Shown piece by piece: positions 1 to 64,000 of a stretch of 64,000 bases of DNA. Where the stretch lies: contig CAMWKZ010000011.1 in assembly GCA_947174945.1 (NCBI GenBank), forward strand, positions 4,374 through 68,373, given 5' to 3'. Under the pieces are notes generated by a model. The model did no database searches, had not been told where the DNA came from, and worked only from the letters and a program-made list of their open reading frames with translations. Origin of the DNA: an uncultured Prevotellaceae bacterium. Lineage in GTDB: Bacteria; Bacteroidota; Bacteroidia; Bacteroidales; Bacteroidaceae. The position numbers and the translations under genes are program-made. Position 1 is the stretch's first letter; the number at the start of each line of letters is the position of its first letter.

Positions 1-354
1 GTCGGTCATGATGTCTACTTGGTTGTCTTTGAAAGGCAGTGACAGGTTTTGGTTGACAAAGAGGTCAACCAGCTGCTTGTGCTTCTCGGGAATTTGGATG
101 TCGTGCTGCCCGACGAAGCTCAGCATTGAGCGCTTTGTCAGCTGGTCAAGCGACCGCTGACTGATAAGCCGCTGCTTGCGGTGGTTGATTCCGAAGAACA
201 GGTAGAAGACGATGCCGACAAGGGGAACGAAGAAAATCACCAGCACCCATGCCATCGTTCTGGCGGGTTGCCGGTTGTCCATCACGACGTGGACGACGGT
301 CAGTGCGATGATAATCCACGAGAGGACGACACCTATGATATACAGTCCCTCCAT
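1..354 (-). CDS. cls: Cardiolipin synthase, N-terminal part (runs off the window edge)
   Basis: Not in the ORF track. Manual translation from the ATG at 354 gives MEGLYIIGVVLSWIIIALTVVHVVMDNRQPARTMAWVLVIFFVPLVGIVFYLFFG..., the typical two-TM PLDc_N start of Cls. The frame is open to position 1. Confidence 0.85.
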   Translation of the reverse strand, partial: MEGLYIIGVVLSWIIIALTVVHVVMDNRQPARTMAWVLVIFFVPLVGIVFYLFFGINHRKQRLISQRSLDQLTKRSMLSFVGQHDIQIPEKHKQLVDLFVNQNLSLPFKDNQVDIMTD

Positions 355-362
355 ATATAGGC

Positions 363-2306
363 TTATACGATAACGTCGGAGCCTAACTGCCGTGCCAGCT
401 CGTTGCGCAAGTTAAGCACGTCTTTATAAGTCTCCATGATTTGCTTCAGTTGCTCGCGGTCGTTGCCCACCTCTTTGAGCTGCCGTTGCAGTTCCTTTAG
501 GTGCTGCTTGACAATGTCCATACGGAAGTCGAGTATCAGGTGGATAATACGTTGCCGCAGGTTGTCCTCGCTCTCATTCAGCTTGAAGCTATCGCTCAGC
601 TGGTGGTTGTCAATACCCAGTGCGGCGGCCAACTGGCTCACCTGCGGGTCGGGGTGCTGCATGAAGTAGCGGTCGGCCTTGAACCCCTTGTCGCCTGAGT
701 GCTCCACGGCCTCGTGCAGAATGCGGTTGTATAGCTCGTTGCTAAAGCTAAGGCTGTCGGCAGCCAAGTCGTAGTCTATGAACTGCGCAACGTTCAGGTT
801 GATGGTCTGGCCGTCTGCCGTCTCCTGTCCGCTAAAGATAACCTTCTCGCCATACCTGACAATGTTCTGTATGAGCAACCGCTCTACCTCCTTGTCCAAA
901 GGGGTCAGCGGGTTTAACGAAGGCTGGCTTAGCGCATCCGGCTCTGGCTGCTGCGCCTCTCTGTCTTGCTCGCGGGCGATGCGCTTGCGCTCCTCTTCCC
1001 GTTCACCGGCAATGTATTTGTTCGTTTGCGAGATAAGGGTGCGCTCGTCTACGTCTACGCGTTGGGCACAGTCCTTGATGTAGGCGGTGCGTACCATCGG
1101 GTCGGGTATGACGGCAATGGAGCGCACAATGCCGTTGATGGCCTCGGCTCGCTTGATAGGGTCCTTTACCCCCTTCAGCATCAGTTCGGTCTTAAACTGG
1201 ATGAAGTCCGTCTGGTGTTCCTCGATATACTGCTTAAACTCTTGGGCAGAGTGCTTGCGACTGAACGAGTCGGGGTCGTCGCCGTCGGGCAGCAGCAGCA
1301 CTTTGATGTTCATGCCCTCTTGCAACAGCATATCGGTTCCGCGCATAGCAGCATGAATACCTGCCTCGTCGCCGTCGTAGAGCAGTACGATGTTCTGGGT
1401 AAAACGATGTAGCAGCTTGATTTGGAAGGTGGAAAGCGCCGTTCCTGAGTTGGCCACCACGTTCTCCAACCCGCACTGGTGCATAGCTATCACGTCGGTG
1501 TAGCCCTCCACCATGTAAACGCAGTCTTCCTTGACAATAGCCTTCTTAGCCTGATAGATACCGTACAACTCGCGCTCTTTATGGTAGATTTCCGAATCGG
1601 GAGAGTTAACGTATTTCTGCTGTACGCCTTTGGTGGCAGCGTCTAACTTGCGCCCTCCGAAGGCTACCACTTTGCCGCTGACATTAAACCACGGGAAGAT
1701 GGCACGGCCAGCAAAGCGGTCGTAAGGGCCGCGCTCGCTGTTGATGGCCAGCCCGGTCTTGACTAAAAACTCCTCCTTATATCCCTTGCGACGAGCTTCG
1801 TTGACCATTGCGTCGCGCTTGGTCAGCGCAAAGCCCAGCTGGAACTTCTTGATGATGTCGTCGCGAATGCCTCGGCTGCGGAAATACTGCTTGCCGATAG
1901 CCAGTCCGTCGGTGTCGTTTTGCAGGATGGCATGGAAATACTGACACGCCCACTCGTTAATAACGAACATCGACTCGCGCTCCGATTGCTCACGCTTCTC
2001 GTCGTCCGTCAGCTCACGCTCCTGTATCTCAATGTTGTACTTCTTGGCCAGCCAGCGCAACGCCTCGGGATAGGTTATCTGCTCGTGCTTCATCAGGAAG
2101 TTGACGGCATTGCCGCCTTCACCACAGGAGAAGCACTTGCATATCTGTCGGGCGGGCGACACCATAAACGAGGGCGTCTTGTCATCATGGAAAGGGCACA
2201 GTCCCTTGTAGTTAACCCCCGACTTGCGTAGGTTAACAAACTCGCCGACCACATCCACGATGTTGACGGTGTCCATGATTTTGTCAACGGTCGCCCTGTC
2301 TATCAT
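363..2306 (-). CDS. dnaG: DNA primase
   Basis: CHC2 zinc finger (CPFHDDKTPSF...CKCFSC), KYVNSPDS, and TOPRIM motifs VEGYTDV and YDGDEAG. Confidence 0.98.
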   Translation of the reverse strand: MIDRATVDKIMDTVNIVDVVGEFVNLRKSGVNYKGLCPFHDDKTPSFMVSPARQICKCFSCGEGGNAVNFLMKHEQITYPEALRWLAKKYNIEIQERELTDDEKREQSERESMFVINEWACQYFHAILQNDTDGLAIGKQYFRSRGIRDDIIKKFQLGFALTKRDAMVNEARRKGYKEEFLVKTGLAINSERGPYDRFAGRAIFPWFNVSGKVVAFGGRKLDAATKGVQQKYVNSPDSEIYHKERELYGIYQAKKAIVKEDCVYMVEGYTDVIAMHQCGLENVVANSGTALSTFQIKLLHRFTQNIVLLYDGDEAGIHAAMRGTDMLLQEGMNIKVLLLPDGDDPDSFSRKHSAQEFKQYIEEHQTDFIQFKTELMLKGVKDPIKRAEAINGIVRSIAVIPDPMVRTAYIKDCAQRVDVDERTLISQTNKYIAGEREEERKRIAREQDREAQQPEPDALSQPSLNPLTPLDKEVERLLIQNIVRYGEKVIFSGQETADGQTINLNVAQFIDYDLAADSLSFSNELYNRILHEAVEHSGDKGFKADRYFMQHPDPQVSQLAAALGIDNHQLSDSFKLNESEDNLRQRIIHLILDFRMDIVKQHLKELQRQLKEVGNDREQLKQIMETYKDVLNLRNELARQLGSDVIV

Positions 2307-2309
2307 GGC

Positions 2310-3263
2310 TTATCGGTTGTACTTCTTCAGGAGCCCCTTGACCAGTTTGCCATATTCCTTGATAACATCGTCAGGCCAGGGGCCCGTAGCTGTGGCGCGA
2401 GGCAATAGCATAGAGCACGACTCGTTTTTATCGCTGATGCTCCAGCATACCCAGCTGATGCCCAGCCGCTCGCACATCTGAATCCACTGCTCTTCGCTCT
2501 CGGGGTCGAGCTTGCCGTCGCCTGAAGCCTCGGTGGCACCGCTCTCGGAGATGAAGATGGGAATGCCTTTCTTTACGGCATCCTCAGTGCGCTGGCGCAG
2601 GTAGTCGCCATGCGTGGCGGCATAGAAATGGACGGTGTACATGATGTTCTGGAAACCCTCCAGCGGGCTTTCAGCCACAAGGTGTATGTCTTGGTCCCAG
2701 TGGGGGCAGCCCACCAGCACAATGTTGTCGGGGTCGTACTTGCGAATCTCGCTGATTACCTCAGTGTCATATTTCTTCAGGTCGGCCCATGTGTCTTCTA
2801 CAGGCTCGTTGTAAATCTCATAGATGATGTGCGGATGCTTGCCGTACTTTTGCGCCATGCGACCAAAGAACTCCTTGGCCTCCTGCGTGTTCAGACGGTG
2901 CGAGTGCCAGTCAATGATAACGTAGACATCCTGCTTGATAGCCGACTCGATGACGGGTGTCATGCACTGCATGGCAAAGTCGGGATTCTCCAGATAATTG
3001 TCTTCTATCAGGATGCCCATAGCGGCACGCACCACGCTGACATTCCAGTCTTGCTTCAAGGTCTGTACTATCTTCTTGTTATAGAAGCGGGGCCACAGGT
3101 TATGCCAGCCAAGGCTGACGCCCCGCAGGATGACGGGCTGGCCCTGCTGGTCGCAGAGCTGGCTTCCCTTTACTTGCAGTTGCCCGTATTTCTTCACGGG
3201 TGCCTGTGCCTGCGCCATGCTTACACACAGGCTTAACAATAGGATGGTTAGTAGTTTCTTCAT
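2310..3263 (-). CDS. Secreted GH5 endoglucanase (cellulase, GH5_2-like)
   Basis: Signal peptide; GH5 motifs IIDWH, YEIYNEP (acid/base), HFYAATH, IFISESG (nucleophile), WSISDKNES. Confidence 0.93.
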   Translation of the reverse strand: MKKLLTILLLSLCVSMAQAQAPVKKYGQLQVKGSQLCDQQGQPVILRGVSLGWHNLWPRFYNKKIVQTLKQDWNVSVVRAAMGILIEDNYLENPDFAMQCMTPVIESAIKQDVYVIIDWHSHRLNTQEAKEFFGRMAQKYGKHPHIIYEIYNEPVEDTWADLKKYDTEVISEIRKYDPDNIVLVGCPHWDQDIHLVAESPLEGFQNIMYTVHFYAATHGDYLRQRTEDAVKKGIPIFISESGATEASGDGKLDPESEEQWIQMCERLGISWVCWSISDKNESCSMLLPRATATGPWPDDVIKEYGKLVKGLLKKYNR

Positions 3264-3273
3264 TATTGGTATC

Positions 3274-4122
3274 TTAAAAGAGTGACAGCGTGTATAGGTA
3301 GACTACTGCGGCGGGAATGGCCAGCAGGCTGGAGTCGAAACGGTCGAGCATACCGCCGTGGCCGGGCAGGATGTTGCCAGAGTCCTTAATGCCCAGTGTG
3401 CGCTTGAACAAGCTCTCCACCAAGTCGCCCCATGTGCCGAAGACAACAACGACCAGCCCCAAGCCCATCCACTGTGGCATGGTGAGCATCGAGCCGTCCA
3501 GAAAGTAGCTGATGGCATAGGCGGCAGCCAGCACGAAGACGGCTCCACCGATGGAACCCTCCCACGACTTGCCCGGAGAGATGCGCGGGAACAGCTTATG
3601 CCGTCCGAGCAGTGAACCGATGCAGTAAGCGCCTGAGTCGTTGACCCACAGGAATACGAAGACCGACAGGGGTAGCAGCGTGTTGAACATCACCAACCCG
3701 TTGTTGGTGGCCGTGAAGGCCAGTACGTTCAGCAGCGAGAAAGGCAGGGCGATATACATCTGTGCCAGCATGGTATAGGCCCAGTCCTGAATGGGGTCAG
3801 GCTGTTTCAGATACAGCTCGGCCACCAGCAGGTAGACGATAGTCACCAGATAGGGGATGAACACCACCGACTTAGCGGCACCGCCATACAGGTCGCTGCA
3901 GAAATAGGTCATGGCAAAGAAGAAATAAACGCCCGCTACGGTGGATATGAAGCGGTTGACCGTTACGTCCTCACGCTCGTTGACCAGTCCTGTAAACTCC
4001 CAGATGGTCAGTCCTGTCACGATGCTAAACAGCAGTACCATAGCCTCTGGTCGTAGGAATGAGGCTACGATGGCCGCCACAAAGATGATGCCCGTAATGG
4101 TGCGCACGAAAAAGGTCTTCAT
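3274..4122 (-). CDS. cdsA: Phosphatidate cytidylyltransferase
   Basis: Multi-TM protein with SPGKSWEG and KRTLGIKDSGNILPGHGGMLDRFD signature motifs. Confidence 0.97.
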   Translation of the reverse strand: MKTFFVRTITGIIFVAAIVASFLRPEAMVLLFSIVTGLTIWEFTGLVNEREDVTVNRFISTVAGVYFFFAMTYFCSDLYGGAAKSVVFIPYLVTIVYLLVAELYLKQPDPIQDWAYTMLAQMYIALPFSLLNVLAFTATNNGLVMFNTLLPLSVFVFLWVNDSGAYCIGSLLGRHKLFPRISPGKSWEGSIGGAVFVLAAAYAISYFLDGSMLTMPQWMGLGLVVVVFGTWGDLVESLFKRTLGIKDSGNILPGHGGMLDRFDSSLLAIPAAVVYLYTLSLF

Positions 4123-4137
4123 AATGCTTGTCGTTGT

Positions 4138-6177
4138 TTAGTTATTCTCGGAGTTCTCTGAGCTGTTGGCGTTCTCTGGGTTCTCGGCGCTTTTGGCTTC
4201 CAGCTCCTTAGCCCTGCGTTCGGCCATTGCCTCGGCCTCTGCCCGCTGCTGAGCCTCAATCAGCTCCTCGGCGCGACTGGTCCACGGGCGTTTGCCGAAT
4301 ATCTCCTCTACGTCGTCGGCAAAGATAACCTCACGCTCCACCAGCAACTGCGCCAGCTTAGCGTGTCCCTCCTTGTGCTCCGTTAGTATTTGCTTGGCGC
4401 GCTCATATTGTTCGTTCACCATCTTCAGCACCTCGTCGTCCATAATCTTGGCCGTCGTCTCCGAGTAGGGGCGCTGGAAAGCATATTCGCTGTTATTGTA
4501 ATAGCACAGGTTAGGCAGTTTCTCGCTCATGCCGGCATAGGCCACCATGCCGTATGCCTGCTTGGTGGTACGCTCCAAGTCGTTCATGGCACCCGTCGAA
4601 ATCTGACCGATGAACAGCTCTTCGGCAGCGCGTCCGCCCAGCAGCGAACACATCTCGTCGAGCATGGCCTGCTTTGTCTGTAGCACTCGCTCCTCGGGCA
4701 AGTACCATGCAGCACCCAGTGCCCGTCCGCGCGGCACGATGCTAACCTTCACCAGCGGGTTGGCAAACTCGGTGAACCACGAGATGGTGGCGTGGCCCGC
4801 CTCGTGGATGGCGATGCTCCGCTTCTCCTGCTCGGTCATAACCTTGGTCTTCTTCTCCAGTCCGCCGATGATGCGGTCTACGGCATCCAAGAAGTCTTGT
4901 TTGCCCACCTTCTCACGGTTGAAGCGGGCGGCTATCAAGGCGGCCTCGTTGCACACATTGGCAATGTCGGCACCCGAGAATCCCGGGGTCTGGCGGGCGA
5001 GGAAGTCTACGTCGACACTATCGTCCAGCTTCAGGGGCTTCAGGTGAACGTAAAACACCTCCTTGCGCTCGTTCAGGTCGGGCAGGTCAACGTGTATCTG
5101 GCGGTCGAAACGGCCAGCGCGCAGCAGTGCCGAGTCGAGCATATCGGCACGGTTGGTGGCGGCCAGCGTGATGATGCCGCTGTTGGTGCCAAATCCGTCC
5201 ATCTCTGTCAGCAGGGCGTTCAGCGTGTTCTCGCGCTCATCGTTACCGCCCATAGCGGGATTCTTCGAGCGGGCACGCCCTACGGCGTCAATCTCGTCGA
5301 TGAAGATGATGCACGGGGCCTTTGACTTGGCCTTCTCAAACAGGTCGCGCACACGGCTGGCACCCACGCCGACGAACATTTCAACGAAGTCGGAGCCCGA
5401 CATCGAGAAGAAGGGAACACCAGCCTCGCCGGCTACGGCCTTGGCCAGCAGTGTCTTACCCGTTCCCGGAGGGCCTACCAGCAGGGCACCCTTGGGTATC
5501 TTGCCACCCAGCTCGGTGTATTTCTGCGGATTCTTCAGAAAGTCTACAATCTCTTGCATTTCCAGCTTGGCACCAGCCTGTCCGGCCACGTCCTTGAACG
5601 TGATGCCCAGTTCGCCGCCCTTCTCGTACATCTGGGCCTTCGACTTGCCCACATTAAAGATGCCACCGCCGCCGATGCCGCCACCACCGCCGCTCATGCG
5701 GCGCATGATGAACATCCACACGGCGATGATGCCCGCAAAGAACAGGATGTTCATCAGCAGTGAGTTGAAGAACTCGCCCTCCTTTGAGTTGTCGTACTGG
5801 AACTTGCCTTGGAACTTCTTTTGTTCGCGGGCTTTGTTGATAAACTGCTCTACTTGGTCGACCGACCCGATGGCCACGGTGACGCTGGGCGACTTGCCCG
5901 TCTGCTGCACACCCTGATGGAACACATCGCGGATGTGCTCTGCCTTGACGTACATCTGCAGGGTGTTGCTATACTTGTTGACCACTATCTTGTCGGCATA
6001 TCCCTTCATGACCATCGTCTTGAAGTCGGAGTAGCTCGTCTCCGTATTGACACTTGAGTTTTCCTGACCACTGGTGAAATACAGCACGGCCAGCGTGATG
6101 AGGACTATGCCGTAAATCCAGTTCATGTTGAACTTCGGCATATTCATCTGTGGTTTGTTGTTATTGTTCTGTTGCAC
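4138..6177 (-). CDS. ftsH: ATP-dependent zinc metalloprotease FtsH
   Basis: Two TM segments, Walker A GPPGTGKT, Walker [13 protein letters not shown] region, HEAGH zinc motif. The GTG start is uncertain; an ATG about 10 codons downstream is also possible. Confidence 0.98.
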
Positions 6178-6204
6178 GTTCTCTTTGTTTTGGTTTTAAT
6201 GATG

Positions 6205-6564
6205 TCAGTCAAGGTCTGGAATCTGGGTCAGCGCAGCGTCGTCCCACAGGTGTTCCAAGTCGTAGTAGGCCCGCACGTCGGGCAGAAATACGTGAACCAG
6301 CACGTCCACATAGTCCATAGCCACCCATTGCGCATTCTCCAGTCCGGCCACCTTTGCCGGTTTTTCGCCCAGCTCCTTGCGCGCAAAGTCGCCTATCGAC
6401 TCGGCGATGGCCTCCACCTGTGCGGGCGATGAGCCCTGACAGATGATGAAGTAATTGCAGATAGCCCCGTCGATGCCTTTCAGGTCGGCCACTACGATGC
6501 CAGAGCCTTTCTTTTCTTGTATTCCCTTGATAATGGTTTCTACCAGTGTTGATGTTTGTTCCAT
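6205..6564 (-). CDS. rsfS: Ribosome silencing factor (Iojap)
   Basis: QWVAMDYVDVLVHVF...RAYYDLEHLW motif. Confidence 0.96.
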   Translation of the reverse strand: MEQTSTLVETIIKGIQEKKGSGIVVADLKGIDGAICNYFIICQGSSPAQVEAIAESIGDFARKELGEKPAKVAGLENAQWVAMDYVDVLVHVFLPDVRAYYDLEHLWDDAALTQIPDLD

Positions 6565-6593
6565 TTATGCGTTATAATGATGTTTATTGACTA

Positions 6594-6601
6594 CAAAGGT
6601 A
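6594..6601 (-). promoter_or_regulatory. Bacteroidota sigmaA -7 box (TACCTTTG) for the rsfS-ftsH-cdsA-GH5-dnaG-cls run
   Basis: caaaggta on the + strand, about 30 nt upstream of the rsfS ATG. Confidence 0.75.
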
Positions 6602-6696
6602 CACTGAATTATCGTAAAAGTGGCAAAGAAAAGAGGAAATTTTGCTGTTTTTCATAAAAAAAGCCGATTTTTCTTTGTTGTTTCAGAAAAATGCTG

Positions 6697-6704
6697 TACC
6701 TTTG
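6697..6704 (+). promoter_or_regulatory. sigmaA -7 box (TACCTTTG) for tRNA-Gln(CTG)
   Basis: Exact TAnnTTTG consensus with an upstream TTTG, 21 nt before the tRNA. Confidence 0.8.
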
Positions 6705-6725
6705 CACCCGCAAAACACGAACAAT

Positions 6726-6796
6726 TGGGGTATGGTGTAATGGTAACACTGCAGATTCTGGTCCTGCCTTTCCTGGTTCGAATCCGGGTACCCCAA
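6726..6796 (+). tRNA. tRNA-Gln (anticodon CTG)
   Basis: Acceptor stem TGGGGTA/TACCCCA, D arm GGTGTAATGGTAACAC, anticodon loop TT-CTG-GT, T loop GGTTCGAATCC. No encoded CCA. Confidence 0.96.
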
Positions 6797-6802
6797 CACC
6801 AA

Positions 6803-6839
6803 AGAGAGTCCAAACGCATGGCGTTTGGCTCTTTTATTT
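6803..6839 (+). terminator. Intrinsic terminator after tRNA-Gln(CTG)
   Basis: AGAGTCCAAACGC-ATG-GCGTTTGGCTCT hairpin followed by a T-rich tail. Confidence 0.8.
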
Positions 6840-6876
6840 CCAGATGGAGGAGTCAGCGGATTTTCGGTGCATATCA

Positions 6877-6986
6877 TGCGGAGCCCATCGGCACACGGTG
6901 CGGAGCGTATCGGTGCATGGTGCGGAGCGTGTCGGCACATGATGCGGAGCGCGTCGGTGCATGGTGCGGATGCGGTCGGCACATGA
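6877..6986. repeat. 22-bp tandem array, family A, copy 1 (5 units; consensus TGCGGAGCGYRTCGGYRCATGR)
   Basis: TGCGGA at 6877, 6899, 6921, 6943 and 6965, plus a degenerate AGCGGA at 6855. Confidence 0.95.
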
Positions 6987-7013
6987 CAAGACCATAGGTT
7001 ATGCACTGGGCAA

Positions 7014-7160
7014 CCCCAGCCCGCCGTTCATCCCTCCTCGTCTGGCCCGGTGACAGCCCCTGTTGTCATGGGGGAGTTGAAGCCTCCCCCTCATATTGGA
7101 GTCCCCCTATAGGGGGACGGAAATATAGAGGGGCTGGGAGACTTCAGCAGGGGGCTGGGG
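7014..7160. repeat. GC-rich nested inverted-repeat element (REP/MITE-like or structured RNA)
   Basis: Stems CCCCAGCCC(7014-22)/GGGCTGGGG(7152-60), CAGCCCCT(7054-61)/AGGGGCTG(7129-36), GGGGGAG(7070-76)/CTCCCCC(7084-90), and the perfect palindrome GTCCCCCTATAGGGGGAC (7101-18). Confidence 0.7.
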
Positions 7161-7196
7161 CGTGGATAGTGCGATTGAAATTGGAGAGTAACAACG

Positions 7197-8186
7197 ATGA
7201 GAATGAGAAAAAGTATTTTATTGATGCTCGTCCTGCTGGCTGCCGTTGTGCAGCTGACAGCCCAGCAAGTAACGCTGACCGAGCAGCGCCACTTTGGCAA
7301 GACCGTGCCTGCGGGCAACTATAGTGGCATTACGTGGCTTGGCGGCAACCGTTATGCAGTGGCTGACGACAAGTCGCCGACAGCCGGATTCCACCTGATG
7401 ACCATCCATATCGATAGTCTGACGGGCGATGTTCTGGATGTGCAGGCCGAAAGGTTTGTGACCAACCAGCAGCCTAACCGCGACGAGGAGGGCATCTGTT
7501 ACGTGCCGCAGTCGAACACCGTGTTCGTCAGTGGCGAGGCCGACGGGCAAATCGTGGAATACAGCATGGACGGCCAGCTGACGGGTCGCCTGCTGACCAT
7601 TCCCGCCGTGTTTGCCACGGCTTATCACAACCGCAGTTTCGAGGCTCTGACCTATAATGCCCAGACGCACCGCTTCTGGACTACCTCGGAGAACACCCTG
7701 CGTGCCGACGGCACGAAACCCAATATCCTCAACAAGGTTGCCAGCAGGCTGCGCCTGCAGAGCTTTGGCGACGACCTGCAGCCATGCGAGCAATACTGGT
7801 ACGTCACCGACTCATCTGCCGTCAAAAGCATTAAGGGAACGACCACACTGGGTGTCAGCGGACTGGCTGCCTTGGACGACGGTCGCCTTGTCGTGCTGGA
7901 GCGCGAGGTGCGCACAACGCCGAAAATCATAGGCTCCTTTGCCCATGTCAGGCTCTACGTTGTCAATCCGGCTATGCACTCCCCCGGCACTTTGCTACAA
8001 AAACAGTTGTTGGCGGAGTTCCGAACGTGTTTCAATCTAACCCGTCGTAACTTCGCCAACTATGAAGGCATCTGCGTAGGTCCTCGTTTGCAGGACGGTC
8101 GGCAAGTCCTCGTGTTACTTGCCGATTCGCAGAATCAATATAAAGGCATCCTAAGAGACTGGTTCAGGACAATCGTCATCCCATAA
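7197..8186 (+). CDS. Secreted 'esterase-like activity of phytase' family beta-propeller protein
   Basis: Signal peptide; repeated blade motifs NYSGITW, DEEGICY, SFEALTY, GVSGLAAL..LVVLER, ANYEGIC..LLADSQ. Confidence 0.75.
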   Translation: MRMRKSILLMLVLLAAVVQLTAQQVTLTEQRHFGKTVPAGNYSGITWLGGNRYAVADDKSPTAGFHLMTIHIDSLTGDVLDVQAERFVTNQQPNRDEEGICYVPQSNTVFVSGEADGQIVEYSMDGQLTGRLLTIPAVFATAYHNRSFEALTYNAQTHRFWTTSENTLRADGTKPNILNKVASRLRLQSFGDDLQPCEQYWYVTDSSAVKSIKGTTTLGVSGLAALDDGRLVVLEREVRTTPKIIGSFAHVRLYVVNPAMHSPGTLLQKQLLAEFRTCFNLTRRNFANYEGICVGPRLQDGRQVLVLLADSQNQYKGILRDWFRTIVIP

Positions 8187-8236
8187 GGGCGCAACGCTGC
8201 AACCGACTGGCATGGCAGCGTTTGTCCGCCGCCAGC

Positions 8237-10069
8237 TTACTCCTTGTTGCGGTTCTCAGCGTCAATGGCCTTGATTTTCTCACGCACCAGCTGCACCTCG
8301 TCCTTCAGCTTCTGCACCTTGCGGTTCATCTCGTCAATGAGTGAGTTGCCCTTCTTCGACGAGGCGTTCAGGAATCCGAGGTTGTTCTCGTAGGTCTGCA
8401 CCTCGCTCTTCAGTTGCTCATACTGGCGCATGAGGCGGGCGCGCTCGTTGTCCAGTGCGTTCTCGCCACGCTCGGCCACCTGACGCAAGTTGTCCTTAAA
8501 CTTGCTGAGACGGCGCTTGGCAACGCTGATGTTCAGGTCTTTGTAGAGCTTGTCAAGCACAGCGTGATATTCCTCGTACAGCTTGTCCTTCTCCTTGAAG
8601 GGCACGTGGCCGATGGACTGATACTCCTCCACCAACTTCTGCACGCGCTCCTGCAGCCCGTCGCCAGCCTCCTCGGCAGCGGCTTTTAACTGTTCAATGA
8701 CGCTGCGTTTCTTGTCTAAGTTCTGGTGCTCCTCGCCTCGCTGACCTACGCCAGCGGCATTGCGGGCCTCAAAGAACTTGTTGCAGGCTCCGAGGAACTC
8801 TTCCCATAGCTGGTCGCCTATCTTCTTGGGCACGGCACCGATGGTCTTCCACTCCTTCTGCAGGTTTATCAGCTTGTCGCTGGTCGACTTCCAGTCGGTA
8901 GAGTCTTGCAGGGCCTTGGCCTTTTCGATAAGGGCGCGCTTCTTCTCTGCATTCTCCTTGAAGCCATCCTTGAGTGCGCGGAAATACTCGGCTTTGCGGG
9001 CGAAGAAGTTGTCGCAGGCGGCGCGGAAACGCTCGAATATCTTGACGTTCATCTTCTGCGGGGCAAATCCGATGGTCTTCCACTCGGTCTGTATCTCGAT
9101 GATTTGCTTGGTGTGACGCTCCCAGTCGCTGCTGCCCTTGTTCTCCTCGGCTGCGATGGCCTCTACTTTCTCGCAGAGGGCGGTCTTCCTTTCAAGGTTT
9201 TCCTCCTCCTTGGCACGCAGTGATTCGAAGTGCTGCTGGTGGCGCTTGTTGATGACGGTCGATGCCGCCTTGAAGCGTCCCCATATCTCTTCGCGCAGCT
9301 CCTTGGCCGTGGGGCCCGTCTCGCGATATTCCTGATGCAGTTTCTGCAACTGGTGGAAGGCACTGATGATGTCAGTCTCCTCGGCCAGCTTCTCGGCAGC
9401 CTCGCACAGTTTCGTCTTCAGTTCCAAGTTCTTCTTGAAGTCGTATTCACGTGCTTCGCTGTTCAGTTTCAGCAGGTCATAGAACTGCTCCACATAAAGC
9501 TGATAGTTGCGCCACAGTTCGTTGGCACGCTCGGCGGGCACGTTCTTGATTTCCTTCCACTCGTCTTGCAGTGCCTTAAACTCCTTGTATGACTTGTTGG
9601 CATCCTCGGGAGAGGTCAGCATCGACTTGATTTTCTCGATGATGTCGAGCTTCTTCTGCAGGTTCTCCTGCTTCTCCTGCTCTTGCTCTCTGAACAGCTT
9701 CTGGCGTCTTTCCTTGATAATGCCCATCTCGGCCTTGAATGCCTCCTCGTCGGGGTCAGGTCTGAGCTGGTACTGTTCAGGGTCGCCGCCGCCGTCGGTG
9801 TATTCCTTGAACTCGGCTTCGCGCTCTGCCAAGTGCATCTTGTAGAATACCATCTTTAGGTAGTCTACCTCGTCCTTCTTGGGAGCCTCGTCGCTGTGAG
9901 CTATCTCGCGCACGCGCTCCAGCACTTCCTTCTTGGTTTGATACTGCTTGCGCTCAGGCTCGTTGCCTTCAGCCACGGGCTGCTCGGCCTCGGCTGCTGC
10001 GGTTTCCACTACGTCTTGTCCTACGTTCTGCTCCTCGATGGGAGCTTTTTCTTGAGAGTCCATCATCAA
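8237..10069 (-). CDS. DUF349 repeat coiled-coil protein
   Basis: Repeated ENL.KK..L.E...LQ.EWK.IG.VP......LW.RF..A.D.FF units. Confidence 0.9.
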   Translation of the reverse strand: MMMDSQEKAPIEEQNVGQDVVETAAAEAEQPVAEGNEPERKQYQTKKEVLERVREIAHSDEAPKKDEVDYLKMVFYKMHLAEREAEFKEYTDGGGDPEQYQLRPDPDEEAFKAEMGIIKERRQKLFREQEQEKQENLQKKLDIIEKIKSMLTSPEDANKSYKEFKALQDEWKEIKNVPAERANELWRNYQLYVEQFYDLLKLNSEAREYDFKKNLELKTKLCEAAEKLAEETDIISAFHQLQKLHQEYRETGPTAKELREEIWGRFKAASTVINKRHQQHFESLRAKEEENLERKTALCEKVEAIAAEENKGSSDWERHTKQIIEIQTEWKTIGFAPQKMNVKIFERFRAACDNFFARKAEYFRALKDGFKENAEKKRALIEKAKALQDSTDWKSTSDKLINLQKEWKTIGAVPKKIGDQLWEEFLGACNKFFEARNAAGVGQRGEEHQNLDKKRSVIEQLKAAAEEAGDGLQERVQKLVEEYQSIGHVPFKEKDKLYEEYHAVLDKLYKDLNISVAKRRLSKFKDNLRQVAERGENALDNERARLMRQYEQLKSEVQTYENNLGFLNASSKKGNSLIDEMNRKVQKLKDEVQLVREKIKAIDAENRNKE

Positions 10070-10166
10070 TAAAGTTTAGTGAATGAAATGGTTAGTATAC
10101 ACAAAATCAGGCTTCAAAGTTAAGTAAAAAAACTGAAACCGCCTAATCTTTTTCAAGAAAAGTGCG

Positions 10167-11093
10167 TTAAATCAGTCGTTTGTGCTTGAAAATGAGCAGT
10201 GAGACCACCGAAATGGCTACCGAAAGGATGATGGCAATGCCAAAGCCTACGGGGCTGTCCTCCATGCCGTTGACAAGGTTCATGCCAAAGAAGGAGGCCA
10301 CCAGCGTGGGCAACATCAGGATGATGGTCACCGAGGTCAGTGTACGCATGATGGTGTTCATGTTGTTGTTGATGATGCTCTGGTAGGTGTCCATCGTCGA
10401 CTCTAAGATGTTCGAGTAGATGCTGGTCGTCTCGCGGGCCTGTGTCATCTCAATGTTCACGTCCTCGATAAGGTCGGCATCCAGCTCGTCAATCTGCAGT
10501 TTGAACTTCAGCTTCGACATCAGCACCTCGTTGCCTCTGATGGATGTGTTGAAGTAAGTCAGCGAGTCTTGCAGTCTCGACAGTCCTATCAGCGACTCGT
10601 TGTTCACTTCGCGGTCTAAGTTTCGCTTGGCCTTGTCAATGAGCATTGATATTTGCTTCAGGCGTTTCAGATACCAGATGGCACTCGACAGGAAGAGGCG
10701 GAAAATCATGTCCACGTAGTCGGTGAAGCCTACGCCCCGCTTCTGCTGGAACGATACGAAGTCTATCATCATGTTCGTTTCGTAATAGCAGACGGTGATG
10801 GTCACGTCGCGCTTATGGATGATGCCTAACGGCACAGTAGTGTAGGGCGTGCGCGAGCGCACTTCCTTGACGTAGGGAATACGCAGGATGATGAGCATCC
10901 ATCCGTCATCGTACTCATAACGGGCCCGCTCGTCAGCATCGCTGATGTCGGAAAGGAAGTAGTCGGGTATCTGATACTGCTCTTCCAGCAACTGCTGGTC
11001 TTCTTCTGTCGGACACGTAACCTGTATCCAGCAATTAGGCTGCCACTCATTGAGCTGGCTGAGCCCACCTTGGGTGTTCCAGTAAGTCTTCAT
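10167..11093 (-). CDS. corA: CorA family Mg2+/Co2+ transporter
   Basis: C-terminal PTLVASFFGMN signature followed by a second TM; N-terminal WIQVTCPT and DERARYE motifs. Confidence 0.93.
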   Translation of the reverse strand: MKTYWNTQGGLSQLNEWQPNCWIQVTCPTEEDQQLLEEQYQIPDYFLSDISDADERARYEYDDGWMLIILRIPYVKEVRSRTPYTTVPLGIIHKRDVTITVCYYETNMMIDFVSFQQKRGVGFTDYVDMIFRLFLSSAIWYLKRLKQISMLIDKAKRNLDREVNNESLIGLSRLQDSLTYFNTSIRGNEVLMSKLKFKLQIDELDADLIEDVNIEMTQARETTSIYSNILESTMDTYQSIINNNMNTIMRTLTSVTIILMLPTLVASFFGMNLVNGMEDSPVGFGIAIILSVAISVVSLLIFKHKRLI

Positions 11094-11168
11094 TTGCTAA
11101 TCCTTTTTAAGAATAAACGGTCTTAGCGGCAAAGGGATTAGCAGCCTTGCCACCTTATATCCCCTGCC

Positions 11169-11204
11169 TTACGAATTGTTATTATCCGCCGGGTAGTCGT
11201 CCAT
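11169..11204 (-). CDS. Candidate 11-aa leader peptide (MDDYPADNNNS) in the corA 5' UTR
   Basis: ATG GAC GAC TAC CCG GCG GAT AAT AAC AAT TCG TAA, preceded by A-rich sequence and lying between the corA promoter and the corA start. Confidence 0.45.
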   Translation of the reverse strand: MDDYPADNNNS

Positions 11205-11234
11205 TTTGATGTTACTATTTTGGTTATTTGGCTG

Positions 11235-11242
11235 CAAAGGTA
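11235..11242 (-). promoter_or_regulatory. sigmaA -7 box (TACCTTTG) for corA, implying a ~135-nt leader
   Basis: caaaggta on the + strand. Confidence 0.75.
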
Positions 11243-11286
11243 CAAATAAAAATGGTAAATGAGAAATGAATAAAGAGAATTTTTCG

Positions 11287-11294
11287 TAATTTTG
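11287..11294 (+). promoter_or_regulatory. sigmaA -7 box (TAATTTTG) for rmuC
   Basis: Consensus match ending 5 nt before the ATG at 11300. Confidence 0.7.
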
Positions 11295-11299
11295 CACCC

Positions 11300-12532
11300 A
11301 TGATAGTTATATATATTATAATAGGTATAGCCGTGGGGGCTGGTGCCGTCTGCTTGCTGATACAGTCGAAGGTGGGGGCTCTCCGTGTGGAGCTGGCCCG
11401 CAAGGAAACGGAGATGACGATGCTTGCCCAGCAGCATGGCGAGGAAGTCAGGCTCAGGGAACAGCAGTTTGGTGAGCAGCTGAAGACAACGAGGGAACAG
11501 CTGCAGGTGCTGGCCCGACAGTTGCTTGACGCACAGGCTCGTCAGCTGAAGGAGGAGAACACCGAGAGCATGGGCCATATTACCCAGCCGCTGAAGGATG
11601 CCATCAGTGAGATGCGCAAGGCTATCAGCGACAATACCAAAGACCATACCGAGCAGTCGGCCTCACTGCGCGAGCAGCTGAGGCTGATGATGCAGTCGAA
11701 CCGTGAGATAGGCGAGAAGGCCGAGTCGCTTGCCAATGTGCTGCGGCGCGACAATAAGGTGAGTGGCAACATGGGCGAAATCATCTTGGGTGACCTGTTA
11801 GCCTCGCAGGGACTGACCGAGGGCATTCATTATGAGGTGCAGGCTCGGTTGCGCGACGAGCAGGGGCGCCCGTTGAAGAATGACGATACAGGGCGCGAGA
11901 TGCAGCCCGACGTTATCCTGCACTATCCTCAGGGGCAGGATGTCATCATCGACTCAAAGGTGTCGCTCGTGGCCTATCAGCGCTACGTCAACGCTCGGAG
12001 CCCAGAGGAGAAGGAGCGCGCCTTGCAAGAGCACGTCAAGAGTGTGCGCCAGCACGTCACAGAACTGTCGCGCAAGGACTACTCCAAGTATATCAAGCCC
12101 CCGCGCGAGAGTGTCGATTTCGTCATCATGTTCGTGCCCTTCGAGTCGTCGCTACAACTGGCCTTGGTCAGCGACCCATCCTTGTGGCGCGATGCTTTCG
12201 AGCGCAAAGTGTTCATTACGGGTGAGCAGAACCTGCTGGGCATTCTCCACATGATACACATAGCATGGGTGCAGAACCAACAGGCAGAGAACCAAGAGAA
12301 GGTGTTTGGCATAGCCGAACAGCTACTCGACCGTTTGGGCGACTTCATGCAACGATATAATAAGGTGGGCGAGCAATTAGAGCAAGCACGCAAGGCCTTC
12401 GACTTCTCCACCAATAAACTCAGCGAGGGTAGGCAGAGTGTGGCGCAGAAGGCTAACGAGCTAATCGCACTTGGAGCAAAGGAGAACCCCAGCCGTCGTA
12501 TTCCTAAGGTAGAGAATGGTTTACCTGAATGA
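11300..12532 (+). CDS. rmuC: DNA recombination protein RmuC
   Basis: N-terminal TM, coiled coil, GNMGEIIL, QPDVILHYP..VIIDSKVSL, DFVIMFVPFE. Confidence 0.95.
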   Translation: MIVIYIIIGIAVGAGAVCLLIQSKVGALRVELARKETEMTMLAQQHGEEVRLREQQFGEQLKTTREQLQVLARQLLDAQARQLKEENTESMGHITQPLKDAISEMRKAISDNTKDHTEQSASLREQLRLMMQSNREIGEKAESLANVLRRDNKVSGNMGEIILGDLLASQGLTEGIHYEVQARLRDEQGRPLKNDDTGREMQPDVILHYPQGQDVIIDSKVSLVAYQRYVNARSPEEKERALQEHVKSVRQHVTELSRKDYSKYIKPPRESVDFVIMFVPFESSLQLALVSDPSLWRDAFERKVFITGEQNLLGILHMIHIAWVQNQQAENQEKVFGIAEQLLDRLGDFMQRYNKVGEQLEQARKAFDFSTNKLSEGRQSVAQKANELIALGAKENPSRRIPKVENGLPE

Positions 12533-13073
12533 CGATATAGCCCACTTCGACTGGCAGTCGGCACAGCCATTGCTCTCGGAACAACGCCGTGAGCAGGTGT
12601 TGCGCTTCAAGCATGAGCAGGGGCGCAAAACGTGCGTGGCAGCCTATATGCTGCTGTGCGAGGGGCTTAGAAAGGAGTATGGCATCGCTGAACCGCCCGT
12701 CTTTACATACGGGGAGCATGGGAAGCCCACCCTTGTGAGCCATCCTGACATTCACTTCAGCCTGAGCCATTGTCGCGAAGTTGCCGCCTGCGTAATAGAC
12801 CGTCGGCCTGTGGGCATTGATGTAGAGACGATTCGGCCTCTCAAGGAACGGCTGATGCAATATACGATGAACGACAGCGAGGTGGAGCGCATCAGGCAGG
12901 CTGAGCGTCCCGACGTGGAGTTTATACGGCTGTGGACTATGAAAGAGGCCGTGCTGAAACTGACGGGCGAAGGCATCAGCCGCAACCTGAAGACGGTGCT
13001 GACGGGCAGCGAACCCATCCATACGACGGTGAATATAGAGAAAAACTATGTCTATTCGGTCGTTTATGGGTGA
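12516..13073 (+). CDS. 4'-phosphopantetheinyl transferase (Sfp-like)
   Basis: GKP, HFSLSH, VGIDVE and FIRLWTMKEAVLKLTGEG motifs; overlaps rmuC by 17 bp. Confidence 0.93.
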   Translation: MVYLNDDIAHFDWQSAQPLLSEQRREQVLRFKHEQGRKTCVAAYMLLCEGLRKEYGIAEPPVFTYGEHGKPTLVSHPDIHFSLSHCREVAACVIDRRPVGIDVETIRPLKERLMQYTMNDSEVERIRQAERPDVEFIRLWTMKEAVLKLTGEGISRNLKTVLTGSEPIHTTVNIEKNYVYSVVYG

Positions 13074-13080
13074 AAAGTTG

Positions 13081-13088
13081 TATCTTTG
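13081..13088 (+). promoter_or_regulatory. sigmaA -7 box (TATCTTTG) for the ypfJ-like-surE-lpxB run
   Basis: Consensus match 33 nt upstream of the ATG at 13122. Confidence 0.65.
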
Positions 13089-13121
13089 TGCAGGAAATCA
13101 TAACAGTAAAACAATAGAACT

Positions 13122-13994
13122 ATGAACTTAGAAGGAAGACGTGAAAGCTCGAATGTGGAAGACCGCCGAGGCATGGGAGGCGGCAGAAAGGTTGGACTGG
13201 CAGGCATCGGCGGTGTGATAATCGCTATGGCCATTGCCTACTTCACGGGAGGAAACCCGCTGGAAGCCGGCCTGCAGGCTGCCCAGCAGTCGTTTGGTGA
13301 TAATACGGAAGTCAGTGAAGACCAGCGCGAGTTTACCGAGGAGGAACAGGAGCTGGCTACTTTCTCCACCCAGATACTGGCCGGTACAGAGGATGTATGG
13401 AGCGAGATTTTCGAGGAAAACGACATGAGGTACGAGCCGCCCACGATGGTGCTCTATACCGACGGTACGCAGACGGCGTGCGGTCAAGGCTCTGCGGCGA
13501 TGGGGCCGTTCTACTGCTCGGGCGACCAGAAGCTATACATCGACCTGTCGTTCTTTACCACGATGAAGCAGCAACTGGGTGCCGACGGTGATTTCGCCTA
13601 TGCCTACGTCATTGCCCACGAGGTGGGGCATCATGTGGAATACCAGACGGGCATCCTGCAAGAGGTGCATGAGAAGATGGCCCGCGTCAGTCAGACCGAG
13701 GCCAACAAGCTGAGCGTGCGACTGGAACTGTTAGCCGACTTCTATGCCGGCGTATGGGCTCACCACGACAACGAGCGCTTCGGCTCGTTGGAGGACGGCG
13801 ACATTGAGGAAGCTATCCGCTGTGCGCAGGTCATTGGCGACGACTATTTACAGAAGAAGGCTCGTGGCTATGCTGTGCCAGAGTCGTTTAATCACGGCAC
13901 GTCGAAGCAGCGCATGAAGTGGTTCAAGCGCGGACTGGAAACGGGCGACGTGTCGCAGGGCAACACCTTTGAGTGCTCTGATGCAGAACTTTAA
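13122..13994 (+). CDS. YpfJ-like neutral zinc metallopeptidase
   Basis: RESSNVEDRRG N-terminus, GPFYC, AYVIAHEVGHHV, ESFNHGTSKQR. Confidence 0.92.
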   Translation: MNLEGRRESSNVEDRRGMGGGRKVGLAGIGGVIIAMAIAYFTGGNPLEAGLQAAQQSFGDNTEVSEDQREFTEEEQELATFSTQILAGTEDVWSEIFEENDMRYEPPTMVLYTDGTQTACGQGSAAMGPFYCSGDQKLYIDLSFFTTMKQQLGADGDFAYAYVIAHEVGHHVEYQTGILQEVHEKMARVSQTEANKLSVRLELLADFYAGVWAHHDNERFGSLEDGDIEEAIRCAQVIGDDYLQKKARGYAVPESFNHGTSKQRMKWFKRGLETGDVSQGNTFECSDAEL

Positions 13995-14004
13995 CACATA
14001 AGAA

Positions 14005-14766
14005 ATGGAAAGACCTTTGATATTAATAGCCAACGACGACGGCTACAAGGCCAAGGGCATCAACAGCCTGATTGACATGGTGCGCGACATGGGCGACGTT
14101 CTGGTGTGTGCGCCGGAGGGAGGACGCAGCGGCTTTGCCTGTGCCTTCTCAGCCACCACACCGCTGACGCTGACGCTGCGCCACCGGGAAGAGGGGGTGG
14201 AAGTATGGTCGTGCAACGGTACGCCCGTCGACTGTGTGAAGATGGCGCTGGCCGAACTGTGCCCGCGCAAGCCTGACTTGGTGCTGGGCGGCATCAACCA
14301 CGGCGACAATGCCTCGGTGAACACCCACTACAGCGGCACGATGGGCGTTACGATGGAGGGGTGCATGAAGTACATACCCTCGGTGGCCTTCTCGCTCTGC
14401 GACTATCGGGCCGATGCCGACTTTGAGCCGCTGCGCCCCTACGTCCGTCAGATGGTGCAGCGCGTGCTGCGCGAAGGGCTGCCCACGGGGGTGTGCCTGA
14501 ACGTCAACTTCCCCTTGGCTCCTGCGTTTCAGGGTGTCAAGGTGTGCCGCATGGCCAAGGGCACATGGGGCAACGAGGTGACCCGCTGCCATCATCCGCG
14601 AGGCTATGACTACTGGTGGATGGTGGGCCAATATACCAACGACGAGCCAGAGGCTGCCGACACCGATAACTGGGCCTTGGGTCATGGCTATGTGGCTATC
14701 ACCCCGACGCAGGTGGACGTGACGGCCTACGAGGCGCTGGCTAACATGAAGGACTGGGAGCAATGA
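14005..14766 (+). CDS. surE: 5'/3'-nucleotidase SurE
   Basis: ILIANDDG, GTPVDCV, GINHGDN...YSGT. Confidence 0.97.
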   Translation: MERPLILIANDDGYKAKGINSLIDMVRDMGDVLVCAPEGGRSGFACAFSATTPLTLTLRHREEGVEVWSCNGTPVDCVKMALAELCPRKPDLVLGGINHGDNASVNTHYSGTMGVTMEGCMKYIPSVAFSLCDYRADADFEPLRPYVRQMVQRVLREGLPTGVCLNVNFPLAPAFQGVKVCRMAKGTWGNEVTRCHHPRGYDYWWMVGQYTNDEPEAADTDNWALGHGYVAITPTQVDVTAYEALANMKDWEQ

Positions 14767-15887
14767 AGTACTACTTGCTCGTAGGCGAGGCCAGTGGCGA
14801 CCTTCATGCCTCGCACCTGATGCAGGCGTTGAAGCAACGGGACGCGGAAGCCCAGTTCCGCTTCTTCGGCGGCGACCTGATGATGGCTGTCGGCGGGCAG
14901 CGCGTGCGCCACTATCGCGAGCTGGCCTATATGGGCTTCATCCCTGTGCTGCTGCATTTGCCCACGATTCTGCGCAACATGAAGCTGTGCAAGCAGGACA
15001 TCCAACAGTGGCAGCCCGATGTGGTCATACTGGTTGACTACCCGGGCTTCAACCTTGGCATTGCCCAGTATGTGCATCGGCACCGCATCTGCCCCGTCTA
15101 CTATTACATCGCGCCCAAGCTCTGGGCATGGAAGGAGTACCGCATCAAGAACATCAAGCGCGACGTTGACGAGCTGTTCTCTATCCTGCCTTTCGAGGTG
15201 CCGTTCTTTGAACAGAAGCACCGCTATCCCATCCACTATGTGGGCAACCCCACGGCGCAGGAGGTGCGTGAGTATCTGGCAGAACATGGAGAACGGAAGG
15301 CCGTGAGCGGTGAAAAGCCTGTGCTCGCCCTGCTGGCAGGCAGTAGGAGGCAGGAGATTAAGGACAATCTGCCCGCGATGCTGGCTGCGACGGCTCATCT
15401 GACCGACCGTTACGACGTGGTACTGGCGGGTGCCCCCTCCATCGAACCGTCCTATTACGACCGCTTTACGGCAGGCTATGCGGTGCGCCTCGTGGTCAAC
15501 GACACCTACGCCCTGCTGTCGCAAGCCACGGCTGCCCTCGTCACCAGTGGCACGGCTACGCTCGAGGCGTGTATGTTCCGCGTTCCACAGGTGGTGTGCT
15601 ACGAGACACCGCTGCCCCGACTGGTGGGATTTCTGAGGCGTCATGTGCTAAAGGTAAAGTATGTGTCGCTGGTCAACTTGATAGCTGGTCGTGAGGTAGT
15701 GACCGAACTGGTGGCCGAAACATTCAGTGTCGACAATATCCGTCGCGAACTGGAAGCCATTCTGCCCGGTGGCTGCCAGCGACAGCGAATGCTTACGGAC
15801 TATGAAGAGGTGCATCGGCTGCTGGGTGACAGCCGTGCTGCCGACGAGGCCGCCCATGTGATGCTAAAACTCTTGACAAAGAGATAA
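14763..15887 (+). CDS. lpxB: Lipid-A-disaccharide synthase
   Basis: GEASGDLH, VDYPGFNL, PKLWAWK, LAGSRRQEI, SGTATLE. Confidence 0.97.
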   Translation: MKYYLLVGEASGDLHASHLMQALKQRDAEAQFRFFGGDLMMAVGGQRVRHYRELAYMGFIPVLLHLPTILRNMKLCKQDIQQWQPDVVILVDYPGFNLGIAQYVHRHRICPVYYYIAPKLWAWKEYRIKNIKRDVDELFSILPFEVPFFEQKHRYPIHYVGNPTAQEVREYLAEHGERKAVSGEKPVLALLAGSRRQEIKDNLPAMLAATAHLTDRYDVVLAGAPSIEPSYYDRFTAGYAVRLVVNDTYALLSQATAALVTSGTATLEACMFRVPQVVCYETPLPRLVGFLRRHVLKVKYVSLVNLIAGREVVTELVAETFSVDNIRRELEAILPGGCQRQRMLTDYEEVHRLLGDSRAADEAAHVMLKLLTKR

Positions 15888-15973
15888 ACGTATTTTTATC
15901 TGACAAACTAACTATTGATACATGATGCAAAGACTGTGAAACAATACGCAACGTTGGTTTCCGAGAAATGCTG

Positions 15974-15981
15974 TACCTTTG
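15974..15981 (+). promoter_or_regulatory. sigmaA -7 box (TACCTTTG) with no protein gene downstream
   Basis: ATGCTGTACCTTTGCA, identical to the context of the tRNA-Gln(CTG) promoter at 6691-6706. Confidence 0.75.
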
Positions 15982-15985
15982 CAAC

Positions 15986-16115
15986 ATCAAATGAAAGATG
16001 CCACCTTGGAGGCGACCAATAAAGTAAGATTTGTTTTAGTAGTAATATCATTAGTAGTTTGTTTTGTTGCTTCAAAGCCTGCCGGAAAGCGTTCCAGCAG
16101 GCTTGAAGTTTTTTT
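15986..16115 (+). ncRNA. Candidate stand-alone small RNA (~130 nt)
   Basis: Has its own promoter, a short 5' hairpin, an AU/U-rich middle (AAAGTAAGATTTGTTTTAGTAGT...TTAGTAGTTTGTTTTGTTG), and a strong terminator CTTCAAAGCCTGCCGGAA-AGCG-TTCCAGCAGGCTTGAAG-T7. Confidence 0.65.
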
Positions 16116-16145
16116 ATGCCATGTGGCTTCTAAGGGGGCACATTG

Positions 16146-16273
16146 TGCGGAGCCTATCGGCACACGATGCGGAGTGCGTCGGCACATGGTGCGGAGCGTG
16201 TCCGTGCATGATGCGGAGCGCGTCCGTGCATGGTGCGAAGCGTGTCGGCACATAGTGCGAAGCGCATCGGCAC
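16146..16273. repeat. 22-bp tandem array, family A, copy 2 (6 units)
   Basis: TGCG(G/A)AG at 16146, 16168, 16190, 16212, 16234 and 16256. Confidence 0.95.
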
Positions 16274-16295
16274 TTTTAACGAAAAGTCTTGATAC

Positions 16296-16346
16296 AAAAA
16301 ACATCCTACCGTTCCTTCGTCAAAGGTACGGTAGGATGCTTTGTTT
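16296..16346 (-). terminator. Intrinsic (possibly bidirectional) terminator of the korA-korB-DASS operon
   Basis: CATCCTACCGT...ACGGTAGGATG stem flanked by an A6 run on the left and T-rich sequence on the right. Confidence 0.8.
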
Positions 16347-16362
16347 AAGCCTGTTTCTATGG

Positions 16363-17868
16363 TTAGATAACGTGCAGGACGCCCATCAGGTAGACGAGCC
16401 CGAAGCCGAGCACCATAGAGATGAAACCTACGATGGTACCAACCTTCGACATATCCTTCTGCTGCACGTAGCCAGTGGCGTAGGCCAAGGCGTTGGGCGG
16501 TGTGGATATGGGCAGTATCATGGCACTGGATGCAGCGATGGCCACACCTATCAGTACGGTGGGTGTGCCGCCGATGGGAGCCAGCTTGTCGCCCATAGCG
16601 CCGCATACTATTGCCAAGATGGGCATGAGTAGGGCTGCCGTGGCCGAGTTGGATATAAAGTTAGACAGCAGGTAGCAGATGGCTCCGCCCAACAGCAGGA
16701 TGAGCAGGGGCGAGAACTCGCCGAAGGGTATGCTCTGCACCGCGTTGGCGGCCAGCCCCGATGCGTTGAGGCCGTAGCCCAGTGCAAAACCGCCTGCAAC
16801 CATCCAGATGACCGACCAGTTGATTTGCTCCAAGTCGCGCTTGGTGATAACTCCCGTCAGTGCGAACACCATGAACGGTATCAGGGCCACGGTGTAGGAG
16901 TTGATGCCCGTCAGACGGTCAAACAGCCACAGGCCCACGGTGACGAAGAAGGTCACGATGACGATGTAGGAGTGGGCATCGTGCTTCATCTCGCTGTCGA
17001 TGTGCAGCTCAATAGTCTTCTGGCTGAAGGGGAACATCTTCAGCAGGATGCGCCAGCTGATGAACAGCAGGACAATAACCAGCGGGAACATGAAGAGCAT
17101 CCACTGGCCGAAGCCCAGTCCGAGGTTCAGACCCTCGGGGTCGTTCAGATACTTCAGTGCGATGGTGTTCGGCGGGGTACCGATAGGCGTACCCATGCCG
17201 CCCAAGTTGGCAGCCACGGGAATCGACATGGCCAGTGCCATGCGGCCCTTGCCCTCAGGGGGCAGCTGGTGGAACACGGGGGTGAGGAACGTCAGCATCA
17301 TGGCTGCCGTAGCCGTGTTGGACACGAACATCGAGAACAGGCCCGTGATGAGCAGGAAACCCAGCAGCACCATCTCGCTGCGAGTGCCAAAGGGGCGCAG
17401 CAGTACCTTGGCCAGCTGGGCGTCAAGCCCCGTCTTTGTGGCCGCGATGGCCAGCACGAAGCCGCCAATGAACAGCATGTTAACGGGGTCGGCAAACGAG
17501 GCCATCACCTCTTTGTACGATAGCAGCTTGCCCACTTCCTCTTTGTTCACCATCGGGGTAAAGCCGCTGTCCGTGCAGAATAGCAGCATCATGACGATAA
17601 TGGCTACCGACGTGGCCCATGAGGGTACTATCTCCATAATCCACATCAGCGTGGCGAAGGCGAAGATGGCAATGATGCGCTGCTGTACGACCGTGAGCTC
17701 CTGAATGCCGTACCACTCGGCAGGCATATTCCAGAGCGCCAGCGTCGCCAGTATAACGATAGCTATCTTGATAAAGCGCATCATCGCGTTGGATGGATGA
17801 TACTTGCGCATGTGTCGTAAGTCGTGGTACGACTGTACGAGGTGGAATCCTTTATAATTATTGAACAT
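16363..17868 (-). CDS. SLC13/DASS family di-/tricarboxylate (or sulfate) transporter
   Basis: Two SNT-type motifs (FVSNTAT, FISNSAT), TPIGTPPN and PISTPPNA; many TM segments. Confidence 0.93.
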   Translation of the reverse strand: MFNNYKGFHLVQSYHDLRHMRKYHPSNAMMRFIKIAIVILATLALWNMPAEWYGIQELTVVQQRIIAIFAFATLMWIMEIVPSWATSVAIIVMMLLFCTDSGFTPMVNKEEVGKLLSYKEVMASFADPVNMLFIGGFVLAIAATKTGLDAQLAKVLLRPFGTRSEMVLLGFLLITGLFSMFVSNTATAAMMLTFLTPVFHQLPPEGKGRMALAMSIPVAANLGGMGTPIGTPPNTIALKYLNDPEGLNLGLGFGQWMLFMFPLVIVLLFISWRILLKMFPFSQKTIELHIDSEMKHDAHSYIVIVTFFVTVGLWLFDRLTGINSYTVALIPFMVFALTGVITKRDLEQINWSVIWMVAGGFALGYGLNASGLAANAVQSIPFGEFSPLLILLLGGAICYLLSNFISNSATAALLMPILAIVCGAMGDKLAPIGGTPTVLIGVAIAASSAMILPISTPPNALAYATGYVQQKDMSKVGTIVGFISMVLGFGLVYLMGVLHVI

Positions 17869-17871
17869 ATA

Positions 17872-18876
17872 CTATTTAACCTCCCATGTCTCGTTTGTTT
17901 CCAGTAGCTCAGCAAAGTTATGGTACTTCTTCTGAGCCGATACTTCCTCAATCTGCGCACTCACGGCCTCGTCGTAGGTAGGAGCCTCGACGTCGCGGAT
18001 AACTCCTAATGCCACGGGGAACCCGTCGCCGTTGCCCATCAGGGCCAGCTTCAGCTGCAGGGTGTTGTCCTCGCAGTGGGCATCGTGTACCAGCACGTCG
18101 TCCAGCGTGTAGCCGTCCTTGCCCAGCTCGACCACCTTCAGGCCGAAGCCCTGCTGCACCAGTCCGAACTCGTTGTTCTCGCCGAACACGAGCTTCTCGC
18201 CGTGGCGCACGTAGATGGCGTTCTTCTTACGACCCTCCTTGTTGTACACGGCCTCGTGGGTTCCGTCGTTGAAGATGACGCAGTTCTGCAGAATCTCACA
18301 GACGGCAGCCCCTTTGTGCTCGTAGGCAGCCTTCAGTATCTCGACCGTACCCTGGGCATCGGTGGCCACGGCACGGGCAAAGAAGTGACCGCGCGCGCCG
18401 AAGCACAGCTCTGCTGGACGGAACGGGTCTTCCACCGTGCCGTAGGGGCTCGACTTCGACACGAAGCCACGCGGCGAGGTGGGCGAGTATTGTCCCTTGG
18501 TCAGACCGTAGATGCGGTTGTTCAGCAGAATCATGTTCAGGTTGATGTTGCGGCGGTTGGCATGAATGAAGTGGTTACCGCCAATGGCCAGACCGTCGCC
18601 GTCGCCGCTGACCTGCCATACCGTCAGGTTGGGGTTGGCCACCTTGCAGCCGGTGGCAATGGCCACGGCACGCCCGTGGATGGTGTTCATGCCATAAGTG
18701 GCCATATAGTGGGGCAGGCGGCTGGAGCAGCCGATACCCGATATGACAGCCGTGTCCTGTGGGGCTACGCCGATTTCGGCCAATGCTTTGTGGAACGATG
18801 CCAGAAAGAAGTGGTCACCGCATCCCGGACACCAGCGTGGCTGTCCTTTCTTATAATCGTTTGCTGTATAACTCAT
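17872..18876 (-). CDS. korB: 2-oxoacid (2-oxoglutarate):ferredoxin oxidoreductase, beta subunit
   Basis: WCPGCG, SGIGCSSR, TPP-binding GDGDG...NN, YGLTKGQYSPT. Confidence 0.93.
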   Translation of the reverse strand: MSYTANDYKKGQPRWCPGCGDHFFLASFHKALAEIGVAPQDTAVISGIGCSSRLPHYMATYGMNTIHGRAVAIATGCKVANPNLTVWQVSGDGDGLAIGGNHFIHANRRNINLNMILLNNRIYGLTKGQYSPTSPRGFVSKSSPYGTVEDPFRPAELCFGARGHFFARAVATDAQGTVEILKAAYEHKGAAVCEILQNCVIFNDGTHEAVYNKEGRKKNAIYVRHGEKLVFGENNEFGLVQQGFGLKVVELGKDGYTLDDVLVHDAHCEDNTLQLKLALMGNGDGFPVALGVIRDVEAPTYDEAVSAQIEEVSAQKKYHNFAELLETNETWEVK

Positions 18877-18880
18877 AGCT

Positions 18881-20728
18881 TTACTTCTTTAAAATGTCCT
18901 CGAATGCTTTGACTAACTCTTCTACCACGAAGGGCTGACCCTTGACCTGATTGAACTGGTAAGGCACCAGGCCGTCGACCTTCATGCGAAGGTAGGCAGC
19001 CAACTGGCCCATGTTCTGCTCGGCCACGACCACCTTCTTGTACTTCTTCAGCACGTTGGCAGTGTTCTTGGGCAGCGGGTTCAGATACTTGAACTGGGCC
19101 TGCGCTACCTTGTGGCCCTTCTGGCGCAGCTCGTCCATCGCTGAGTGCAGATGGCCGTAGGTAGAGCCGAAGCCCACCACCAGCAGGTCGGCATCTGCCA
19201 CGTCGCCCTCCACCTCGAGGTCGGGCACTTGTATGTTGTCAATCTTCTGCTGGCGCAGGTGCGTCATCAGGTCGTGGTTCTCAGGATTGGTTGAGATTGC
19301 CCCCGTCTCCGAGTCTTTCTCCAGTCCGCCCAAGATGTGGGCAAAGCCCTCGCGACCCGGCACGGCCCAGTAGCGGGTGCCGTTCTCAGCACGCATATAG
19401 GGTGTCCATGTGCCTTTCAGCTCCTCGGGAACGTATGGCGGCTCGATGGGACTGAGCTGGGCGATGTCGGGCAGTTTGAAGGCACCAGAGCCGTTGGCGA
19501 TGTAGGCATCGGTCAGCAGCACGACGGGGGTCATGTGCTCCAGTGCAATCTTGCAGGCCTGATAGGCTGCGTCGAAGCAGTCGGCAGGGCTGGTGGCTGC
19601 CACTACGGGCATGGGGCTCTCGCCGTTGCGGCCAAAGAGTGCCTGCAGCAGGTCGGTTTGTTCCGACTTCGTGGGCAGACCCGTGGCAGGGCCGCCACGC
19701 TGCACGTCGAGCACCACCAAGGGCAGCTCCATGATAACCGCCAAGTTCATAGCCTCCGACTTGAGGCAGATGCCCGGCCCGGAGGTAGAGGTGACACCCA
19801 GCGCACCGGCAAACGAGGCTCCCAGCGCAGAGGCGCAGCCTGAAATCTCGTCCTCGCACTGTACGGTAGTCACACCCAGCGACTTGTGCTTCGACAGCTC
19901 GTGCAGCACGTCGGTAGCGGGAGTGATGGGGTAGGAGCCCAGATAGAGCTTCAGCCCAGCCTTCTCAGCAGCAGCTATGAAGCCGTAGGCCGTTGCCTTG
20001 TTACCCGTGATGTCCATATAGCGACCCGGCTCCTTGTGCTTTGACTCAATGCGATATACATTGATGGCACTGGAGTGGGTGTTGTGTCCGTAGTCGTAGC
20101 CAGCCTGCACCACCTTGATGTTGTTCTCGGCAATGGCAGGCTTCTTGGCAAACTTCTCGCGCAGGAAGTTGGCCACCAGTGACAGGTCGCGGTCGAAGAG
20201 CCAGCACACCAGACCCAAGGCAAACATATTGCGGCACTTCAGAATAGCCTTATTATCCATGCCCGTGTCGGCCAGACAGTCCTTGACCATCGTGGTCAGC
20301 GGGCACTGGATAACGCGGTCGGGGTCAATGCCTAACTCGCCCAGATAGTCGTCCGACTTAAACTGGGCCTTCTCCAAGTCCTTGGGACCAAACGAGTCGG
20401 TGTCGATGATGATGGTAGCCTGCGGCTTGGCATATTTCAGCTGTGTCTTCAGGGCGGCAGCGTTCATGGCTACCAGCACGTCGCACAAGTCGCCCGGCGT
20501 GTAGACCTTGCCGGTACCGATGTGTACCTGAAAGCCTGAAACACCCGTCAGCGAACCTTGCGGGGCACGGATGTCGGCAGGGTAGTCGGGGAATGTTGAG
20601 ATACCGTTACCTACGGTAGCTGAGACCGTGGAGAAGATGTTGCCGGCCAACTGCATACCGTCGCCGGAGTCACCAGAGAACCGAACAACAACCTGTTCCA
20701 GTTCTTTTACTTCTAAATTTTCAGCCAT
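18881..20728 (-). CDS. korA: 2-oxoacid (2-oxoglutarate):ferredoxin oxidoreductase, alpha subunit (gamma-alpha fusion)
   Basis: FSGDSGDGMQL, SYPITPAT, QCEDEI, TSGPG, QRGGPATGLPTK. Confidence 0.93.
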   Translation of the reverse strand: MAENLEVKELEQVVVRFSGDSGDGMQLAGNIFSTVSATVGNGISTFPDYPADIRAPQGSLTGVSGFQVHIGTGKVYTPGDLCDVLVAMNAAALKTQLKYAKPQATIIIDTDSFGPKDLEKAQFKSDDYLGELGIDPDRVIQCPLTTMVKDCLADTGMDNKAILKCRNMFALGLVCWLFDRDLSLVANFLREKFAKKPAIAENNIKVVQAGYDYGHNTHSSAINVYRIESKHKEPGRYMDITGNKATAYGFIAAAEKAGLKLYLGSYPITPATDVLHELSKHKSLGVTTVQCEDEISGCASALGASFAGALGVTSTSGPGICLKSEAMNLAVIMELPLVVLDVQRGGPATGLPTKSEQTDLLQALFGRNGESPMPVVAATSPADCFDAAYQACKIALEHMTPVVLLTDAYIANGSGAFKLPDIAQLSPIEPPYVPEELKGTWTPYMRAENGTRYWAVPGREGFAHILGGLEKDSETGAISTNPENHDLMTHLRQQKIDNIQVPDLEVEGDVADADLLVVGFGSTYGHLHSAMDELRQKGHKVAQAQFKYLNPLPKNTANVLKKYKKVVVAEQNMGQLAAYLRMKVDGLVPYQFNQVKGQPFVVEELVKAFEDILKK

Positions 20729-20771
20729 ATAGTATAGTTATAATATGTACATATAAGCGTTTAAACGTCTG

Positions 20772-20779
20772 CAAAGGTA
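20772..20779 (-). promoter_or_regulatory. sigmaA -7 box (TACCTTTG) for korA
   Basis: caaaggta on the + strand, about 43 nt upstream of the ATG. Confidence 0.75.
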
Positions 20780-20823
20780 GTGCAAATCAAGCAAAACACA
20801 AAGAAAAACGGCATATTTCTTTA

Positions 20824-22485
20824 CTAATACTCAAACGAGGAACCGCCAAGAAATTCGCGCAGCAGCGACGTTGGTGGTATTTGTTCTTCGGGTATGGGGC
20901 GTATGTATTTCAGGAACTTGCGCAGTCGATAGGCTTCGGCATACTCGTCGCAGTTTTCGGGCACTTGCTCTAACAGTGGCTCTGCCTGTTGCTTGATGAC
21001 GGCCAGTTCAAACAGCATGGCTGAGTTGAACATAGCGTCGGCATTCTCCTGATAGGGGAATATCCATCGGTTCTCGCCTTTGCGCACGCTGGCCCATCGG
21101 CGGATGCTCTCCTGAGCCGATACGCCACGGTACTTGTAGTCGCGGATGATGCGGCGCAGCAAGCGGTTGTCGGTGGTGGGTATGTAGTTGTGGTTGTCGA
21201 GCAGGATGGTGGTCAGTGCCGAGGCATAGACGCGAAAGAGCTGGTCTTCGGGGATGTCAGCGGTCAATTCAGGGTTCAGGGCATGAATGCCCTCAATCAC
21301 CAATATCTCGTTGCCCTTCAGCTTTAGCTTCTTGCCACTCCACTCACTCTTGCCACTCTGGAAGTTATAGCGGGGCAGTTCTACCTCGTTACCTTGCAGC
21401 AGGGCGTTCATTTGTTCGTTCAGCAGCGGAATGTTCAGGGCATGCAAGTGCTCAAAGTCGTAATCGCCGTCCTCGTCGCGTGGTGTTTGGTCGCGGTCTA
21501 AGAAGTAATCGTCCAGTGAAATTCCTATGGGCATCAGTCCGTTAACAGCCAGCTGGATGCTCAGTCGTTTGCAGGTAGTGGTCTTGCCACTCGACGAAGG
21601 ACCGGCAATCAACACCATCTTGATGCCCTTGCGCTGGGCTATCTCGTCGGCTATCTGGGCTATTTTCTTCTCCTGTAAGGCTTCGCTGAGCTGTATCAGT
21701 TGTGCACTCTCTCCGTTATTGATGGCACTGTTCAGGTCGCCTATGGTTCGCAGTCCCAGAATGTCTTGCCAGTGGTGGTGCTCCTTGAATATCTCAAACA
21801 TCTTGTCTTGACGGATGAAGGCTCCCAACTGGGCTGGGTTGTCGCGTGACGGGATGCGTAGTAGCAGACCGTCGTAATAGTATTCTAACCCAAACAGATG
21901 AATGTCGGCTGTATTGGTCAGCAGTGTGCCGTAATAGTAGTCTTGATAACCATCTAAGTCGTAATAGGTGGTATAGAGCCGTCCAGAGCTTTCCAGCAGT
22001 TTGACTTTCGATAGGGTGCCAGCTTCGCGGAACATACGGATGGCTTCTTCGGTAGTGGCCTCGAAGCGATGGATAGGTAGCTGGGCATCAATGAGTTGCT
22101 GCATCCGCTGGCGGATAGCACTAACATCGTCGGGCGTAACAGGCCGCCCGATGTACAGGTCAACAAAATAGCCGTTGCTAACGGGAATGTCAATGATAAC
22201 CTTGCAACTGGGGTACAAGTCGTGAGCCGCCTTGCATAATGTAAAAAATAAGGTACGCGTGTACGCGCGTATGCCGCTGGCTGAGCGGAGGTTAAGGAAC
22301 TCGATGTCCTTCTGCTTATAGACGCGATAGTGCATCCCCTCCACTTTGTTATTGACCTTTGCACTCACTGGGCCGTACTCCATTTCGAGCCCCAGTTGAG
22401 AAAATATCTCAGAAAGTGTGCTGCCGATGCTGACTTTTAGAGTTTTTTTGTTATTTTTGCAGCGAATTATAACTTGTTGTTCCAT
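20824..22485 (-). CDS. Nucleoside (uridine) kinase with a ThrRS N-terminal-like domain
   Basis: TGS/ThrRS-like N-terminal half; P-loop IAGPSSSGKTT, ISLDDYF, IEGIHALNP, RLLRRIIRD. Confidence 0.88.
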   Translation of the reverse strand: MEQQVIIRCKNNKKTLKVSIGSTLSEIFSQLGLEMEYGPVSAKVNNKVEGMHYRVYKQKDIEFLNLRSASGIRAYTRTLFFTLCKAAHDLYPSCKVIIDIPVSNGYFVDLYIGRPVTPDDVSAIRQRMQQLIDAQLPIHRFEATTEEAIRMFREAGTLSKVKLLESSGRLYTTYYDLDGYQDYYYGTLLTNTADIHLFGLEYYYDGLLLRIPSRDNPAQLGAFIRQDKMFEIFKEHHHWQDILGLRTIGDLNSAINNGESAQLIQLSEALQEKKIAQIADEIAQRKGIKMVLIAGPSSSGKTTTCKRLSIQLAVNGLMPIGISLDDYFLDRDQTPRDEDGDYDFEHLHALNIPLLNEQMNALLQGNEVELPRYNFQSGKSEWSGKKLKLKGNEILVIEGIHALNPELTADIPEDQLFRVYASALTTILLDNHNYIPTTDNRLLRRIIRDYKYRGVSAQESIRRWASVRKGENRWIFPYQENADAMFNSAMLFELAVIKQQAEPLLEQVPENCDEYAEAYRLRKFLKYIRPIPEEQIPPTSLLREFLGGSSFEY

Positions 22486-22577
22486 AAGGCAATAGTTTTA
22501 AGTGCTGCAAAAGTACATAATTATTATGAATTAGGCAAATAAATTAGAAGTAGTAAATAGTTAAATTGTATATCCCC

Positions 22578-24287
22578 ATGTCGATTTGGATAACTTTTAA
22601 GATATTAGGTTCGCTGGCCTTGTTGATGTTTGGTATGAAGTCAATGAGTGAGGCATTGCAGAAGATGGCAGGCCCGCAGCTGCGCCATGTGTTGGGTGCC
22701 ATGACTACCAACCGATTTACTGGTATGCTGACAGGTATGTTTGTCACGGCAGCCGTACAGAGTTCGACGGCCACAACACTGATGACCGTTTCGTTTGTCA
22801 ATGCAGGACTGCTGACGTTGGTGCAGGCTATTTCCGTCATCATGGGTGCTCATATAGGTACTACCGTTACGGCATGGATTATGTCGCTGGGCTTCTCGTT
22901 CAACATTGTTGATTTTGTCTATCCCGCCTTCTTTTTAGGTATTATCCTTATTTATATGAAGAGCCGCCGTATTATTGGCGACTTTCTATTTGGTGTGGCT
23001 TTCCTGTTTTTGGGACTGGGTACGCTGAAGGATACGGGCTTCCTGTTGGTGCAAGACCCAGAGGCTAACGTGGTGATTACCCAGTTCTTCCAGAACTTCA
23101 ACGAGGCTAACTTCTGGAACTCGCTGTTCTTCCTGTTGATGGGTACCGTTCTCACTCTTTGCGTACAGTCGTCGGCTGCTATTATGGCTATTACCATGAT
23201 GCTCTGCTCTACGGGTGTGTTGCACATTGACCAAGGCATCATGCTCGTGCTGGGTGAGAATATTGGTACTACCATCACGGCTAATATCGTGGCGGCGACG
23301 GCCAACGTGCAGGCTCGTCGCGCTGCCTTTGCCCACTTCACCGTCAATGTGATAGGTGTGACGTGGGCGTTGATTCTGCTTAAGCCTTTCTTTGCTCTGG
23401 TTTGTCAGTTGGTGGGTTTCGACTCTTCTATGTCGGCTACGGCTCCCGGCTTTGCAGTTAAGGCAACGATGGTGCTGGCCACGTTCCACTCGGCTTTCAA
23501 TGTTACTAATACTCTGTTGCAGATATGGTTCGTCCAGTATATTGTGCGCTTTGTCTGCTGGGCTATCAAGCCTAAGAAGGTGGACGAGGAAGAAGACTTC
23601 CGTCTGCATTTCATCCAGTCGGGTATCATGAAGACACCAGAACTCTCGGTGCTCGAGGCTCAGAAGGAAATTCGCTTCTTCTCCGAGCGTATGCAGCGTA
23701 TGTTTGGCATGGTCAGGGAACTGCTGACTGAGAAGGACGAGCAGAAATTCAGCAAGCAATATGCCCGTATTGAGAAGTACGAGGGTATCAGCGACAATAT
23801 GGAAATAGAGATAGCCAGATACCTTGACCATGTGAGCGATGCCCACCTGTCGGACGAGACGAAAGCCAAGATACGTGCCATGTTGCGCGAAATATCAGAA
23901 CTGGAGTCGATTGGCGATGCCTGCTACAACATTGCCCGTACCATTAACCGTAAGGTGCAGGGCAAACAAGACCACTTTACAGAAAAGCAGTATGAGCATA
24001 TCCACCAGATGATGGAACTGACTGACCAGGCATTGGCGCAGATGAATGCCTTGATGGGTGGCCGTAAGGATGCCTATGATGTGAACCGCTCGTTCAACAT
24101 TGAGAACGAAATCAATAACTACCGAAACCAGCTTAAGTCGCAGAATATCAATGATATTAATAACCATAAGTACACCTATGCCGTGGGTACTATCTATATG
24201 GATATTGTCAACGAGTGTGAGAAGCTGGCCGACTACGTGGTCAACGTTGTGGAGGCCCGAATGGGTATGCGGCAAAAAAATGCGTAG
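22578..24287 (+). CDS. Na+/phosphate cotransporter family protein with C-terminal PhoU-like domains
   Basis: Two VQSS motifs, IMGAHIGTT and GENIGTT, ELESIGD. The ATG at 22578 is preferred over the TTG at 22566. Confidence 0.93.
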   Translation: MSIWITFKILGSLALLMFGMKSMSEALQKMAGPQLRHVLGAMTTNRFTGMLTGMFVTAAVQSSTATTLMTVSFVNAGLLTLVQAISVIMGAHIGTTVTAWIMSLGFSFNIVDFVYPAFFLGIILIYMKSRRIIGDFLFGVAFLFLGLGTLKDTGFLLVQDPEANVVITQFFQNFNEANFWNSLFFLLMGTVLTLCVQSSAAIMAITMMLCSTGVLHIDQGIMLVLGENIGTTITANIVAATANVQARRAAFAHFTVNVIGVTWALILLKPFFALVCQLVGFDSSMSATAPGFAVKATMVLATFHSAFNVTNTLLQIWFVQYIVRFVCWAIKPKKVDEEEDFRLHFIQSGIMKTPELSVLEAQKEIRFFSERMQRMFGMVRELLTEKDEQKFSKQYARIEKYEGISDNMEIEIARYLDHVSDAHLSDETKAKIRAMLREISELESIGDACYNIARTINRKVQGKQDHFTEKQYEHIHQMMELTDQALAQMNALMGGRKDAYDVNRSFNIENEINNYRNQLKSQNINDINNHKYTYAVGTIYMDIVNECEKLADYVVNVVEARMGMRQKNA

Positions 24288-24338
24288 GATTTAATATAAA
24301 ATTAATTGTATAATAACGTCTATTTGGAGAATTTTAAT

Positions 24339-24346
24339 TAACTTTG
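24339..24346 (+). promoter_or_regulatory. sigmaA -7 box (TAACTTTG) for the TBDT-lipoprotein operon
   Basis: Consensus match followed by an A-rich leader to the ATG at 24389. Confidence 0.7.
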
Positions 24347-24388
24347 CACCCGTTAACAAATAAAAACATAAACGTATAAACAAATTTT

Positions 24389-27300
24389 ATGAGAAGAAGA
24401 ATCCTGTTTCTGATGGTTTTGATGTTGACTTCAACGCTGACCATCATGGCACAAATCACAACCTCAAGTATGGCCGGTAAGGTGACGTTTGAAGATGCCA
24501 AGGGCGAAGAGGTTATCGGTGCTACTGTTGTTGCTGTACACGAGCCCTCTGGTACTCGCTATACAGCGGTAACTAACGTTTCTGGTCACTTTACCATTCA
24601 GGGTATGCGTACTGGCGGCCCTTATGAGGTGACAGTCTCTTACATTGGTTATCAGCCGAAGCACCTGAAAGGTATTACGCTGGAATTGGCAGAGACCTAC
24701 AACCTGAATGTATGGCTGTCGGAGAACACCAACGAGCTGTCAGAAGTGGTTATCAGCGGTAAAGGCTCTAAGTTTGCTGCAGAGAAGACGGGTGCCTCTA
24801 CCAACATCAATAATACAATGATTACTAACCTGCCTACGGTTAGTCGTAGTATTACGGATATGACACGTCTTTCTCCTTATGGTGGCAACGGCATGAGCTT
24901 TGCTGGTGCAGACGGACGTACAGCCAACTTTACTGTTGATGGTGCCAATTTCAATAATGATTTTGGTCTTTCTTCTAAACTTCCTGGCGGTGGCAACCCC
25001 ATCTCCCTTGACGCAATAGAGGAACTTCAGGTAGTTATTTCTCCATTTGATGTACGTCAGACAAACTTTATCGGTGGTGGTGTCAATGCTATCACAAAGT
25101 CTGGTACAAATACCTTCAAGGGTAGTGCCTATATCTATCATAAGAATGAGAACATGCAAGGCGATGCCGTTGACCGTGAGCAGATAGCTGGTGCGCGCGA
25201 AAGAGCTTCAGAAACGACGTATGGCTTTACTCTCGGCGGCCCTATCATTAAGAACAAGCTGTTCTTCTTCGTAAATGGTGAGATGGTAAATACGCCTACC
25301 GTTGTCAATCGCTGGCGTGGTTCTGAGAATGGTGTTGCCGATGCGGACAACTTTGTATCGCGTACTACTCTTGCTGATTTGGAGACTATTTCCAATTTCG
25401 TAAGGAACAAATATGGTTATAATACTGGTTCGTACACTAATTTCCCTGCTGACGAGAACAACTACAAGCTGTTGGCACGTATTGACTGGAATATCACAGA
25501 CAAGCACCACTTGGCAGTACGCTATAACTATACCAAGAATACTTTATGGAATAGCCCCAATGCCACATCTATGGATGGCGGTACACGTATGAGCGGTTCG
25601 CGTATGTCACAGTATTCTATGTCGTATGCCAACTCAATGTACTCTATGGATAATCTTGTGCATTCGTTCTCTTTTGACTTGAACAGCCGCCTGACCGAAA
25701 ACCTTTCTAACCAGTTGCTGTTCACATACTCAAAGAAAGATGACGTGCGTGGCACCGATTCGTCGGAGTTCCCCTTCATTGATATCCTTAAGGATGGTAA
25801 CAACTATATCTCTCTTGGTGAGGAGCTGTTTACATATAACAACGCTGTACACAACACTGTATGGAATATCAAGGACGATGTGACCTACTATCTGGGCAAC
25901 CACAAGATTACTGCCGGATTGAATTATGAGCATCAGATGGCCGACAATATGTATATGCGTAACGGTACGGGATATTACCGCTACGAAAGCATGGAAGACT
26001 TTATTTCTGGTGCAGCTCCAGAGATTGTATGTCTTACATACGGATATAACGGTGAGAGTGACCCTGCTGCTCGTGTGCAGTTTAATAAGTTCGGAGCTTA
26101 TTTGCAGGATGAGTGGAACATGACCGACAAGTTTAAACTTACATACGGTGTGCGTTTTGACGGTTTGTTCTTCAATAATGACGACCTGATGACCAATAAG
26201 GCAATCTATGATTTGGACTACAGCGGACGTCATATCGACACGGGTAAGTGGCCTGGAAACAGCGTCATTGTTTCTCCACGCGTAGGCTTCACCTATGACG
26301 TGTTCGGTAACAAGAAGCTGAAGGTTCGTGGTGGTACCGGACTGTTTATGGGTCGTTTGCCGCTTGTGTTCTTTACCAATATGCCTACCAATGGCGGTAT
26401 GGTGCAGTATCAGGCACAGATAAACGGTAAGGTTAAGGTATATGATGCCAAGACAAAGAAAACGGTGTTCCCCGGCTATGTTGGTGCTGTCACAAGCGAT
26501 GCCAGCGGAAATACCTACGTTGACATGAGCCAGTTTGCTGGTGGACTTGTTGCCGATGCCAATGGCAATGCGTCAATTGCTGCTTTGTGTGACAAGCTGT
26601 TCGCACTTGGCTACCCTCAGACAATCAGTCCTGAGGACGGTGCTGTTCCCTCTGCCATATCTGCTGTTGACCCTGACTTCAAGATGCCGCAGGTTTGGAA
26701 GACCTCGTTGGCTGTTGACTACCAGATTCCTGTCTCGTTCCCCTTCTCGGTAACGGTTGAGGGTATCTTCAACAAAACCATCAACGGTGTGTCTATTTCA
26801 GATTGGAGCATTCCTTCAGTAGGTGGATTCTCACGCTTCAACGGTGCTGACAACCGTCCCATATATCCTGCAGGCTTCCGTACAGGCACAAAGGCTTTCG
26901 TGCTTGAGAACACGAGCAGAGGCTACGGTTGGTCTGCCAACGTCATGCTGAATGCACAGCCAGCCGACTGGATAAGCCTGATGGCTTCGTACACACATAC
27001 TGTCAGCAAGGAAGTTACTGGTATGCCTGGTTCTGCTGCTGAGTCGGCATTTACCTATGTACCCACGTCGCAAGGCCCCAATAACATTGGATTGCACAAC
27101 TCTCAGTATGTTACTCCTGACCGCTTTGTTGCCAACGCAACCCTTCACGATAAAAGTGGCAACCACTATGGCATTATCTATGAGGCATGGCGTGGCGGTA
27201 ATTCATACTCATACATGATGGTGAACGATATCAACAGCGACGGTTACAACTACGACGCTATCTATGTTCCCACCGACCAGGAGGTAGCAGATAATAAGTT

Positions 27301-27730
27301 CCGCTTTGTATCAGAGGACGACAAGACACGTTTCATGGACTATGTTCATAAGGACAGCTACCTGAAGAACCATCAGGGCGAGTACGCCGAGCCTTACAGT
27401 GTCTACTCTCCGTGGGTACACCGCATTGACTTTGCTTACAAGCACGACTTCTCTTTGAATGTAGGTAAGACGAAGCATAAGTTGCAGTTGAGTCTTGACA
27501 TGAAGAATGTGCTTAACTTCTTCAACTCCAGCTGGGGCGTAAGCAAGTATCTCAACCCTGCCATTGGCAATGAGGCACGCATCCTTAAATATGAGGGTGT
27601 TGACGCTGAGGGATATGCAACATTCTCTACGCCTGCTGCAATCAATGGCGGTACAAAGACGTTTGTGCCCAACCACGCTCTCGGTCAGTGCTGGTATGCT
27701 TCAATCGGTGTAAAGTACATTTTCAACTAA
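24389..27730 (+). CDS. Oar-like TonB-dependent outer-membrane transporter (non-SusC type)
   Basis: Signal peptide, carboxypeptidase-regulatory-like N-domain, plug NPISLDAIEELQV...GGGVNAITKSGTN, C-terminal YASIGVKYIFN beta strand. No SusD follows. Confidence 0.9.
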   Translation: MRRRILFLMVLMLTSTLTIMAQITTSSMAGKVTFEDAKGEEVIGATVVAVHEPSGTRYTAVTNVSGHFTIQGMRTGGPYEVTVSYIGYQPKHLKGITLELAETYNLNVWLSENTNELSEVVISGKGSKFAAEKTGASTNINNTMITNLPTVSRSITDMTRLSPYGGNGMSFAGADGRTANFTVDGANFNNDFGLSSKLPGGGNPISLDAIEELQVVISPFDVRQTNFIGGGVNAITKSGTNTFKGSAYIYHKNENMQGDAVDREQIAGARERASETTYGFTLGGPIIKNKLFFFVNGEMVNTPTVVNRWRGSENGVADADNFVSRTTLADLETISNFVRNKYGYNTGSYTNFPADENNYKLLARIDWNITDKHHLAVRYNYTKNTLWNSPNATSMDGGTRMSGSRMSQYSMSYANSMYSMDNLVHSFSFDLNSRLTENLSNQLLFTYSKKDDVRGTDSSEFPFIDILKDGNNYISLGEELFTYNNAVHNTVWNIKDDVTYYLGNHKITAGLNYEHQMADNMYMRNGTGYYRYESMEDFISGAAPEIVCLTYGYNGESDPAARVQFNKFGAYLQDEWNMTDKFKLTYGVRFDGLFFNNDDLMTNKAIYDLDYSGRHIDTGKWPGNSVIVSPRVGFTYDVFGNKKLKVRGGTGLFMGRLPLVFFTNMPTNGGMVQYQAQINGKVKVYDAKTKKTVFPGYVGAVTSDASGNTYVDMSQFAGGLVADANGNASIAALCDKLFALGYPQTISPEDGAVPSAISAVDPDFKMPQVWKTSLAVDYQIPVSFPFSVTVEGIFNKTINGVSISDWSIPSVGGFSRFNGADNRPIYPAGFRTGTKAFVLENTSRGYGWSANVMLNAQPADWISLMASYTHTVSKEVTGMPGSAAESAFTYVPTSQGPNNIGLHNSQYVTPDRFVANATLHDKSGNHYGIIYEAWRGGNSYSYMMVNDINSDGYNYDAIYVPTDQEVADNKFRFVSEDDKTRFMDYVHKDSYLKNHQGEYAEPYSVYSPWVHRIDFAYKHDFSLNVGKTKHKLQLSLDMKNVLNFFNSSWGVSKYLNPAIGNEARILKYEGVDAEGYATFSTPAAINGGTKTFVPNHALGQCWYASIGVKYIFN

Positions 27731-27745
27731 AAAACCAAGATAATT

Positions 27746-29314
27746 ATGAAGATGAAATATTCTATATTGTCCGTTATAACGCTTCTTTCAGCAGTGTTTA
27801 CGGGCTGTTCGGATGATAATGATGCTGTATATCTTAATGAGGTTCAGGTATCATCATCGTATGTGGCCATTCCTGTAGGTGGTGGCAGTGAGACGATAAC
27901 GTTGAGAGCTTCCGACAACTGGGAGTTTGACAAAGTGTTCCAGAAGATTGTACAGAAGGAGGATGGAACCAAAGACACCATCTATACGGAGACTCCCGAC
28001 TGGCTTACTGTAAGCCAGGTTTCGGGCGGTGCTGGCGAGACGGAGCTTGTCTTCCATGCCGAGGCTGCGCTTGATGGCCGTTCTACCGAGCTTCAGCTCT
28101 CATGCGGAGGCCAGACACAGCTCATAAACGTAATTCAGGGACTGGCCACAGTGTCGGAAGCAACGTGTGCTGAGGTTATTGCCGGCCCAGACAGCAAGAC
28201 CTATATGGTTAAGGGTACCGTTACGGCTATAGCCAACACGGTGTACGGAAACTGGTATCTTGCCGACGAGACAGGCCAGATATATATCTACGGTACACTC
28301 GACAAGTCAGGTGCCGAGAAGAACTTCGCCAGCCTTGGAATCGAAGTTGGCGACATCGTTACCGTGCAGGGCCCGAAGACGACCTACGGTACCACCGTTG
28401 AGCTGGTAAATGTTACGGTGGTGAAAATCGAGAAGTCGCTTATTAAGGTTGACTCGCTGAGCGTTGACGACGCTACGTTGCCTGTAGAGGGTGGAGACAT
28501 TAAGTTCTATCTGACGTGCAAGGGCGATGGTGTTTACGCTGACATTCCAGAGGCTGCCAAGGATTGGCTCTCTATCGCGTCGGTTACCGGCGGCAGCGTT
28601 CCTACTGTCACTTTCCGCGCCGCACCTAACACAGGTGGCGACAGGTCGGCAACGGTAACGCTGAAGACGATGCAGAAGGGCAAGGAGTATACTGCTGAGA
28701 CAACGATATATCAGAAAGGCGCAATCGTAGCGTGCAGCATTGCCGACTTCTTGGCTGCCGCAGTTGGCGACACTCAGTACCGCCTGACGGGTGTCATTAC
28801 CAACGTGGCTAAGGCAGAGTATGGCAATATCTACATCCGTGATTACTCTGGCGAGGCATACGTCTATGGTGTCGGTGCCAAGGGCGACTTCGAGAAGCTG
28901 GGCCTGAAGGAAGGCGACATCGTGACGCTGCTGGGCAAGCGCGGTGAGTACAAGGGTGCGGCCCAGATGACGGGCGGTGTTTACGAGAGCAGTTTCTCCG
29001 TTACCGAGGTGACGCTCGACGAGTTCCTGACCAAGGCTGATGCTACCGATGTGTACTACAAGGTGACGGGAACGGTTGACGAGGTAGCCAATGCTACCTA
29101 CGGTAACCTGTACCTGAAGAGTGGCGACACCCGCCTCTACGTCTACGGATGCTATCCCGGATGGGGTGCTACGGGCGATTTCCGCAAGAACTGTCTGGCA
29201 GACAAGGATATTGCCGTGGGCGACGAACTGACGGTTATCGGTGTGAAGTCCACCTACAATGGCACTCCGCAGGTGAACGGCGGTCTGTATTTCTCACACA
29301 AGAAGGCAGAGTAA
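27746..29314 (+). CDS. Surface lipoprotein with two BACON-like domains and three OB-fold-like repeats
   Basis: Lipobox FTGC followed by acidic SDDND; BACON-like ..DWL.V/I..R....L; three repeats of Y.V.G.V..VA...YGN.YL.D..G..Y.YG...GD.VTV.G. Confidence 0.75.
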   Translation: MKMKYSILSVITLLSAVFTGCSDDNDAVYLNEVQVSSSYVAIPVGGGSETITLRASDNWEFDKVFQKIVQKEDGTKDTIYTETPDWLTVSQVSGGAGETELVFHAEAALDGRSTELQLSCGGQTQLINVIQGLATVSEATCAEVIAGPDSKTYMVKGTVTAIANTVYGNWYLADETGQIYIYGTLDKSGAEKNFASLGIEVGDIVTVQGPKTTYGTTVELVNVTVVKIEKSLIKVDSLSVDDATLPVEGGDIKFYLTCKGDGVYADIPEAAKDWLSIASVTGGSVPTVTFRAAPNTGGDRSATVTLKTMQKGKEYTAETTIYQKGAIVACSIADFLAAAVGDTQYRLTGVITNVAKAEYGNIYIRDYSGEAYVYGVGAKGDFEKLGLKEGDIVTLLGKRGEYKGAAQMTGGVYESSFSVTEVTLDEFLTKADATDVYYKVTGTVDEVANATYGNLYLKSGDTRLYVYGCYPGWGATGDFRKNCLADKDIAVGDELTVIGVKSTYNGTPQVNGGLYFSHKKAE

Positions 29315-29334
29315 GCAAACTGCAATATATTGAA

Positions 29335-29372
29335 GAAGGTGTCCCGGTCATCGTGCTGGGACACCTTTTTTA
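29335..29372 (+). terminator. Intrinsic terminator
   Basis: GAAGGTGTCCCGG...CTGGGACACCTT followed by a T run. Confidence 0.85.
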
Positions 29373-29399
29373 TATGTGCCTGTCAGTGGGCTGTTTAAG

Positions 29400-29509
29400 G
29401 GTAAGAACCAGCCCTTCTTTTGGAGGGAACCGACCCCTCTCGTGGAAAGAACGGTTCTTTCTCATAGTTTGAGCCGTTCTTTCTCGTGGTAAGAACCGTT
29501 CTTTCCCCA
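29400..29509. repeat. 22-bp tandem array, family B, copy 1 (5 units; consensus GGWAAGAACCGTTCTTTCTCGT, palindromic core)
   Basis: GAAC/GAGC at 29405, 29427, 29449, 29471 and 29493. Confidence 0.88.
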
Positions 29510-29595
29510 AGAGGGCTACAGACCCTAAAAAACAACGCTGCGTTAAAAAACATGAAAGAACATGATGTTTTATGACATTGCATGTAGTTTTTTAG

Positions 29596-29603
29596 TACCT
29601 TTG
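29596..29603 (+). promoter_or_regulatory. sigmaA -7 box (TACCTTTG) for the M16 peptidase gene
   Basis: Consensus match about 50 nt upstream of the ATG at 29655. Confidence 0.7.
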
Positions 29604-29654
29604 CGCGTCAAATTGGTAAAAATTACTGATACATTTAACATTAAATAGGTAACG

Positions 29655-32480
29655 ATGAAACTAAGAAAACTATTTGTAGCTGTGCTGACACTGCTCGGCA
29701 CAACAGCTATGGTGGCCCAGCCGATGCAGCTGCCACCCATCCCCGTCGACCCCGCCGTGCGCATTGGCAAGCTGGACAACGGGCTGACTTACTACATTCG
29801 TCACAATGAGTACCCCGAGCGCGTGGCCAACTTCTATATTGCCCAGCGTGTTGGCTCTATTCAGGAGGAGGAGTCGCAGCGCGGTCTGGCCCACTTCTTG
29901 GAGCACATGGCCTTCAACGGCTCAGAGCATTTCAAGGGCAACGGTATTATCGACTTTACCCGCTCGCTGGGTGTCGAGTTTGGTAGCGACCTGAATGCCT
30001 ACACCTCTATCGACCAGACCGTCTATCGCGTTTGCAACGTGCCCACTAAGCGCGCCACCGCCCTCGACTCGTGCCTGCTCATTCTGAAGGACTGGTCAAA
30101 CGGCTTGCTGTTAGAGGCTGACGAGATTGACAAGGAGCGCGATGTTATTCACAACGAGTGGCGACTGGGCGAAGGCCCCTCGCAGCGCATGATTCAGCGT
30201 GCCCTGCCGAAGATGTACCCCGGCTCAAAGTACGGCGAGCGACTGCCCATCGGCCTGATGTCGGTCGTCGACAGCTTCCGTCCGCAGACCCTCCAAGCCT
30301 ACTACCAAAAGTGGTATCGCCCCGATAATCAGGCCATCATCGTGGTGGGCGACGTAGATGTAGACCACATCGAGGCCAAGATTAAGGAGCTTTTCAGCGG
30401 CATCAAGGTGCAGGCCGATGCTCCGAAGGTGGTGGCTGAGCCTGTTCCCGACAACAGTGAGGCCATCTACATTTTCGAGAAGGACAAGGAGATGCAGATG
30501 TCAAACGTCTATGTCATGATGAAGCACGACGCCACGCCCGAGGAGGAGAAGGCTAACATGGGCTATCTCGTTCAGGACTATGCCGTCAGTGTGATTTCGG
30601 AGATGTTCAACCAGCGACTGACGGAGATGACGCAGAATGCCGACTGTCCTTTCTTCCAGGCCTTTGCAGAGGATGCCCAATATTTCCTGTCGAAGACCAA
30701 GGACTGCTTCGAGCTGATTGGCGTTCCCAAGGAAGGTCAGGAGATGGCCACACTGCAGGTGCTCTATCGCGAGGCCAGGCGTGCCCGTGAGTTCGGCTTC
30801 ACCGCCACGGAGTACGAGCGCGCCAAGGCCAACTACCTGAGCGGTTTGGAGAAACGCTACACCAACCGCGACAAGCGCAAGAATAGCGAGTTTGGCGACG
30901 ACTATCGTGACCATTACCTGACCAACGACCCAATCCCGCCGTTGGAGACACTCTACCAGACCATGCAGCAGCTCGCCCCGAGCATTCCTGTACAGGCCAT
31001 CAACCAAATGTTGCCCGAGTTGATTTCCGTTACCGACAGCAACTTGGTGGTTACGGTGTTTGCTCAGGAGAAGGAAGGCAAGGCCTATCCCACCGAGCAG
31101 GACATGGCTGCCGCCATTGCCGCCGCTCGTGCTGAGAAGATTGAGGCTTACGTGGACAACGTAAAAGACGAGCCGCTGCTCGATGCTGCCAAGATAAAGA
31201 AGGGCAAGATTAAGAAGGTAGTCGAGAATAAACAGCTGGGCTATCAGGAGCTGAAGCTCTCCAACGGTGCCACCGTCATCCTGAAGAAGACCGACTTCAA
31301 GGACGACGAGGTGCAGATGCAGGCATTCTCGAAGGGTGGCAAGTCGCTCTACGGCGAGGCTGACTATACTAACTTGAAGGTATTCGACACGGCCATCGGC
31401 ATGAGCGGACTGGGCAGCTTCTCAAGCACCGAGCTGCAGAAGGCACTGGCCGGTAAGGAGGTCAACGCCGACATCTCGCTGGGTAACACCCGCCAGTACC
31501 TGACGGCCCATTCTACACCGAAAGACCTCGAGACCATGTTCCAGATGGCCTACCTCTACTTCACCGACATTAAGAAGGACGAGAAGCAGTTCCAGAACCT
31601 GATGACGCAGCTCGACATGGCACTGAAAAACAAGTCGCTGTCGCCCGATGCCGTATTCTCCGACTCTGTGGTCAACACCATATACAGCCACAATCCCCGT
31701 TTCGCCAACATCGACGTAAAGGACTTGAAGGATATTAACTACGACCGCATCCTCGCCATCGCCAAGGAGCGTTTCCAGAATGCCGGCCAGTTCACCTTCG
31801 TCATTACGGGCAACTTCAACGAGCAGACCATCCGCCCGCTCATCGAGCAGTACGTTGCCTCGCTGCCTGCCACCAAGAAAAAGGCTGAGGACTTCAACGA
31901 GATTATGACACTGGCCAAGGGTGAGGTGGTCAACCACTTCAAGGTGCAGACCGAGTCGCCCAAGGCTACGGCCCGTGAGCTGTGGTATGCCGATATGCCT
32001 CATACGCTGGACAACATCGTGAAGATTGACGCCGTGGGTCAGCTGCTCTCCATGGTCTATCTGAAGACCATTCGCGAGGACGAGAGTGCCGCCTACTCTT
32101 GCGGTGCTGCCGGTGGCTTCAACCTGAGCAGCCGTCAGCCGAAGGCACAGTTGCAGGCCTACTGCCCCATGAATCCCGACAAGTCTGAGCTGGCTGTCCG
32201 TCTGCTCCACGAGGGCATTGCCAACGCTGCCAAGCAGATTGACGCCGACCTGTTGCAGAAGGTCAAGGACTACATGCTGAAGCAGGCCGACATTGATGCC
32301 AAGAAGAACGGCTACTGGGTTAACACCATTACCACGTTCAAGGATGAGGGGCTCGACGTGTACACCGACTATAAGAAGACCGTTGAGGCACTGACCACCG
32401 AGTCGGTACGCGACTTCCTCAACGAGCTGCTGAAGAGCGGCAACCACGTTGAGGTGGTCATGACCCCGGAGGCCAAGTAA
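29655..32480 (+). CDS. Periplasmic M16 zinc peptidase (PqqL-like)
   Basis: Signal peptide, GKLDNGLTYYI, inverted zinc motif GLAHFLEHMAFNGS, NAYTS, four-domain length. Confidence 0.95.
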   Translation: MKLRKLFVAVLTLLGTTAMVAQPMQLPPIPVDPAVRIGKLDNGLTYYIRHNEYPERVANFYIAQRVGSIQEEESQRGLAHFLEHMAFNGSEHFKGNGIIDFTRSLGVEFGSDLNAYTSIDQTVYRVCNVPTKRATALDSCLLILKDWSNGLLLEADEIDKERDVIHNEWRLGEGPSQRMIQRALPKMYPGSKYGERLPIGLMSVVDSFRPQTLQAYYQKWYRPDNQAIIVVGDVDVDHIEAKIKELFSGIKVQADAPKVVAEPVPDNSEAIYIFEKDKEMQMSNVYVMMKHDATPEEEKANMGYLVQDYAVSVISEMFNQRLTEMTQNADCPFFQAFAEDAQYFLSKTKDCFELIGVPKEGQEMATLQVLYREARRAREFGFTATEYERAKANYLSGLEKRYTNRDKRKNSEFGDDYRDHYLTNDPIPPLETLYQTMQQLAPSIPVQAINQMLPELISVTDSNLVVTVFAQEKEGKAYPTEQDMAAAIAAARAEKIEAYVDNVKDEPLLDAAKIKKGKIKKVVENKQLGYQELKLSNGATVILKKTDFKDDEVQMQAFSKGGKSLYGEADYTNLKVFDTAIGMSGLGSFSSTELQKALAGKEVNADISLGNTRQYLTAHSTPKDLETMFQMAYLYFTDIKKDEKQFQNLMTQLDMALKNKSLSPDAVFSDSVVNTIYSHNPRFANIDVKDLKDINYDRILAIAKERFQNAGQFTFVITGNFNEQTIRPLIEQYVASLPATKKKAEDFNEIMTLAKGEVVNHFKVQTESPKATARELWYADMPHTLDNIVKIDAVGQLLSMVYLKTIREDESAAYSCGAAGGFNLSSRQPKAQLQAYCPMNPDKSELAVRLLHEGIANAAKQIDADLLQKVKDYMLKQADIDAKKNGYWVNTITTFKDEGLDVYTDYKKTVEALTTESVRDFLNELLKSGNHVEVVMTPEAK

Positions 32481-32505
32481 AAGGTTTAGGACAATACGAT
32501 ATTTT

Positions 32506-32547
32506 AAACGGCGAATTTGTGTAATTCGCCGTTTATTTGTACCTTTG
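32506..32547 (+). promoter_or_regulatory. metK promoter (TTTG-N20-TACCTTTG) overlapped by a 12-bp inverted repeat (probable upstream terminator)
   Basis: AAACGGCGAATT-TGTGT-AATTCGCCGTTT at 32506-32534; TTTG at 32516-19 and TACCTTTG at 32540-47. Confidence 0.7.
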
Positions 32548-32578
32548 CAACCGAAATCATTAACGTAATTTATAGGAT

Positions 32579-33844
32579 ATGTCTTATTTGTTCTCATCAG
32601 AGTCAGTGTCAGAAGGCCATCCCGACAAGGTGGCCGACCAGATAAGCGATGCCATACTGGACCAGTTTCTGGCTTACGACGAGCACGCCCGTGTGGCCTG
32701 TGAGTCGTTTGTCACCACGGGTCAGGTAGTCATCATGGGCGAGGTGCGCAGCGAAGTGTACATCGACCTGCAGACCATTGCTCGCAACACCATCAAGAAG
32801 ATAGGCTACACAAAGGCCGAATACCAGTTCGACGGTAATTCGTGCGGCATCATGACCGCTATCCACGAACAGAGCGACGATATCAACCGCGGTGTGGACA
32901 ATGGCGACGAGGACGAGCAGGGGGCTGGCGACCAAGGCATGATGTTCGGCTATGCCACCAACGAGACGGAGAGCTTCATGCCCGTGTCGCTCGACTTGGC
33001 GCATCTCATTATGCGCACGCTGGCCGAGATTCGCAAGGAGGGCAAGGAGATGACCTACCTGCGCCCCGATGCTAAAAGTCAGGTGACGGTTCAGTATAGC
33101 GATGCCGGTGTTCCCGAGCGCATCGATACCATTGTCGTTTCTACCCAGCACGACGAGTTTGACTCGGACGACGAGCGAATGCTCAACAAGATTAGGGAGG
33201 ATGTCATCAACATCCTGATACCGCGTGTGAAGTCGAAGATACATTCCCAGAAGGTGCTCGACCTCTTTGGCCTTGACATCAAGTATTACGTCAACCCGAC
33301 GGGTAAGTTTGTCATCGGTGGCCCTCATGGCGACACAGGACTGACGGGTCGCAAGATTATCGTCGACACTTACGGTGGCAAGGGAGCCCACGGTGGCGGT
33401 GCCTTCTCGGGCAAGGACTCGTCGAAGGTTGACCGCTCGGCAGCCTACGCCGCCCGCCACATAGCTAAGAACATGGTGGCAGCAGGCGTGGCCGACGAAA
33501 TGCTGGTACAGCTCAGCTACGCCATTGGCGTGGCCAAGCCCATGAACATCTACGTCAACACCTATGGCCGCAGTCATGTCGATATGACCGACGGCGAGAT
33601 TGCCCGTCGCATAGAGAAACTCTTCGACCTGCGCCCCAAGGCTATCGAGCGCCAGCTGAAGCTGCGCCAGCCCATGTATCTCGAGACCGCTGCTTACGGT
33701 CACATGGGCCGCCAGTCGGAGGTGGTGAAGAAGACGTTTGAAAGTCGCTACCACGAGACGAAGACCGTCGACGTGGAGCTCTTCACGTGGGAGAAACTGG
33801 ATAGGGTAGAGGATATTAAGCGCGAATTTGCATTTACATTGTAA
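32579..33844 (+). CDS. metK: S-adenosylmethionine synthetase
   Basis: [33 protein letters not shown]. Confidence 0.99.
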
Positions 33845-33846
33845 AG

Positions 33847-34863
33847 TTGATACGGCAAGACAGCATACAGCAGTACGACATAACGGTGGAGGGCGACGCA
33901 GCAGTTGCCGTCCACCGTCCGCTTACTCCCGCTCAGGTGCTGCGCTGGCTGTCTCCTAATGCCACGCCCGCCCAGCAGGACTCTGCCATTCAGGCCCACT
34001 TCGAACCGGGCGAGATACGCTGGAGCCAGCGTCCTGACACGCTCCATCTGCCAGGTCATGACAAGGGGCACAACCTGCTGGATGTCGATTTGCCGCAGTA
34101 TTATCGCGAGGGCTTCTTCTCCAAGGACACGCTTTTCCACCCCGAACTGCCCGGTGGCCGTTTTGGCGTGGCGGGCGACCCCGTACCCTACACGGTTCAT
34201 GGCGACAACGTACTGACCTCGTTGTTGCTTTTCTGCTTCATGCTGACCGTAGTGGCCTTCACTGGGGTCAAGGACTTTTTCCTGCGCCAGACCAAGAACC
34301 TCCTCTATGCCTACCGTGAAGAGTCGTCGGAGTTCACCGAGACAGCCTCCGAGGTGCGCTTTCAGGCATACATGGTGATGCTGGCTGCCTTCCTTATCTC
34401 ACTGCTCTATTACTTCTATACCCTCCATTACATAGGCGACACCTTTATCCTCAAGTCCCAGTATTACCTGATTGGGGTCTATATGGCCATTGTCGTGGCC
34501 TACTTCTTGCTAAAGGCCGTCCTCTATCTACTGGTAAACAACGTGTTCTTTGACGGTAAAAGAATCCGACAGTGGAACCGTTCTCTGCTGTTCGTTACGT
34601 CCGTGGAAAGTATCTTATTGTTCCCTGCGGTCATGCTGCAGTCGTACACAAGCATATCCATTGAAAGTGTAGAACTTTATTTTACGTTGGCACTCATAAC
34701 CGTTAAAATACTGACTATTTATCAGTGCTATAATATCTTTTTTCGGCGAAATGTCGTTAAAGTGCAGATTATTTTGTACTTTTGTGCGCTCGAATTGATA
34801 CCGTTGCTCATGCTATGGGGCATACTGGACATCACTGCGAAGTTTTTGAAAATAAATTATTAG
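33847..34863 (+). CDS. DUF4271-family membrane protein
   Basis: C-terminal multi-TM region ending IILYFCALELIP; sits in the usual Bacteroidota position before hemD. The TTG start is uncertain. Confidence 0.75.
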   Translation: MIRQDSIQQYDITVEGDAAVAVHRPLTPAQVLRWLSPNATPAQQDSAIQAHFEPGEIRWSQRPDTLHLPGHDKGHNLLDVDLPQYYREGFFSKDTLFHPELPGGRFGVAGDPVPYTVHGDNVLTSLLLFCFMLTVVAFTGVKDFFLRQTKNLLYAYREESSEFTETASEVRFQAYMVMLAAFLISLLYYFYTLHYIGDTFILKSQYYLIGVYMAIVVAYFLLKAVLYLLVNNVFFDGKRIRQWNRSLLFVTSVESILLFPAVMLQSYTSISIESVELYFTLALITVKILTIYQCYNIFFRRNVVKVQIILYFCALELIPLLMLWGILDITAKFLKINY

Positions 34864-34870
34864 GACATTG

Positions 34871-35620
34871 ATGATAAAGAAGATTCTGGTTTCGCAACCG
34901 AAACCGTCAAGTGAGAAGTCGCCGTATTACGACATTGCCTCGAGGTTCGGGGTCGAGCTTGTGTTCCGTCCCTTTATTAAGGTAGAAGGGCTTACCGCCA
35001 AGGAGTTTCGTACACAGAAGGTCAATATCCTCGACTTTACGGCTATTGTATTCACGTCGCGTCATGCCATAGACAATTTCTTCAGCTTGGCTAAGGAGAT
35101 GCGTGTCGCTATTCCTGAGGACATGAAGTATTTCTGCGTGACGGAAACCATCTCGCTTTATATCCAGAAATACGTGCAGTATCGTAAGCGCAAGGTGTTC
35201 TTCGGAACGACGGGCAAGATAGACGACCTGATACCAACTATGGCCAAGCACAAGCAAGAGAAATACCTCGTACCCCTAAGCGATGTCCATAACGATTCCG
35301 TGGGCAAGATGCTTGATGCCAAGAAGCTGCATCACCGCGAGTGTGTCATGTACCGTACCGTTAGCAATGACTTTACTCCCAAGGAAGTGAGCGACTTCGA
35401 CTATGATATGCTGATATTCTTTAGCCCCTCTGGTATCGAGGCGCTGACCAAGAATTTCCCTGACTTCAAGCAGGGTGACATTGCCATTGCCACCTTTGGC
35501 CCCGCTACGGCAAAGGCTGCCAAGGAAGCTGGCTTGCGCCTTGACATCGAGGCTCCTACGGAGAAATATCCTTCTATGACGGGAGCGCTTCAGCACTATT
35601 TGTTGGAGAAAGAGGACTAA
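34871..35620 (+). CDS. hemD: Uroporphyrinogen-III synthase-like protein
   Basis: ILVSQPKP, IVFTSRHA, YRTV, LIFFSPSG, TFGPATA. Confidence 0.88.
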   Translation: MIKKILVSQPKPSSEKSPYYDIASRFGVELVFRPFIKVEGLTAKEFRTQKVNILDFTAIVFTSRHAIDNFFSLAKEMRVAIPEDMKYFCVTETISLYIQKYVQYRKRKVFFGTTGKIDDLIPTMAKHKQEKYLVPLSDVHNDSVGKMLDAKKLHHRECVMYRTVSNDFTPKEVSDFDYDMLIFFSPSGIEALTKNFPDFKQGDIAIATFGPATAKAAKEAGLRLDIEAPTEKYPSMTGALQHYLLEKED

Positions 35621-35645
35621 TAATATAAATAAGGTAGAGGCACTG

Positions 35646-36041
35646 ATGCTCACCGTTTCCCGTTCACTGTTTCCCAAGCAAGAGCGTATGGTCAGTCGGC
35701 AGCTGATTGAATTGCTCTTCAACGGAGGTTCCAGCCGCTCTACGGCTATTTTCCCCCTGCGAATAGTCTATGTGACTCGGGAGCGGCCTCAGGATGGTGC
35801 GCCAGTGCAACTGCTTGTAAGTGTTTCCAAGAAACGCTTTAAGCACGCAGTCGACCGTAACAGAGTGAAGCGCCAGCTTCGGGAGGCGTATCGTCGCCAT
35901 AGTTACCTGCTTCATGAGGCACTGCCTGAAGACAAGCAACTGCTGGTGGCCTGCGTGTGGCTGTCTGACCGCCATGAGGATTCGGCAGCTATCGAACAGA
36001 AACTGCTGACGCTCATCCAGCGAGTAACGGGGAAGCTATGA
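35646..36041 (+). CDS. rnpA: Ribonuclease P protein component
   Basis: [26 protein letters not shown] (RNR motif). Confidence 0.95.
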
Positions 36042-36280
36042 AAACGCTGTGGCACTACATATCTCAGGCATTAGTATGGCTGTTGGTATTGCCCATCCGC
36101 TTCTATCAACGGGCTATCTCGCCCCTGTTAGGCCCTTCGTGCCGCTTCACGCCCACTTGTAGCGAGTATGCTCGGCAGGCACTCGTTAAGCACGGCCCCT
36201 TCAAAGGCTTGTATCTGGCTGCCTGGCGCCTGTTAAGATGTAACCCGTGGGGCGGCTCCGGCTACGACCCCGTACCGTAA
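36038..36280 (+). CDS. yidD: Membrane protein insertion efficiency factor
   Basis: [10 protein letters not shown]...[17 protein letters not shown]. Confidence 0.97.
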
Positions 36281-36308
36281 ATAAGATAAAGAAATAAAAC
36301 ATATAACG

Positions 36309-37604
36309 ATGAAGAACTTTGTAGAAGAACTGAAATGGCGCGGTATGCTGGCACAACTCATGCCAGGAACGGAGGAACTGCTCCAGAAAGAAATGGTAAC
36401 GGCCTATCTCGGTACAGACCCGACAGCCGATTCACTGCATATTGGCCACCTTTGTGGTATCATGATGCTGCGTCACTTGCAGCGTTGCGGCCATAAGCCC
36501 ATCATCCTTGTCGGTGGGGCTACTGGCATGATTGGCGACCCCTCAGGCAAGTCGCAGGAGCGCAACCTCCTGAACGACGAGACGCTGCGTCACAATCAGG
36601 AGTGCATCAAACAGCAGGTTGCCAAGTTCCTCGACTTCGAGTCGAAGGAGCCTAACGCTGCCGAGATGGTGAACAACTACGACTGGATGAAGGACTTTAC
36701 CTTCCTTGACTTCGCCCGCGAAGTGGGTAAGCACATTACCGTTAATTATATGATGGCCAAGGAGTCGGTACAGCAGCGACTGAACGGTACGGCTCGCGAC
36801 GGCCTTTCGTTCACCGAGTTCACCTACCAGCTGTTGCAGGGCTATGACTTCCTGTACCTCTACCAGCACAAGGGTGTCAAGTTACAGCTGGGCGGTAACG
36901 ACCAGTGGGGCAACATGACGACGGGAACCGAGCTTATCCGTCGCACGCTGGGCAACGAGGTAGAAACCTTTGCACTGACCTGCCCGCTGATTACCAAGTC
37001 GGACGGCAAGAAGTTTGGCAAGACCGAGAGCGGCAACATCTGGCTGGACCCCAAGCGCACCACACCGTACAAGTTCTATCAGTTCTGGCTCAACGTCAGC
37101 GACGACGATGCCGAGCGCTACATCAAGATATTCACCTCGTTGGAGAAAGACGTTATCGACGCCCTCGTTGCTGAGCATCAGCAGGACCCGGGCCGCCGCG
37201 TGCTGCAGAAGCGACTGGCAGAGGAGGTGACACTGTTGGTACACTCGCGTGAGGCTCTTGACACTGCCATAGAGGCCAGTAGCATTCTTTTTGGCAAGTC
37301 GACAAAAGAAGGATTGGAGAAACTCGACGAGCAGACGTTCCTCGACGTGTTCGACGGTGTGCCTCAGTTTGAGGTTTCAAAGGAGCAACTGGGCCAGCCC
37401 GCCATCGAACTGCTGACCACCGTAGCCCCCGTGTTCCCCTCGAAGGGTGAGATGCGCAAGATGGTGCAGGGTGGCGGTGTGTCGCTGAATAAGGAGAAGC
37501 TGACCGACCAGAATCGTGTCGTTACAGCTGAGGACCTTATCGACGGAAAGTACCTGCTGGCACAGAAGGGTAAGAAGAATTATTACCTGCTTATCGTTAA
37601 ATAA
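36309..37604 (+). CDS. tyrS: Tyrosine--tRNA ligase
   Basis: [27 protein letters not shown]-terminal S4 domain. Confidence 0.99.
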
Positions 37605-37615
37605 TCGGGAAAAAA

Positions 37616-37647
37616 TTTGGTAGTGGCCTAAAAAACCACTACCTTTG
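37616..37647 (+). promoter_or_regulatory. tRNA-Gln(TTG) promoter (TTTG-N20-TACCTTTG) overlapped by the inverted repeat GGTAGTGG/CCACTACC
   Basis: TTTG at 37616-19, TACCTTTG at 37640-47, stem arms at 37619-26 and 37636-43. Confidence 0.75.
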
Positions 37648-37666
37648 CACCCGTTAGCAAGCCAAC

Positions 37667-37737
37667 TGTCCAATGGTGTAATGGTAGCACAACAGGTTTT
37701 GGTTCTGTTTGTGGTGGTTCGAATCCGCCTTGGACAA
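37667..37737 (+). tRNA. tRNA-Gln (anticodon TTG)
   Basis: Acceptor stem TGTCCAA/TTGGACA, anticodon arm ACAGG-TTTTGGT-TCTGT, T loop GGTTCGAATCC. No encoded CCA. Confidence 0.96.
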
Positions 37738-37870
37738 CCCAAAGAAGTCCATCTACCCATAGGTTTTAGGACTTTTATCTAAAAAATATGGGGTATGTAA
37801 TGCTAAGTGGGACTTTTTTTTGTTTATTATAACATCTAATACAATACAATCACTTTAACAACAAATGCTT

Positions 37871-40576
37871 ATGAAGAAGATTTTTACTTTGGCAGTGCTT
37901 TCCCTGCTTGCAGTGGGGGGGGCAAAAGCGCAAGGGCTTCGCAAGACGTGGGACTTCCGTGAGGGGTTCAGCTCGAAGACCGTTAATGCGTTGAAGGCCG
38001 ACCAGGAAGAGTTTGGCCCTAACAAGTATTGGCGTAACTATGAGGGTGATGCCAATAAGGCTGACGACCAGCACTTCTGGAACGCCAGTGGAGAAATAAA
38101 GAACTCTAACGGCTTTGCCTGTACCCACAATGGTGGCATGGAGAAGGTTATTGACGAGCTTGACGGCCTGAAGTTAGGTGTATCAGCCGCCAAGAAGTTT
38201 GTGATTACCTACGATGGTGCCCAGAAGCCAAACGAGTATGCCGATGGCGGTCTTGCCGTAGGCGAGATGGTGCCTCACGGCAAGAGCTATCTCTGGCTGA
38301 ACGGTGGTAGTGAAACGATTAGCTTTGAGGCTGAGGTAGGACAGACGATTAAGATTGCCGTTGAGTCTCACGCCGTGAATACCACTTCCCTTGGTCAAGC
38401 CCGTGGTATCTCGTTGACGGCTGCTGGCGGTACGCTGACCCCGAAGTTTGAGGGCAATCCCGTGCCGACTTACTACACCGAATACGAGTGGGACCTGACT
38501 GGCGATGCAGGTGCAAAGGCTACCCTGACCATAAAAACAACCAGCGGTTGCCACATCTACTACATCATCGTAGGTGAAGGCGACGACCCCAACGCCAACA
38601 AGATTCCCGTGGCTTACCTGACAGATGGCGACGCCACTCAGGAGGCTGCTTACCAGAAGTTAGCTGCTAACGAGAGCTATAACGTGAAAGCCGTAGACGC
38701 TGCTTCAGTAACGGCTGACGACCTGAAGGGCAACACCGTGACGGTGGTTAGTCCTACGCTGGCTGTTACCAGCCCAGTGGTAGCTATTCTGAAGGAGGTG
38801 ATGCCTTTCACTCCCGTTCTGAACATGAACGCTGACCTCTATGCCGTATGGGGCTATGGTGAGAAAACTACCATCGAAGACCGCGGTGCTCTCGTTGGTC
38901 TGCCCAAGCACAGCCTGTTGTCGGGCATTGAGCAGATAGAGATTGATGAAGACCAGTCTATCGTTCTGCTGAGCAACAGCAGCTATACCGCTGTGAAGCT
39001 GGGCGACTACTTCAAGGACGATGAGCTTGTGGCATACGGTGAGGAGGACGAGACGCAGATTGCCGTTCACGCCCATAACACCTTCCACAATGCTTACGTG
39101 TACATTCCCGCCGAGTCAATGGACAAGGTTCCTCAGTTGCTGGATAATGCCATTGAGCTGCTGAAGGACTCGAAGGCTGAGGTTACTCAGGTTTCTGCTC
39201 CGAAGATTACTATGGAGTATAAGGACCAGAACACCAACATCGCACTGGCTATGGCAGTGTCTAACCTGCCCAAGTCCCATATTTACTATACGCTTGACGG
39301 CACTGACCCGACGACGGAAAGTGCTGAATATACCGAGCCTCTCAACGTGACATCGGCTTGCACCGTTAAGGCTGTTGCCATTGCTGAGGGTTATCTGCTC
39401 AGCGAGGTTGCCTCTGCTGACGTTGAAATCTTTGCCCAGCCCGCAACTCCGACCATCGGCAAGAACCTCGAGAGTGGCAAGACCACTGTTACGCTGGCCT
39501 GCGAGACTGAGGGTGTAGACCTTTGGTACAACTATCAGGAGAGCAACGACACCGTGAAGTCGATGAAGTACACGGAGCCGCTGGTCATGACTGCTCCCAC
39601 CACGCTGACCGCTTTTGCCGTGGTGAACGGACAGGTGTTCTCTGAGCTGGCTACCGAGCGTATCGTGATTAAGGATGCCGTTGTACGTCAGGACGTGGTT
39701 GCCCACTTTGACGCTAACACCGATGAGTGGGGTACGAATTATAAGGGTGAAACCGGCAGCAATGTTTATCACTTTAGTTGGGGAAAGAAGGCTGCATCTA
39801 TCTATGACACGACCAAGGACCCCATTGACACGAAGGAAGACCCTGAGACAGGCGATGTGACCTACGTTTATCCCGAGAAGGACTACGAGTATTGGGTACC
39901 GTCTGCCGAGAGCGCATGGGAACTGAAGTCTAAGGGACAGGTCATGATTTACCAGCTACTCTCTGTGGGTAGTGACCCTGGTAATGATACTGGCTATAAT
40001 CCTGAGACCACAGGTGATATCATCGCATACGCTCCTATCACTAAGACTGCTATCCAGTTTGGTGGCAAGACCAGTGGCGAGCGCTGCACGGGTGCTATCC
40101 AGTCGCGCGTTAAGTTCAAGGCTCCGTTCGACCTCGTTGCCTACGTCGGTACAGCTGCTGGTGGTAGCAATGTCGGCAGAATGCAGCTGCAGGTGTCTAC
40201 CGACAGCTTGGAGTGGACTAATGTAGGTGACGTGATGGTGACTTCTACCGTGAAGCGCCTCTGGAAGGGCTATGTACGTGGCTACGAAGGCACTGACGAG
40301 GTTTACGTGCGCCTGATTCAGGAGGGCGGCGGTGCCAGCGTACAGATTTACGACATCTATGTGATGAACGACGGCGAGAACTCTGCCGCTCTGAAGCAGC
40401 AGTACGACGAGGAGTACAACGAGTACGTGACCGGCATCCAGAACGTCACCGACCAGAAGGCCAAGGTGATGGAGGGCATCTACAACATCAACGGTATGCG
40501 CCAGCAGTCGCTGCGTCGTGGCTTGAATATCGTTGTGATGGGCGATGGCACCGTGCGTAAGGTCATGGTGAAGTAA
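37871..40576 (+). CDS. Secreted multidomain protein: unknown N-domain, two chitobiase/beta-hexosaminidase-C-terminal (Fn3-associated)-like Ig domains, short T9SS-type tail
   Basis: Signal peptide MKKIFTLAVL..AKA; IYYTLDGTDPT...YTEPL.V...TVKAVA repeats; tail TGIQNV...IYNINGMR...GLNIV...RKVMVK. Alternative start at 37865. Confidence 0.7.
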   Translation: MKKIFTLAVLSLLAVGGAKAQGLRKTWDFREGFSSKTVNALKADQEEFGPNKYWRNYEGDANKADDQHFWNASGEIKNSNGFACTHNGGMEKVIDELDGLKLGVSAAKKFVITYDGAQKPNEYADGGLAVGEMVPHGKSYLWLNGGSETISFEAEVGQTIKIAVESHAVNTTSLGQARGISLTAAGGTLTPKFEGNPVPTYYTEYEWDLTGDAGAKATLTIKTTSGCHIYYIIVGEGDDPNANKIPVAYLTDGDATQEAAYQKLAANESYNVKAVDAASVTADDLKGNTVTVVSPTLAVTSPVVAILKEVMPFTPVLNMNADLYAVWGYGEKTTIEDRGALVGLPKHSLLSGIEQIEIDEDQSIVLLSNSSYTAVKLGDYFKDDELVAYGEEDETQIAVHAHNTFHNAYVYIPAESMDKVPQLLDNAIELLKDSKAEVTQVSAPKITMEYKDQNTNIALAMAVSNLPKSHIYYTLDGTDPTTESAEYTEPLNVTSACTVKAVAIAEGYLLSEVASADVEIFAQPATPTIGKNLESGKTTVTLACETEGVDLWYNYQESNDTVKSMKYTEPLVMTAPTTLTAFAVVNGQVFSELATERIVIKDAVVRQDVVAHFDANTDEWGTNYKGETGSNVYHFSWGKKAASIYDTTKDPIDTKEDPETGDVTYVYPEKDYEYWVPSAESAWELKSKGQVMIYQLLSVGSDPGNDTGYNPETTGDIIAYAPITKTAIQFGGKTSGERCTGAIQSRVKFKAPFDLVAYVGTAAGGSNVGRMQLQVSTDSLEWTNVGDVMVTSTVKRLWKGYVRGYEGTDEVYVRLIQEGGGASVQIYDIYVMNDGENSAALKQQYDEEYNEYVTGIQNVTDQKAKVMEGIYNINGMRQQSLRRGLNIVVMGDGTVRKVMVK

Positions 40577-40605
40577 GCGACGACAGACACTCGTTTATAA
40601 GAATT

Positions 40606-40640
40606 AGGCTGGAATCCAATACTGGGTTCCAGCCTTTTTT
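40606..40640 (+). terminator. Intrinsic terminator
   Basis: AGGCTGGAATCCA-ATAC-TGGGTTCCAGCCT followed by a T run. Confidence 0.88.
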
Positions 40641-40665
40641 GGTTGTATGCTCCTTGACGGGTTGG

Positions 40666-40753
40666 GGAAGGAACGGTTCTAACCCGTGGAAAGAACCGTT
40701 CTTTCTGGCAGTAAGAACGGCTCTTTCTCAGGGTAAGACCCGTTCTTTCCCAC
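40666..40753. repeat. 22-bp tandem array, family B, copy 2 (4 units)
   Basis: GAAC/GACC at 40671, 40693, 40715 and 40737. Confidence 0.88.
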
Positions 40754-40815
40754 CGTGAGTGCCTGTCTACCCCATAAAAAGCCCCAATTTATTTGCTTTT
40801 TCACTCACTTATTCG

Positions 40816-40823
40816 TACCTTTG
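40816..40823 (+). promoter_or_regulatory. sigmaA -7 box (TACCTTTG) for the PL11-PL1 operon
   Basis: Consensus match with an upstream TTTG, 32 nt before the ATG at 40856. Confidence 0.75.
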
Positions 40824-40855
40824 CCGACGTGACTATTATTAATAATGTACGCAAT

Positions 40856-43153
40856 ATGAACAAACTACGATTTTTTGCGATGGCACTGCTAACGGCATCT
40901 GCCATCGGTAGCCGTGCGCAGGTGACTCCTGCAAGCCAGATGGAGAAGCTGGACCGCGGCTTGGTGGCTGTGCCCACTTCCAGCACGGCAAATTTCGTCA
41001 GCTGGCGCCTGCTGGGCACCGACGACAAGGCTGTTACCACTTTTGACCTGCTGCGCAACGGTGAGGTGATAGCCTCGGGGCTGACCAAGACAAACTTTCA
41101 GGATAACGGCGGCTCGGCTGCTGCCAAGTATCAGGTGGTGACCCGCGTCAACGGCACCGAGGCGGAGACCTCCGATGAGGTGATGCCGTGGGGCAAGAAA
41201 TTCCTGACGCTGACCCTTGACAGACCTGTGGGGGGGGTACACGCGCAGTGGAGAGACGACGATAAGGGCTCTTGGAAACAGAACGTGGCATACAGCTACA
41301 CGCCCAACGACATGAGCGTGGGCGACGTGGACGGCGACGGAAAGTATGAACTGTTCGTCAAGTGGGACCCGTCAACGGCGCAGGACAATTCGTTCAGCCA
41401 CGGCTATACGGGCACTGTCTACATCGACTGCTACAAGCTGGACGGCACCCGCCTGTGGCGTATCGACCTTGGAAACAACATCCGCGCCGGAGCGCACTAT
41501 ACCCAGTTCATGGTCTACGACTTTGACGGCGACGGTCGTGCCGAGCTACTCTGCAAGACCGCCCCGGGCTCGAAAGACGGGCAGGGGGCTTACGTCAATC
41601 AGGCTGCCACCGATGCCACCATCAAGGGCCATGACAACAGCAAGGACTATCGCAACAGCGGCGGTCATGTGCTGTCAGGCCCTGAGTACCTGACAGTGTT
41701 CGATGGCCAGACGGGTCAGGCCGTCCACACGACTTGGTATCTGCCCGGTCGCACGGGAACGGGTAGCAAACTGCCCTCTGGCAGAGATAACGAAGAGGGT
41801 GGCGCTGACTTAGGAAAAGTAGTGGACTACCCGACAAAAAGTTTCTGGGGCGACAACTACGGCAACCGCTCAGAGCGCTATCTGGCTGCGGTGGCCCATG
41901 TTAACGGAGCCGACAAGCCAGCCTGTGGCATCTTCTGCCGTGGCTATTACACCCGTGCCTACGTCTGGGCGGTCAGCTTCGACGGCACACGGCTGCACAC
42001 GGAGTGGCTACACTGCTCGCCCAACGCCACCCAGTGGCTGGTCTATGCCTCGAAGTGGAGCGAAGGACAGGGCGGTGTGGAAATACCCGTCGACGGCGAT
42101 GTGCTGAAGCGCATCCCCATCAAGGCTGCCCCAGCCAACACCTCGGGTGCCACGTCGTCAGACGGCAGCGGGTCGGGCAGCAACACGCTCTTCGGCAATG
42201 GCAATCACAACCTGTCGGTGGCCGATGTCGACGGTGACGGCTGCGACGAAATCGTGTGGGGAGCAGCTGCGCTGAACAACGACGGCACCCTGCTCTATAG
42301 CACGGGCTACGGTCATGGCGATGCCATTCATGTGGGCAAGATGATTCCCGACCGCGAGGGCTATCAGGTGTTCGATGTCCACGAGGACAAGCTGGTGGCC
42401 AAGTTTGGCTCTTGGGACTTACACGATGCCGCCACGGGCCAGATTATTCATCATGGCGGCTCGGAGGGCAAGGACAATGGCCGCGGCATGGCTGGCGACC
42501 TGACCGGCAAGGACGGCTATGAGTTCTGGTCGAGCGACGAGCGCAATCCGCGCAACGCCAAGACGGGCAGCGTGGTCATCAACAAGTCGTGCTCCGTCAA
42601 CTTCCGCATCTACTGGGACGGCTCCATACAAGACCAGCTGCTCGACGGCAGCTATAACAGCAGCAGCGCCGCAGCCAATCCCGTCATCGCCAAGTGGAAC
42701 GGCAGCAGCTTCGGCAACGTCGTGGCTAACTTCAATACCGCAGAGTACAACTACGGCCAGACCTGCAACACAACCAAGGCCACGCCCTGCCTGCAGGCCG
42801 ACATCTTAGGCGACTGGCGCGAGGAGCTGGTCATGTGGAACCTGAAGAACCCCGCCGAAATCAACATCTACACCACGTGGACTCCCACCAGCTATGCCGT
42901 GCCCACACTGATGCACGACCACGTCTACCGCATGGGTGTCTGCTGGCAGAATACGGCCTATAACCAGCCGCCCCATCTGGGCTACTACCTGCCCGACTAT
43001 GTGAACGGCAAGATTGAGACGGGCATCTCGGAGCTCCAGCACGCCACGCCGGCTGACGACCACTGGTACACTCTGGGCGGCCAGCGCCTGAGCGGCGAGC
43101 CAACCCAGAAGGGACTGTACATCAAGAATGGACGTAAAGTAATTATCAGATAA
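40856..43153 (+). CDS. Rhamnogalacturonan lyase, PL11 (YesW/YesX-like), with T9SS-type tail
   Basis: QMEKLDRGLVAV..FVSWRLLG, YTPNDMSVGDVDGDG, NIRAGAHYTQFMVYDFDGDG, RGYYTR, GHGDAIH, WQNTAYNQPPH. Start reassigned to MNKLRFF. Confidence 0.95.
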   Translation: MNKLRFFAMALLTASAIGSRAQVTPASQMEKLDRGLVAVPTSSTANFVSWRLLGTDDKAVTTFDLLRNGEVIASGLTKTNFQDNGGSAAAKYQVVTRVNGTEAETSDEVMPWGKKFLTLTLDRPVGGVHAQWRDDDKGSWKQNVAYSYTPNDMSVGDVDGDGKYELFVKWDPSTAQDNSFSHGYTGTVYIDCYKLDGTRLWRIDLGNNIRAGAHYTQFMVYDFDGDGRAELLCKTAPGSKDGQGAYVNQAATDATIKGHDNSKDYRNSGGHVLSGPEYLTVFDGQTGQAVHTTWYLPGRTGTGSKLPSGRDNEEGGADLGKVVDYPTKSFWGDNYGNRSERYLAAVAHVNGADKPACGIFCRGYYTRAYVWAVSFDGTRLHTEWLHCSPNATQWLVYASKWSEGQGGVEIPVDGDVLKRIPIKAAPANTSGATSSDGSGSGSNTLFGNGNHNLSVADVDGDGCDEIVWGAAALNNDGTLLYSTGYGHGDAIHVGKMIPDREGYQVFDVHEDKLVAKFGSWDLHDAATGQIIHHGGSEGKDNGRGMAGDLTGKDGYEFWSSDERNPRNAKTGSVVINKSCSVNFRIYWDGSIQDQLLDGSYNSSSAAANPVIAKWNGSSFGNVVANFNTAEYNYGQTCNTTKATPCLQADILGDWREELVMWNLKNPAEINIYTTWTPTSYAVPTLMHDHVYRMGVCWQNTAYNQPPHLGYYLPDYVNGKIETGISELQHATPADDHWYTLGGQRLSGEPTQKGLYIKNGRKVIIR

Positions 43154-43157
43154 AACC

Positions 43158-46100
43158 ATGAAACTCAAATCAGTAATCATGCTGCTCACGGTGTGTACCA
43201 CCATGAGTGCGCAGCAGTTGGCCTTCCCCGGTGCGCAAGGCTGGGGACGCCATGCCACGGGAGGCCGCACGGGTACGGTCTATCACGTGACCAACCTGAA
43301 CGACTCGGGTGCAGGCTCGCTGCGCGATGCCGTCAGCCAGCCCAACCGTATCGTGGTGTTCGACGTGTCGGGTGTCATCCGCATCACGTCGCGCATCGTG
43401 TTCAAGAACAACCTCTACGTGGCCGGACAGACAGCCCCGGGCGAGGGCATCACCGTCTATGGCGACGGCGTGTCGTTCTCGGGTGCCAACAACATCATCG
43501 TGCGCTATATGCGCTTCCGCATGGGTGCCGTAGGCACTAAGGACAAGGATGCGGGCGGTATTGCCAACGGCCAGAACATGATTTTTGACCACTGTTCGTT
43601 CTCGTGGGGACAGGACGAGAACTTCTCCATCAACTGGGACAACAAGGGAACGGCTCCGCAGAACATCACGCTGATGAACAGCATCGTGGGACAGGGACTG
43701 ATGACCCACTCGGCAGGCGGACTGATGCAGGGCGACCGCATATCGCTCTATCGCATCCTGCTGGTCGACAACTCGACGCGCAACTTCAAGGTGAAGGGCA
43801 CCAACCAGTATGTCAACAACTTAGTGTACAACTGGAAGAATGCGGCCTACAACATGGGCGGCGACTCGGAAGGCACGTCGTATGCTAATATCGAGTCGAA
43901 CTTGTTCATCAACGGGCCAGCCGTGGGCGGCAACTGCCTGACGGGTGGCAACGCCAACTTCCACTTCTATGGCGTTGACAACTGGCAGGACGCCAACCGC
44001 GACGGTGTGTACAACCCCACGGAGTTCACGGGCGACGGCGGTGGCGACCGACAGGCAACACCCTACGACTACCCGGAACTGGAGAAGTGGGCTGCCACCG
44101 ACCTGGTGGAGAAACTGCTGCCCGAGGTGGGAGCCTCGTTGCCTTATCGTGACTTGGCCGACTGCTACATGGTGGACGAAGTGCTGTCGTTTGGCAAGCG
44201 GGGAAACCTGATAACCAACGAGAACGAGCTGCCCATCGGGGTGCCAACGTCGTGGGCATGGTTTAAGGGAGAGAAGCCGACCGACACCGACAACGACGGT
44301 ATGCCCGACGCATGGGAGACGGCTAACGGGCTGAACCCCAACGATGCGGCTGATGCCATGAAGATGGCTGACAACGGCTATACGAACATAGAGAACTACA
44401 TCAACGGCATCACCAAGGCCGACCGCCAGTTCTTCCTGCGCGCACCGATGCTGCTGGAGCTGGCGGGAGCCACGACGAACAGCCTCACCCTGTCGTGGGC
44501 TGACTACTCGGACAATGAGGAAGGGTTTGTTGTTGAGCTGAAGCAGGGCGACGACTTCGTGGAGCTTGGCCGCACGACGGCAACCGCCTTTACTATAGAG
44601 AATGCTGACCTGAAGCCGGCTACCGCCTACGTGGTAAGGGTATGCGCCTATCAGGGCACGCAGAAGTCGGACTACACGCCGGAGCTGACCGTCAAGACCC
44701 GCCCGGAGCAGGTGGACATCATCGACGTGGAGACCTTTAAGGGCAGTGGCGAAGGTGAGTGGCTGATTAACCCGCTGGACGACGAGACCCATACGCTGAC
44801 TGAAGCCACGCCGAAGAAGGCGGTGGTGGTCTACTCCGATGCCCACGTCACCATCAATGGCGACGGCTATATCAGTGGCAGTGCCTCGATGAACAAGGCT
44901 GGCAGCGGTGTGCTCACCATTGCCAGCGACCAGCAATACGAGGGGGCTACCGTGCTGCACGACGGCACCTATGAGTTCTCGTCGCTGAAGGACGGTGGCG
45001 TGGTGAGCGGACTGGGAATGAGTCAGGAGTTTGCCCAGAACTGGGTGTTCGACGGTGGCACGTATCAATACACGGGAGGCTCGACGGCCACTAACCGTTC
45101 GGCTCGCCTGTATAGCGATACGGAACTGAACATTGCTGACCCGAAGGCCGTCGTCACCATGAACGGTGCATTCGATGGGCAGGGCAATCTGCTCATTGGC
45201 GGCGAAGGACAGGTGCTGGTCAATACGGTCGGATTCTTCCAGTATGATGGCAACCTCGTGATGAAGGGCGGCACGCTGAAACTGGCCAACAAGACGGTGT
45301 CTGACAAGGGCATTGGCTCGGCTTCAAAGCTGGTGATGGCTGGTGGTGAGTTTATTACCGTGGGCAAGAACGAGAGCAGCGTTACCTATAACTTCCCTAT
45401 CGAAGCGGTGGCTGGCACTACGTCGACGGTGAACTTCGACCTATGGAATACGAATAAGTGCCGAGTGTCGGGAACGGGCACGCTCATCTGGGATGTCCAT
45501 TACCTGCGCGAGTATATTGAAGGCAACTGGGACGACTTTGCTGGCCAGCTCATTATCAAGGGCACTGGCAAGGCTGGGCAGAGCCAGTTTGCCGTGCGCA
45601 ACGGGGTAGGGGTCAAGAATGCTCCTATCTATCTGAAGGGCAATGCCCAGATTAACGGTGGCAAGAATGCCTCGACGTTCTATCTGGGTGGCTTGTCGGG
45701 CGATGCCGGCACTAAGCTGTCGGGCTTCAACGTGAAGGCTAAGGGTGAAGGAACGTGGGTTGTAGGAACGGCCAACACCAATGAAACCTTCCGTGGCATC
45801 ATTGACAACAACGACCAGGCGGGTACTCATCCCGGTACAACGTCTATCGAGAAGCAAGGCTCCGGCGACTGGCGACTGACGGGTAATAACGTGCATAGCG
45901 GAACGACTGTCGTCACCGCAGGCCGTCTGATTGTCAACGGTCAGCACACGGGAACGGGTGCCGTCACCGTGCGCAAGGGTGCTACGCTGGCTGGCACAGG
46001 TCGTCTGGCTGCCAAGACCACCATCAACGTAGGTGGAACACTGGAGGTGGGCGATACGCTGGCTACCGACAGGGGACTGACTTTCTCAGGCGGATTGCAG

Positions 46101-46445
46101 CTAAATGCGGGTGCCATCCTGAAGCTCAACGAAGCTATGGCCGAGGCTGACCGTCAGGCTGGCGACGAACTGAAAGTCTTTACGGGCACCGTCACGGGTC
46201 AGTTTGCTGAGATTCAGCCTGCCACACCCGGTGAGGGTCTGGAGTGGGACACGTCTGAACTCTACACCAAGGGCATCTTGAAGGTAACGGCCAGCACAGG
46301 CATCCAAGCCGTTGCTGCCGACGACCAGTCAGCTGAATATTATTCACTGAAGGGCGAGAAGGTTGCCACCCCCGGCACAGGCCTCTTTATCAAGAAATCA
46401 ACCACGTCTGACGGCAAGACCGTTGTCCGCAAAATAGTCCGTTAA
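43158..46445 (+). CDS. Pectate lyase PL1-family catalytic domain + Fn3 + autotransporter-associated beta-strand repeats + T9SS-type tail
   Basis: AFPGAQGWG..ATGGR.G.VYHVTNLNDSG.GSLRDA, AGQTAPG, IFDHCSFSWGQDE, DTDNDGMPDAWE; repeats NKAGSGVLTI...YEGATVLHDGT and EKQGSGDWRLTGNNVHSGTTVVTAGRL. Confidence 0.88.
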   Translation: MKLKSVIMLLTVCTTMSAQQLAFPGAQGWGRHATGGRTGTVYHVTNLNDSGAGSLRDAVSQPNRIVVFDVSGVIRITSRIVFKNNLYVAGQTAPGEGITVYGDGVSFSGANNIIVRYMRFRMGAVGTKDKDAGGIANGQNMIFDHCSFSWGQDENFSINWDNKGTAPQNITLMNSIVGQGLMTHSAGGLMQGDRISLYRILLVDNSTRNFKVKGTNQYVNNLVYNWKNAAYNMGGDSEGTSYANIESNLFINGPAVGGNCLTGGNANFHFYGVDNWQDANRDGVYNPTEFTGDGGGDRQATPYDYPELEKWAATDLVEKLLPEVGASLPYRDLADCYMVDEVLSFGKRGNLITNENELPIGVPTSWAWFKGEKPTDTDNDGMPDAWETANGLNPNDAADAMKMADNGYTNIENYINGITKADRQFFLRAPMLLELAGATTNSLTLSWADYSDNEEGFVVELKQGDDFVELGRTTATAFTIENADLKPATAYVVRVCAYQGTQKSDYTPELTVKTRPEQVDIIDVETFKGSGEGEWLINPLDDETHTLTEATPKKAVVVYSDAHVTINGDGYISGSASMNKAGSGVLTIASDQQYEGATVLHDGTYEFSSLKDGGVVSGLGMSQEFAQNWVFDGGTYQYTGGSTATNRSARLYSDTELNIADPKAVVTMNGAFDGQGNLLIGGEGQVLVNTVGFFQYDGNLVMKGGTLKLANKTVSDKGIGSASKLVMAGGEFITVGKNESSVTYNFPIEAVAGTTSTVNFDLWNTNKCRVSGTGTLIWDVHYLREYIEGNWDDFAGQLIIKGTGKAGQSQFAVRNGVGVKNAPIYLKGNAQINGGKNASTFYLGGLSGDAGTKLSGFNVKAKGEGTWVVGTANTNETFRGIIDNNDQAGTHPGTTSIEKQGSGDWRLTGNNVHSGTTVVTAGRLIVNGQHTGTGAVTVRKGATLAGTGRLAAKTTINVGGTLEVGDTLATDRGLTFSGGLQLNAGAILKLNEAMAEADRQAGDELKVFTGTVTGQFAEIQPATPGEGLEWDTSELYTKGILKVTASTGIQAVAADDQSAEYYSLKGEKVATPGTGLFIKKSTTSDGKTVVRKIVR

Positions 46446-46462
46446 AATGACCGTTCAGTCTT

Positions 46463-46584
46463 CAGTATCTCTTTCGGGTAGCCGCAGTATCTCTTTCTGT
46501 CATAAACAGTATCTGTTTATATAGTAAATAGATACTGGAGCACACCGAAGGAGATACTGGAGCAACCCCAAACAGATACTGGAG
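46463..46584. repeat. 22-bp-spaced motif array, family C: 3 direct CAGTATCT + 3 inverted AGATACTG
   Basis: CAGTATCT at 46463, 46485 and 46507; AGATACTG at 46530, 46552 and 46574. Confidence 0.92.
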
Positions 46585-46597
46585 GCGACACCCATAC

Positions 46598-46636
46598 AAA
46601 AACCTCCCCGCACCCTAAGGTGCGAGGAGGTTTTTT
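46598..46636. terminator. Bidirectional intrinsic terminator between convergent operons
   Basis: AAAAACCTCCCCGCACC-CTAA-GGTGCGAGGAGGTTTTTT. Confidence 0.9.
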
Positions 46637-46657
46637 AAGTGTGTCTGATATACCTGC

Positions 46658-48481
46658 TTACTTGAAAGGCAGGTACCAGTTCTTCTCATCATCCAGTGCC
46701 ACGGCAGGCTTCTTATAAGCCAGCTTCTTGGCCAGCCACTGCCCACCGAAGTTAGCATTGTAGGGATTGTCAGCGTTCTTGTGACGAGCCAGACGACAGA
46801 GGTCGTAGAAACGGCTGCCCTCGAAGGCAAACTCCAGTGCATATTCGTCGCAGAGCAGGTCTTCCATCGCATTGACGCTATCTGCCAGCGTGGTGCCAAC
46901 ACTGACGTTGTACTGCTCGGCAATCTCCTTCATCTTCTTGCCGATGACTTTCTCAGGCTGATAGTCGGTTAGTCCCGGCACGTAGCCTTTGTAGTAGTCA
47001 CGGACAAGTCCGGCACCGTGCATGTGAATGCCGTAGAGGGCATATTCTGATTCAAACTTCGAGCTGTTGGCCAACAACGGATAGGTGCTCTGCAAAGCCA
47101 GCTTGGTTTCAGGCTTCACGTAGATGGCGCCACCGTCGGCTCTGACGATATTCTCGTTGATACCATCCTTCAGAATGGCGAAGGCTGCGTCGTACATACC
47201 CAGACGGTTGAAGGCTTCAGCCAAGTGCATCAGCACGGTGGTGACACGGTAGAGATAGACGTTGGCGTAGCGGTTCTTGTTAATCCATACATAGGTAGAG
47301 TCAGAATAGGTTCTGCTGTACATAGAGCCATTGTAACGCTGGTCGCCAAGTTTGGCTGAGCGGATGACGGTCTGGTTCTCGTCGCTGGCTTTTGACAGGT
47401 AGTAGTATTCTACCGAGTCAGACAAGGCACGGTATTGCTCGCTGGCCTTGATTTGAATATCTTCTATATATCCTTCGCTGTCGGAATAGAAGTCGTAGCC
47501 ATAAGCCAGAGGGATAAGCGTGGTAGCGCCATCGCGGCTGTTTCCAGCCATAGGAATGAACGATATGACATCGTTGCTGGGCACGCGGGAGAACATAGAG
47601 TTCCAAGGGAGGGCTGCCTGTGAGTAAGACTCCATGTTCCAGTCGGAGGGCAACTCGGACATTACTATGAACGACGTGTTGCCATGCTGGCGTGTCGTGT
47701 ACGGCTGCATATATCCCGATGTATTGCCGCCCGAGGGTGCCACCTCTGTCAGGTAGGTAATATAGTGGCGGGCTGCCTGGTCATACTGCTGCGACTCCAG
47801 ATAGAGGTCGCCCAGCACGATGTCAACGGGGATAAACAGGCGGCTGGTCTCAATGTTGAGGCCGAAGATTTCATTGGGCTTTCCGCCATAGTCAGGAACG
47901 CTGTAGCCTGTGTACTGCTCCAAGTCGGGAGCCAGTCGGTCGCAGATGCCCTTCATATCAAGCTGGTCGAACTTGCCATTGTCAATCTGTGAGATTTCCG
48001 TCAATGGTTCCGTATAGAACGGCACTGTGCCATAGACACGGGCCAGCTGCATATAGGTCCAAGCACGGATGGCCTTGATGGCAACATACTCTTTCATGGC
48101 AACATAGGTGTCGCCAGTGCGGAGCGAGGTGTCACGATGGGCAATGTAGTAGTTACAGTTGTTGATAACACGGTAGTACACATAGGCCGAGTCGTACTTG
48201 TTGGCTGTGGTAGCCGTGAAGTTGGCCAGCTGTCGCAGGTTGTTGTCGGTGTACTCAGTGGTTTGTACCAAGTCGCCGCGCATCTCACCTTGAAAAGCAT
48301 ATTGGTCGGCCAGCTGCTGCATGGCTTGCAGCACTCCTAAGGCATAATAGACAGAGTCGGTCTTCTCGTTCAACTGCGGGTTGAACACCTGACGCGTGCT
48401 GTCGGTCTCCAACATATCGGAGCAGGAATATGAACCGAAGAGGATGCTTATTACACTGATGATAATTGCTATCTTTTTCAT
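46658..48481 (-). CDS. SusD/RagB-family lipoprotein
   Basis: Lipobox YSC-SD, YRVINNCN, RAWTYMQLARVYGTVPF, EYALEFAFEGSRFYDLCR. Confidence 0.93.
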   Translation of the reverse strand: MKKIAIIISVISILFGSYSCSDMLETDSTRQVFNPQLNEKTDSVYYALGVLQAMQQLADQYAFQGEMRGDLVQTTEYTDNNLRQLANFTATTANKYDSAYVYYRVINNCNYYIAHRDTSLRTGDTYVAMKEYVAIKAIRAWTYMQLARVYGTVPFYTEPLTEISQIDNGKFDQLDMKGICDRLAPDLEQYTGYSVPDYGGKPNEIFGLNIETSRLFIPVDIVLGDLYLESQQYDQAARHYITYLTEVAPSGGNTSGYMQPYTTRQHGNTSFIVMSELPSDWNMESYSQAALPWNSMFSRVPSNDVISFIPMAGNSRDGATTLIPLAYGYDFYSDSEGYIEDIQIKASEQYRALSDSVEYYYLSKASDENQTVIRSAKLGDQRYNGSMYSRTYSDSTYVWINKNRYANVYLYRVTTVLMHLAEAFNRLGMYDAAFAILKDGINENIVRADGGAIYVKPETKLALQSTYPLLANSSKFESEYALYGIHMHGAGLVRDYYKGYVPGLTDYQPEKVIGKKMKEIAEQYNVSVGTTLADSVNAMEDLLCDEYALEFAFEGSRFYDLCRLARHKNADNPYNANFGGQWLAKKLAYKKPAVALDDEKNWYLPFK

Positions 48482-48504
48482 ATAATCTTCTGTTTTCAGT
48501 TTAA

Positions 48505-51500
48505 TTAGAGGTTAATCTTCACACCAGCAAGGAATGAACGACCATGGGCAAGGCTGCCGTTGTCGATGCCCTGATAAAGGACACCAGAGCCAATGCTGAA
48601 CTCGGGGTCGCAGCCTGTGTACTTAGTGAAGGTGAGCAGATTCTGTGCCTCGGCCCAGATGGTCAGGCCCTGCAGCCATGTCCATGTTCCGGGAACGGGC
48701 ACCTTGTAGCTCAGATTAACAGTCTTGAGGCGCAGGTAGCTGCCGTCCTCAATCCAGCGGTCGCTGAAGCGGTTGTTGCCCAATGGGTCACCGTATGTGG
48801 CACGTGGCAGTTCTGCTTGCTGACCCTCGTAGCGCCAGCGTCCTGTGCTGGATATCTGCTGGTTGTAGAAGGTAGCACCGCTGTTGAGAATAGAGCGCTG
48901 ATAGTTGTAGACATCATTGCCGAGTGAGTAGTTCATGCCAACTGACAGGGTGAGGTGCTTCCAGTTGACCGTGGCAAAGATGTTACCGTAGATATCGGGG
49001 TTGGGGTTGCCGATAATGGTCTTGTCGTTCTCGTCAATCTTGCCATTGCCGTCCATATCCTCGAACCATACGTCACCAGCGTGGAAGAAGTTCTTGAGGC
49101 CTGCGGCATCCTCCATGTATAGGTAGCCCTCGGCATTGTCGTCAGTGACCTTGCCTACGCGGGCATCAGCATCTGTAGAGAAAACGCCCTTAGCCTGATA
49201 GCCGTAGAATACACCTACGGGGCTACCCACAGCGGTCAGGATGTTGTTGTCGCCATAGATAGAAGAGGTGAAATCACCATTGGGCAGACTGGTTACTTCG
49301 TTCTTATAGTGTCCTACCGTGGCACCGATTTCTACGGTCCAGTCCTTCGACACAATGGGCTTGCCGCTGATGGCTGCCTCAAAGCCGATGTTCTTCACAC
49401 CACCGCCGTTGCTCCAGTAGTTGTTGATACCACCAACGGGGTTAGAGAAGGACTTCAGCATGAGCAGGTCGCTTGTCTTGTGGATGTAGTAGTCGAAACT
49501 TACACCGAGGCGGTTGTTAAACAGATAGCTCTGCAACCCAACATTGAACTTCTTGGTGGTCTCCCACTTGATTTTGTCATTACCTACGTTGGCCAGCTGC
49601 ATACCCATAGCATGGTGGAAATACTTAACTGCCGTGAAACTGGTGCGGGCTGCGTAGTTTGAAATGTCATCGTTACCGCTGATGTCAAAGCCTGCATTCA
49701 GACGCAGGTAGTTGATGGTGTTGTTCTTCGGGAACCAGTTCTCGTTGGTCATCACCCAACCAGCCTGAACGCTGGGGAAGATAGCCCACTTGACACCGAA
49801 AAGGCTCAGGCCGTCTGCATTCTTACCGAAGCGGCTGTTTGACTCAGCCGTCAGCGAGAGGGTGGCAAAGTAGCGGTTCATGTAGTTATAGTCTATGTTG
49901 CCGTACCACTGGATGTTCTTCCACTCGTCATTGACACCGTCAACACCGGGGAAACCTGATGTGCTTAGATGGGGGTCTTTATCGGGAACGGTTCCAGCGT
50001 ATTCCGTCTTCAGGTCGCTATTGTCGAAAGAGAAATAGTTGTAACGGCCACCGATGAAGGCATCCACTGTGTGCTTGCCGAGCTGCTTGTTCCAGTCGAG
50101 CTGTACCTTACCCATGAAGTTCTGCTCTTTGGCGAACATTGAGCCTACCAAGGCTGTCACCTTACCCATTTCTGCTATCTGGAAGTCAGGCACACCCTCG
50201 TAGGGACGATAATAGCGCTGGGCATTACGATTCAGCAGGTAGCTGACATCTGCCTTCAGCTTGAAGTCGTTGGCAAAAGAAAATTCAGGAGCCACGTGTA
50301 CCATGAAGTAGGTGTTCTCCGACTTGTTCTTGTTGTCGCCTGTGCCGTTGGCCAGAATGGCTACGGGGTTGGCTAACGACTGGTTCTCCAGTTTGTTATT
50401 CGGAGCATAAGTACAGGCCAGGATGTTATCGTAGTCGCTCAGCAGGCTGGTGAAACCACCAAGGATAGTGCTGTACTGGTAGGGAGCTACCAGTGGCGAC
50501 TTGATAAGGGCAAGAGCCGTGGGTGACGTAACCGTGCTACGTGTGAAGCTGGACGGCATACCGTCGTCGTAGACATAGTTATTGGTGCGCGAAATGGCAA
50601 TGTCAAACTTTGTCTTCAGGTTCCAAAGGATAGAGATGTCGGTGTTGAAGCGCACATTCATACGGTCGAAACCGCTTTCCTTGAGTGTGTTCTTGGCATC
50701 TACATAGCCTACAGAAAGGTTATACATACCCACGTCGTCACCACCTTGCACGTTAATGCTGTAGTTCTGAGTCATGGCATTGCGATAGACTTCGTCTTTC
50801 CAGTCGGTATCGTTATGATACGTGTGGTAGTAGTAGCCCGTAGGGTCGTCGTTCAAGAAGTGGAAGTTCTTGTAGTTGTTAATGTTGGGGATGGTACCCA
50901 GCAACTCAGAAGCATAGGTGCGATACTGTGACGCATTCATCATAGTGGGTTGCGTCGGAATCAGCTGTACGCCTGTGGAGATATTGGCATCAATGCGGGT
51001 GGCCATAGAATGGCCGCGCTTGGTGCTGATGACAATGACACCGTTGGCACCACGGGCACCATACAGGGCGGTAGCGTTCTTCAGAACGGTTACTTTTTCA
51101 ATATCGTCAGGGGCGATGTTAGCCAGAATGTTGTTGAACTGGCCACTATGCAGAGAGTTGCGACCGCGCTGCATATCCAGCTCAATGCCATCAACGATAA
51201 TCAGAGGCTGGGCATCGCTGGTGATGCTGTTCAGACCACGGATAAACATCGAGGCACCGCCGTCAACGGCAGCTGAGTGCAGGATGCTACGCACATCGGC
51301 TCCCAGCTCGTTGGCTATTTCGTTGTCTACCACAACGCCGAAACAGTCAATCTGGGTAGTGCGCTTGGCAGTATAGTCAGTACCTGTGCCATACATGGAA
51401 CGGAACTTGTCGCTCAGCATCTTAATGGTAATCTGCTGACCGTCGTTGCCTGCCTTGACAGCAACCTGCTGTGACAGATACTCAGGAGTATGTACATATA

Positions 51501-51834
51501 AGGCAGTCGTAAAGGTTGGTACTTGAATGGTGAATGAGCCGTTCTCATCGGTCATGGCCGTATAACGCTCATTGGCCAGTGAACGCAACTGGACACCGGC
51601 TAAGGGTTTGCCAGTAGCCTGGTCGGTGACCATACCTTTAACGGACATCATCGGATAAGCCTTCAGCTTGACTTCTGAACGCTTGGGCTTCTTGATAGCA
51701 GAAGCCTCCATGTCCTCTTCATCGTCGTCTGACTGGGCATAGACACCCGTAGAGAGGCCGATGGCAAGTGCGCAGACGGCCGTTCTCAGTACGCCTGTCT
51801 GGCAAAGATGGAATATAGTACGTTTCATATTCAT
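48505..51834 (-). CDS. SusC/RagA TonB-dependent transporter
   Basis: DIEKVTVLKNATALYGARGANGVIVISTKRG, IKWETT, IGNPNPD..G, RWIEDGSYLRLK. Confidence 0.96.
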   Translation of the reverse strand: MNMKRTIFHLCQTGVLRTAVCALAIGLSTGVYAQSDDDEEDMEASAIKKPKRSEVKLKAYPMMSVKGMVTDQATGKPLAGVQLRSLANERYTAMTDENGSFTIQVPTFTTALYVHTPEYLSQQVAVKAGNDGQQITIKMLSDKFRSMYGTGTDYTAKRTTQIDCFGVVVDNEIANELGADVRSILHSAAVDGGASMFIRGLNSITSDAQPLIIVDGIELDMQRGRNSLHSGQFNNILANIAPDDIEKVTVLKNATALYGARGANGVIVISTKRGHSMATRIDANISTGVQLIPTQPTMMNASQYRTYASELLGTIPNINNYKNFHFLNDDPTGYYYHTYHNDTDWKDEVYRNAMTQNYSINVQGGDDVGMYNLSVGYVDAKNTLKESGFDRMNVRFNTDISILWNLKTKFDIAISRTNNYVYDDGMPSSFTRSTVTSPTALALIKSPLVAPYQYSTILGGFTSLLSDYDNILACTYAPNNKLENQSLANPVAILANGTGDNKNKSENTYFMVHVAPEFSFANDFKLKADVSYLLNRNAQRYYRPYEGVPDFQIAEMGKVTALVGSMFAKEQNFMGKVQLDWNKQLGKHTVDAFIGGRYNYFSFDNSDLKTEYAGTVPDKDPHLSTSGFPGVDGVNDEWKNIQWYGNIDYNYMNRYFATLSLTAESNSRFGKNADGLSLFGVKWAIFPSVQAGWVMTNENWFPKNNTINYLRLNAGFDISGNDDISNYAARTSFTAVKYFHHAMGMQLANVGNDKIKWETTKKFNVGLQSYLFNNRLGVSFDYYIHKTSDLLMLKSFSNPVGGINNYWSNGGGVKNIGFEAAISGKPIVSKDWTVEIGATVGHYKNEVTSLPNGDFTSSIYGDNNILTAVGSPVGVFYGYQAKGVFSTDADARVGKVTDDNAEGYLYMEDAAGLKNFFHAGDVWFEDMDGNGKIDENDKTIIGNPNPDIYGNIFATVNWKHLTLSVGMNYSLGNDVYNYQRSILNSGATFYNQQISSTGRWRYEGQQAELPRATYGDPLGNNRFSDRWIEDGSYLRLKTVNLSYKVPVPGTWTWLQGLTIWAEAQNLLTFTKYTGCDPEFSIGSGVLYQGIDNGSLAHGRSFLAGVKINL

Positions 51835-53633
51835 TTCTTGTTTTGTTCTTCAAATTCAACGAGCTCTTTGGGTTTCAGGATGAAACCGGCAATGCGCAAA
51901 TCACTGGTAAACGCCTTTCTGGTATAGGTATTGCTGGCTACACTGGTTATTACCTTGATATTCGGGCAGAATCCCTCTCCTAAGCCATAATAGCAGGCGG
52001 GGAAGGTAAACTCGCCGATGTATAGGGTATCAACCTTTGAAGGGTCGTTGGTAAAGCCCCAAATCATATTGTGGTTGGTGGCATTGTCTCTTACTCGGGG
52101 GAAGTCTTCCATAAACTTCTGACCGTTCTCAGGACGCTCGTCAAGGAACACTTTCTCTTGCAAGTTGCCTGCTGCATCGCAATAGTTCAGCTTGAAGGAT
52201 ACACGGTTGGGCAGTGTCTCAACATCTGCATTCTTCAGACTGGCACTCTGAGGTACGAAGACACAATAGATATCGTAGGTTGTGCTCAGGACATTAGGCA
52301 GGTACAAATCCAACTCGGGAGAGTCGTATTCACTGGCAGGGTTTATCCACAGATAGTTGAATGATGTGGCACCGTCCTCTAATTGTACAACTTCAGGATT
52401 GGGGTCTTCTACGCGTACTACAGACGGATTCTGAAGAACACGGGCTCTCAGGTTGGAAGAGGCAGCAGAGAAAGTGCGCATGGGGGCGTAGGTCTCCCAG
52501 GGGAGCATGGCCAGATTGTCTACAATCATGGCTGTACCATTACTCATCTTTATCTGCTCCTTGGCGGCTGCCAAGATTTCCGTACCATTTGAAAGCTTGG
52601 TGCGCGTTGTAGAGCGCAGTGTGTCGCCAGGATAGATGGACGGCTTGCCTACCAGACGGCTGTTGTAAGCATCATTGTTACTATAGGCCAGATAGCCAGT
52701 CAGGTAAAGCGTAGAAATAGAGTCTTGCCAGTAGGCAGCCTTTGTGGCATCCCAGTTGGTCAAAACGTTGGGATTGGCATCAATGTCGACGGTGTTACCC
52801 TTGATGACAAATGCTTCAGCCTTGACAACGGGGCTGTAGTTGTAGTATGACTTGATGCGTTCCAATGACCTATCCCAAGCATCGTTGGTAGGCATGAGGA
52901 AAGTATAGGAACTGTCTTCAGAAATCATGTTGACATTTAAGACATCCCACAGCTCGTTTTCAGTAACCATAACCGAGTCTACATAGGTCTGCATACCATC
53001 AACAATAGGGCCTACTACTGATTGGTCAACATCCAAATAGGTCTGTTGATAGCGCAGGAAGTAATTGCGCAGTGACTCAAGGTCTTTTCCTTCTGACAGC
53101 GTCTCGTCAGTGATATACTCATAGAGGTGGGGATAGAATTTAGCCTCACCGTTGAGGGTGTGCATCACGCCGTTGCTGCTGGGTTGGTTGGCATCCTTTA
53201 CGTCAACACCGTCAAACTGATAAGCAGCATTGCCGACGAAGTTGTATTGCTTCTGGTTCAGCATAAGAATGCGCTCATTAATATTGCCGCTGGCATTGTG
53301 GCGATAGTCGGCAATATGATTCTTGACAAACAGGCGTAGCAGCTGGTCGTCACTCATTGAGTTGTAGCTGCTGGCGTCATAGGTACCGTTAAGCGGGGCC
53401 CATACTGTGTAATAGTGGGTGGTGTTCAGCTCGTCGGCAAATCCAGCCCGCTCAACCAGTGCCTTGAAGTCGGACAGTTCTGCGTTTTGCTGGATGTTCT
53501 CCCACAAGGTCTGGTTGCCCGCTACCGAAGTGTCAGACACGGCTTTGTTGTAGTCGTCAAATTCGGAGCATGATGCGGCAGTCAGCATCGTGGCTGCCAG
53601 CATCAGGATTCCTACATATTTATTTTTCTTCAT
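51831..53633 (-). CDS. Fasciclin-domain surface lipoprotein (putative glycan-binding protein)
   Basis: Start reassigned to MKKNKYVG..AASC; FAS1 motifs YTVWAPLN, SNGVMHTL and YTFLMPTNDAW. Confidence 0.8.
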   Translation of the reverse strand: MKKNKYVGILMLAATMLTAASCSEFDDYNKAVSDTSVAGNQTLWENIQQNAELSDFKALVERAGFADELNTTHYYTVWAPLNGTYDASSYNSMSDDQLLRLFVKNHIADYRHNASGNINERILMLNQKQYNFVGNAAYQFDGVDVKDANQPSSNGVMHTLNGEAKFYPHLYEYITDETLSEGKDLESLRNYFLRYQQTYLDVDQSVVGPIVDGMQTYVDSVMVTENELWDVLNVNMISEDSSYTFLMPTNDAWDRSLERIKSYYNYSPVVKAEAFVIKGNTVDIDANPNVLTNWDATKAAYWQDSISTLYLTGYLAYSNNDAYNSRLVGKPSIYPGDTLRSTTRTKLSNGTEILAAAKEQIKMSNGTAMIVDNLAMLPWETYAPMRTFSAASSNLRARVLQNPSVVRVEDPNPEVVQLEDGATSFNYLWINPASEYDSPELDLYLPNVLSTTYDIYCVFVPQSASLKNADVETLPNRVSFKLNYCDAAGNLQEKVFLDERPENGQKFMEDFPRVRDNATNHNMIWGFTNDPSKVDTLYIGEFTFPACYYGLGEGFCPNIKVITSVASNTYTRKAFTSDLRIAGFILKPKELVEFEEQNKK

Positions 53634-53670
53634 ACAATTATCAATTTTATTATCAATTTTCAATTGTTGT

Positions 53671-55821
53671 TTAGTACCAGTCCTCTGTGTACTGTTGGTG
53701 GTCGACCACGCTGACTGGAACGATTTCGATGAAGTCGATACCGCACAGCAGGCTGGTGTTCTCATCGAGTGTCTTCAGGCGAAGCCAGTTCTCCTGACCT
53801 TGATTCAGTTGTACGCGACCAATCACATAGCGGATAACCATAGTACCCTTACCTGCTTCAACGCGGCAGTTGTTCTCGGTGCTCCATGAGTTACCATGAC
53901 CGCAGAAACTGTAAGGAGCGCGCATATAGCCACGGTTGTGCATGGCTACGTCGGAGGCTATACCACGGTCGTCAACGGCGGCATTGTCACCCTCAGACTT
54001 TGACCAGCCGATGAGTGGGTCTTCAGGAGCGATACGCTGGTTGACGGGCAGTCCGAATGCCTGCATCGAAGTGATATCGCTGGATGTGCCGATGTAATAC
54101 TGCATGAATGCACCGTAGTCCAGCGGAGCATAGATGACACGCAGCTCATACAGACCACTGGGGACGGACGGCAGGCGGTAAGCCATGTCGATATTGCCCC
54201 AGAACTGTACTTGGTCGGCCTGATAGGCACGCCAGTTACCACGCAGGCAGTAGACAAATGTCATGTCGTTGTTATAGAACTTGATATTGTCACAGAAATC
54301 ATAAGGCACTCCATATCGTGTACCGTCATATTGCGAAGGGATATTACCATCGCCAGAATCCCAATAGCGGACACCTGTGGTAATCAGTTCGGGGAAAAGT
54401 GACGTACAGTTGACACGCATACGCTCATTCAGTACGCCTTTCGGTACCAACTCGTCGTAGACCAACATGCCGTTAATCAGGTTTACATAGCCGTTGAATG
54501 CTTCTAAATAAGCTCCCTTTGAGTTGTCAACCTGAATACCTCGTCTTATCAACTCGTGGTTTGTGCCTTGGGTACCAACCTCGTTGGTCAGCGTGTTGTA
54601 GGTCTGATAGCGGTTGATGAAGATGCTGCGGCTACCAGCAGACACGGGCTGCCAGATTTTCATCATGGTGTGGGGCAGCTTGGTCTCATAGTAGTCGTGT
54701 GGGTCGGCATCGGGCTTGTAGTTACGGTATGCGCTGGTGCTGCTGGTGCTGAAAACAAGGTTCTCTGGCATCATGGAGCATCCCAAGATGTGGTAGGCAA
54801 CAAACATATTCAGTGCATTGAATGTTTGTTTGTAGGCCTCTTCATTCTTATCCGTATTGACGGTTAGCCCATTTTCATTCATATAGTCATACCACTGGGG
54901 AGCATTACCATAAACCTTGTTGGCATAGTCAACCAGTCCATCAAAGTCCTCGGTAAAGCCTTCACGCTTTAAGGCTGCCTTGATAACATCGTCAGTCTCA
55001 GCAAATAAGGTAAATCCTACTTTACATTCCGTGGGGGCAGTAATCTTACTGTTGTAGTTCTCACGGACGCGCTGTACAAAGGTAAACTCTCCTTCTTTCT
55101 TATATTTCTTAAGAGAGTCTGCCCAGCCTGTCACCTCCAGTGCTTGGGCAAAGATTTCAAATCTGCCGTCTCGGTTCAGTATGTCACCGATGAAGCGGGT
55201 GAAGCGAGGGATAACATTGTCTACCACGTGAACAAGACCGTTGATAGTCTCATTGTCGGAATTGACAATTACCGCCTTATTGTTCAGAACGATGCGGCCT
55301 TCATTGTCTATATTGCAAGTGAAGTTATATCCCAGCATGGTCGTTACAGGAACATTCAGTCCCGTCATGGCCACGACATTTTGGTAAGTTGTGGTCAGGT
55401 GGAAACGGGCTATGTTCAGGCACAGACTGTCGCTGAGCCATTTCAGGCGCTCCTCGGGTTCCAGCGTGGAATAAGCGTCATCACCATAGGTGGCACCCTC
55501 TGGCTTGCGCATACCATTGTGGGGGAGAGTAGCCTCGATGTCGTTGTAAAGACTATCGCAATAGGCTATTACACCGTCGTTGGTAGGTGCGTAGCAGGTG
55601 TAGTGTCCGTATGCAGACATCATCTTATCGTAGCCTACCGTCTTGAGGATGTAGTTAAATGCTGTCAGCGTAGAGTCCTTTGCGATAAACGACCCAATGG
55701 TCTCACCTGTAAAAGTATAGAGGTCTGCCTCGTTAGGCTCGGGGTTACAGGATGCCATGACCGCAATACCTGCACCGATGAGGAAAACTCTCCTTGCTAA
55801 TTTCATTAAACAGTTATTCAT
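53671..55821 (-). CDS. Fasciclin-domain surface lipoprotein
   Basis: Lipobox MASC; YTCYAPTND, NGLVHVVDNVI, FTLFAETD, NGYVNLIN. Confidence 0.85.
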   Translation of the reverse strand: MNNCLMKLARRVFLIGAGIAVMASCNPEPNEADLYTFTGETIGSFIAKDSTLTAFNYILKTVGYDKMMSAYGHYTCYAPTNDGVIAYCDSLYNDIEATLPHNGMRKPEGATYGDDAYSTLEPEERLKWLSDSLCLNIARFHLTTTYQNVVAMTGLNVPVTTMLGYNFTCNIDNEGRIVLNNKAVIVNSDNETINGLVHVVDNVIPRFTRFIGDILNRDGRFEIFAQALEVTGWADSLKKYKKEGEFTFVQRVRENYNSKITAPTECKVGFTLFAETDDVIKAALKREGFTEDFDGLVDYANKVYGNAPQWYDYMNENGLTVNTDKNEEAYKQTFNALNMFVAYHILGCSMMPENLVFSTSSTSAYRNYKPDADPHDYYETKLPHTMMKIWQPVSAGSRSIFINRYQTYNTLTNEVGTQGTNHELIRRGIQVDNSKGAYLEAFNGYVNLINGMLVYDELVPKGVLNERMRVNCTSLFPELITTGVRYWDSGDGNIPSQYDGTRYGVPYDFCDNIKFYNNDMTFVYCLRGNWRAYQADQVQFWGNIDMAYRLPSVPSGLYELRVIYAPLDYGAFMQYYIGTSSDITSMQAFGLPVNQRIAPEDPLIGWSKSEGDNAAVDDRGIASDVAMHNRGYMRAPYSFCGHGNSWSTENNCRVEAGKGTMVIRYVIGRVQLNQGQENWLRLKTLDENTSLLCGIDFIEIVPVSVVDHQQYTEDWY

Positions 55822-55841
55822 GTCGTTTGTCCTCCTTTCAT

Positions 55842-57635
55842 TTAATATTGTTTGCTAATATTATCATCGCTGCTATAGCCTGGAGTCTGCTTTAACAAAG
55901 AACTCAGTCTGACTTCACGCAGCGGTATGGGCATATAGAGACGGGGCTCTGTGCCAATCTTGGCAGCCACGGCATCGCCCTTCGAGCCCAGCTTACGCTT
56001 GATAAGGTCCAGCATGGGTTTGTAGGTGGCAGCAAAGGCTACGCCCTTTTCATCTTGTTCGGCCATTGTTGTCGTGTAGTCAACATTGTTCATGTGACGA
56101 TAGCTATAGCGCATGAGGTCGTACCAGCGCTTGCCTTCGAAGGCCAGTTCCCGCAGGCGCTCTGCCATTACCAGTTCCTCCATCTGTGCAACAGAGGTGC
56201 TGTAAGTACCCCATTTTAATACGTCGCCAGCAGCAATCGAAGAAGCGGGCTTCGCACGTTGGTTGACGGCATCTACCAAATCGAATGCCTGACGCATGTG
56301 CTCCAGGTCAAGCACTTCTTCCTCTTGGTCTGTGGCTGCTTTGCTGTTCAGTAGTGCCAAGCCAATCAGTGCCTCAGCCTTCATCAGCATAACGTCGGTC
56401 AGACGATAGATAATGAAATTCTGCTTATAGCTGTTGCTATATACTGTTGACGGCTTGGTCTCAATCTTGCTGTTGAGGTCTCTGATGTTGCTTAACGTAC
56501 TGCATACGAACTTACGGATTTCCAACACGTCGAAACCACCTGTCAGCGAAATCTCCTTGGCATAGGTGTTCATCTTGCCTCGCCAGTCATCAGTGCTGGA
56601 TGAGCGGTAGACAGCGTTAGTCGTTGCTCCGAAGCCAAAGATGTTAGAAGCATAGAGATAAGGCTCGATATTGTTACCCGACTTGTAGGCTCCATAATGC
56701 TTGCAGACACCCATATTGGCATTGGTTGTTGTACCGGCATATTGCAACTCATAGATGCTTTCTTCGGCATTCTGCCAAACAAACAATTCATCGAACATAT
56801 CATAGCCTTCAGCCAAAGGATATTCGTCCTCATTGCTTGGGCCATAGCCATTCACATGCTGGGCTTTCTTCGATGCAATAACCTTGTCGCTATAGAAGAT
56901 AGCCTGCTCATAGTCCTCAGCACTGTGCTTCACGCTGCCACGCCACAGGTAGATGTCAGCCAGCAAGGCATCAATACCGTCACGTGTCATGTAGCCTACC
57001 TTACGCCAGTCAGTAAAGGCCAGAGGAGAAAGCGCATCCTTTTCTGCTGTCTCGAGGTCGCTGATGCACTGAGCCAGCACATAATCTGGTGAGGACTGAG
57101 GCAGGTCAACCACTTGCGTAGCATCCATATAGGCCTCAGTAGTATAAGGTACGTCACGGAAATTGCGTACCAGATAGAAATAGCACAGGGCGCGCAATGC
57201 CAACATCTGTGAACAGTCGGAGCGGTAGTCACCATCTGTGTATGACGGGTCTTCGCTGAGTGCGCGTGAGGCACGGTTCAGGACCAGATTGCATTTGTTG
57301 ATAACACTGTAAAAGTCTGCCCATGTGGCATACGTGTTGTCAGGTTGCGTATTGGCCAAGTTGATTTCGGTTAAATCTTCAGATACCGTTCCAGGAATGG
57401 AGGTTGCAGGTATCAGCTCGTCAGAGCGTAGACCGCCCCAGACAATGAGGCGACTGACAACATTCTCTGTGGTCATGCTGCGGTATGCCTCGTTGACATT
57501 CTGCTGTACTTGGGCTTTGGACTTCCACATGTCTTCATCGACGGTCTTATCATCAGGCAGGATGACGGTGTCTACGCACGACACGGCCAACAGGCTGGTG
57601 ACCATCATGGAAATATATTTTTTCATAATCTTCAT
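55842..57635 (-). CDS. SusD/RagB-family lipoprotein
   Basis: Lipobox AVSC, FYSVINKCN, LRALCYFYLVRNFRDVPY, ERLRELAFEGKRWYDLMR. Confidence 0.95.
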   Translation of the reverse strand: MKIMKKYISMMVTSLLAVSCVDTVILPDDKTVDEDMWKSKAQVQQNVNEAYRSMTTENVVSRLIVWGGLRSDELIPATSIPGTVSEDLTEINLANTQPDNTYATWADFYSVINKCNLVLNRASRALSEDPSYTDGDYRSDCSQMLALRALCYFYLVRNFRDVPYTTEAYMDATQVVDLPQSSPDYVLAQCISDLETAEKDALSPLAFTDWRKVGYMTRDGIDALLADIYLWRGSVKHSAEDYEQAIFYSDKVIASKKAQHVNGYGPSNEDEYPLAEGYDMFDELFVWQNAEESIYELQYAGTTTNANMGVCKHYGAYKSGNNIEPYLYASNIFGFGATTNAVYRSSSTDDWRGKMNTYAKEISLTGGFDVLEIRKFVCSTLSNIRDLNSKIETKPSTVYSNSYKQNFIIYRLTDVMLMKAEALIGLALLNSKAATDQEEEVLDLEHMRQAFDLVDAVNQRAKPASSIAAGDVLKWGTYSTSVAQMEELVMAERLRELAFEGKRWYDLMRYSYRHMNNVDYTTTMAEQDEKGVAFAATYKPMLDLIKRKLGSKGDAVAAKIGTEPRLYMPIPLREVRLSSLLKQTPGYSSDDNISKQY

Positions 57636-57662
57636 CTCTAAATAGTTTAATGTCTTTCTTAA

Positions 57663-60600
57663 TCAGAATCCAACGTTAAGAGAAAGTGTAAACTGCCTTG
57701 AACGCGGTGTTTGAGAAGCATCGGCAGCTACACCGTAGCCTTGCGGAGAAATTTCCGGGTCTACACCGCTGTACTTCGTCCAGACGCACAGGTTGTTCAT
57801 AGAAGCATACAGTTGCAACTGATTCAAACCCCACTTGCTGATGATTTTCTTGTCGAAGTTATAAGAAAGCTGCAAGTTCTGGAAACGCACGAATCCACCG
57901 TCTTCCACAAAACGGTCAGAAGGCTGGAAGTTGTACGACGCATTGTACATGGCACGTGGAATAGGTGTGATGTCACCATCCTTACGCCAGCGGTAGTTTA
58001 CTGTAGCACACTGGTTATAGGTATCAAACATCTTCTCCAAGTTCTGACGGGCGAGGTTGACAACCTTGTTGCCGAAACGATACATGAAGCGGGCTTTCAG
58101 ACTCCATTTGCCGTAGTGGAAGGTGAAGTTGAAACCACCGTTTACCTTTGGCAGTGAGTTGCCAAGGTAGACTACGTCAAGTCCGTTAATCTGACCGTCG
58201 TGGTTGATGTCCTCATAAATAGCATCACCACCCTGGAAGGTGTAGGTCTGTGAACCGACACCATTGGTGTTCTCGTAGTTGAATCTCTGGCGCATGGGGT
58301 GACCTGTACCGTCCATCAGCACAGTACCGTCCTCACGGACAACAACAGGGAATGTCTTGCCTTCAGCCAGCATACCGTTGATGGCAGCCTCATACTCAGC
58401 ATTGCTCCAGTTATTTTCCTTCTGCAGGTTCTCCAGATAGTCGTAGCCATATTGGTAGACACCTTTGTAACGGAAACCGTAGATAGAACCCAGTGAGTTG
58501 TTTAGCTGTACGCGGAGCGGCCAGTTACCACGCTGGTCAATAGCCCATCCTGAACCAGTCTTACCATTGCTGTAATTAGTATAGTAGGTGTTCATGAACT
58601 CCAGCACACTTTCGTCCATCTCTTTCAGCATGTTAGAGTTCTGGGCGACGTTAAAGCTGACATCCATAGAGAACTTACCCTTCTTGATGAGCTTGTTAGC
58701 CGAGATATTCATTTCCCAACCGTCGTTGTTCATCTGACCGACATTCTTGTAGGCCAGTGAGCTGAAGCCCATCGTTGACAGAATGTCTACGGGGTTCATC
58801 AGCAGGTCCTTGGTCACCTTGTGGTAGTAGTCGAAGTCCAGCTCAATCTTGTCGTTCAGGAATCCAACGTTGAAACCGAGGTTATAGCTGGTCGTCTTCT
58901 CCCAGCGCAGGTCGTCAAGTTTCAGACCGCTGAGCGATACCGTTGGTTGCAAGGTAGTAGAGCTGAAACCATAGCCGTCTGAACTGCTGTAGGTGTTATA
59001 GAACAGGTAGTTGGCATTGGGTGCTCTACCGTTGACACCCCATGAAGCGCGCAGTCCGAGCATAGACAGCCAGTTGCCTTTGATTTTCTTCATGAAAGGC
59101 TCGTCGCTAACATTGTATCGGGCAGACACACCGGGGAAGAGTGCCCACTTGTTCTTAGGGCCGAACTTAGAGTTACCGTCGGCACGCAGTGAGAATCCGA
59201 AGCTGTAGCGGCCATCCTTATAAGACAAGTGACCATTGTAGAGCAAGGCCTGTTCGGCAGAACGGCTATTGCTGCTCTCCATTGCAGCCAGCCAAGCATA
59301 GATAGTAGGCGATGTAAGACCAGTAGGCAGGTTGTTCATCGTGTTCGACTGCTTGTTGTATTTCTGGGTGCTCATGTCGTAGCGGGCCAGCATCGTGACA
59401 AACCAGTCCTCATTCTTGAAATGCGGGGTATACACCAGTTCTACGCGGCCACCAACCTTAATACGGTTACTTTCCGTGTTGGTGCTGGGGTTGTAGTTTC
59501 CTGCTGTCCAAGCATTGCTGGTCAGTGATGCGGGGAAGTAGGTTGGGGTACTGTTGGCATAGATATCGAAGTCAACGCGTCCGTTCAGTGTCAGTCGGCT
59601 CTTGTCAGGCTCAGTGCCCAGCAACTCGTATTTAATACTAAAGTCAGGAGTTAGACGGTAGGTGTTCTCCTTGGCCCATGCCATATTGGCAATAGCTATA
59701 GGGTTGCCCAGCGCCTTGATGTCCTTCAACTGCGTTGATGAGTAGTTTCCGTTGGCAGGGTTGCCTTCCGGGTTCATGATATAATATTCGTCAGTGTCAG
59801 AACCATCCATGCGCTGGCGGTAGATGCTCATGTTAGGAGCAATCATCTGGGCCTTACCCAGCAGGTTGTTCTTGCTGCCGCCGTCCCAGTTCATGTCGTT
59901 ACCTGTATAGGTCAGGGCAAAGTTGGTCGAGAAACGGATACGGTCACTAACATTGTAGTCCAATACCAGACGTGTGGTGAACTGCTGGAATTTCTGCTTG
60001 ATGATAGTACCTGTCTGGTGCTTGTAACCTGCAGAAATACGGAAGGTAGCCTTTTGGCCGCCACCCGTGAGGTTCATGTTGTACTCGTGCATGGCACCAA
60101 ACTGCTTCACGGCTTTCACCCAGTCGGTGTTGTTGTCCCAGTTCTGAGCCTCACTCCAACGGTCAGAGCCCAGATAGTTGATTTCATTGATATTAGCCGT
60201 TGCGTTGGGGTCCTGAGTAGGATTGTAGAACTCTTCCTTCAGCAGCATTGTGTAGCTGTCACCGTCGAGCAGGTTATAGCCCTTAGGCTGCCACGTACCC
60301 GTAAACTTATAAGAGAAGTTGACACGGGGTTTACCACGTGTACCATGCTTGGTTGTAATCAGAATAACACCGTTAGAACCTTGCGCACCCCATACGGCGG
60401 TGGCAGCGGCATCTTTCAGCACCGTGATGCTGGCGATATCCTCCACGTTGACCGAAAGCAGCGAGGCATATTGTTCCTCATTGGCGTTGGCAAAGTCGAA
60501 GTCCTCATCAGGGTTGTCGAACACTTTGTCATCAACAACAATCAGCGGGTTGGCATTGCCATTGATTGACGTTACACCACGCAAGCGCATTGACGTTCCA

Positions 60601-61106
60601 GCACCCAAGTTACCTGAGTTTGATACAATGTCAAGTCCGGCAATCTCACCCTGCAGGGCTTCGTCTGCTGAAGTAAAGGCCATACCCTTTACGTTTTCCA
60701 AATCGAAGGTCTGCTGTGACACAGATACCTCTTTCTTTGATATCATCAGACCGCCCGAATGAGAACGCTTGGCCTTGATAACCACTTCCTGCAGCTGCGT
60801 GCCTTCGGCTTCGAGCTTGATATTGAACACGGTACGGTTACCGATGGTCACAACTTGTGTCTTGTCTCCTACATACGAGAAGACCAGCTTATTCTTGGTA
60901 CTCTTCACCTGCATGGAGAAGTTGCCGTTGAAGTCGGTCTGCACAGCCGAGACAATACGGTTGTTGGCATCACGCTCAACGACGTTGGCCATCATGATGG
61001 GGCCGTCGGCATCGGTCAGCGTACCCGATATACGCACTCCCTGTGCCATCAGCACTTGGCTGACGACAGTGAGCATAGCCGTAAATAATAGCTTCTTAAA
61101 TGTCAT
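57663..61106 (-). CDS. SusC/RagA TonB-dependent transporter
   Basis: DIASITVLKDAAATAVWGAQGSNGVILITTKHG, LRWEKT, RFVEDGGFVR, TKYSGVDPE, terminal VGF. Confidence 0.97.
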   Translation of the reverse strand: MTFKKLLFTAMLTVVSQVLMAQGVRISGTLTDADGPIMMANVVERDANNRIVSAVQTDFNGNFSMQVKSTKNKLVFSYVGDKTQVVTIGNRTVFNIKLEAEGTQLQEVVIKAKRSHSGGLMISKKEVSVSQQTFDLENVKGMAFTSADEALQGEIAGLDIVSNSGNLGAGTSMRLRGVTSINGNANPLIVVDDKVFDNPDEDFDFANANEEQYASLLSVNVEDIASITVLKDAAATAVWGAQGSNGVILITTKHGTRGKPRVNFSYKFTGTWQPKGYNLLDGDSYTMLLKEEFYNPTQDPNATANINEINYLGSDRWSEAQNWDNNTDWVKAVKQFGAMHEYNMNLTGGGQKATFRISAGYKHQTGTIIKQKFQQFTTRLVLDYNVSDRIRFSTNFALTYTGNDMNWDGGSKNNLLGKAQMIAPNMSIYRQRMDGSDTDEYYIMNPEGNPANGNYSSTQLKDIKALGNPIAIANMAWAKENTYRLTPDFSIKYELLGTEPDKSRLTLNGRVDFDIYANSTPTYFPASLTSNAWTAGNYNPSTNTESNRIKVGGRVELVYTPHFKNEDWFVTMLARYDMSTQKYNKQSNTMNNLPTGLTSPTIYAWLAAMESSNSRSAEQALLYNGHLSYKDGRYSFGFSLRADGNSKFGPKNKWALFPGVSARYNVSDEPFMKKIKGNWLSMLGLRASWGVNGRAPNANYLFYNTYSSSDGYGFSSTTLQPTVSLSGLKLDDLRWEKTTSYNLGFNVGFLNDKIELDFDYYHKVTKDLLMNPVDILSTMGFSSLAYKNVGQMNNDGWEMNISANKLIKKGKFSMDVSFNVAQNSNMLKEMDESVLEFMNTYYTNYSNGKTGSGWAIDQRGNWPLRVQLNNSLGSIYGFRYKGVYQYGYDYLENLQKENNWSNAEYEAAINGMLAEGKTFPVVVREDGTVLMDGTGHPMRQRFNYENTNGVGSQTYTFQGGDAIYEDINHDGQINGLDVVYLGNSLPKVNGGFNFTFHYGKWSLKARFMYRFGNKVVNLARQNLEKMFDTYNQCATVNYRWRKDGDITPIPRAMYNASYNFQPSDRFVEDGGFVRFQNLQLSYNFDKKIISKWGLNQLQLYASMNNLCVWTKYSGVDPEISPQGYGVAADASQTPRSRQFTLSLNVGF

Positions 61107-61127
61107 ATTATTGAGCCTTTATAGGTT

Positions 61128-63980
61128 TTACTTTTTCTTAATCTGTAAAGCACTGTAGTCGAACTTCTGTCCAGAGTAGAGTGCCTCGTCGATTTCATGT
61201 ACCACACAGAATGATGAGGTGTAGATAGAGGTAGCCTTGGTGCGCTCGTTGTCGAACCAGTAGTCGCGGCACATCAGGTTAATCAGCTTGCCTTTAGAGT
61301 TGTCAACAGTCACCGTGTGGGTGTGACGGCCTTGTGCGTCTTTCTGACCGTCAGCCACGTACAGCTTATCGTTGCCTCCCGTGACGTCCATTTCGATAGC
61401 CAGTCCCATAGAGTTGGTGCTCATACTGTTGAAGCGTCCACCAATAACCTTATGGTCGGCATATATCGATACGCTCTGGAAATGGTAGCGGGCAAAGTCG
61501 CTCATCTGGTCAATCATCATTTTGGCCTTCTTCTGGGCTTTCTCTGCTGCTGCGCCAGTCTCGTCAGCATATTCGTTATACATCTCTTCTATCTCTTCCC
61601 ACTTAGGCAGTCCGGCTGCGTAGGCAGCCTTCATGGCATCGTTGTTGGGGGCGTAGAGCGTATAATTATAGGTGTTAAACATCTTGACGTTGTAGTCCAT
61701 ACAGCTGTTTCGACCCTCTGCTGATGTGCCTCGGTTGGCTGTAAAGATACGGTAGGCATCCTGCTCGGTAGTACCGAAAGCATTGGGGGTGTTGCTGATA
61801 CCTGCCCACTTCAGCCAGTCGCTGTTAGAGAATTTGTCGCAGAAGTCAAGGAACTCAGAGAAACGGTCAAGGTGGTCCTGCAATGTCTTATAGACACTGT
61901 TGCGTGGAGCCTGAATGATGTGGTTGATACGGAATGCTGTTCCGTTCTTCTCGGGATAGACGGCGGTGATGCGCGATGCGTCCACACCGTTGTCTATCTG
62001 CTGTCCGCTCATTACCACGTCGTTCACCTGATATGACTTGTTCGGCAGGTAAATCTCACCTCCGTGTTTGGTCTTATAATATTTATTGACTCCCAAAGGA
62101 ATAGTGTCAAGCACGATGGTGTGGTAGTTCAGAATGTCAATCAGCAGCGGATAGATGGCAGAAGCATTGGCATTATTATCTGCCAAGTTGATAACTCGTC
62201 CGTTGTTCAGCGCAGCGCCTACTGTGTTGGTGGTGGGATTGTAGGCAAACTCACGGGCGCGAACACTGGCACCGCTGATATACTGTCGTCCGTTCACGAT
62301 GGTAGTGTCAGCCTCGTAAGAGAATCTGAGGGCACGGGGCTGGGCACGCTTCAGTGATACGGGGTCTACATAGTACGTGTTGAAGGCAGCATCGTCTGGG
62401 ATAAAGAATCCAAACTGCGACTTCATGGCCATCAGGTAGAAGTAGAAGTAAACCTTCAGATAGGTCTTGTCGTCGATAGCCCAGTTCATCACCTGCATAT
62501 CCTTATATACTGAGGCAGGAGCCTTTACCGAGCGGAACTCGTCGGGAGCTATCAGTTCGTTCATCTTATAGATAACACCATTGTTGGCAAACTTGATGTC
62601 ATAGGTGCCGTCCGTTTTCTTGGCCAGTGTGTTGGTGGTGATACCCATGTACTCGTTGGCATCAGAGAAGATGGTGGTGAACTTGCTGGGCACCGTTGCC
62701 GTGAAGCTGGGGCGCATCAGGTTGTTCAGGAACTTGGCCAGAATGTCAGGACGCTGTGCGAACAGCGAGTCCAGATTCTCCTTCAGCTTTTCCTTGGTGT
62801 TCTCCACCTTGCCAGCTGTATTGTGACAACCGTAGAGGTCTATCAGGTAGGCACCGTCCCCCCCCTCAAGGAAGAACTTCTCCACAGCATCGTCGGTAGG
62901 AATGAACATGGCACCAACGTCACCGATGCTACGTGAACCTGTAGTTGGAGAATACTGGTTCCAACCCGGGTCAAATTTCAGTTTTGACGTACCGTTGATG
63001 AGCTTGCCATCGGGATAAGTTCCCTGTGAATGATGGCTGTCGTCAGTATAATAGCGTAGCTCATAAATCATGTCAACAGGCTGCTGACCGTTCTCCAGAG
63101 CCACGGCATTGTACTGCTCGGTTATTCTCGGGTTCTCGTATGGAGCGCAATAGTAGTCCAGAATGCGGCTGAAGTAACCAGTCTGGTTGTCGCCTCTCAG
63201 CACCTGAGCCATATTGCCCGGTGGTACGATGACATCCTGCATCTGGTGGATATAACCATTCTGGCAGGTTACGTCGTTTTTGATAATCTGGTCGCCGTAG
63301 ACGTATGCCATGCCGTCTTTGTACTCTGAACCAGTCAGGATAGCAAAGTCGTTGTCAAAGTCCTTGTCGCCAGACACCTTGATGCTGTTGTTCAGCATGT
63401 GCTCACGGGTAAAGTGCAGCATCATGGGGACGGTGGCATCGCTCACGAGGTAGATACCCTTGTCGCGGTAGTCGTCCCAGAGCGTGTTGCCCTGAGGCAT
63501 CAGGTTACCATCAGTCAGGTGCTGGATGGTGTCTACCACGTTCACGTTGGTCTCGTGCTTCATGGCTACACCAGCTTCCATGCCCTCGCCGTCGTGTACA
63601 TTCGACAGCATACCCACCAGCATGGCGTTTTTAAGCATAGAGTTGTACAGCAGCAGTTTCTTCTGGGCCTGTGTCAGGTCCTCATAGCTGCGCACACCCC
63701 AGGTGTTAGAAGAGAAGAACCGTTGGAACGCCTCGTCGTTGGCGGGGAATACGGTCATCGAACCTGTGCGGTTCAACGTCTCGGAATAACCAAGGTCGTC
63801 GATAAGCCGCAGGTAGGTTGAGAACGTACCCGTCAGTTGCGTTGGGTTCTTCAGTTCCTGGTAGATGCTTTCACCAAGCCATGACGGCTTGCTTTCTTCA
63901 TCCACCACCGCGTTCTTTTCAACGCAGGCGGTCATCAATCCCGTTAAAACGAGAGAGATACAGAAAATGAATTTTTTCAT
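61128..63980 (-). CDS. Multi-fasciclin-domain lipoprotein
   Basis: Lipobox MTAC; MTVFPANDEAF, NGYIHQM, MFIPTDDA, NGVIYKMN, YTLYAPNNDAM, VVHEID. Confidence 0.87.
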   Translation of the reverse strand: MKKFIFCISLVLTGLMTACVEKNAVVDEESKPSWLGESIYQELKNPTQLTGTFSTYLRLIDDLGYSETLNRTGSMTVFPANDEAFQRFFSSNTWGVRSYEDLTQAQKKLLLYNSMLKNAMLVGMLSNVHDGEGMEAGVAMKHETNVNVVDTIQHLTDGNLMPQGNTLWDDYRDKGIYLVSDATVPMMLHFTREHMLNNSIKVSGDKDFDNDFAILTGSEYKDGMAYVYGDQIIKNDVTCQNGYIHQMQDVIVPPGNMAQVLRGDNQTGYFSRILDYYCAPYENPRITEQYNAVALENGQQPVDMIYELRYYTDDSHHSQGTYPDGKLINGTSKLKFDPGWNQYSPTTGSRSIGDVGAMFIPTDDAVEKFFLEGGDGAYLIDLYGCHNTAGKVENTKEKLKENLDSLFAQRPDILAKFLNNLMRPSFTATVPSKFTTIFSDANEYMGITTNTLAKKTDGTYDIKFANNGVIYKMNELIAPDEFRSVKAPASVYKDMQVMNWAIDDKTYLKVYFYFYLMAMKSQFGFFIPDDAAFNTYYVDPVSLKRAQPRALRFSYEADTTIVNGRQYISGASVRAREFAYNPTTNTVGAALNNGRVINLADNNANASAIYPLLIDILNYHTIVLDTIPLGVNKYYKTKHGGEIYLPNKSYQVNDVVMSGQQIDNGVDASRITAVYPEKNGTAFRINHIIQAPRNSVYKTLQDHLDRFSEFLDFCDKFSNSDWLKWAGISNTPNAFGTTEQDAYRIFTANRGTSAEGRNSCMDYNVKMFNTYNYTLYAPNNDAMKAAYAAGLPKWEEIEEMYNEYADETGAAAEKAQKKAKMMIDQMSDFARYHFQSVSIYADHKVIGGRFNSMSTNSMGLAIEMDVTGGNDKLYVADGQKDAQGRHTHTVTVDNSKGKLINLMCRDYWFDNERTKATSIYTSSFCVVHEIDEALYSGQKFDYSALQIKKK

Positions 63981-64000
63981 AAATAGCTATTTATTAATAA

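Follow-up and report, generated by a model that had tools for sequence, protein, structure and literature searches.

Dispersed intergenic arrays of 22-bp modules in a rumen Prevotella genome, candidate docking sites for DNA-binding proteins

The window, a 64,000-nucleotide stretch of Prevotella DNA, carries five intergenic repeat arrays, all of which Tandem Repeats Finder (TRF) recovered where a preliminary description had read them, with period 22 and 0–2% indels. A family A array of five TGCGGAGCGYRTCGGYRCATGR units occupies 6877–6986 (TRF 6877–6985, 5.0 copies, 2% indels), 3′ of a tRNA (6726–6796) and its terminator and before the gene at 7197; the hairpin and T-run, resembling an intrinsic terminator, lies on the plus strand at 6810–6840, 37 bp ahead of the array. 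The second family A array (16134–16273; TRF 16137–16273, 6.2 copies, 0% indels) consists of six units with a GGGGGCA end motif first, and is flanked by two convergent terminators. These are a plus-strand hairpin with a U7 run at 16075–16116, about 20 bp before it (−18.7 kcal/mol, z −3.3), and the minus-strand terminator of the convergent gene 16363–17868 at 16296–16340, about 23 bp away (−28.2 kcal/mol, z −7.1).

Two further arrays belong to family B, whose unit is a 19-bp dyad, GGAAAGAACSGTTCTTTCC, plus a 3-bp linker, and both were extended beyond the TRF limits by reading the sequence through degenerate units. The array at 29400–29509 holds five units, the first two degenerate (TRF 29438–29505, 0% indels). 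It begins about 27 bp after the plus-strand terminator (29335–29373; −23.9 kcal/mol, z −5.8) of the gene ending at 29314, has the next promoter-like TAnnTTTG box on its other side, and keeps its length in contigs of strains that are about 97–98% identical. The four-unit array at 40666–40753 (TRF 40691–40753, 0% indels) is likewise followed by a promoter-like box and preceded, by about 21 bp, by the plus-strand terminator of the gene ending at 40576 (40606–40645, also read as 40606–40635; 13-pair stem and T-run).

The fifth array, a family C element at 46463–46584 (TRF 46485–46528 and 46526–46584, 0% indels, and reading of the sequence), is built of three CAGTATCT boxes followed by three inverted AGATACTG boxes, with 22-bp steps throughout; 51 full copies of this element exist, this one included. 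A bidirectional terminator follows about 12 bp later (46598–46637; −25.5 and −32.2 kcal/mol, z about −7.5), which places the element inside the 3′ end of a plus-strand transcript. Word depth over the element reaches 147–199, compared with a level of about 15, and its center is where contigs break. Each of the five arrays thus has a strong hairpin and U-run at 10–40 bp (fold z −3.3 to −7.5). A search of the window against Rfam 15 at gathering score returned two tRNAs and nothing else; none of the arrays matched.

The source genome (G000) is a 2.79-Mb rumen Prevotella metagenome-assembled genome (MAG) of 89% completeness. Merging of TRF rows over the whole genome yielded 199 arrays, one per 14 kb, in line with the genome-wide class and approximate density predicted earlier; all are intergenic, non-coding and dispersed. 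The period histogram comprised 238 TRF rows at 22, 21 at 21 and 3 at 23, and autocorrelation over 592 spacers gave a best lag of 22 in 62 and of 44 in 21, with one spacer each at 21 and 23 (coding control, 1). The excess at period 22 is far beyond chance. The arrays also break short-read assemblies, and 26 of the 199 sit at contig ends.

At least five families can be distinguished, with 59 arrays in A, 49 each in B and C, 15 in D and 9 in E. Families A, B and C are unrelated at 18/22 identity, as first described; that separation gives way at looser linkage, where A chains to B through hybrid units. Sister genomes carry other palindromes, again with period 22. Genome G137 has 54 TRF rows at 22, with other sequences, and 2 at 23, while its 29 rows at 21 are, among those examined, mostly of another kind than the 22-bp arrays; genome G014 has 32 rows at 22. 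The proposal that conservation concerns the period and not the sequence therefore holds across at least five families here and the other palindromes of the sister genomes.

Within a unit, a conserved core of 8–19 bp (1.2–2 bits) alternates with a free linker (0–0.3 bits). Two half-sites of 6–9 bp make up a dyad core in families A, B, D and E, whose whole units form dyads of 14–20 bp; the C core is an asymmetric box of 8–11 bp. The spacing is constant over about 290 unit steps: of 161 family B steps, 155 measure 22 and the other 6 measure 44, and family A steps are only 22, 44 or 66. Within a single array the exact step is partly trivial, a product of in-register duplication. Arrays hold 3–8 units. 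The number of units differs among A and among B arrays, and 17 of 59 A arrays carry the GGGGGCA motif at one end. C and D occur as near-identical dispersed copies of fixed length. The C architecture (−−−+++) is found at 47–51 loci and spans 117/118 bp between its first box and its last; its copies set 3(+1) boxes against 3(+1) inverted boxes, are 90–98% alike, and lose conservation toward the element ends. C and many B arrays are dyads at the level of the whole array. CRISPR was rejected for these loci because units abut with linkers of 3–5 nt and no spacers.

The dyads do not evolve as paired stems. Among 268 B units we found no compensated pairs, all changes being one-sided: stem position 3 reads AT in 114 units, TT in 68, AA in 61 and TA in 5, so that T·T or A·A mismatches affect 48% of units at one stem position, and compensated GC pairs are essentially absent at position 8. 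Arms of C elements show 73% complementarity within a copy versus 76% between copies, and their asymmetry is itself conserved. This absence of compensatory change in the palindromes fits recognition by a protein better than hairpins.

The arrays are also evenly distributed along the chromosome. In G000 the coefficient of variation of the gaps is 0.58, against 0.90–0.95 in null placements, and gaps below 5 kb make up 6.5% against 35% expected (0 of 1,000 nulls). The deficit holds between arrays of different families, where such gaps amount to 3–11% against 34–39% (0 of 1,000). In G137, none of 23 gaps is shorter than 5.3 kb and 15 fall within 7.2–8.9 kb (0 of 2,000), with most gaps in the range L to 2L, where L is about 5.4 kb. 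The global test in G014 did not replicate even spacing (gaps below 5 kb, 23% vs. 29%). Arrays of whatever family thus keep at least about 5 kb apart, at one per roughly 8–10 kb, a new observation that a second species reproduced and a third did not. The earlier suggestion of a role in nucleoid organization or insulation accordingly gains support from G000 and G137 but not from G014.

Terminator adjacency proved less general. The preliminary description had every array sitting beside a terminator, which is true of all five in the window; genome-wide, a terminator-like site lies within 60 bp of 59 of 159 arrays and within 100 bp of 73 (37–46%), versus 45 and 58 of 159 under random placement in the same spacers, so adjacency is a modest enrichment and no rule. 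The median distance is 79 bp to gene 3′ ends and 159 bp to gene starts. The majority are found at 3′ ends or in convergent spacers, about half of the longer convergent spacers being filled, and 29 occupy divergent promoter spacers. Orientation relative to the upstream gene shows no significant strand bias (A 13:5, C 15:7, B 13:12), and the genes flanking arrays in G000 include no recurrent family, neighbors being functionally unrelated.

Comparison of orthologous loci, which the preliminary description had suggested, revealed both an empty site and a length variant. In the sister species G015, the spacer orthologous to 40666–40753 retains a terminator and a promoter without an array, and in the strain of run X3 this array is shorter by exactly 22 nt, one unit. 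A single further species, out of 185,579, carries family B; family C is absent from the five closest relatives, and a search of 72,556 plasmids returned no match. Arrays of different families also nest side by side. The arrays therefore behave as insertions, change length by whole units and belong to lineage-specific families; they are not stable, private features, and some (C and D) are fixed-length, dispersed, MITE-like elements.

A candidate binding protein emerged for one family. The single DUF6078 gene of G000, the only one in a six-frame HMM search of the genome, ends 10 bp before an E array, and among 24 Prevotella DUF6078 loci about 14 carry a palindrome array of period 22/23 at 10–90 bp past the stop codon, each with its own palindrome. 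DUF6078 is not directly followed by an A, B, C or D array in G000, in RGIG9954 or at any of the 24 loci from relatives. Four cysteines and one glycine are the sole invariant residues of the protein, which leaves it without a catalytic signature. Its fold is predicted confidently (pLDDT 92), and the predicted homodimer scores 0.49 against 0.26 for the best of three controls, with contacts agreeing at ≥97% between runs and partner pLDDT ≥89; among proteins of solved structure, 20 of 30 same-chain pairs and 1 of 23 single chains attain this mark. DUF6078 is predicted to be a small, dimeric, four-cysteine zinc protein, and it is the likely candidate reader of E arrays. Copy number and array density do not track each other (G014, no copies and 7 rows per 100 kb; G020, four copies and 1 row). 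For the 190 of 199 arrays outside family E, no reader gene was found in the G000 assembly, although in a MAG of 89% completeness missing genes prove little. No paper in the literature mentions DUF6078.

The closest published relative of the arrays is BrickBuilt, a 23-nt minisatellite MITE of Porphyromonas gingivalis with 19 dispersed intergenic copies, whose head-to-tail, spacer-free repeats have dyad symmetry and vary in number between strains; Rho-independent terminators flank 10 of the 19 (Klein et al. 2015, PMC4596501). The present arrays share with it the Bacteroidales host, intergenic and dispersed placement, near-equal unit length, dyads and strain-variable unit number. They differ in having at least five unrelated families, an exact period of 22, 3–8 units and ten times more copies, in the lack of a definable leader, tail or terminal repeat in A and B, and in even chromosomal spacing, which is unreported for BrickBuilt.

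REP/RAYT systems also include several families per genome, every family having its home cluster adjacent to a particular single-copy gene (Bertels and Rainey 2011, PMC3116915). Like REP, BIME and REPIN sequences, the arrays consist of short, imperfect palindromes scattered over spacers, frequently in clusters and preferentially at gene ends; there are several families, with a home cluster next to a single-copy gene. However, RAYT (Y1 HUH transposase, PF01797) had no match in the 89%-complete assembly while control genomes were positive, and the partner, where present, is DUF6078 with no catalytic signature; REP clusters, moreover, have no fixed 22-bp step and maintain their stems, which the present arrays do not.

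Phased tandem repeats at about two (or four) helical turns are likewise known from iterons and centromeres. R6K and pPS10 iterons are 22 bp long, and the 43-bp sopC repeats of F lie just after sopB, an array directly downstream of its binding-protein gene, as with candidate DUF6078 and its array. Those systems, however, occur once per replicon in an origin or partition cassette, whereas here about 200 copies populate the chromosome, most of them lacking a partner gene, and Rep, ParA and ParB are absent from their surroundings. Several 22-bp sites for transposase binding are also present at the ends of Tn7 and Mu, which show target immunity; they resemble the arrays in their 22-bp modules, in inverted left and right sets (as in family C) and in a kilobase-scale exclusion zone, but here no rve-type transposase is assembled, termini are poorly conserved and exclusion crosses unrelated families.

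These parallels raise the possibility, which we consider real though unlikely, that the arrays are purely selfish MITE-like elements with no host function, in which the modules would be repeated subterminal transposase sites and the 5-kb exclusion would arise from target immunity followed by saturation, as in car parking. The 51 C copies of fixed architecture and high similarity, the fixed D element, the lineage-specific families with an empty orthologous site in G015, the nesting of different families and the L-to-2L gaps of G137 all agree with it, as does BrickBuilt, which joins IS5-like inverted ends to 23-nt internal repeats (PMC4596501). Against it, the assembly lacks rve (Mu, Tn7, IS3, IS21), DDE_Tnp_1 (IS4/IS5) and Y1 transposases, although MAGs often lose such genes; the ends are the least conserved part, with no consistent terminal inverted repeats or target duplications definable, the filled/empty pair being too distant to read one; and A and B vary in unit number with no two defined ends. 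Immunity is also specific to the cognate transposase, yet the exclusion spans unrelated families. Slippage of neutral minisatellites, with the common period a coincidence or a mutational bias, would account for the one-unit strain difference and, through in-register duplication, for a self-maintaining period. It was already disfavored and is highly improbable, since at least five unrelated families, and those of sister species, all settle at 22 and almost never at 20, 21, 23 or 24, and since conserved cores beside free linkers and even spacing would be left unexplained.

REP/BIME-like action as structure, either as RNA stem-loops protecting or ending transcripts or as cruciforms absorbing supercoils or attracting gyrase, would draw on the dyads of units and of whole arrays, on the closeness to 3′ ends and convergent spacers, and on the enrichment of terminators. 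We judge it quite unlikely: the stems lack compensatory changes and tolerate frequent mismatches, the C arms are poorly complementary with conserved asymmetry, orientation is not significantly biased with respect to transcription, 29 arrays lie in divergent promoter spacers, the assembly has neither a RAYT nor an Rfam match for the arrays, and the exact 22-nt step would have no reason. Local operator or enhancer arrays, read by the regulator of a regulon such as polysaccharide utilization loci, could be suspected from the B arrays of the window, which end 60–85 bp upstream of TAnnTTTG boxes, and from the median of 105 bp between B arrays and the next start codon. That account is very improbable given that the same families adjoin functionally unrelated genes with no recurrent neighbor, that 3′ ends and convergent spacers host the majority of arrays, and that the orthologous promoter of G015 works from an array-free spacer.

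Our best explanation, held tentatively and at slightly less than even chances, is that the arrays are small non-coding repeat elements of Prevotella assembled from 22-bp modules, which would serve as docking sites for candidate DNA-binding proteins and possibly as boundary marks. The modules would be bound by sequence-specific dimeric or two-domain proteins lining up every two helical turns, so that protein pitch, rather than DNA sequence, would fix the period; for family E the likely reader is the DUF6078 protein. The phased binding platform proposed earlier thus fits the conserved cores, free linkers, fixed step, lack of compensation and DUF6078 gene before one family, while the search turned up no binding protein for A, B or C. 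To require a separate reader for each of five families within a 2.8-Mb genome would be unparsimonious, and the fixed-length, near-identical C and D copies look like mobile elements. In the most speculative step, bound arrays would act as boundary or insulator marks separating blocks of transcription units, which would explain the mutual avoidance of unrelated families and the preference for gene ends.

A bolder form of this docking-site reading, which we think rather improbable, is that Prevotella chromosomes are split into blocks of about 8–10 kb by interchangeable 22-bp-phased arrays, with common machinery reading period and dyad instead of sequence and setting domain boundaries or insulators; families would turn over fast while the two rulers, 22 bp and about 8–10 kb, stay. 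The combination of a strict 22-bp period across families, family-blind spacing of about 8–10 kb and a candidate reader in DUF6078 is undescribed for REP, BIME, MITE or iteron sequences. In practical terms, unit-number polymorphisms could serve for strain typing. Were the arrays purely selfish, they would illustrate in nature, with unusual clarity, how insertion is excluded over kilobases and how repeat families replace one another under one architectural constraint. Bacteroidales are dominant gut and rumen bacteria, and to our knowledge almost nothing is known of how their chromosomes are organized or insulated. If the arrays are docking platforms, they would provide a sequence-defined handle on chromosome organization or insulation in this order, and the 8–10-kb block reading, if true, would reveal a previously unknown layer of bacterial chromosome organization.

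Tandem Repeats Finder (TRF) analysis of the window recovered five intergenic arrays with a period of 22 bp and indels of only 0-2%, confirming both the shared period and the near-absence of indels claimed in the preliminary description. Assigned by sequence, they represent three unrelated families. Family A, composed of TGCGGAGCGYRTCGGYRCATGR units, occupies 6877-6986 (5 units) and 16146-16273 (6 units), while family B, in which a 19-bp dyad, GGAAAGAACSGTTCTTTCC, is followed by a 3-nt linker, occupies 29400-29509 (5 units) and 40666-40753 (4 units). Family C is represented at 46463-46584 by an element in which three CAGTATCT boxes stand opposite three inverted boxes. Screening of the window against Rfam at the gathering score returned tRNAs as the sole matches.

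To place these arrays in their genomic context, we surveyed the whole assembly (2.79 Mb, 87 contigs, 51% GC), a metagenome-assembled genome (MAG) of 89% completeness in which the window corresponds to C11:4374-68373. TRF returned 238 rows for period 22, compared with 21 for period 21 and 3 for period 23; merging gave 199 arrays totaling 17.7 kb. The resulting density of one per 14 kb bears out the large genome-wide class predicted at about one per 13 kb. Autocorrelation of 592 spacers, a check independent of TRF, likewise revealed an excess at 22 over the neighboring periods, with the best lag being 22 in 62 spacers, 44 in 21, and 21 or 23 in one each. Clustering of the units resolved families A (59 arrays), B (49), C (49), D (15), and E (9), together with 18 others.

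The arrays occupy convergent (51), tandem (79), and divergent (29) intergenic spacers, and are closer to the 3′ ends of genes (median distance 79 bp) than to their starts (159 bp). The only gene families recurring beside them in this genome were generally abundant ones. A further 26 of the 199 arrays are located at contig ends, indicating that they disrupt short-read assembly. Public contigs from three runs all end at the center of the family C element (window 46526-46537), where word depth reaches 10-13 times that of the flanks. The true number of arrays in this genome is probably higher than 199.

The proposal that arrays always sit next to a terminator holds for the window, where a strong hairpin followed by a U-run lies 10-40 bp from every one of the five arrays, and fails genome-wide. 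Using a fold-based terminator finder that recovered six of six window terminators, we detected a terminator within 60 bp of 59 of 159 arrays and within 100 bp of 73 of 159, compared with 45 and 58 under random placement in the same spacer. Relative to the gene end facing the array, the terminator preceded the array 44 times, followed it 34 times, and was not found 103 times. Because of these counts, we regard array-terminator adjacency as a modest enrichment and not a rule. Just before the second family A array, a short ORF-less unit (window 15974-16116) has a strong terminator at its end (fold energy -18.7 kcal/mol, z-score -3.3).

Analysis of unit anatomy revealed strict spacing. Among 268 family B units, steps of 22 bp occurred 155 times and steps of 44 bp six times, with none at 21 or 23; family A steps were exclusively 22, 44, or 66 bp. 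Information content is 1.2-2 bits per position in the cores and 0-0.3 bits in the linkers; together with the fixed steps, this indicates that linkers are substitution-saturated while no indel survives. Within the family B stem, position 3 pairs were AT (114), TT (68), AA (61), and TA (5), and position 8 pairs were AT (105), GT (54), and AC (39), with GC essentially absent. The palindromes are therefore not maintained through compensatory change. Family C forms a fixed element (51 full copies, 117 or 118 bp from first to last box) with an asymmetric, conserved inner spacer and one weak additional unit flanking either side; complementarity between its arms is 73% within a copy versus 76% across copies. 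Orientation relative to the upstream gene showed no significant bias. Collectively, the fixed steps, conserved cores with free linkers, uncompensated stems, family C arms, and unbiased orientation fit sequence-specific recognition by a protein better than hairpins in RNA or DNA.

Family D is likewise a fixed element; it spans about 90-110 bp around TTAAGGGCGGCCGCCCTTAA and is often attached to A-like units, with an A-like array within 100 bp of at least 11 of about 20 copies. Recurrent composite elements were also observed in which a run of CGGAGCGGCTCGGGRAGGGGTA-type 22-bp units precedes D in fixed order (for example C9:906-1180, C51:17965-18240, C40:11396-11610, and C17:166-334, on other contigs of the assembly). 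The motif GGGGGCA was considered as a possible terminal inverted repeat for family A and rejected, because it is confined to a single end and to 17 of the 59 arrays.

In this genome the arrays are also evenly spaced. Across 93-124 inter-array gaps, the median was 10.6 kb, the mode 8-10 kb, and the coefficient of variation (CV) 0.55-0.58, compared with 0.88-0.95 when positions were drawn at random from actual spacers of matching type. Gaps below 5 kb made up 6.5-10% of the total versus 35% expected (0 of 1,000 nulls). This exclusion extends across families: when A, B, and C were each compared with all other arrays, 3-11% lay within 5 kb versus 34-39% expected (0 of 1,000). In Prevotella sp. RGIG9954 (562 kb sampled, 49 arrays), none of 23 gaps was shorter than 5.3 kb and 15 fell within 7.2-8.9 kb, giving a CV of 0.44 against 0.86 for the null (0 of 2,000). 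In another relative, G014 (426 kb, 30 arrays, DUF6078 absent), period 22 was again dominant (32 rows), and the global spacing test was not significant. The cross-family exclusion counts against recombination avoidance and family-specific target immunity. It is compatible with a role common to all families, or with a common machinery that recognizes the architecture.

Comparison of orthologous loci provided evidence of turnover. Between strains about 97-98% identical, the first family B array is unaltered, and the second is shorter by exactly 22 nt in one strain. Synteny with the nearest species, at about 70-82% nucleotide identity, is too broken for most spacers to be compared and yielded one usable filled/empty pair: in G015, a relative, the same two genes are parted by a terminator and a promoter, and the array is absent. 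The two-unit family B pattern, searched among 185,579 species genomes, was confined to Prevotella sp. RGIG9954 and a single occurrence in a Prolixibacteraceae MAG, and no copy of family C was found in the five closest relatives. In the search for "home" copies, IMG/VR phage contigs gave chance matches or none for families A, C, and D, A and C had zero matches in PLSDB plasmids, and A gave 11 chance matches in high-GC DNA and zero arrays in JGI metagenome contigs. RAYT, rve, and DDE_Tnp_1 transposases were absent from the assembly, in which such genes may have been lost given its 89% completeness.

Other kinds of repeat were encountered in the same surveys. The RGIG9954 sample contained 29 TRF rows at period 21, which in its first 258 kb were multiples of 7-mers such as TAACTCC plus a few other repeats, a different kind of array. 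In 80 kb from G030, a member of another family of the order (L042-L045), there were zero period-22 arrays and two tandem arrays of period 42-43 with 95-97% matches (concatenated positions 44032-44118 and 70971-71157).

One protein family, the uncharacterized four-cysteine DUF6078, is physically linked to arrays. The sole DUF6078 gene in the genome (C33:19089-19532, minus strand) is followed by a family E array beginning 10 bp past its stop codon. DUF6078 occurs in 14 of 24 Prevotella genomes (1-7 copies each) and is also present in Bacteroides thetaiotaomicron. At about 14 of 24 Prevotella DUF6078 loci, an array of palindromes with a period of 22 or 23 starts 10-90 bp past the stop, the palindrome being particular to each locus. 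The pairing is real and limited here to family E: no DUF6078 partner for families A-D was found in the assembly, RGIG9954, or the relatives sampled, and array density was unrelated to DUF6078 copy number. In G021, a 36-bp direct repeat (L014:1961-2033; 2.1 copies, 94% matches) containing a GC-rich palindrome, together with an inverted third copy, lies directly past the DUF6078 gene in the place taken at other loci by a 22-bp array; here a 22-bp array is found 140 bp beyond it. Upstream of a DUF6078 gene in G002 (L005:1-1437) are ATCTGTG/CACAGAT-rich tandem repeats of 95-209 bp (3 copies, 79-93% matches), with no relation to the 22-bp arrays.

The only invariant residues of DUF6078 are four cysteines and one glycine. 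Its structure model is confident (pLDDT 92) and had no convincing structural relative in Foldseek against the PDB (best match E 0.66), VIA-align against 48,161 chains (best Z 4.8), or the ESM Atlas, where features and fold retrieved DUF6078 itself only. A likeness of residues 67-140 to Xre/lambda repressor (Z about 4.4) was too weak for use. DUF6078 is predicted to form a symmetric homodimer (score 0.49 versus 0.26 for the best of three controls), with at least 97% contact agreement and pLDDT of at least 89 across runs; among proteins of solved structure, 20 of 30 same-chain pairs and 1 of 23 single chains attain this mark. No papers on DUF6078 were found in the literature searched.

Taken together, the most likely reading, which we hold tentatively and at somewhat short of even confidence, is that the arrays are phased protein-binding modules carried on insertion-prone repeat elements, with a boundary or insulator as the favored possible role. 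Its main rival, in which the arrays are wholly selfish MITE-like elements that show target immunity, could account for the empty site and the wide gaps; we consider it rather unlikely, and exclusion across families argues against immunity of a family-specific kind. A REP-like hairpin function is improbable: the REP/BIME/REPIN-RAYT system (PMC3116915) is analogous in its dispersed repeats, but the RAYT gene and maintained stems, two of its three defining features tested, were not found here. Local operators would be a very improbable explanation for arrays whose only recurrent neighbors are abundant gene families. Neutral slippage, although the loss of exactly 22 nt in one strain resembles it, is the least credible reading, since it leaves unexplained the period shared by unrelated families, the conservation of cores but not of linkers, and the even spacing.

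The closest published element is BrickBuilt of Porphyromonas gingivalis, a 23-nt minisatellite MITE (PMC4596501); no paper on 22-bp intergenic arrays in Prevotella or Bacteroides was found in the literature searched. We file the arrays among dispersed palindromic or minisatellite repeat elements, within which their two as yet unexplained spacings, 22 bp between units and about 8-10 kb between arrays, could prove to mark something new.
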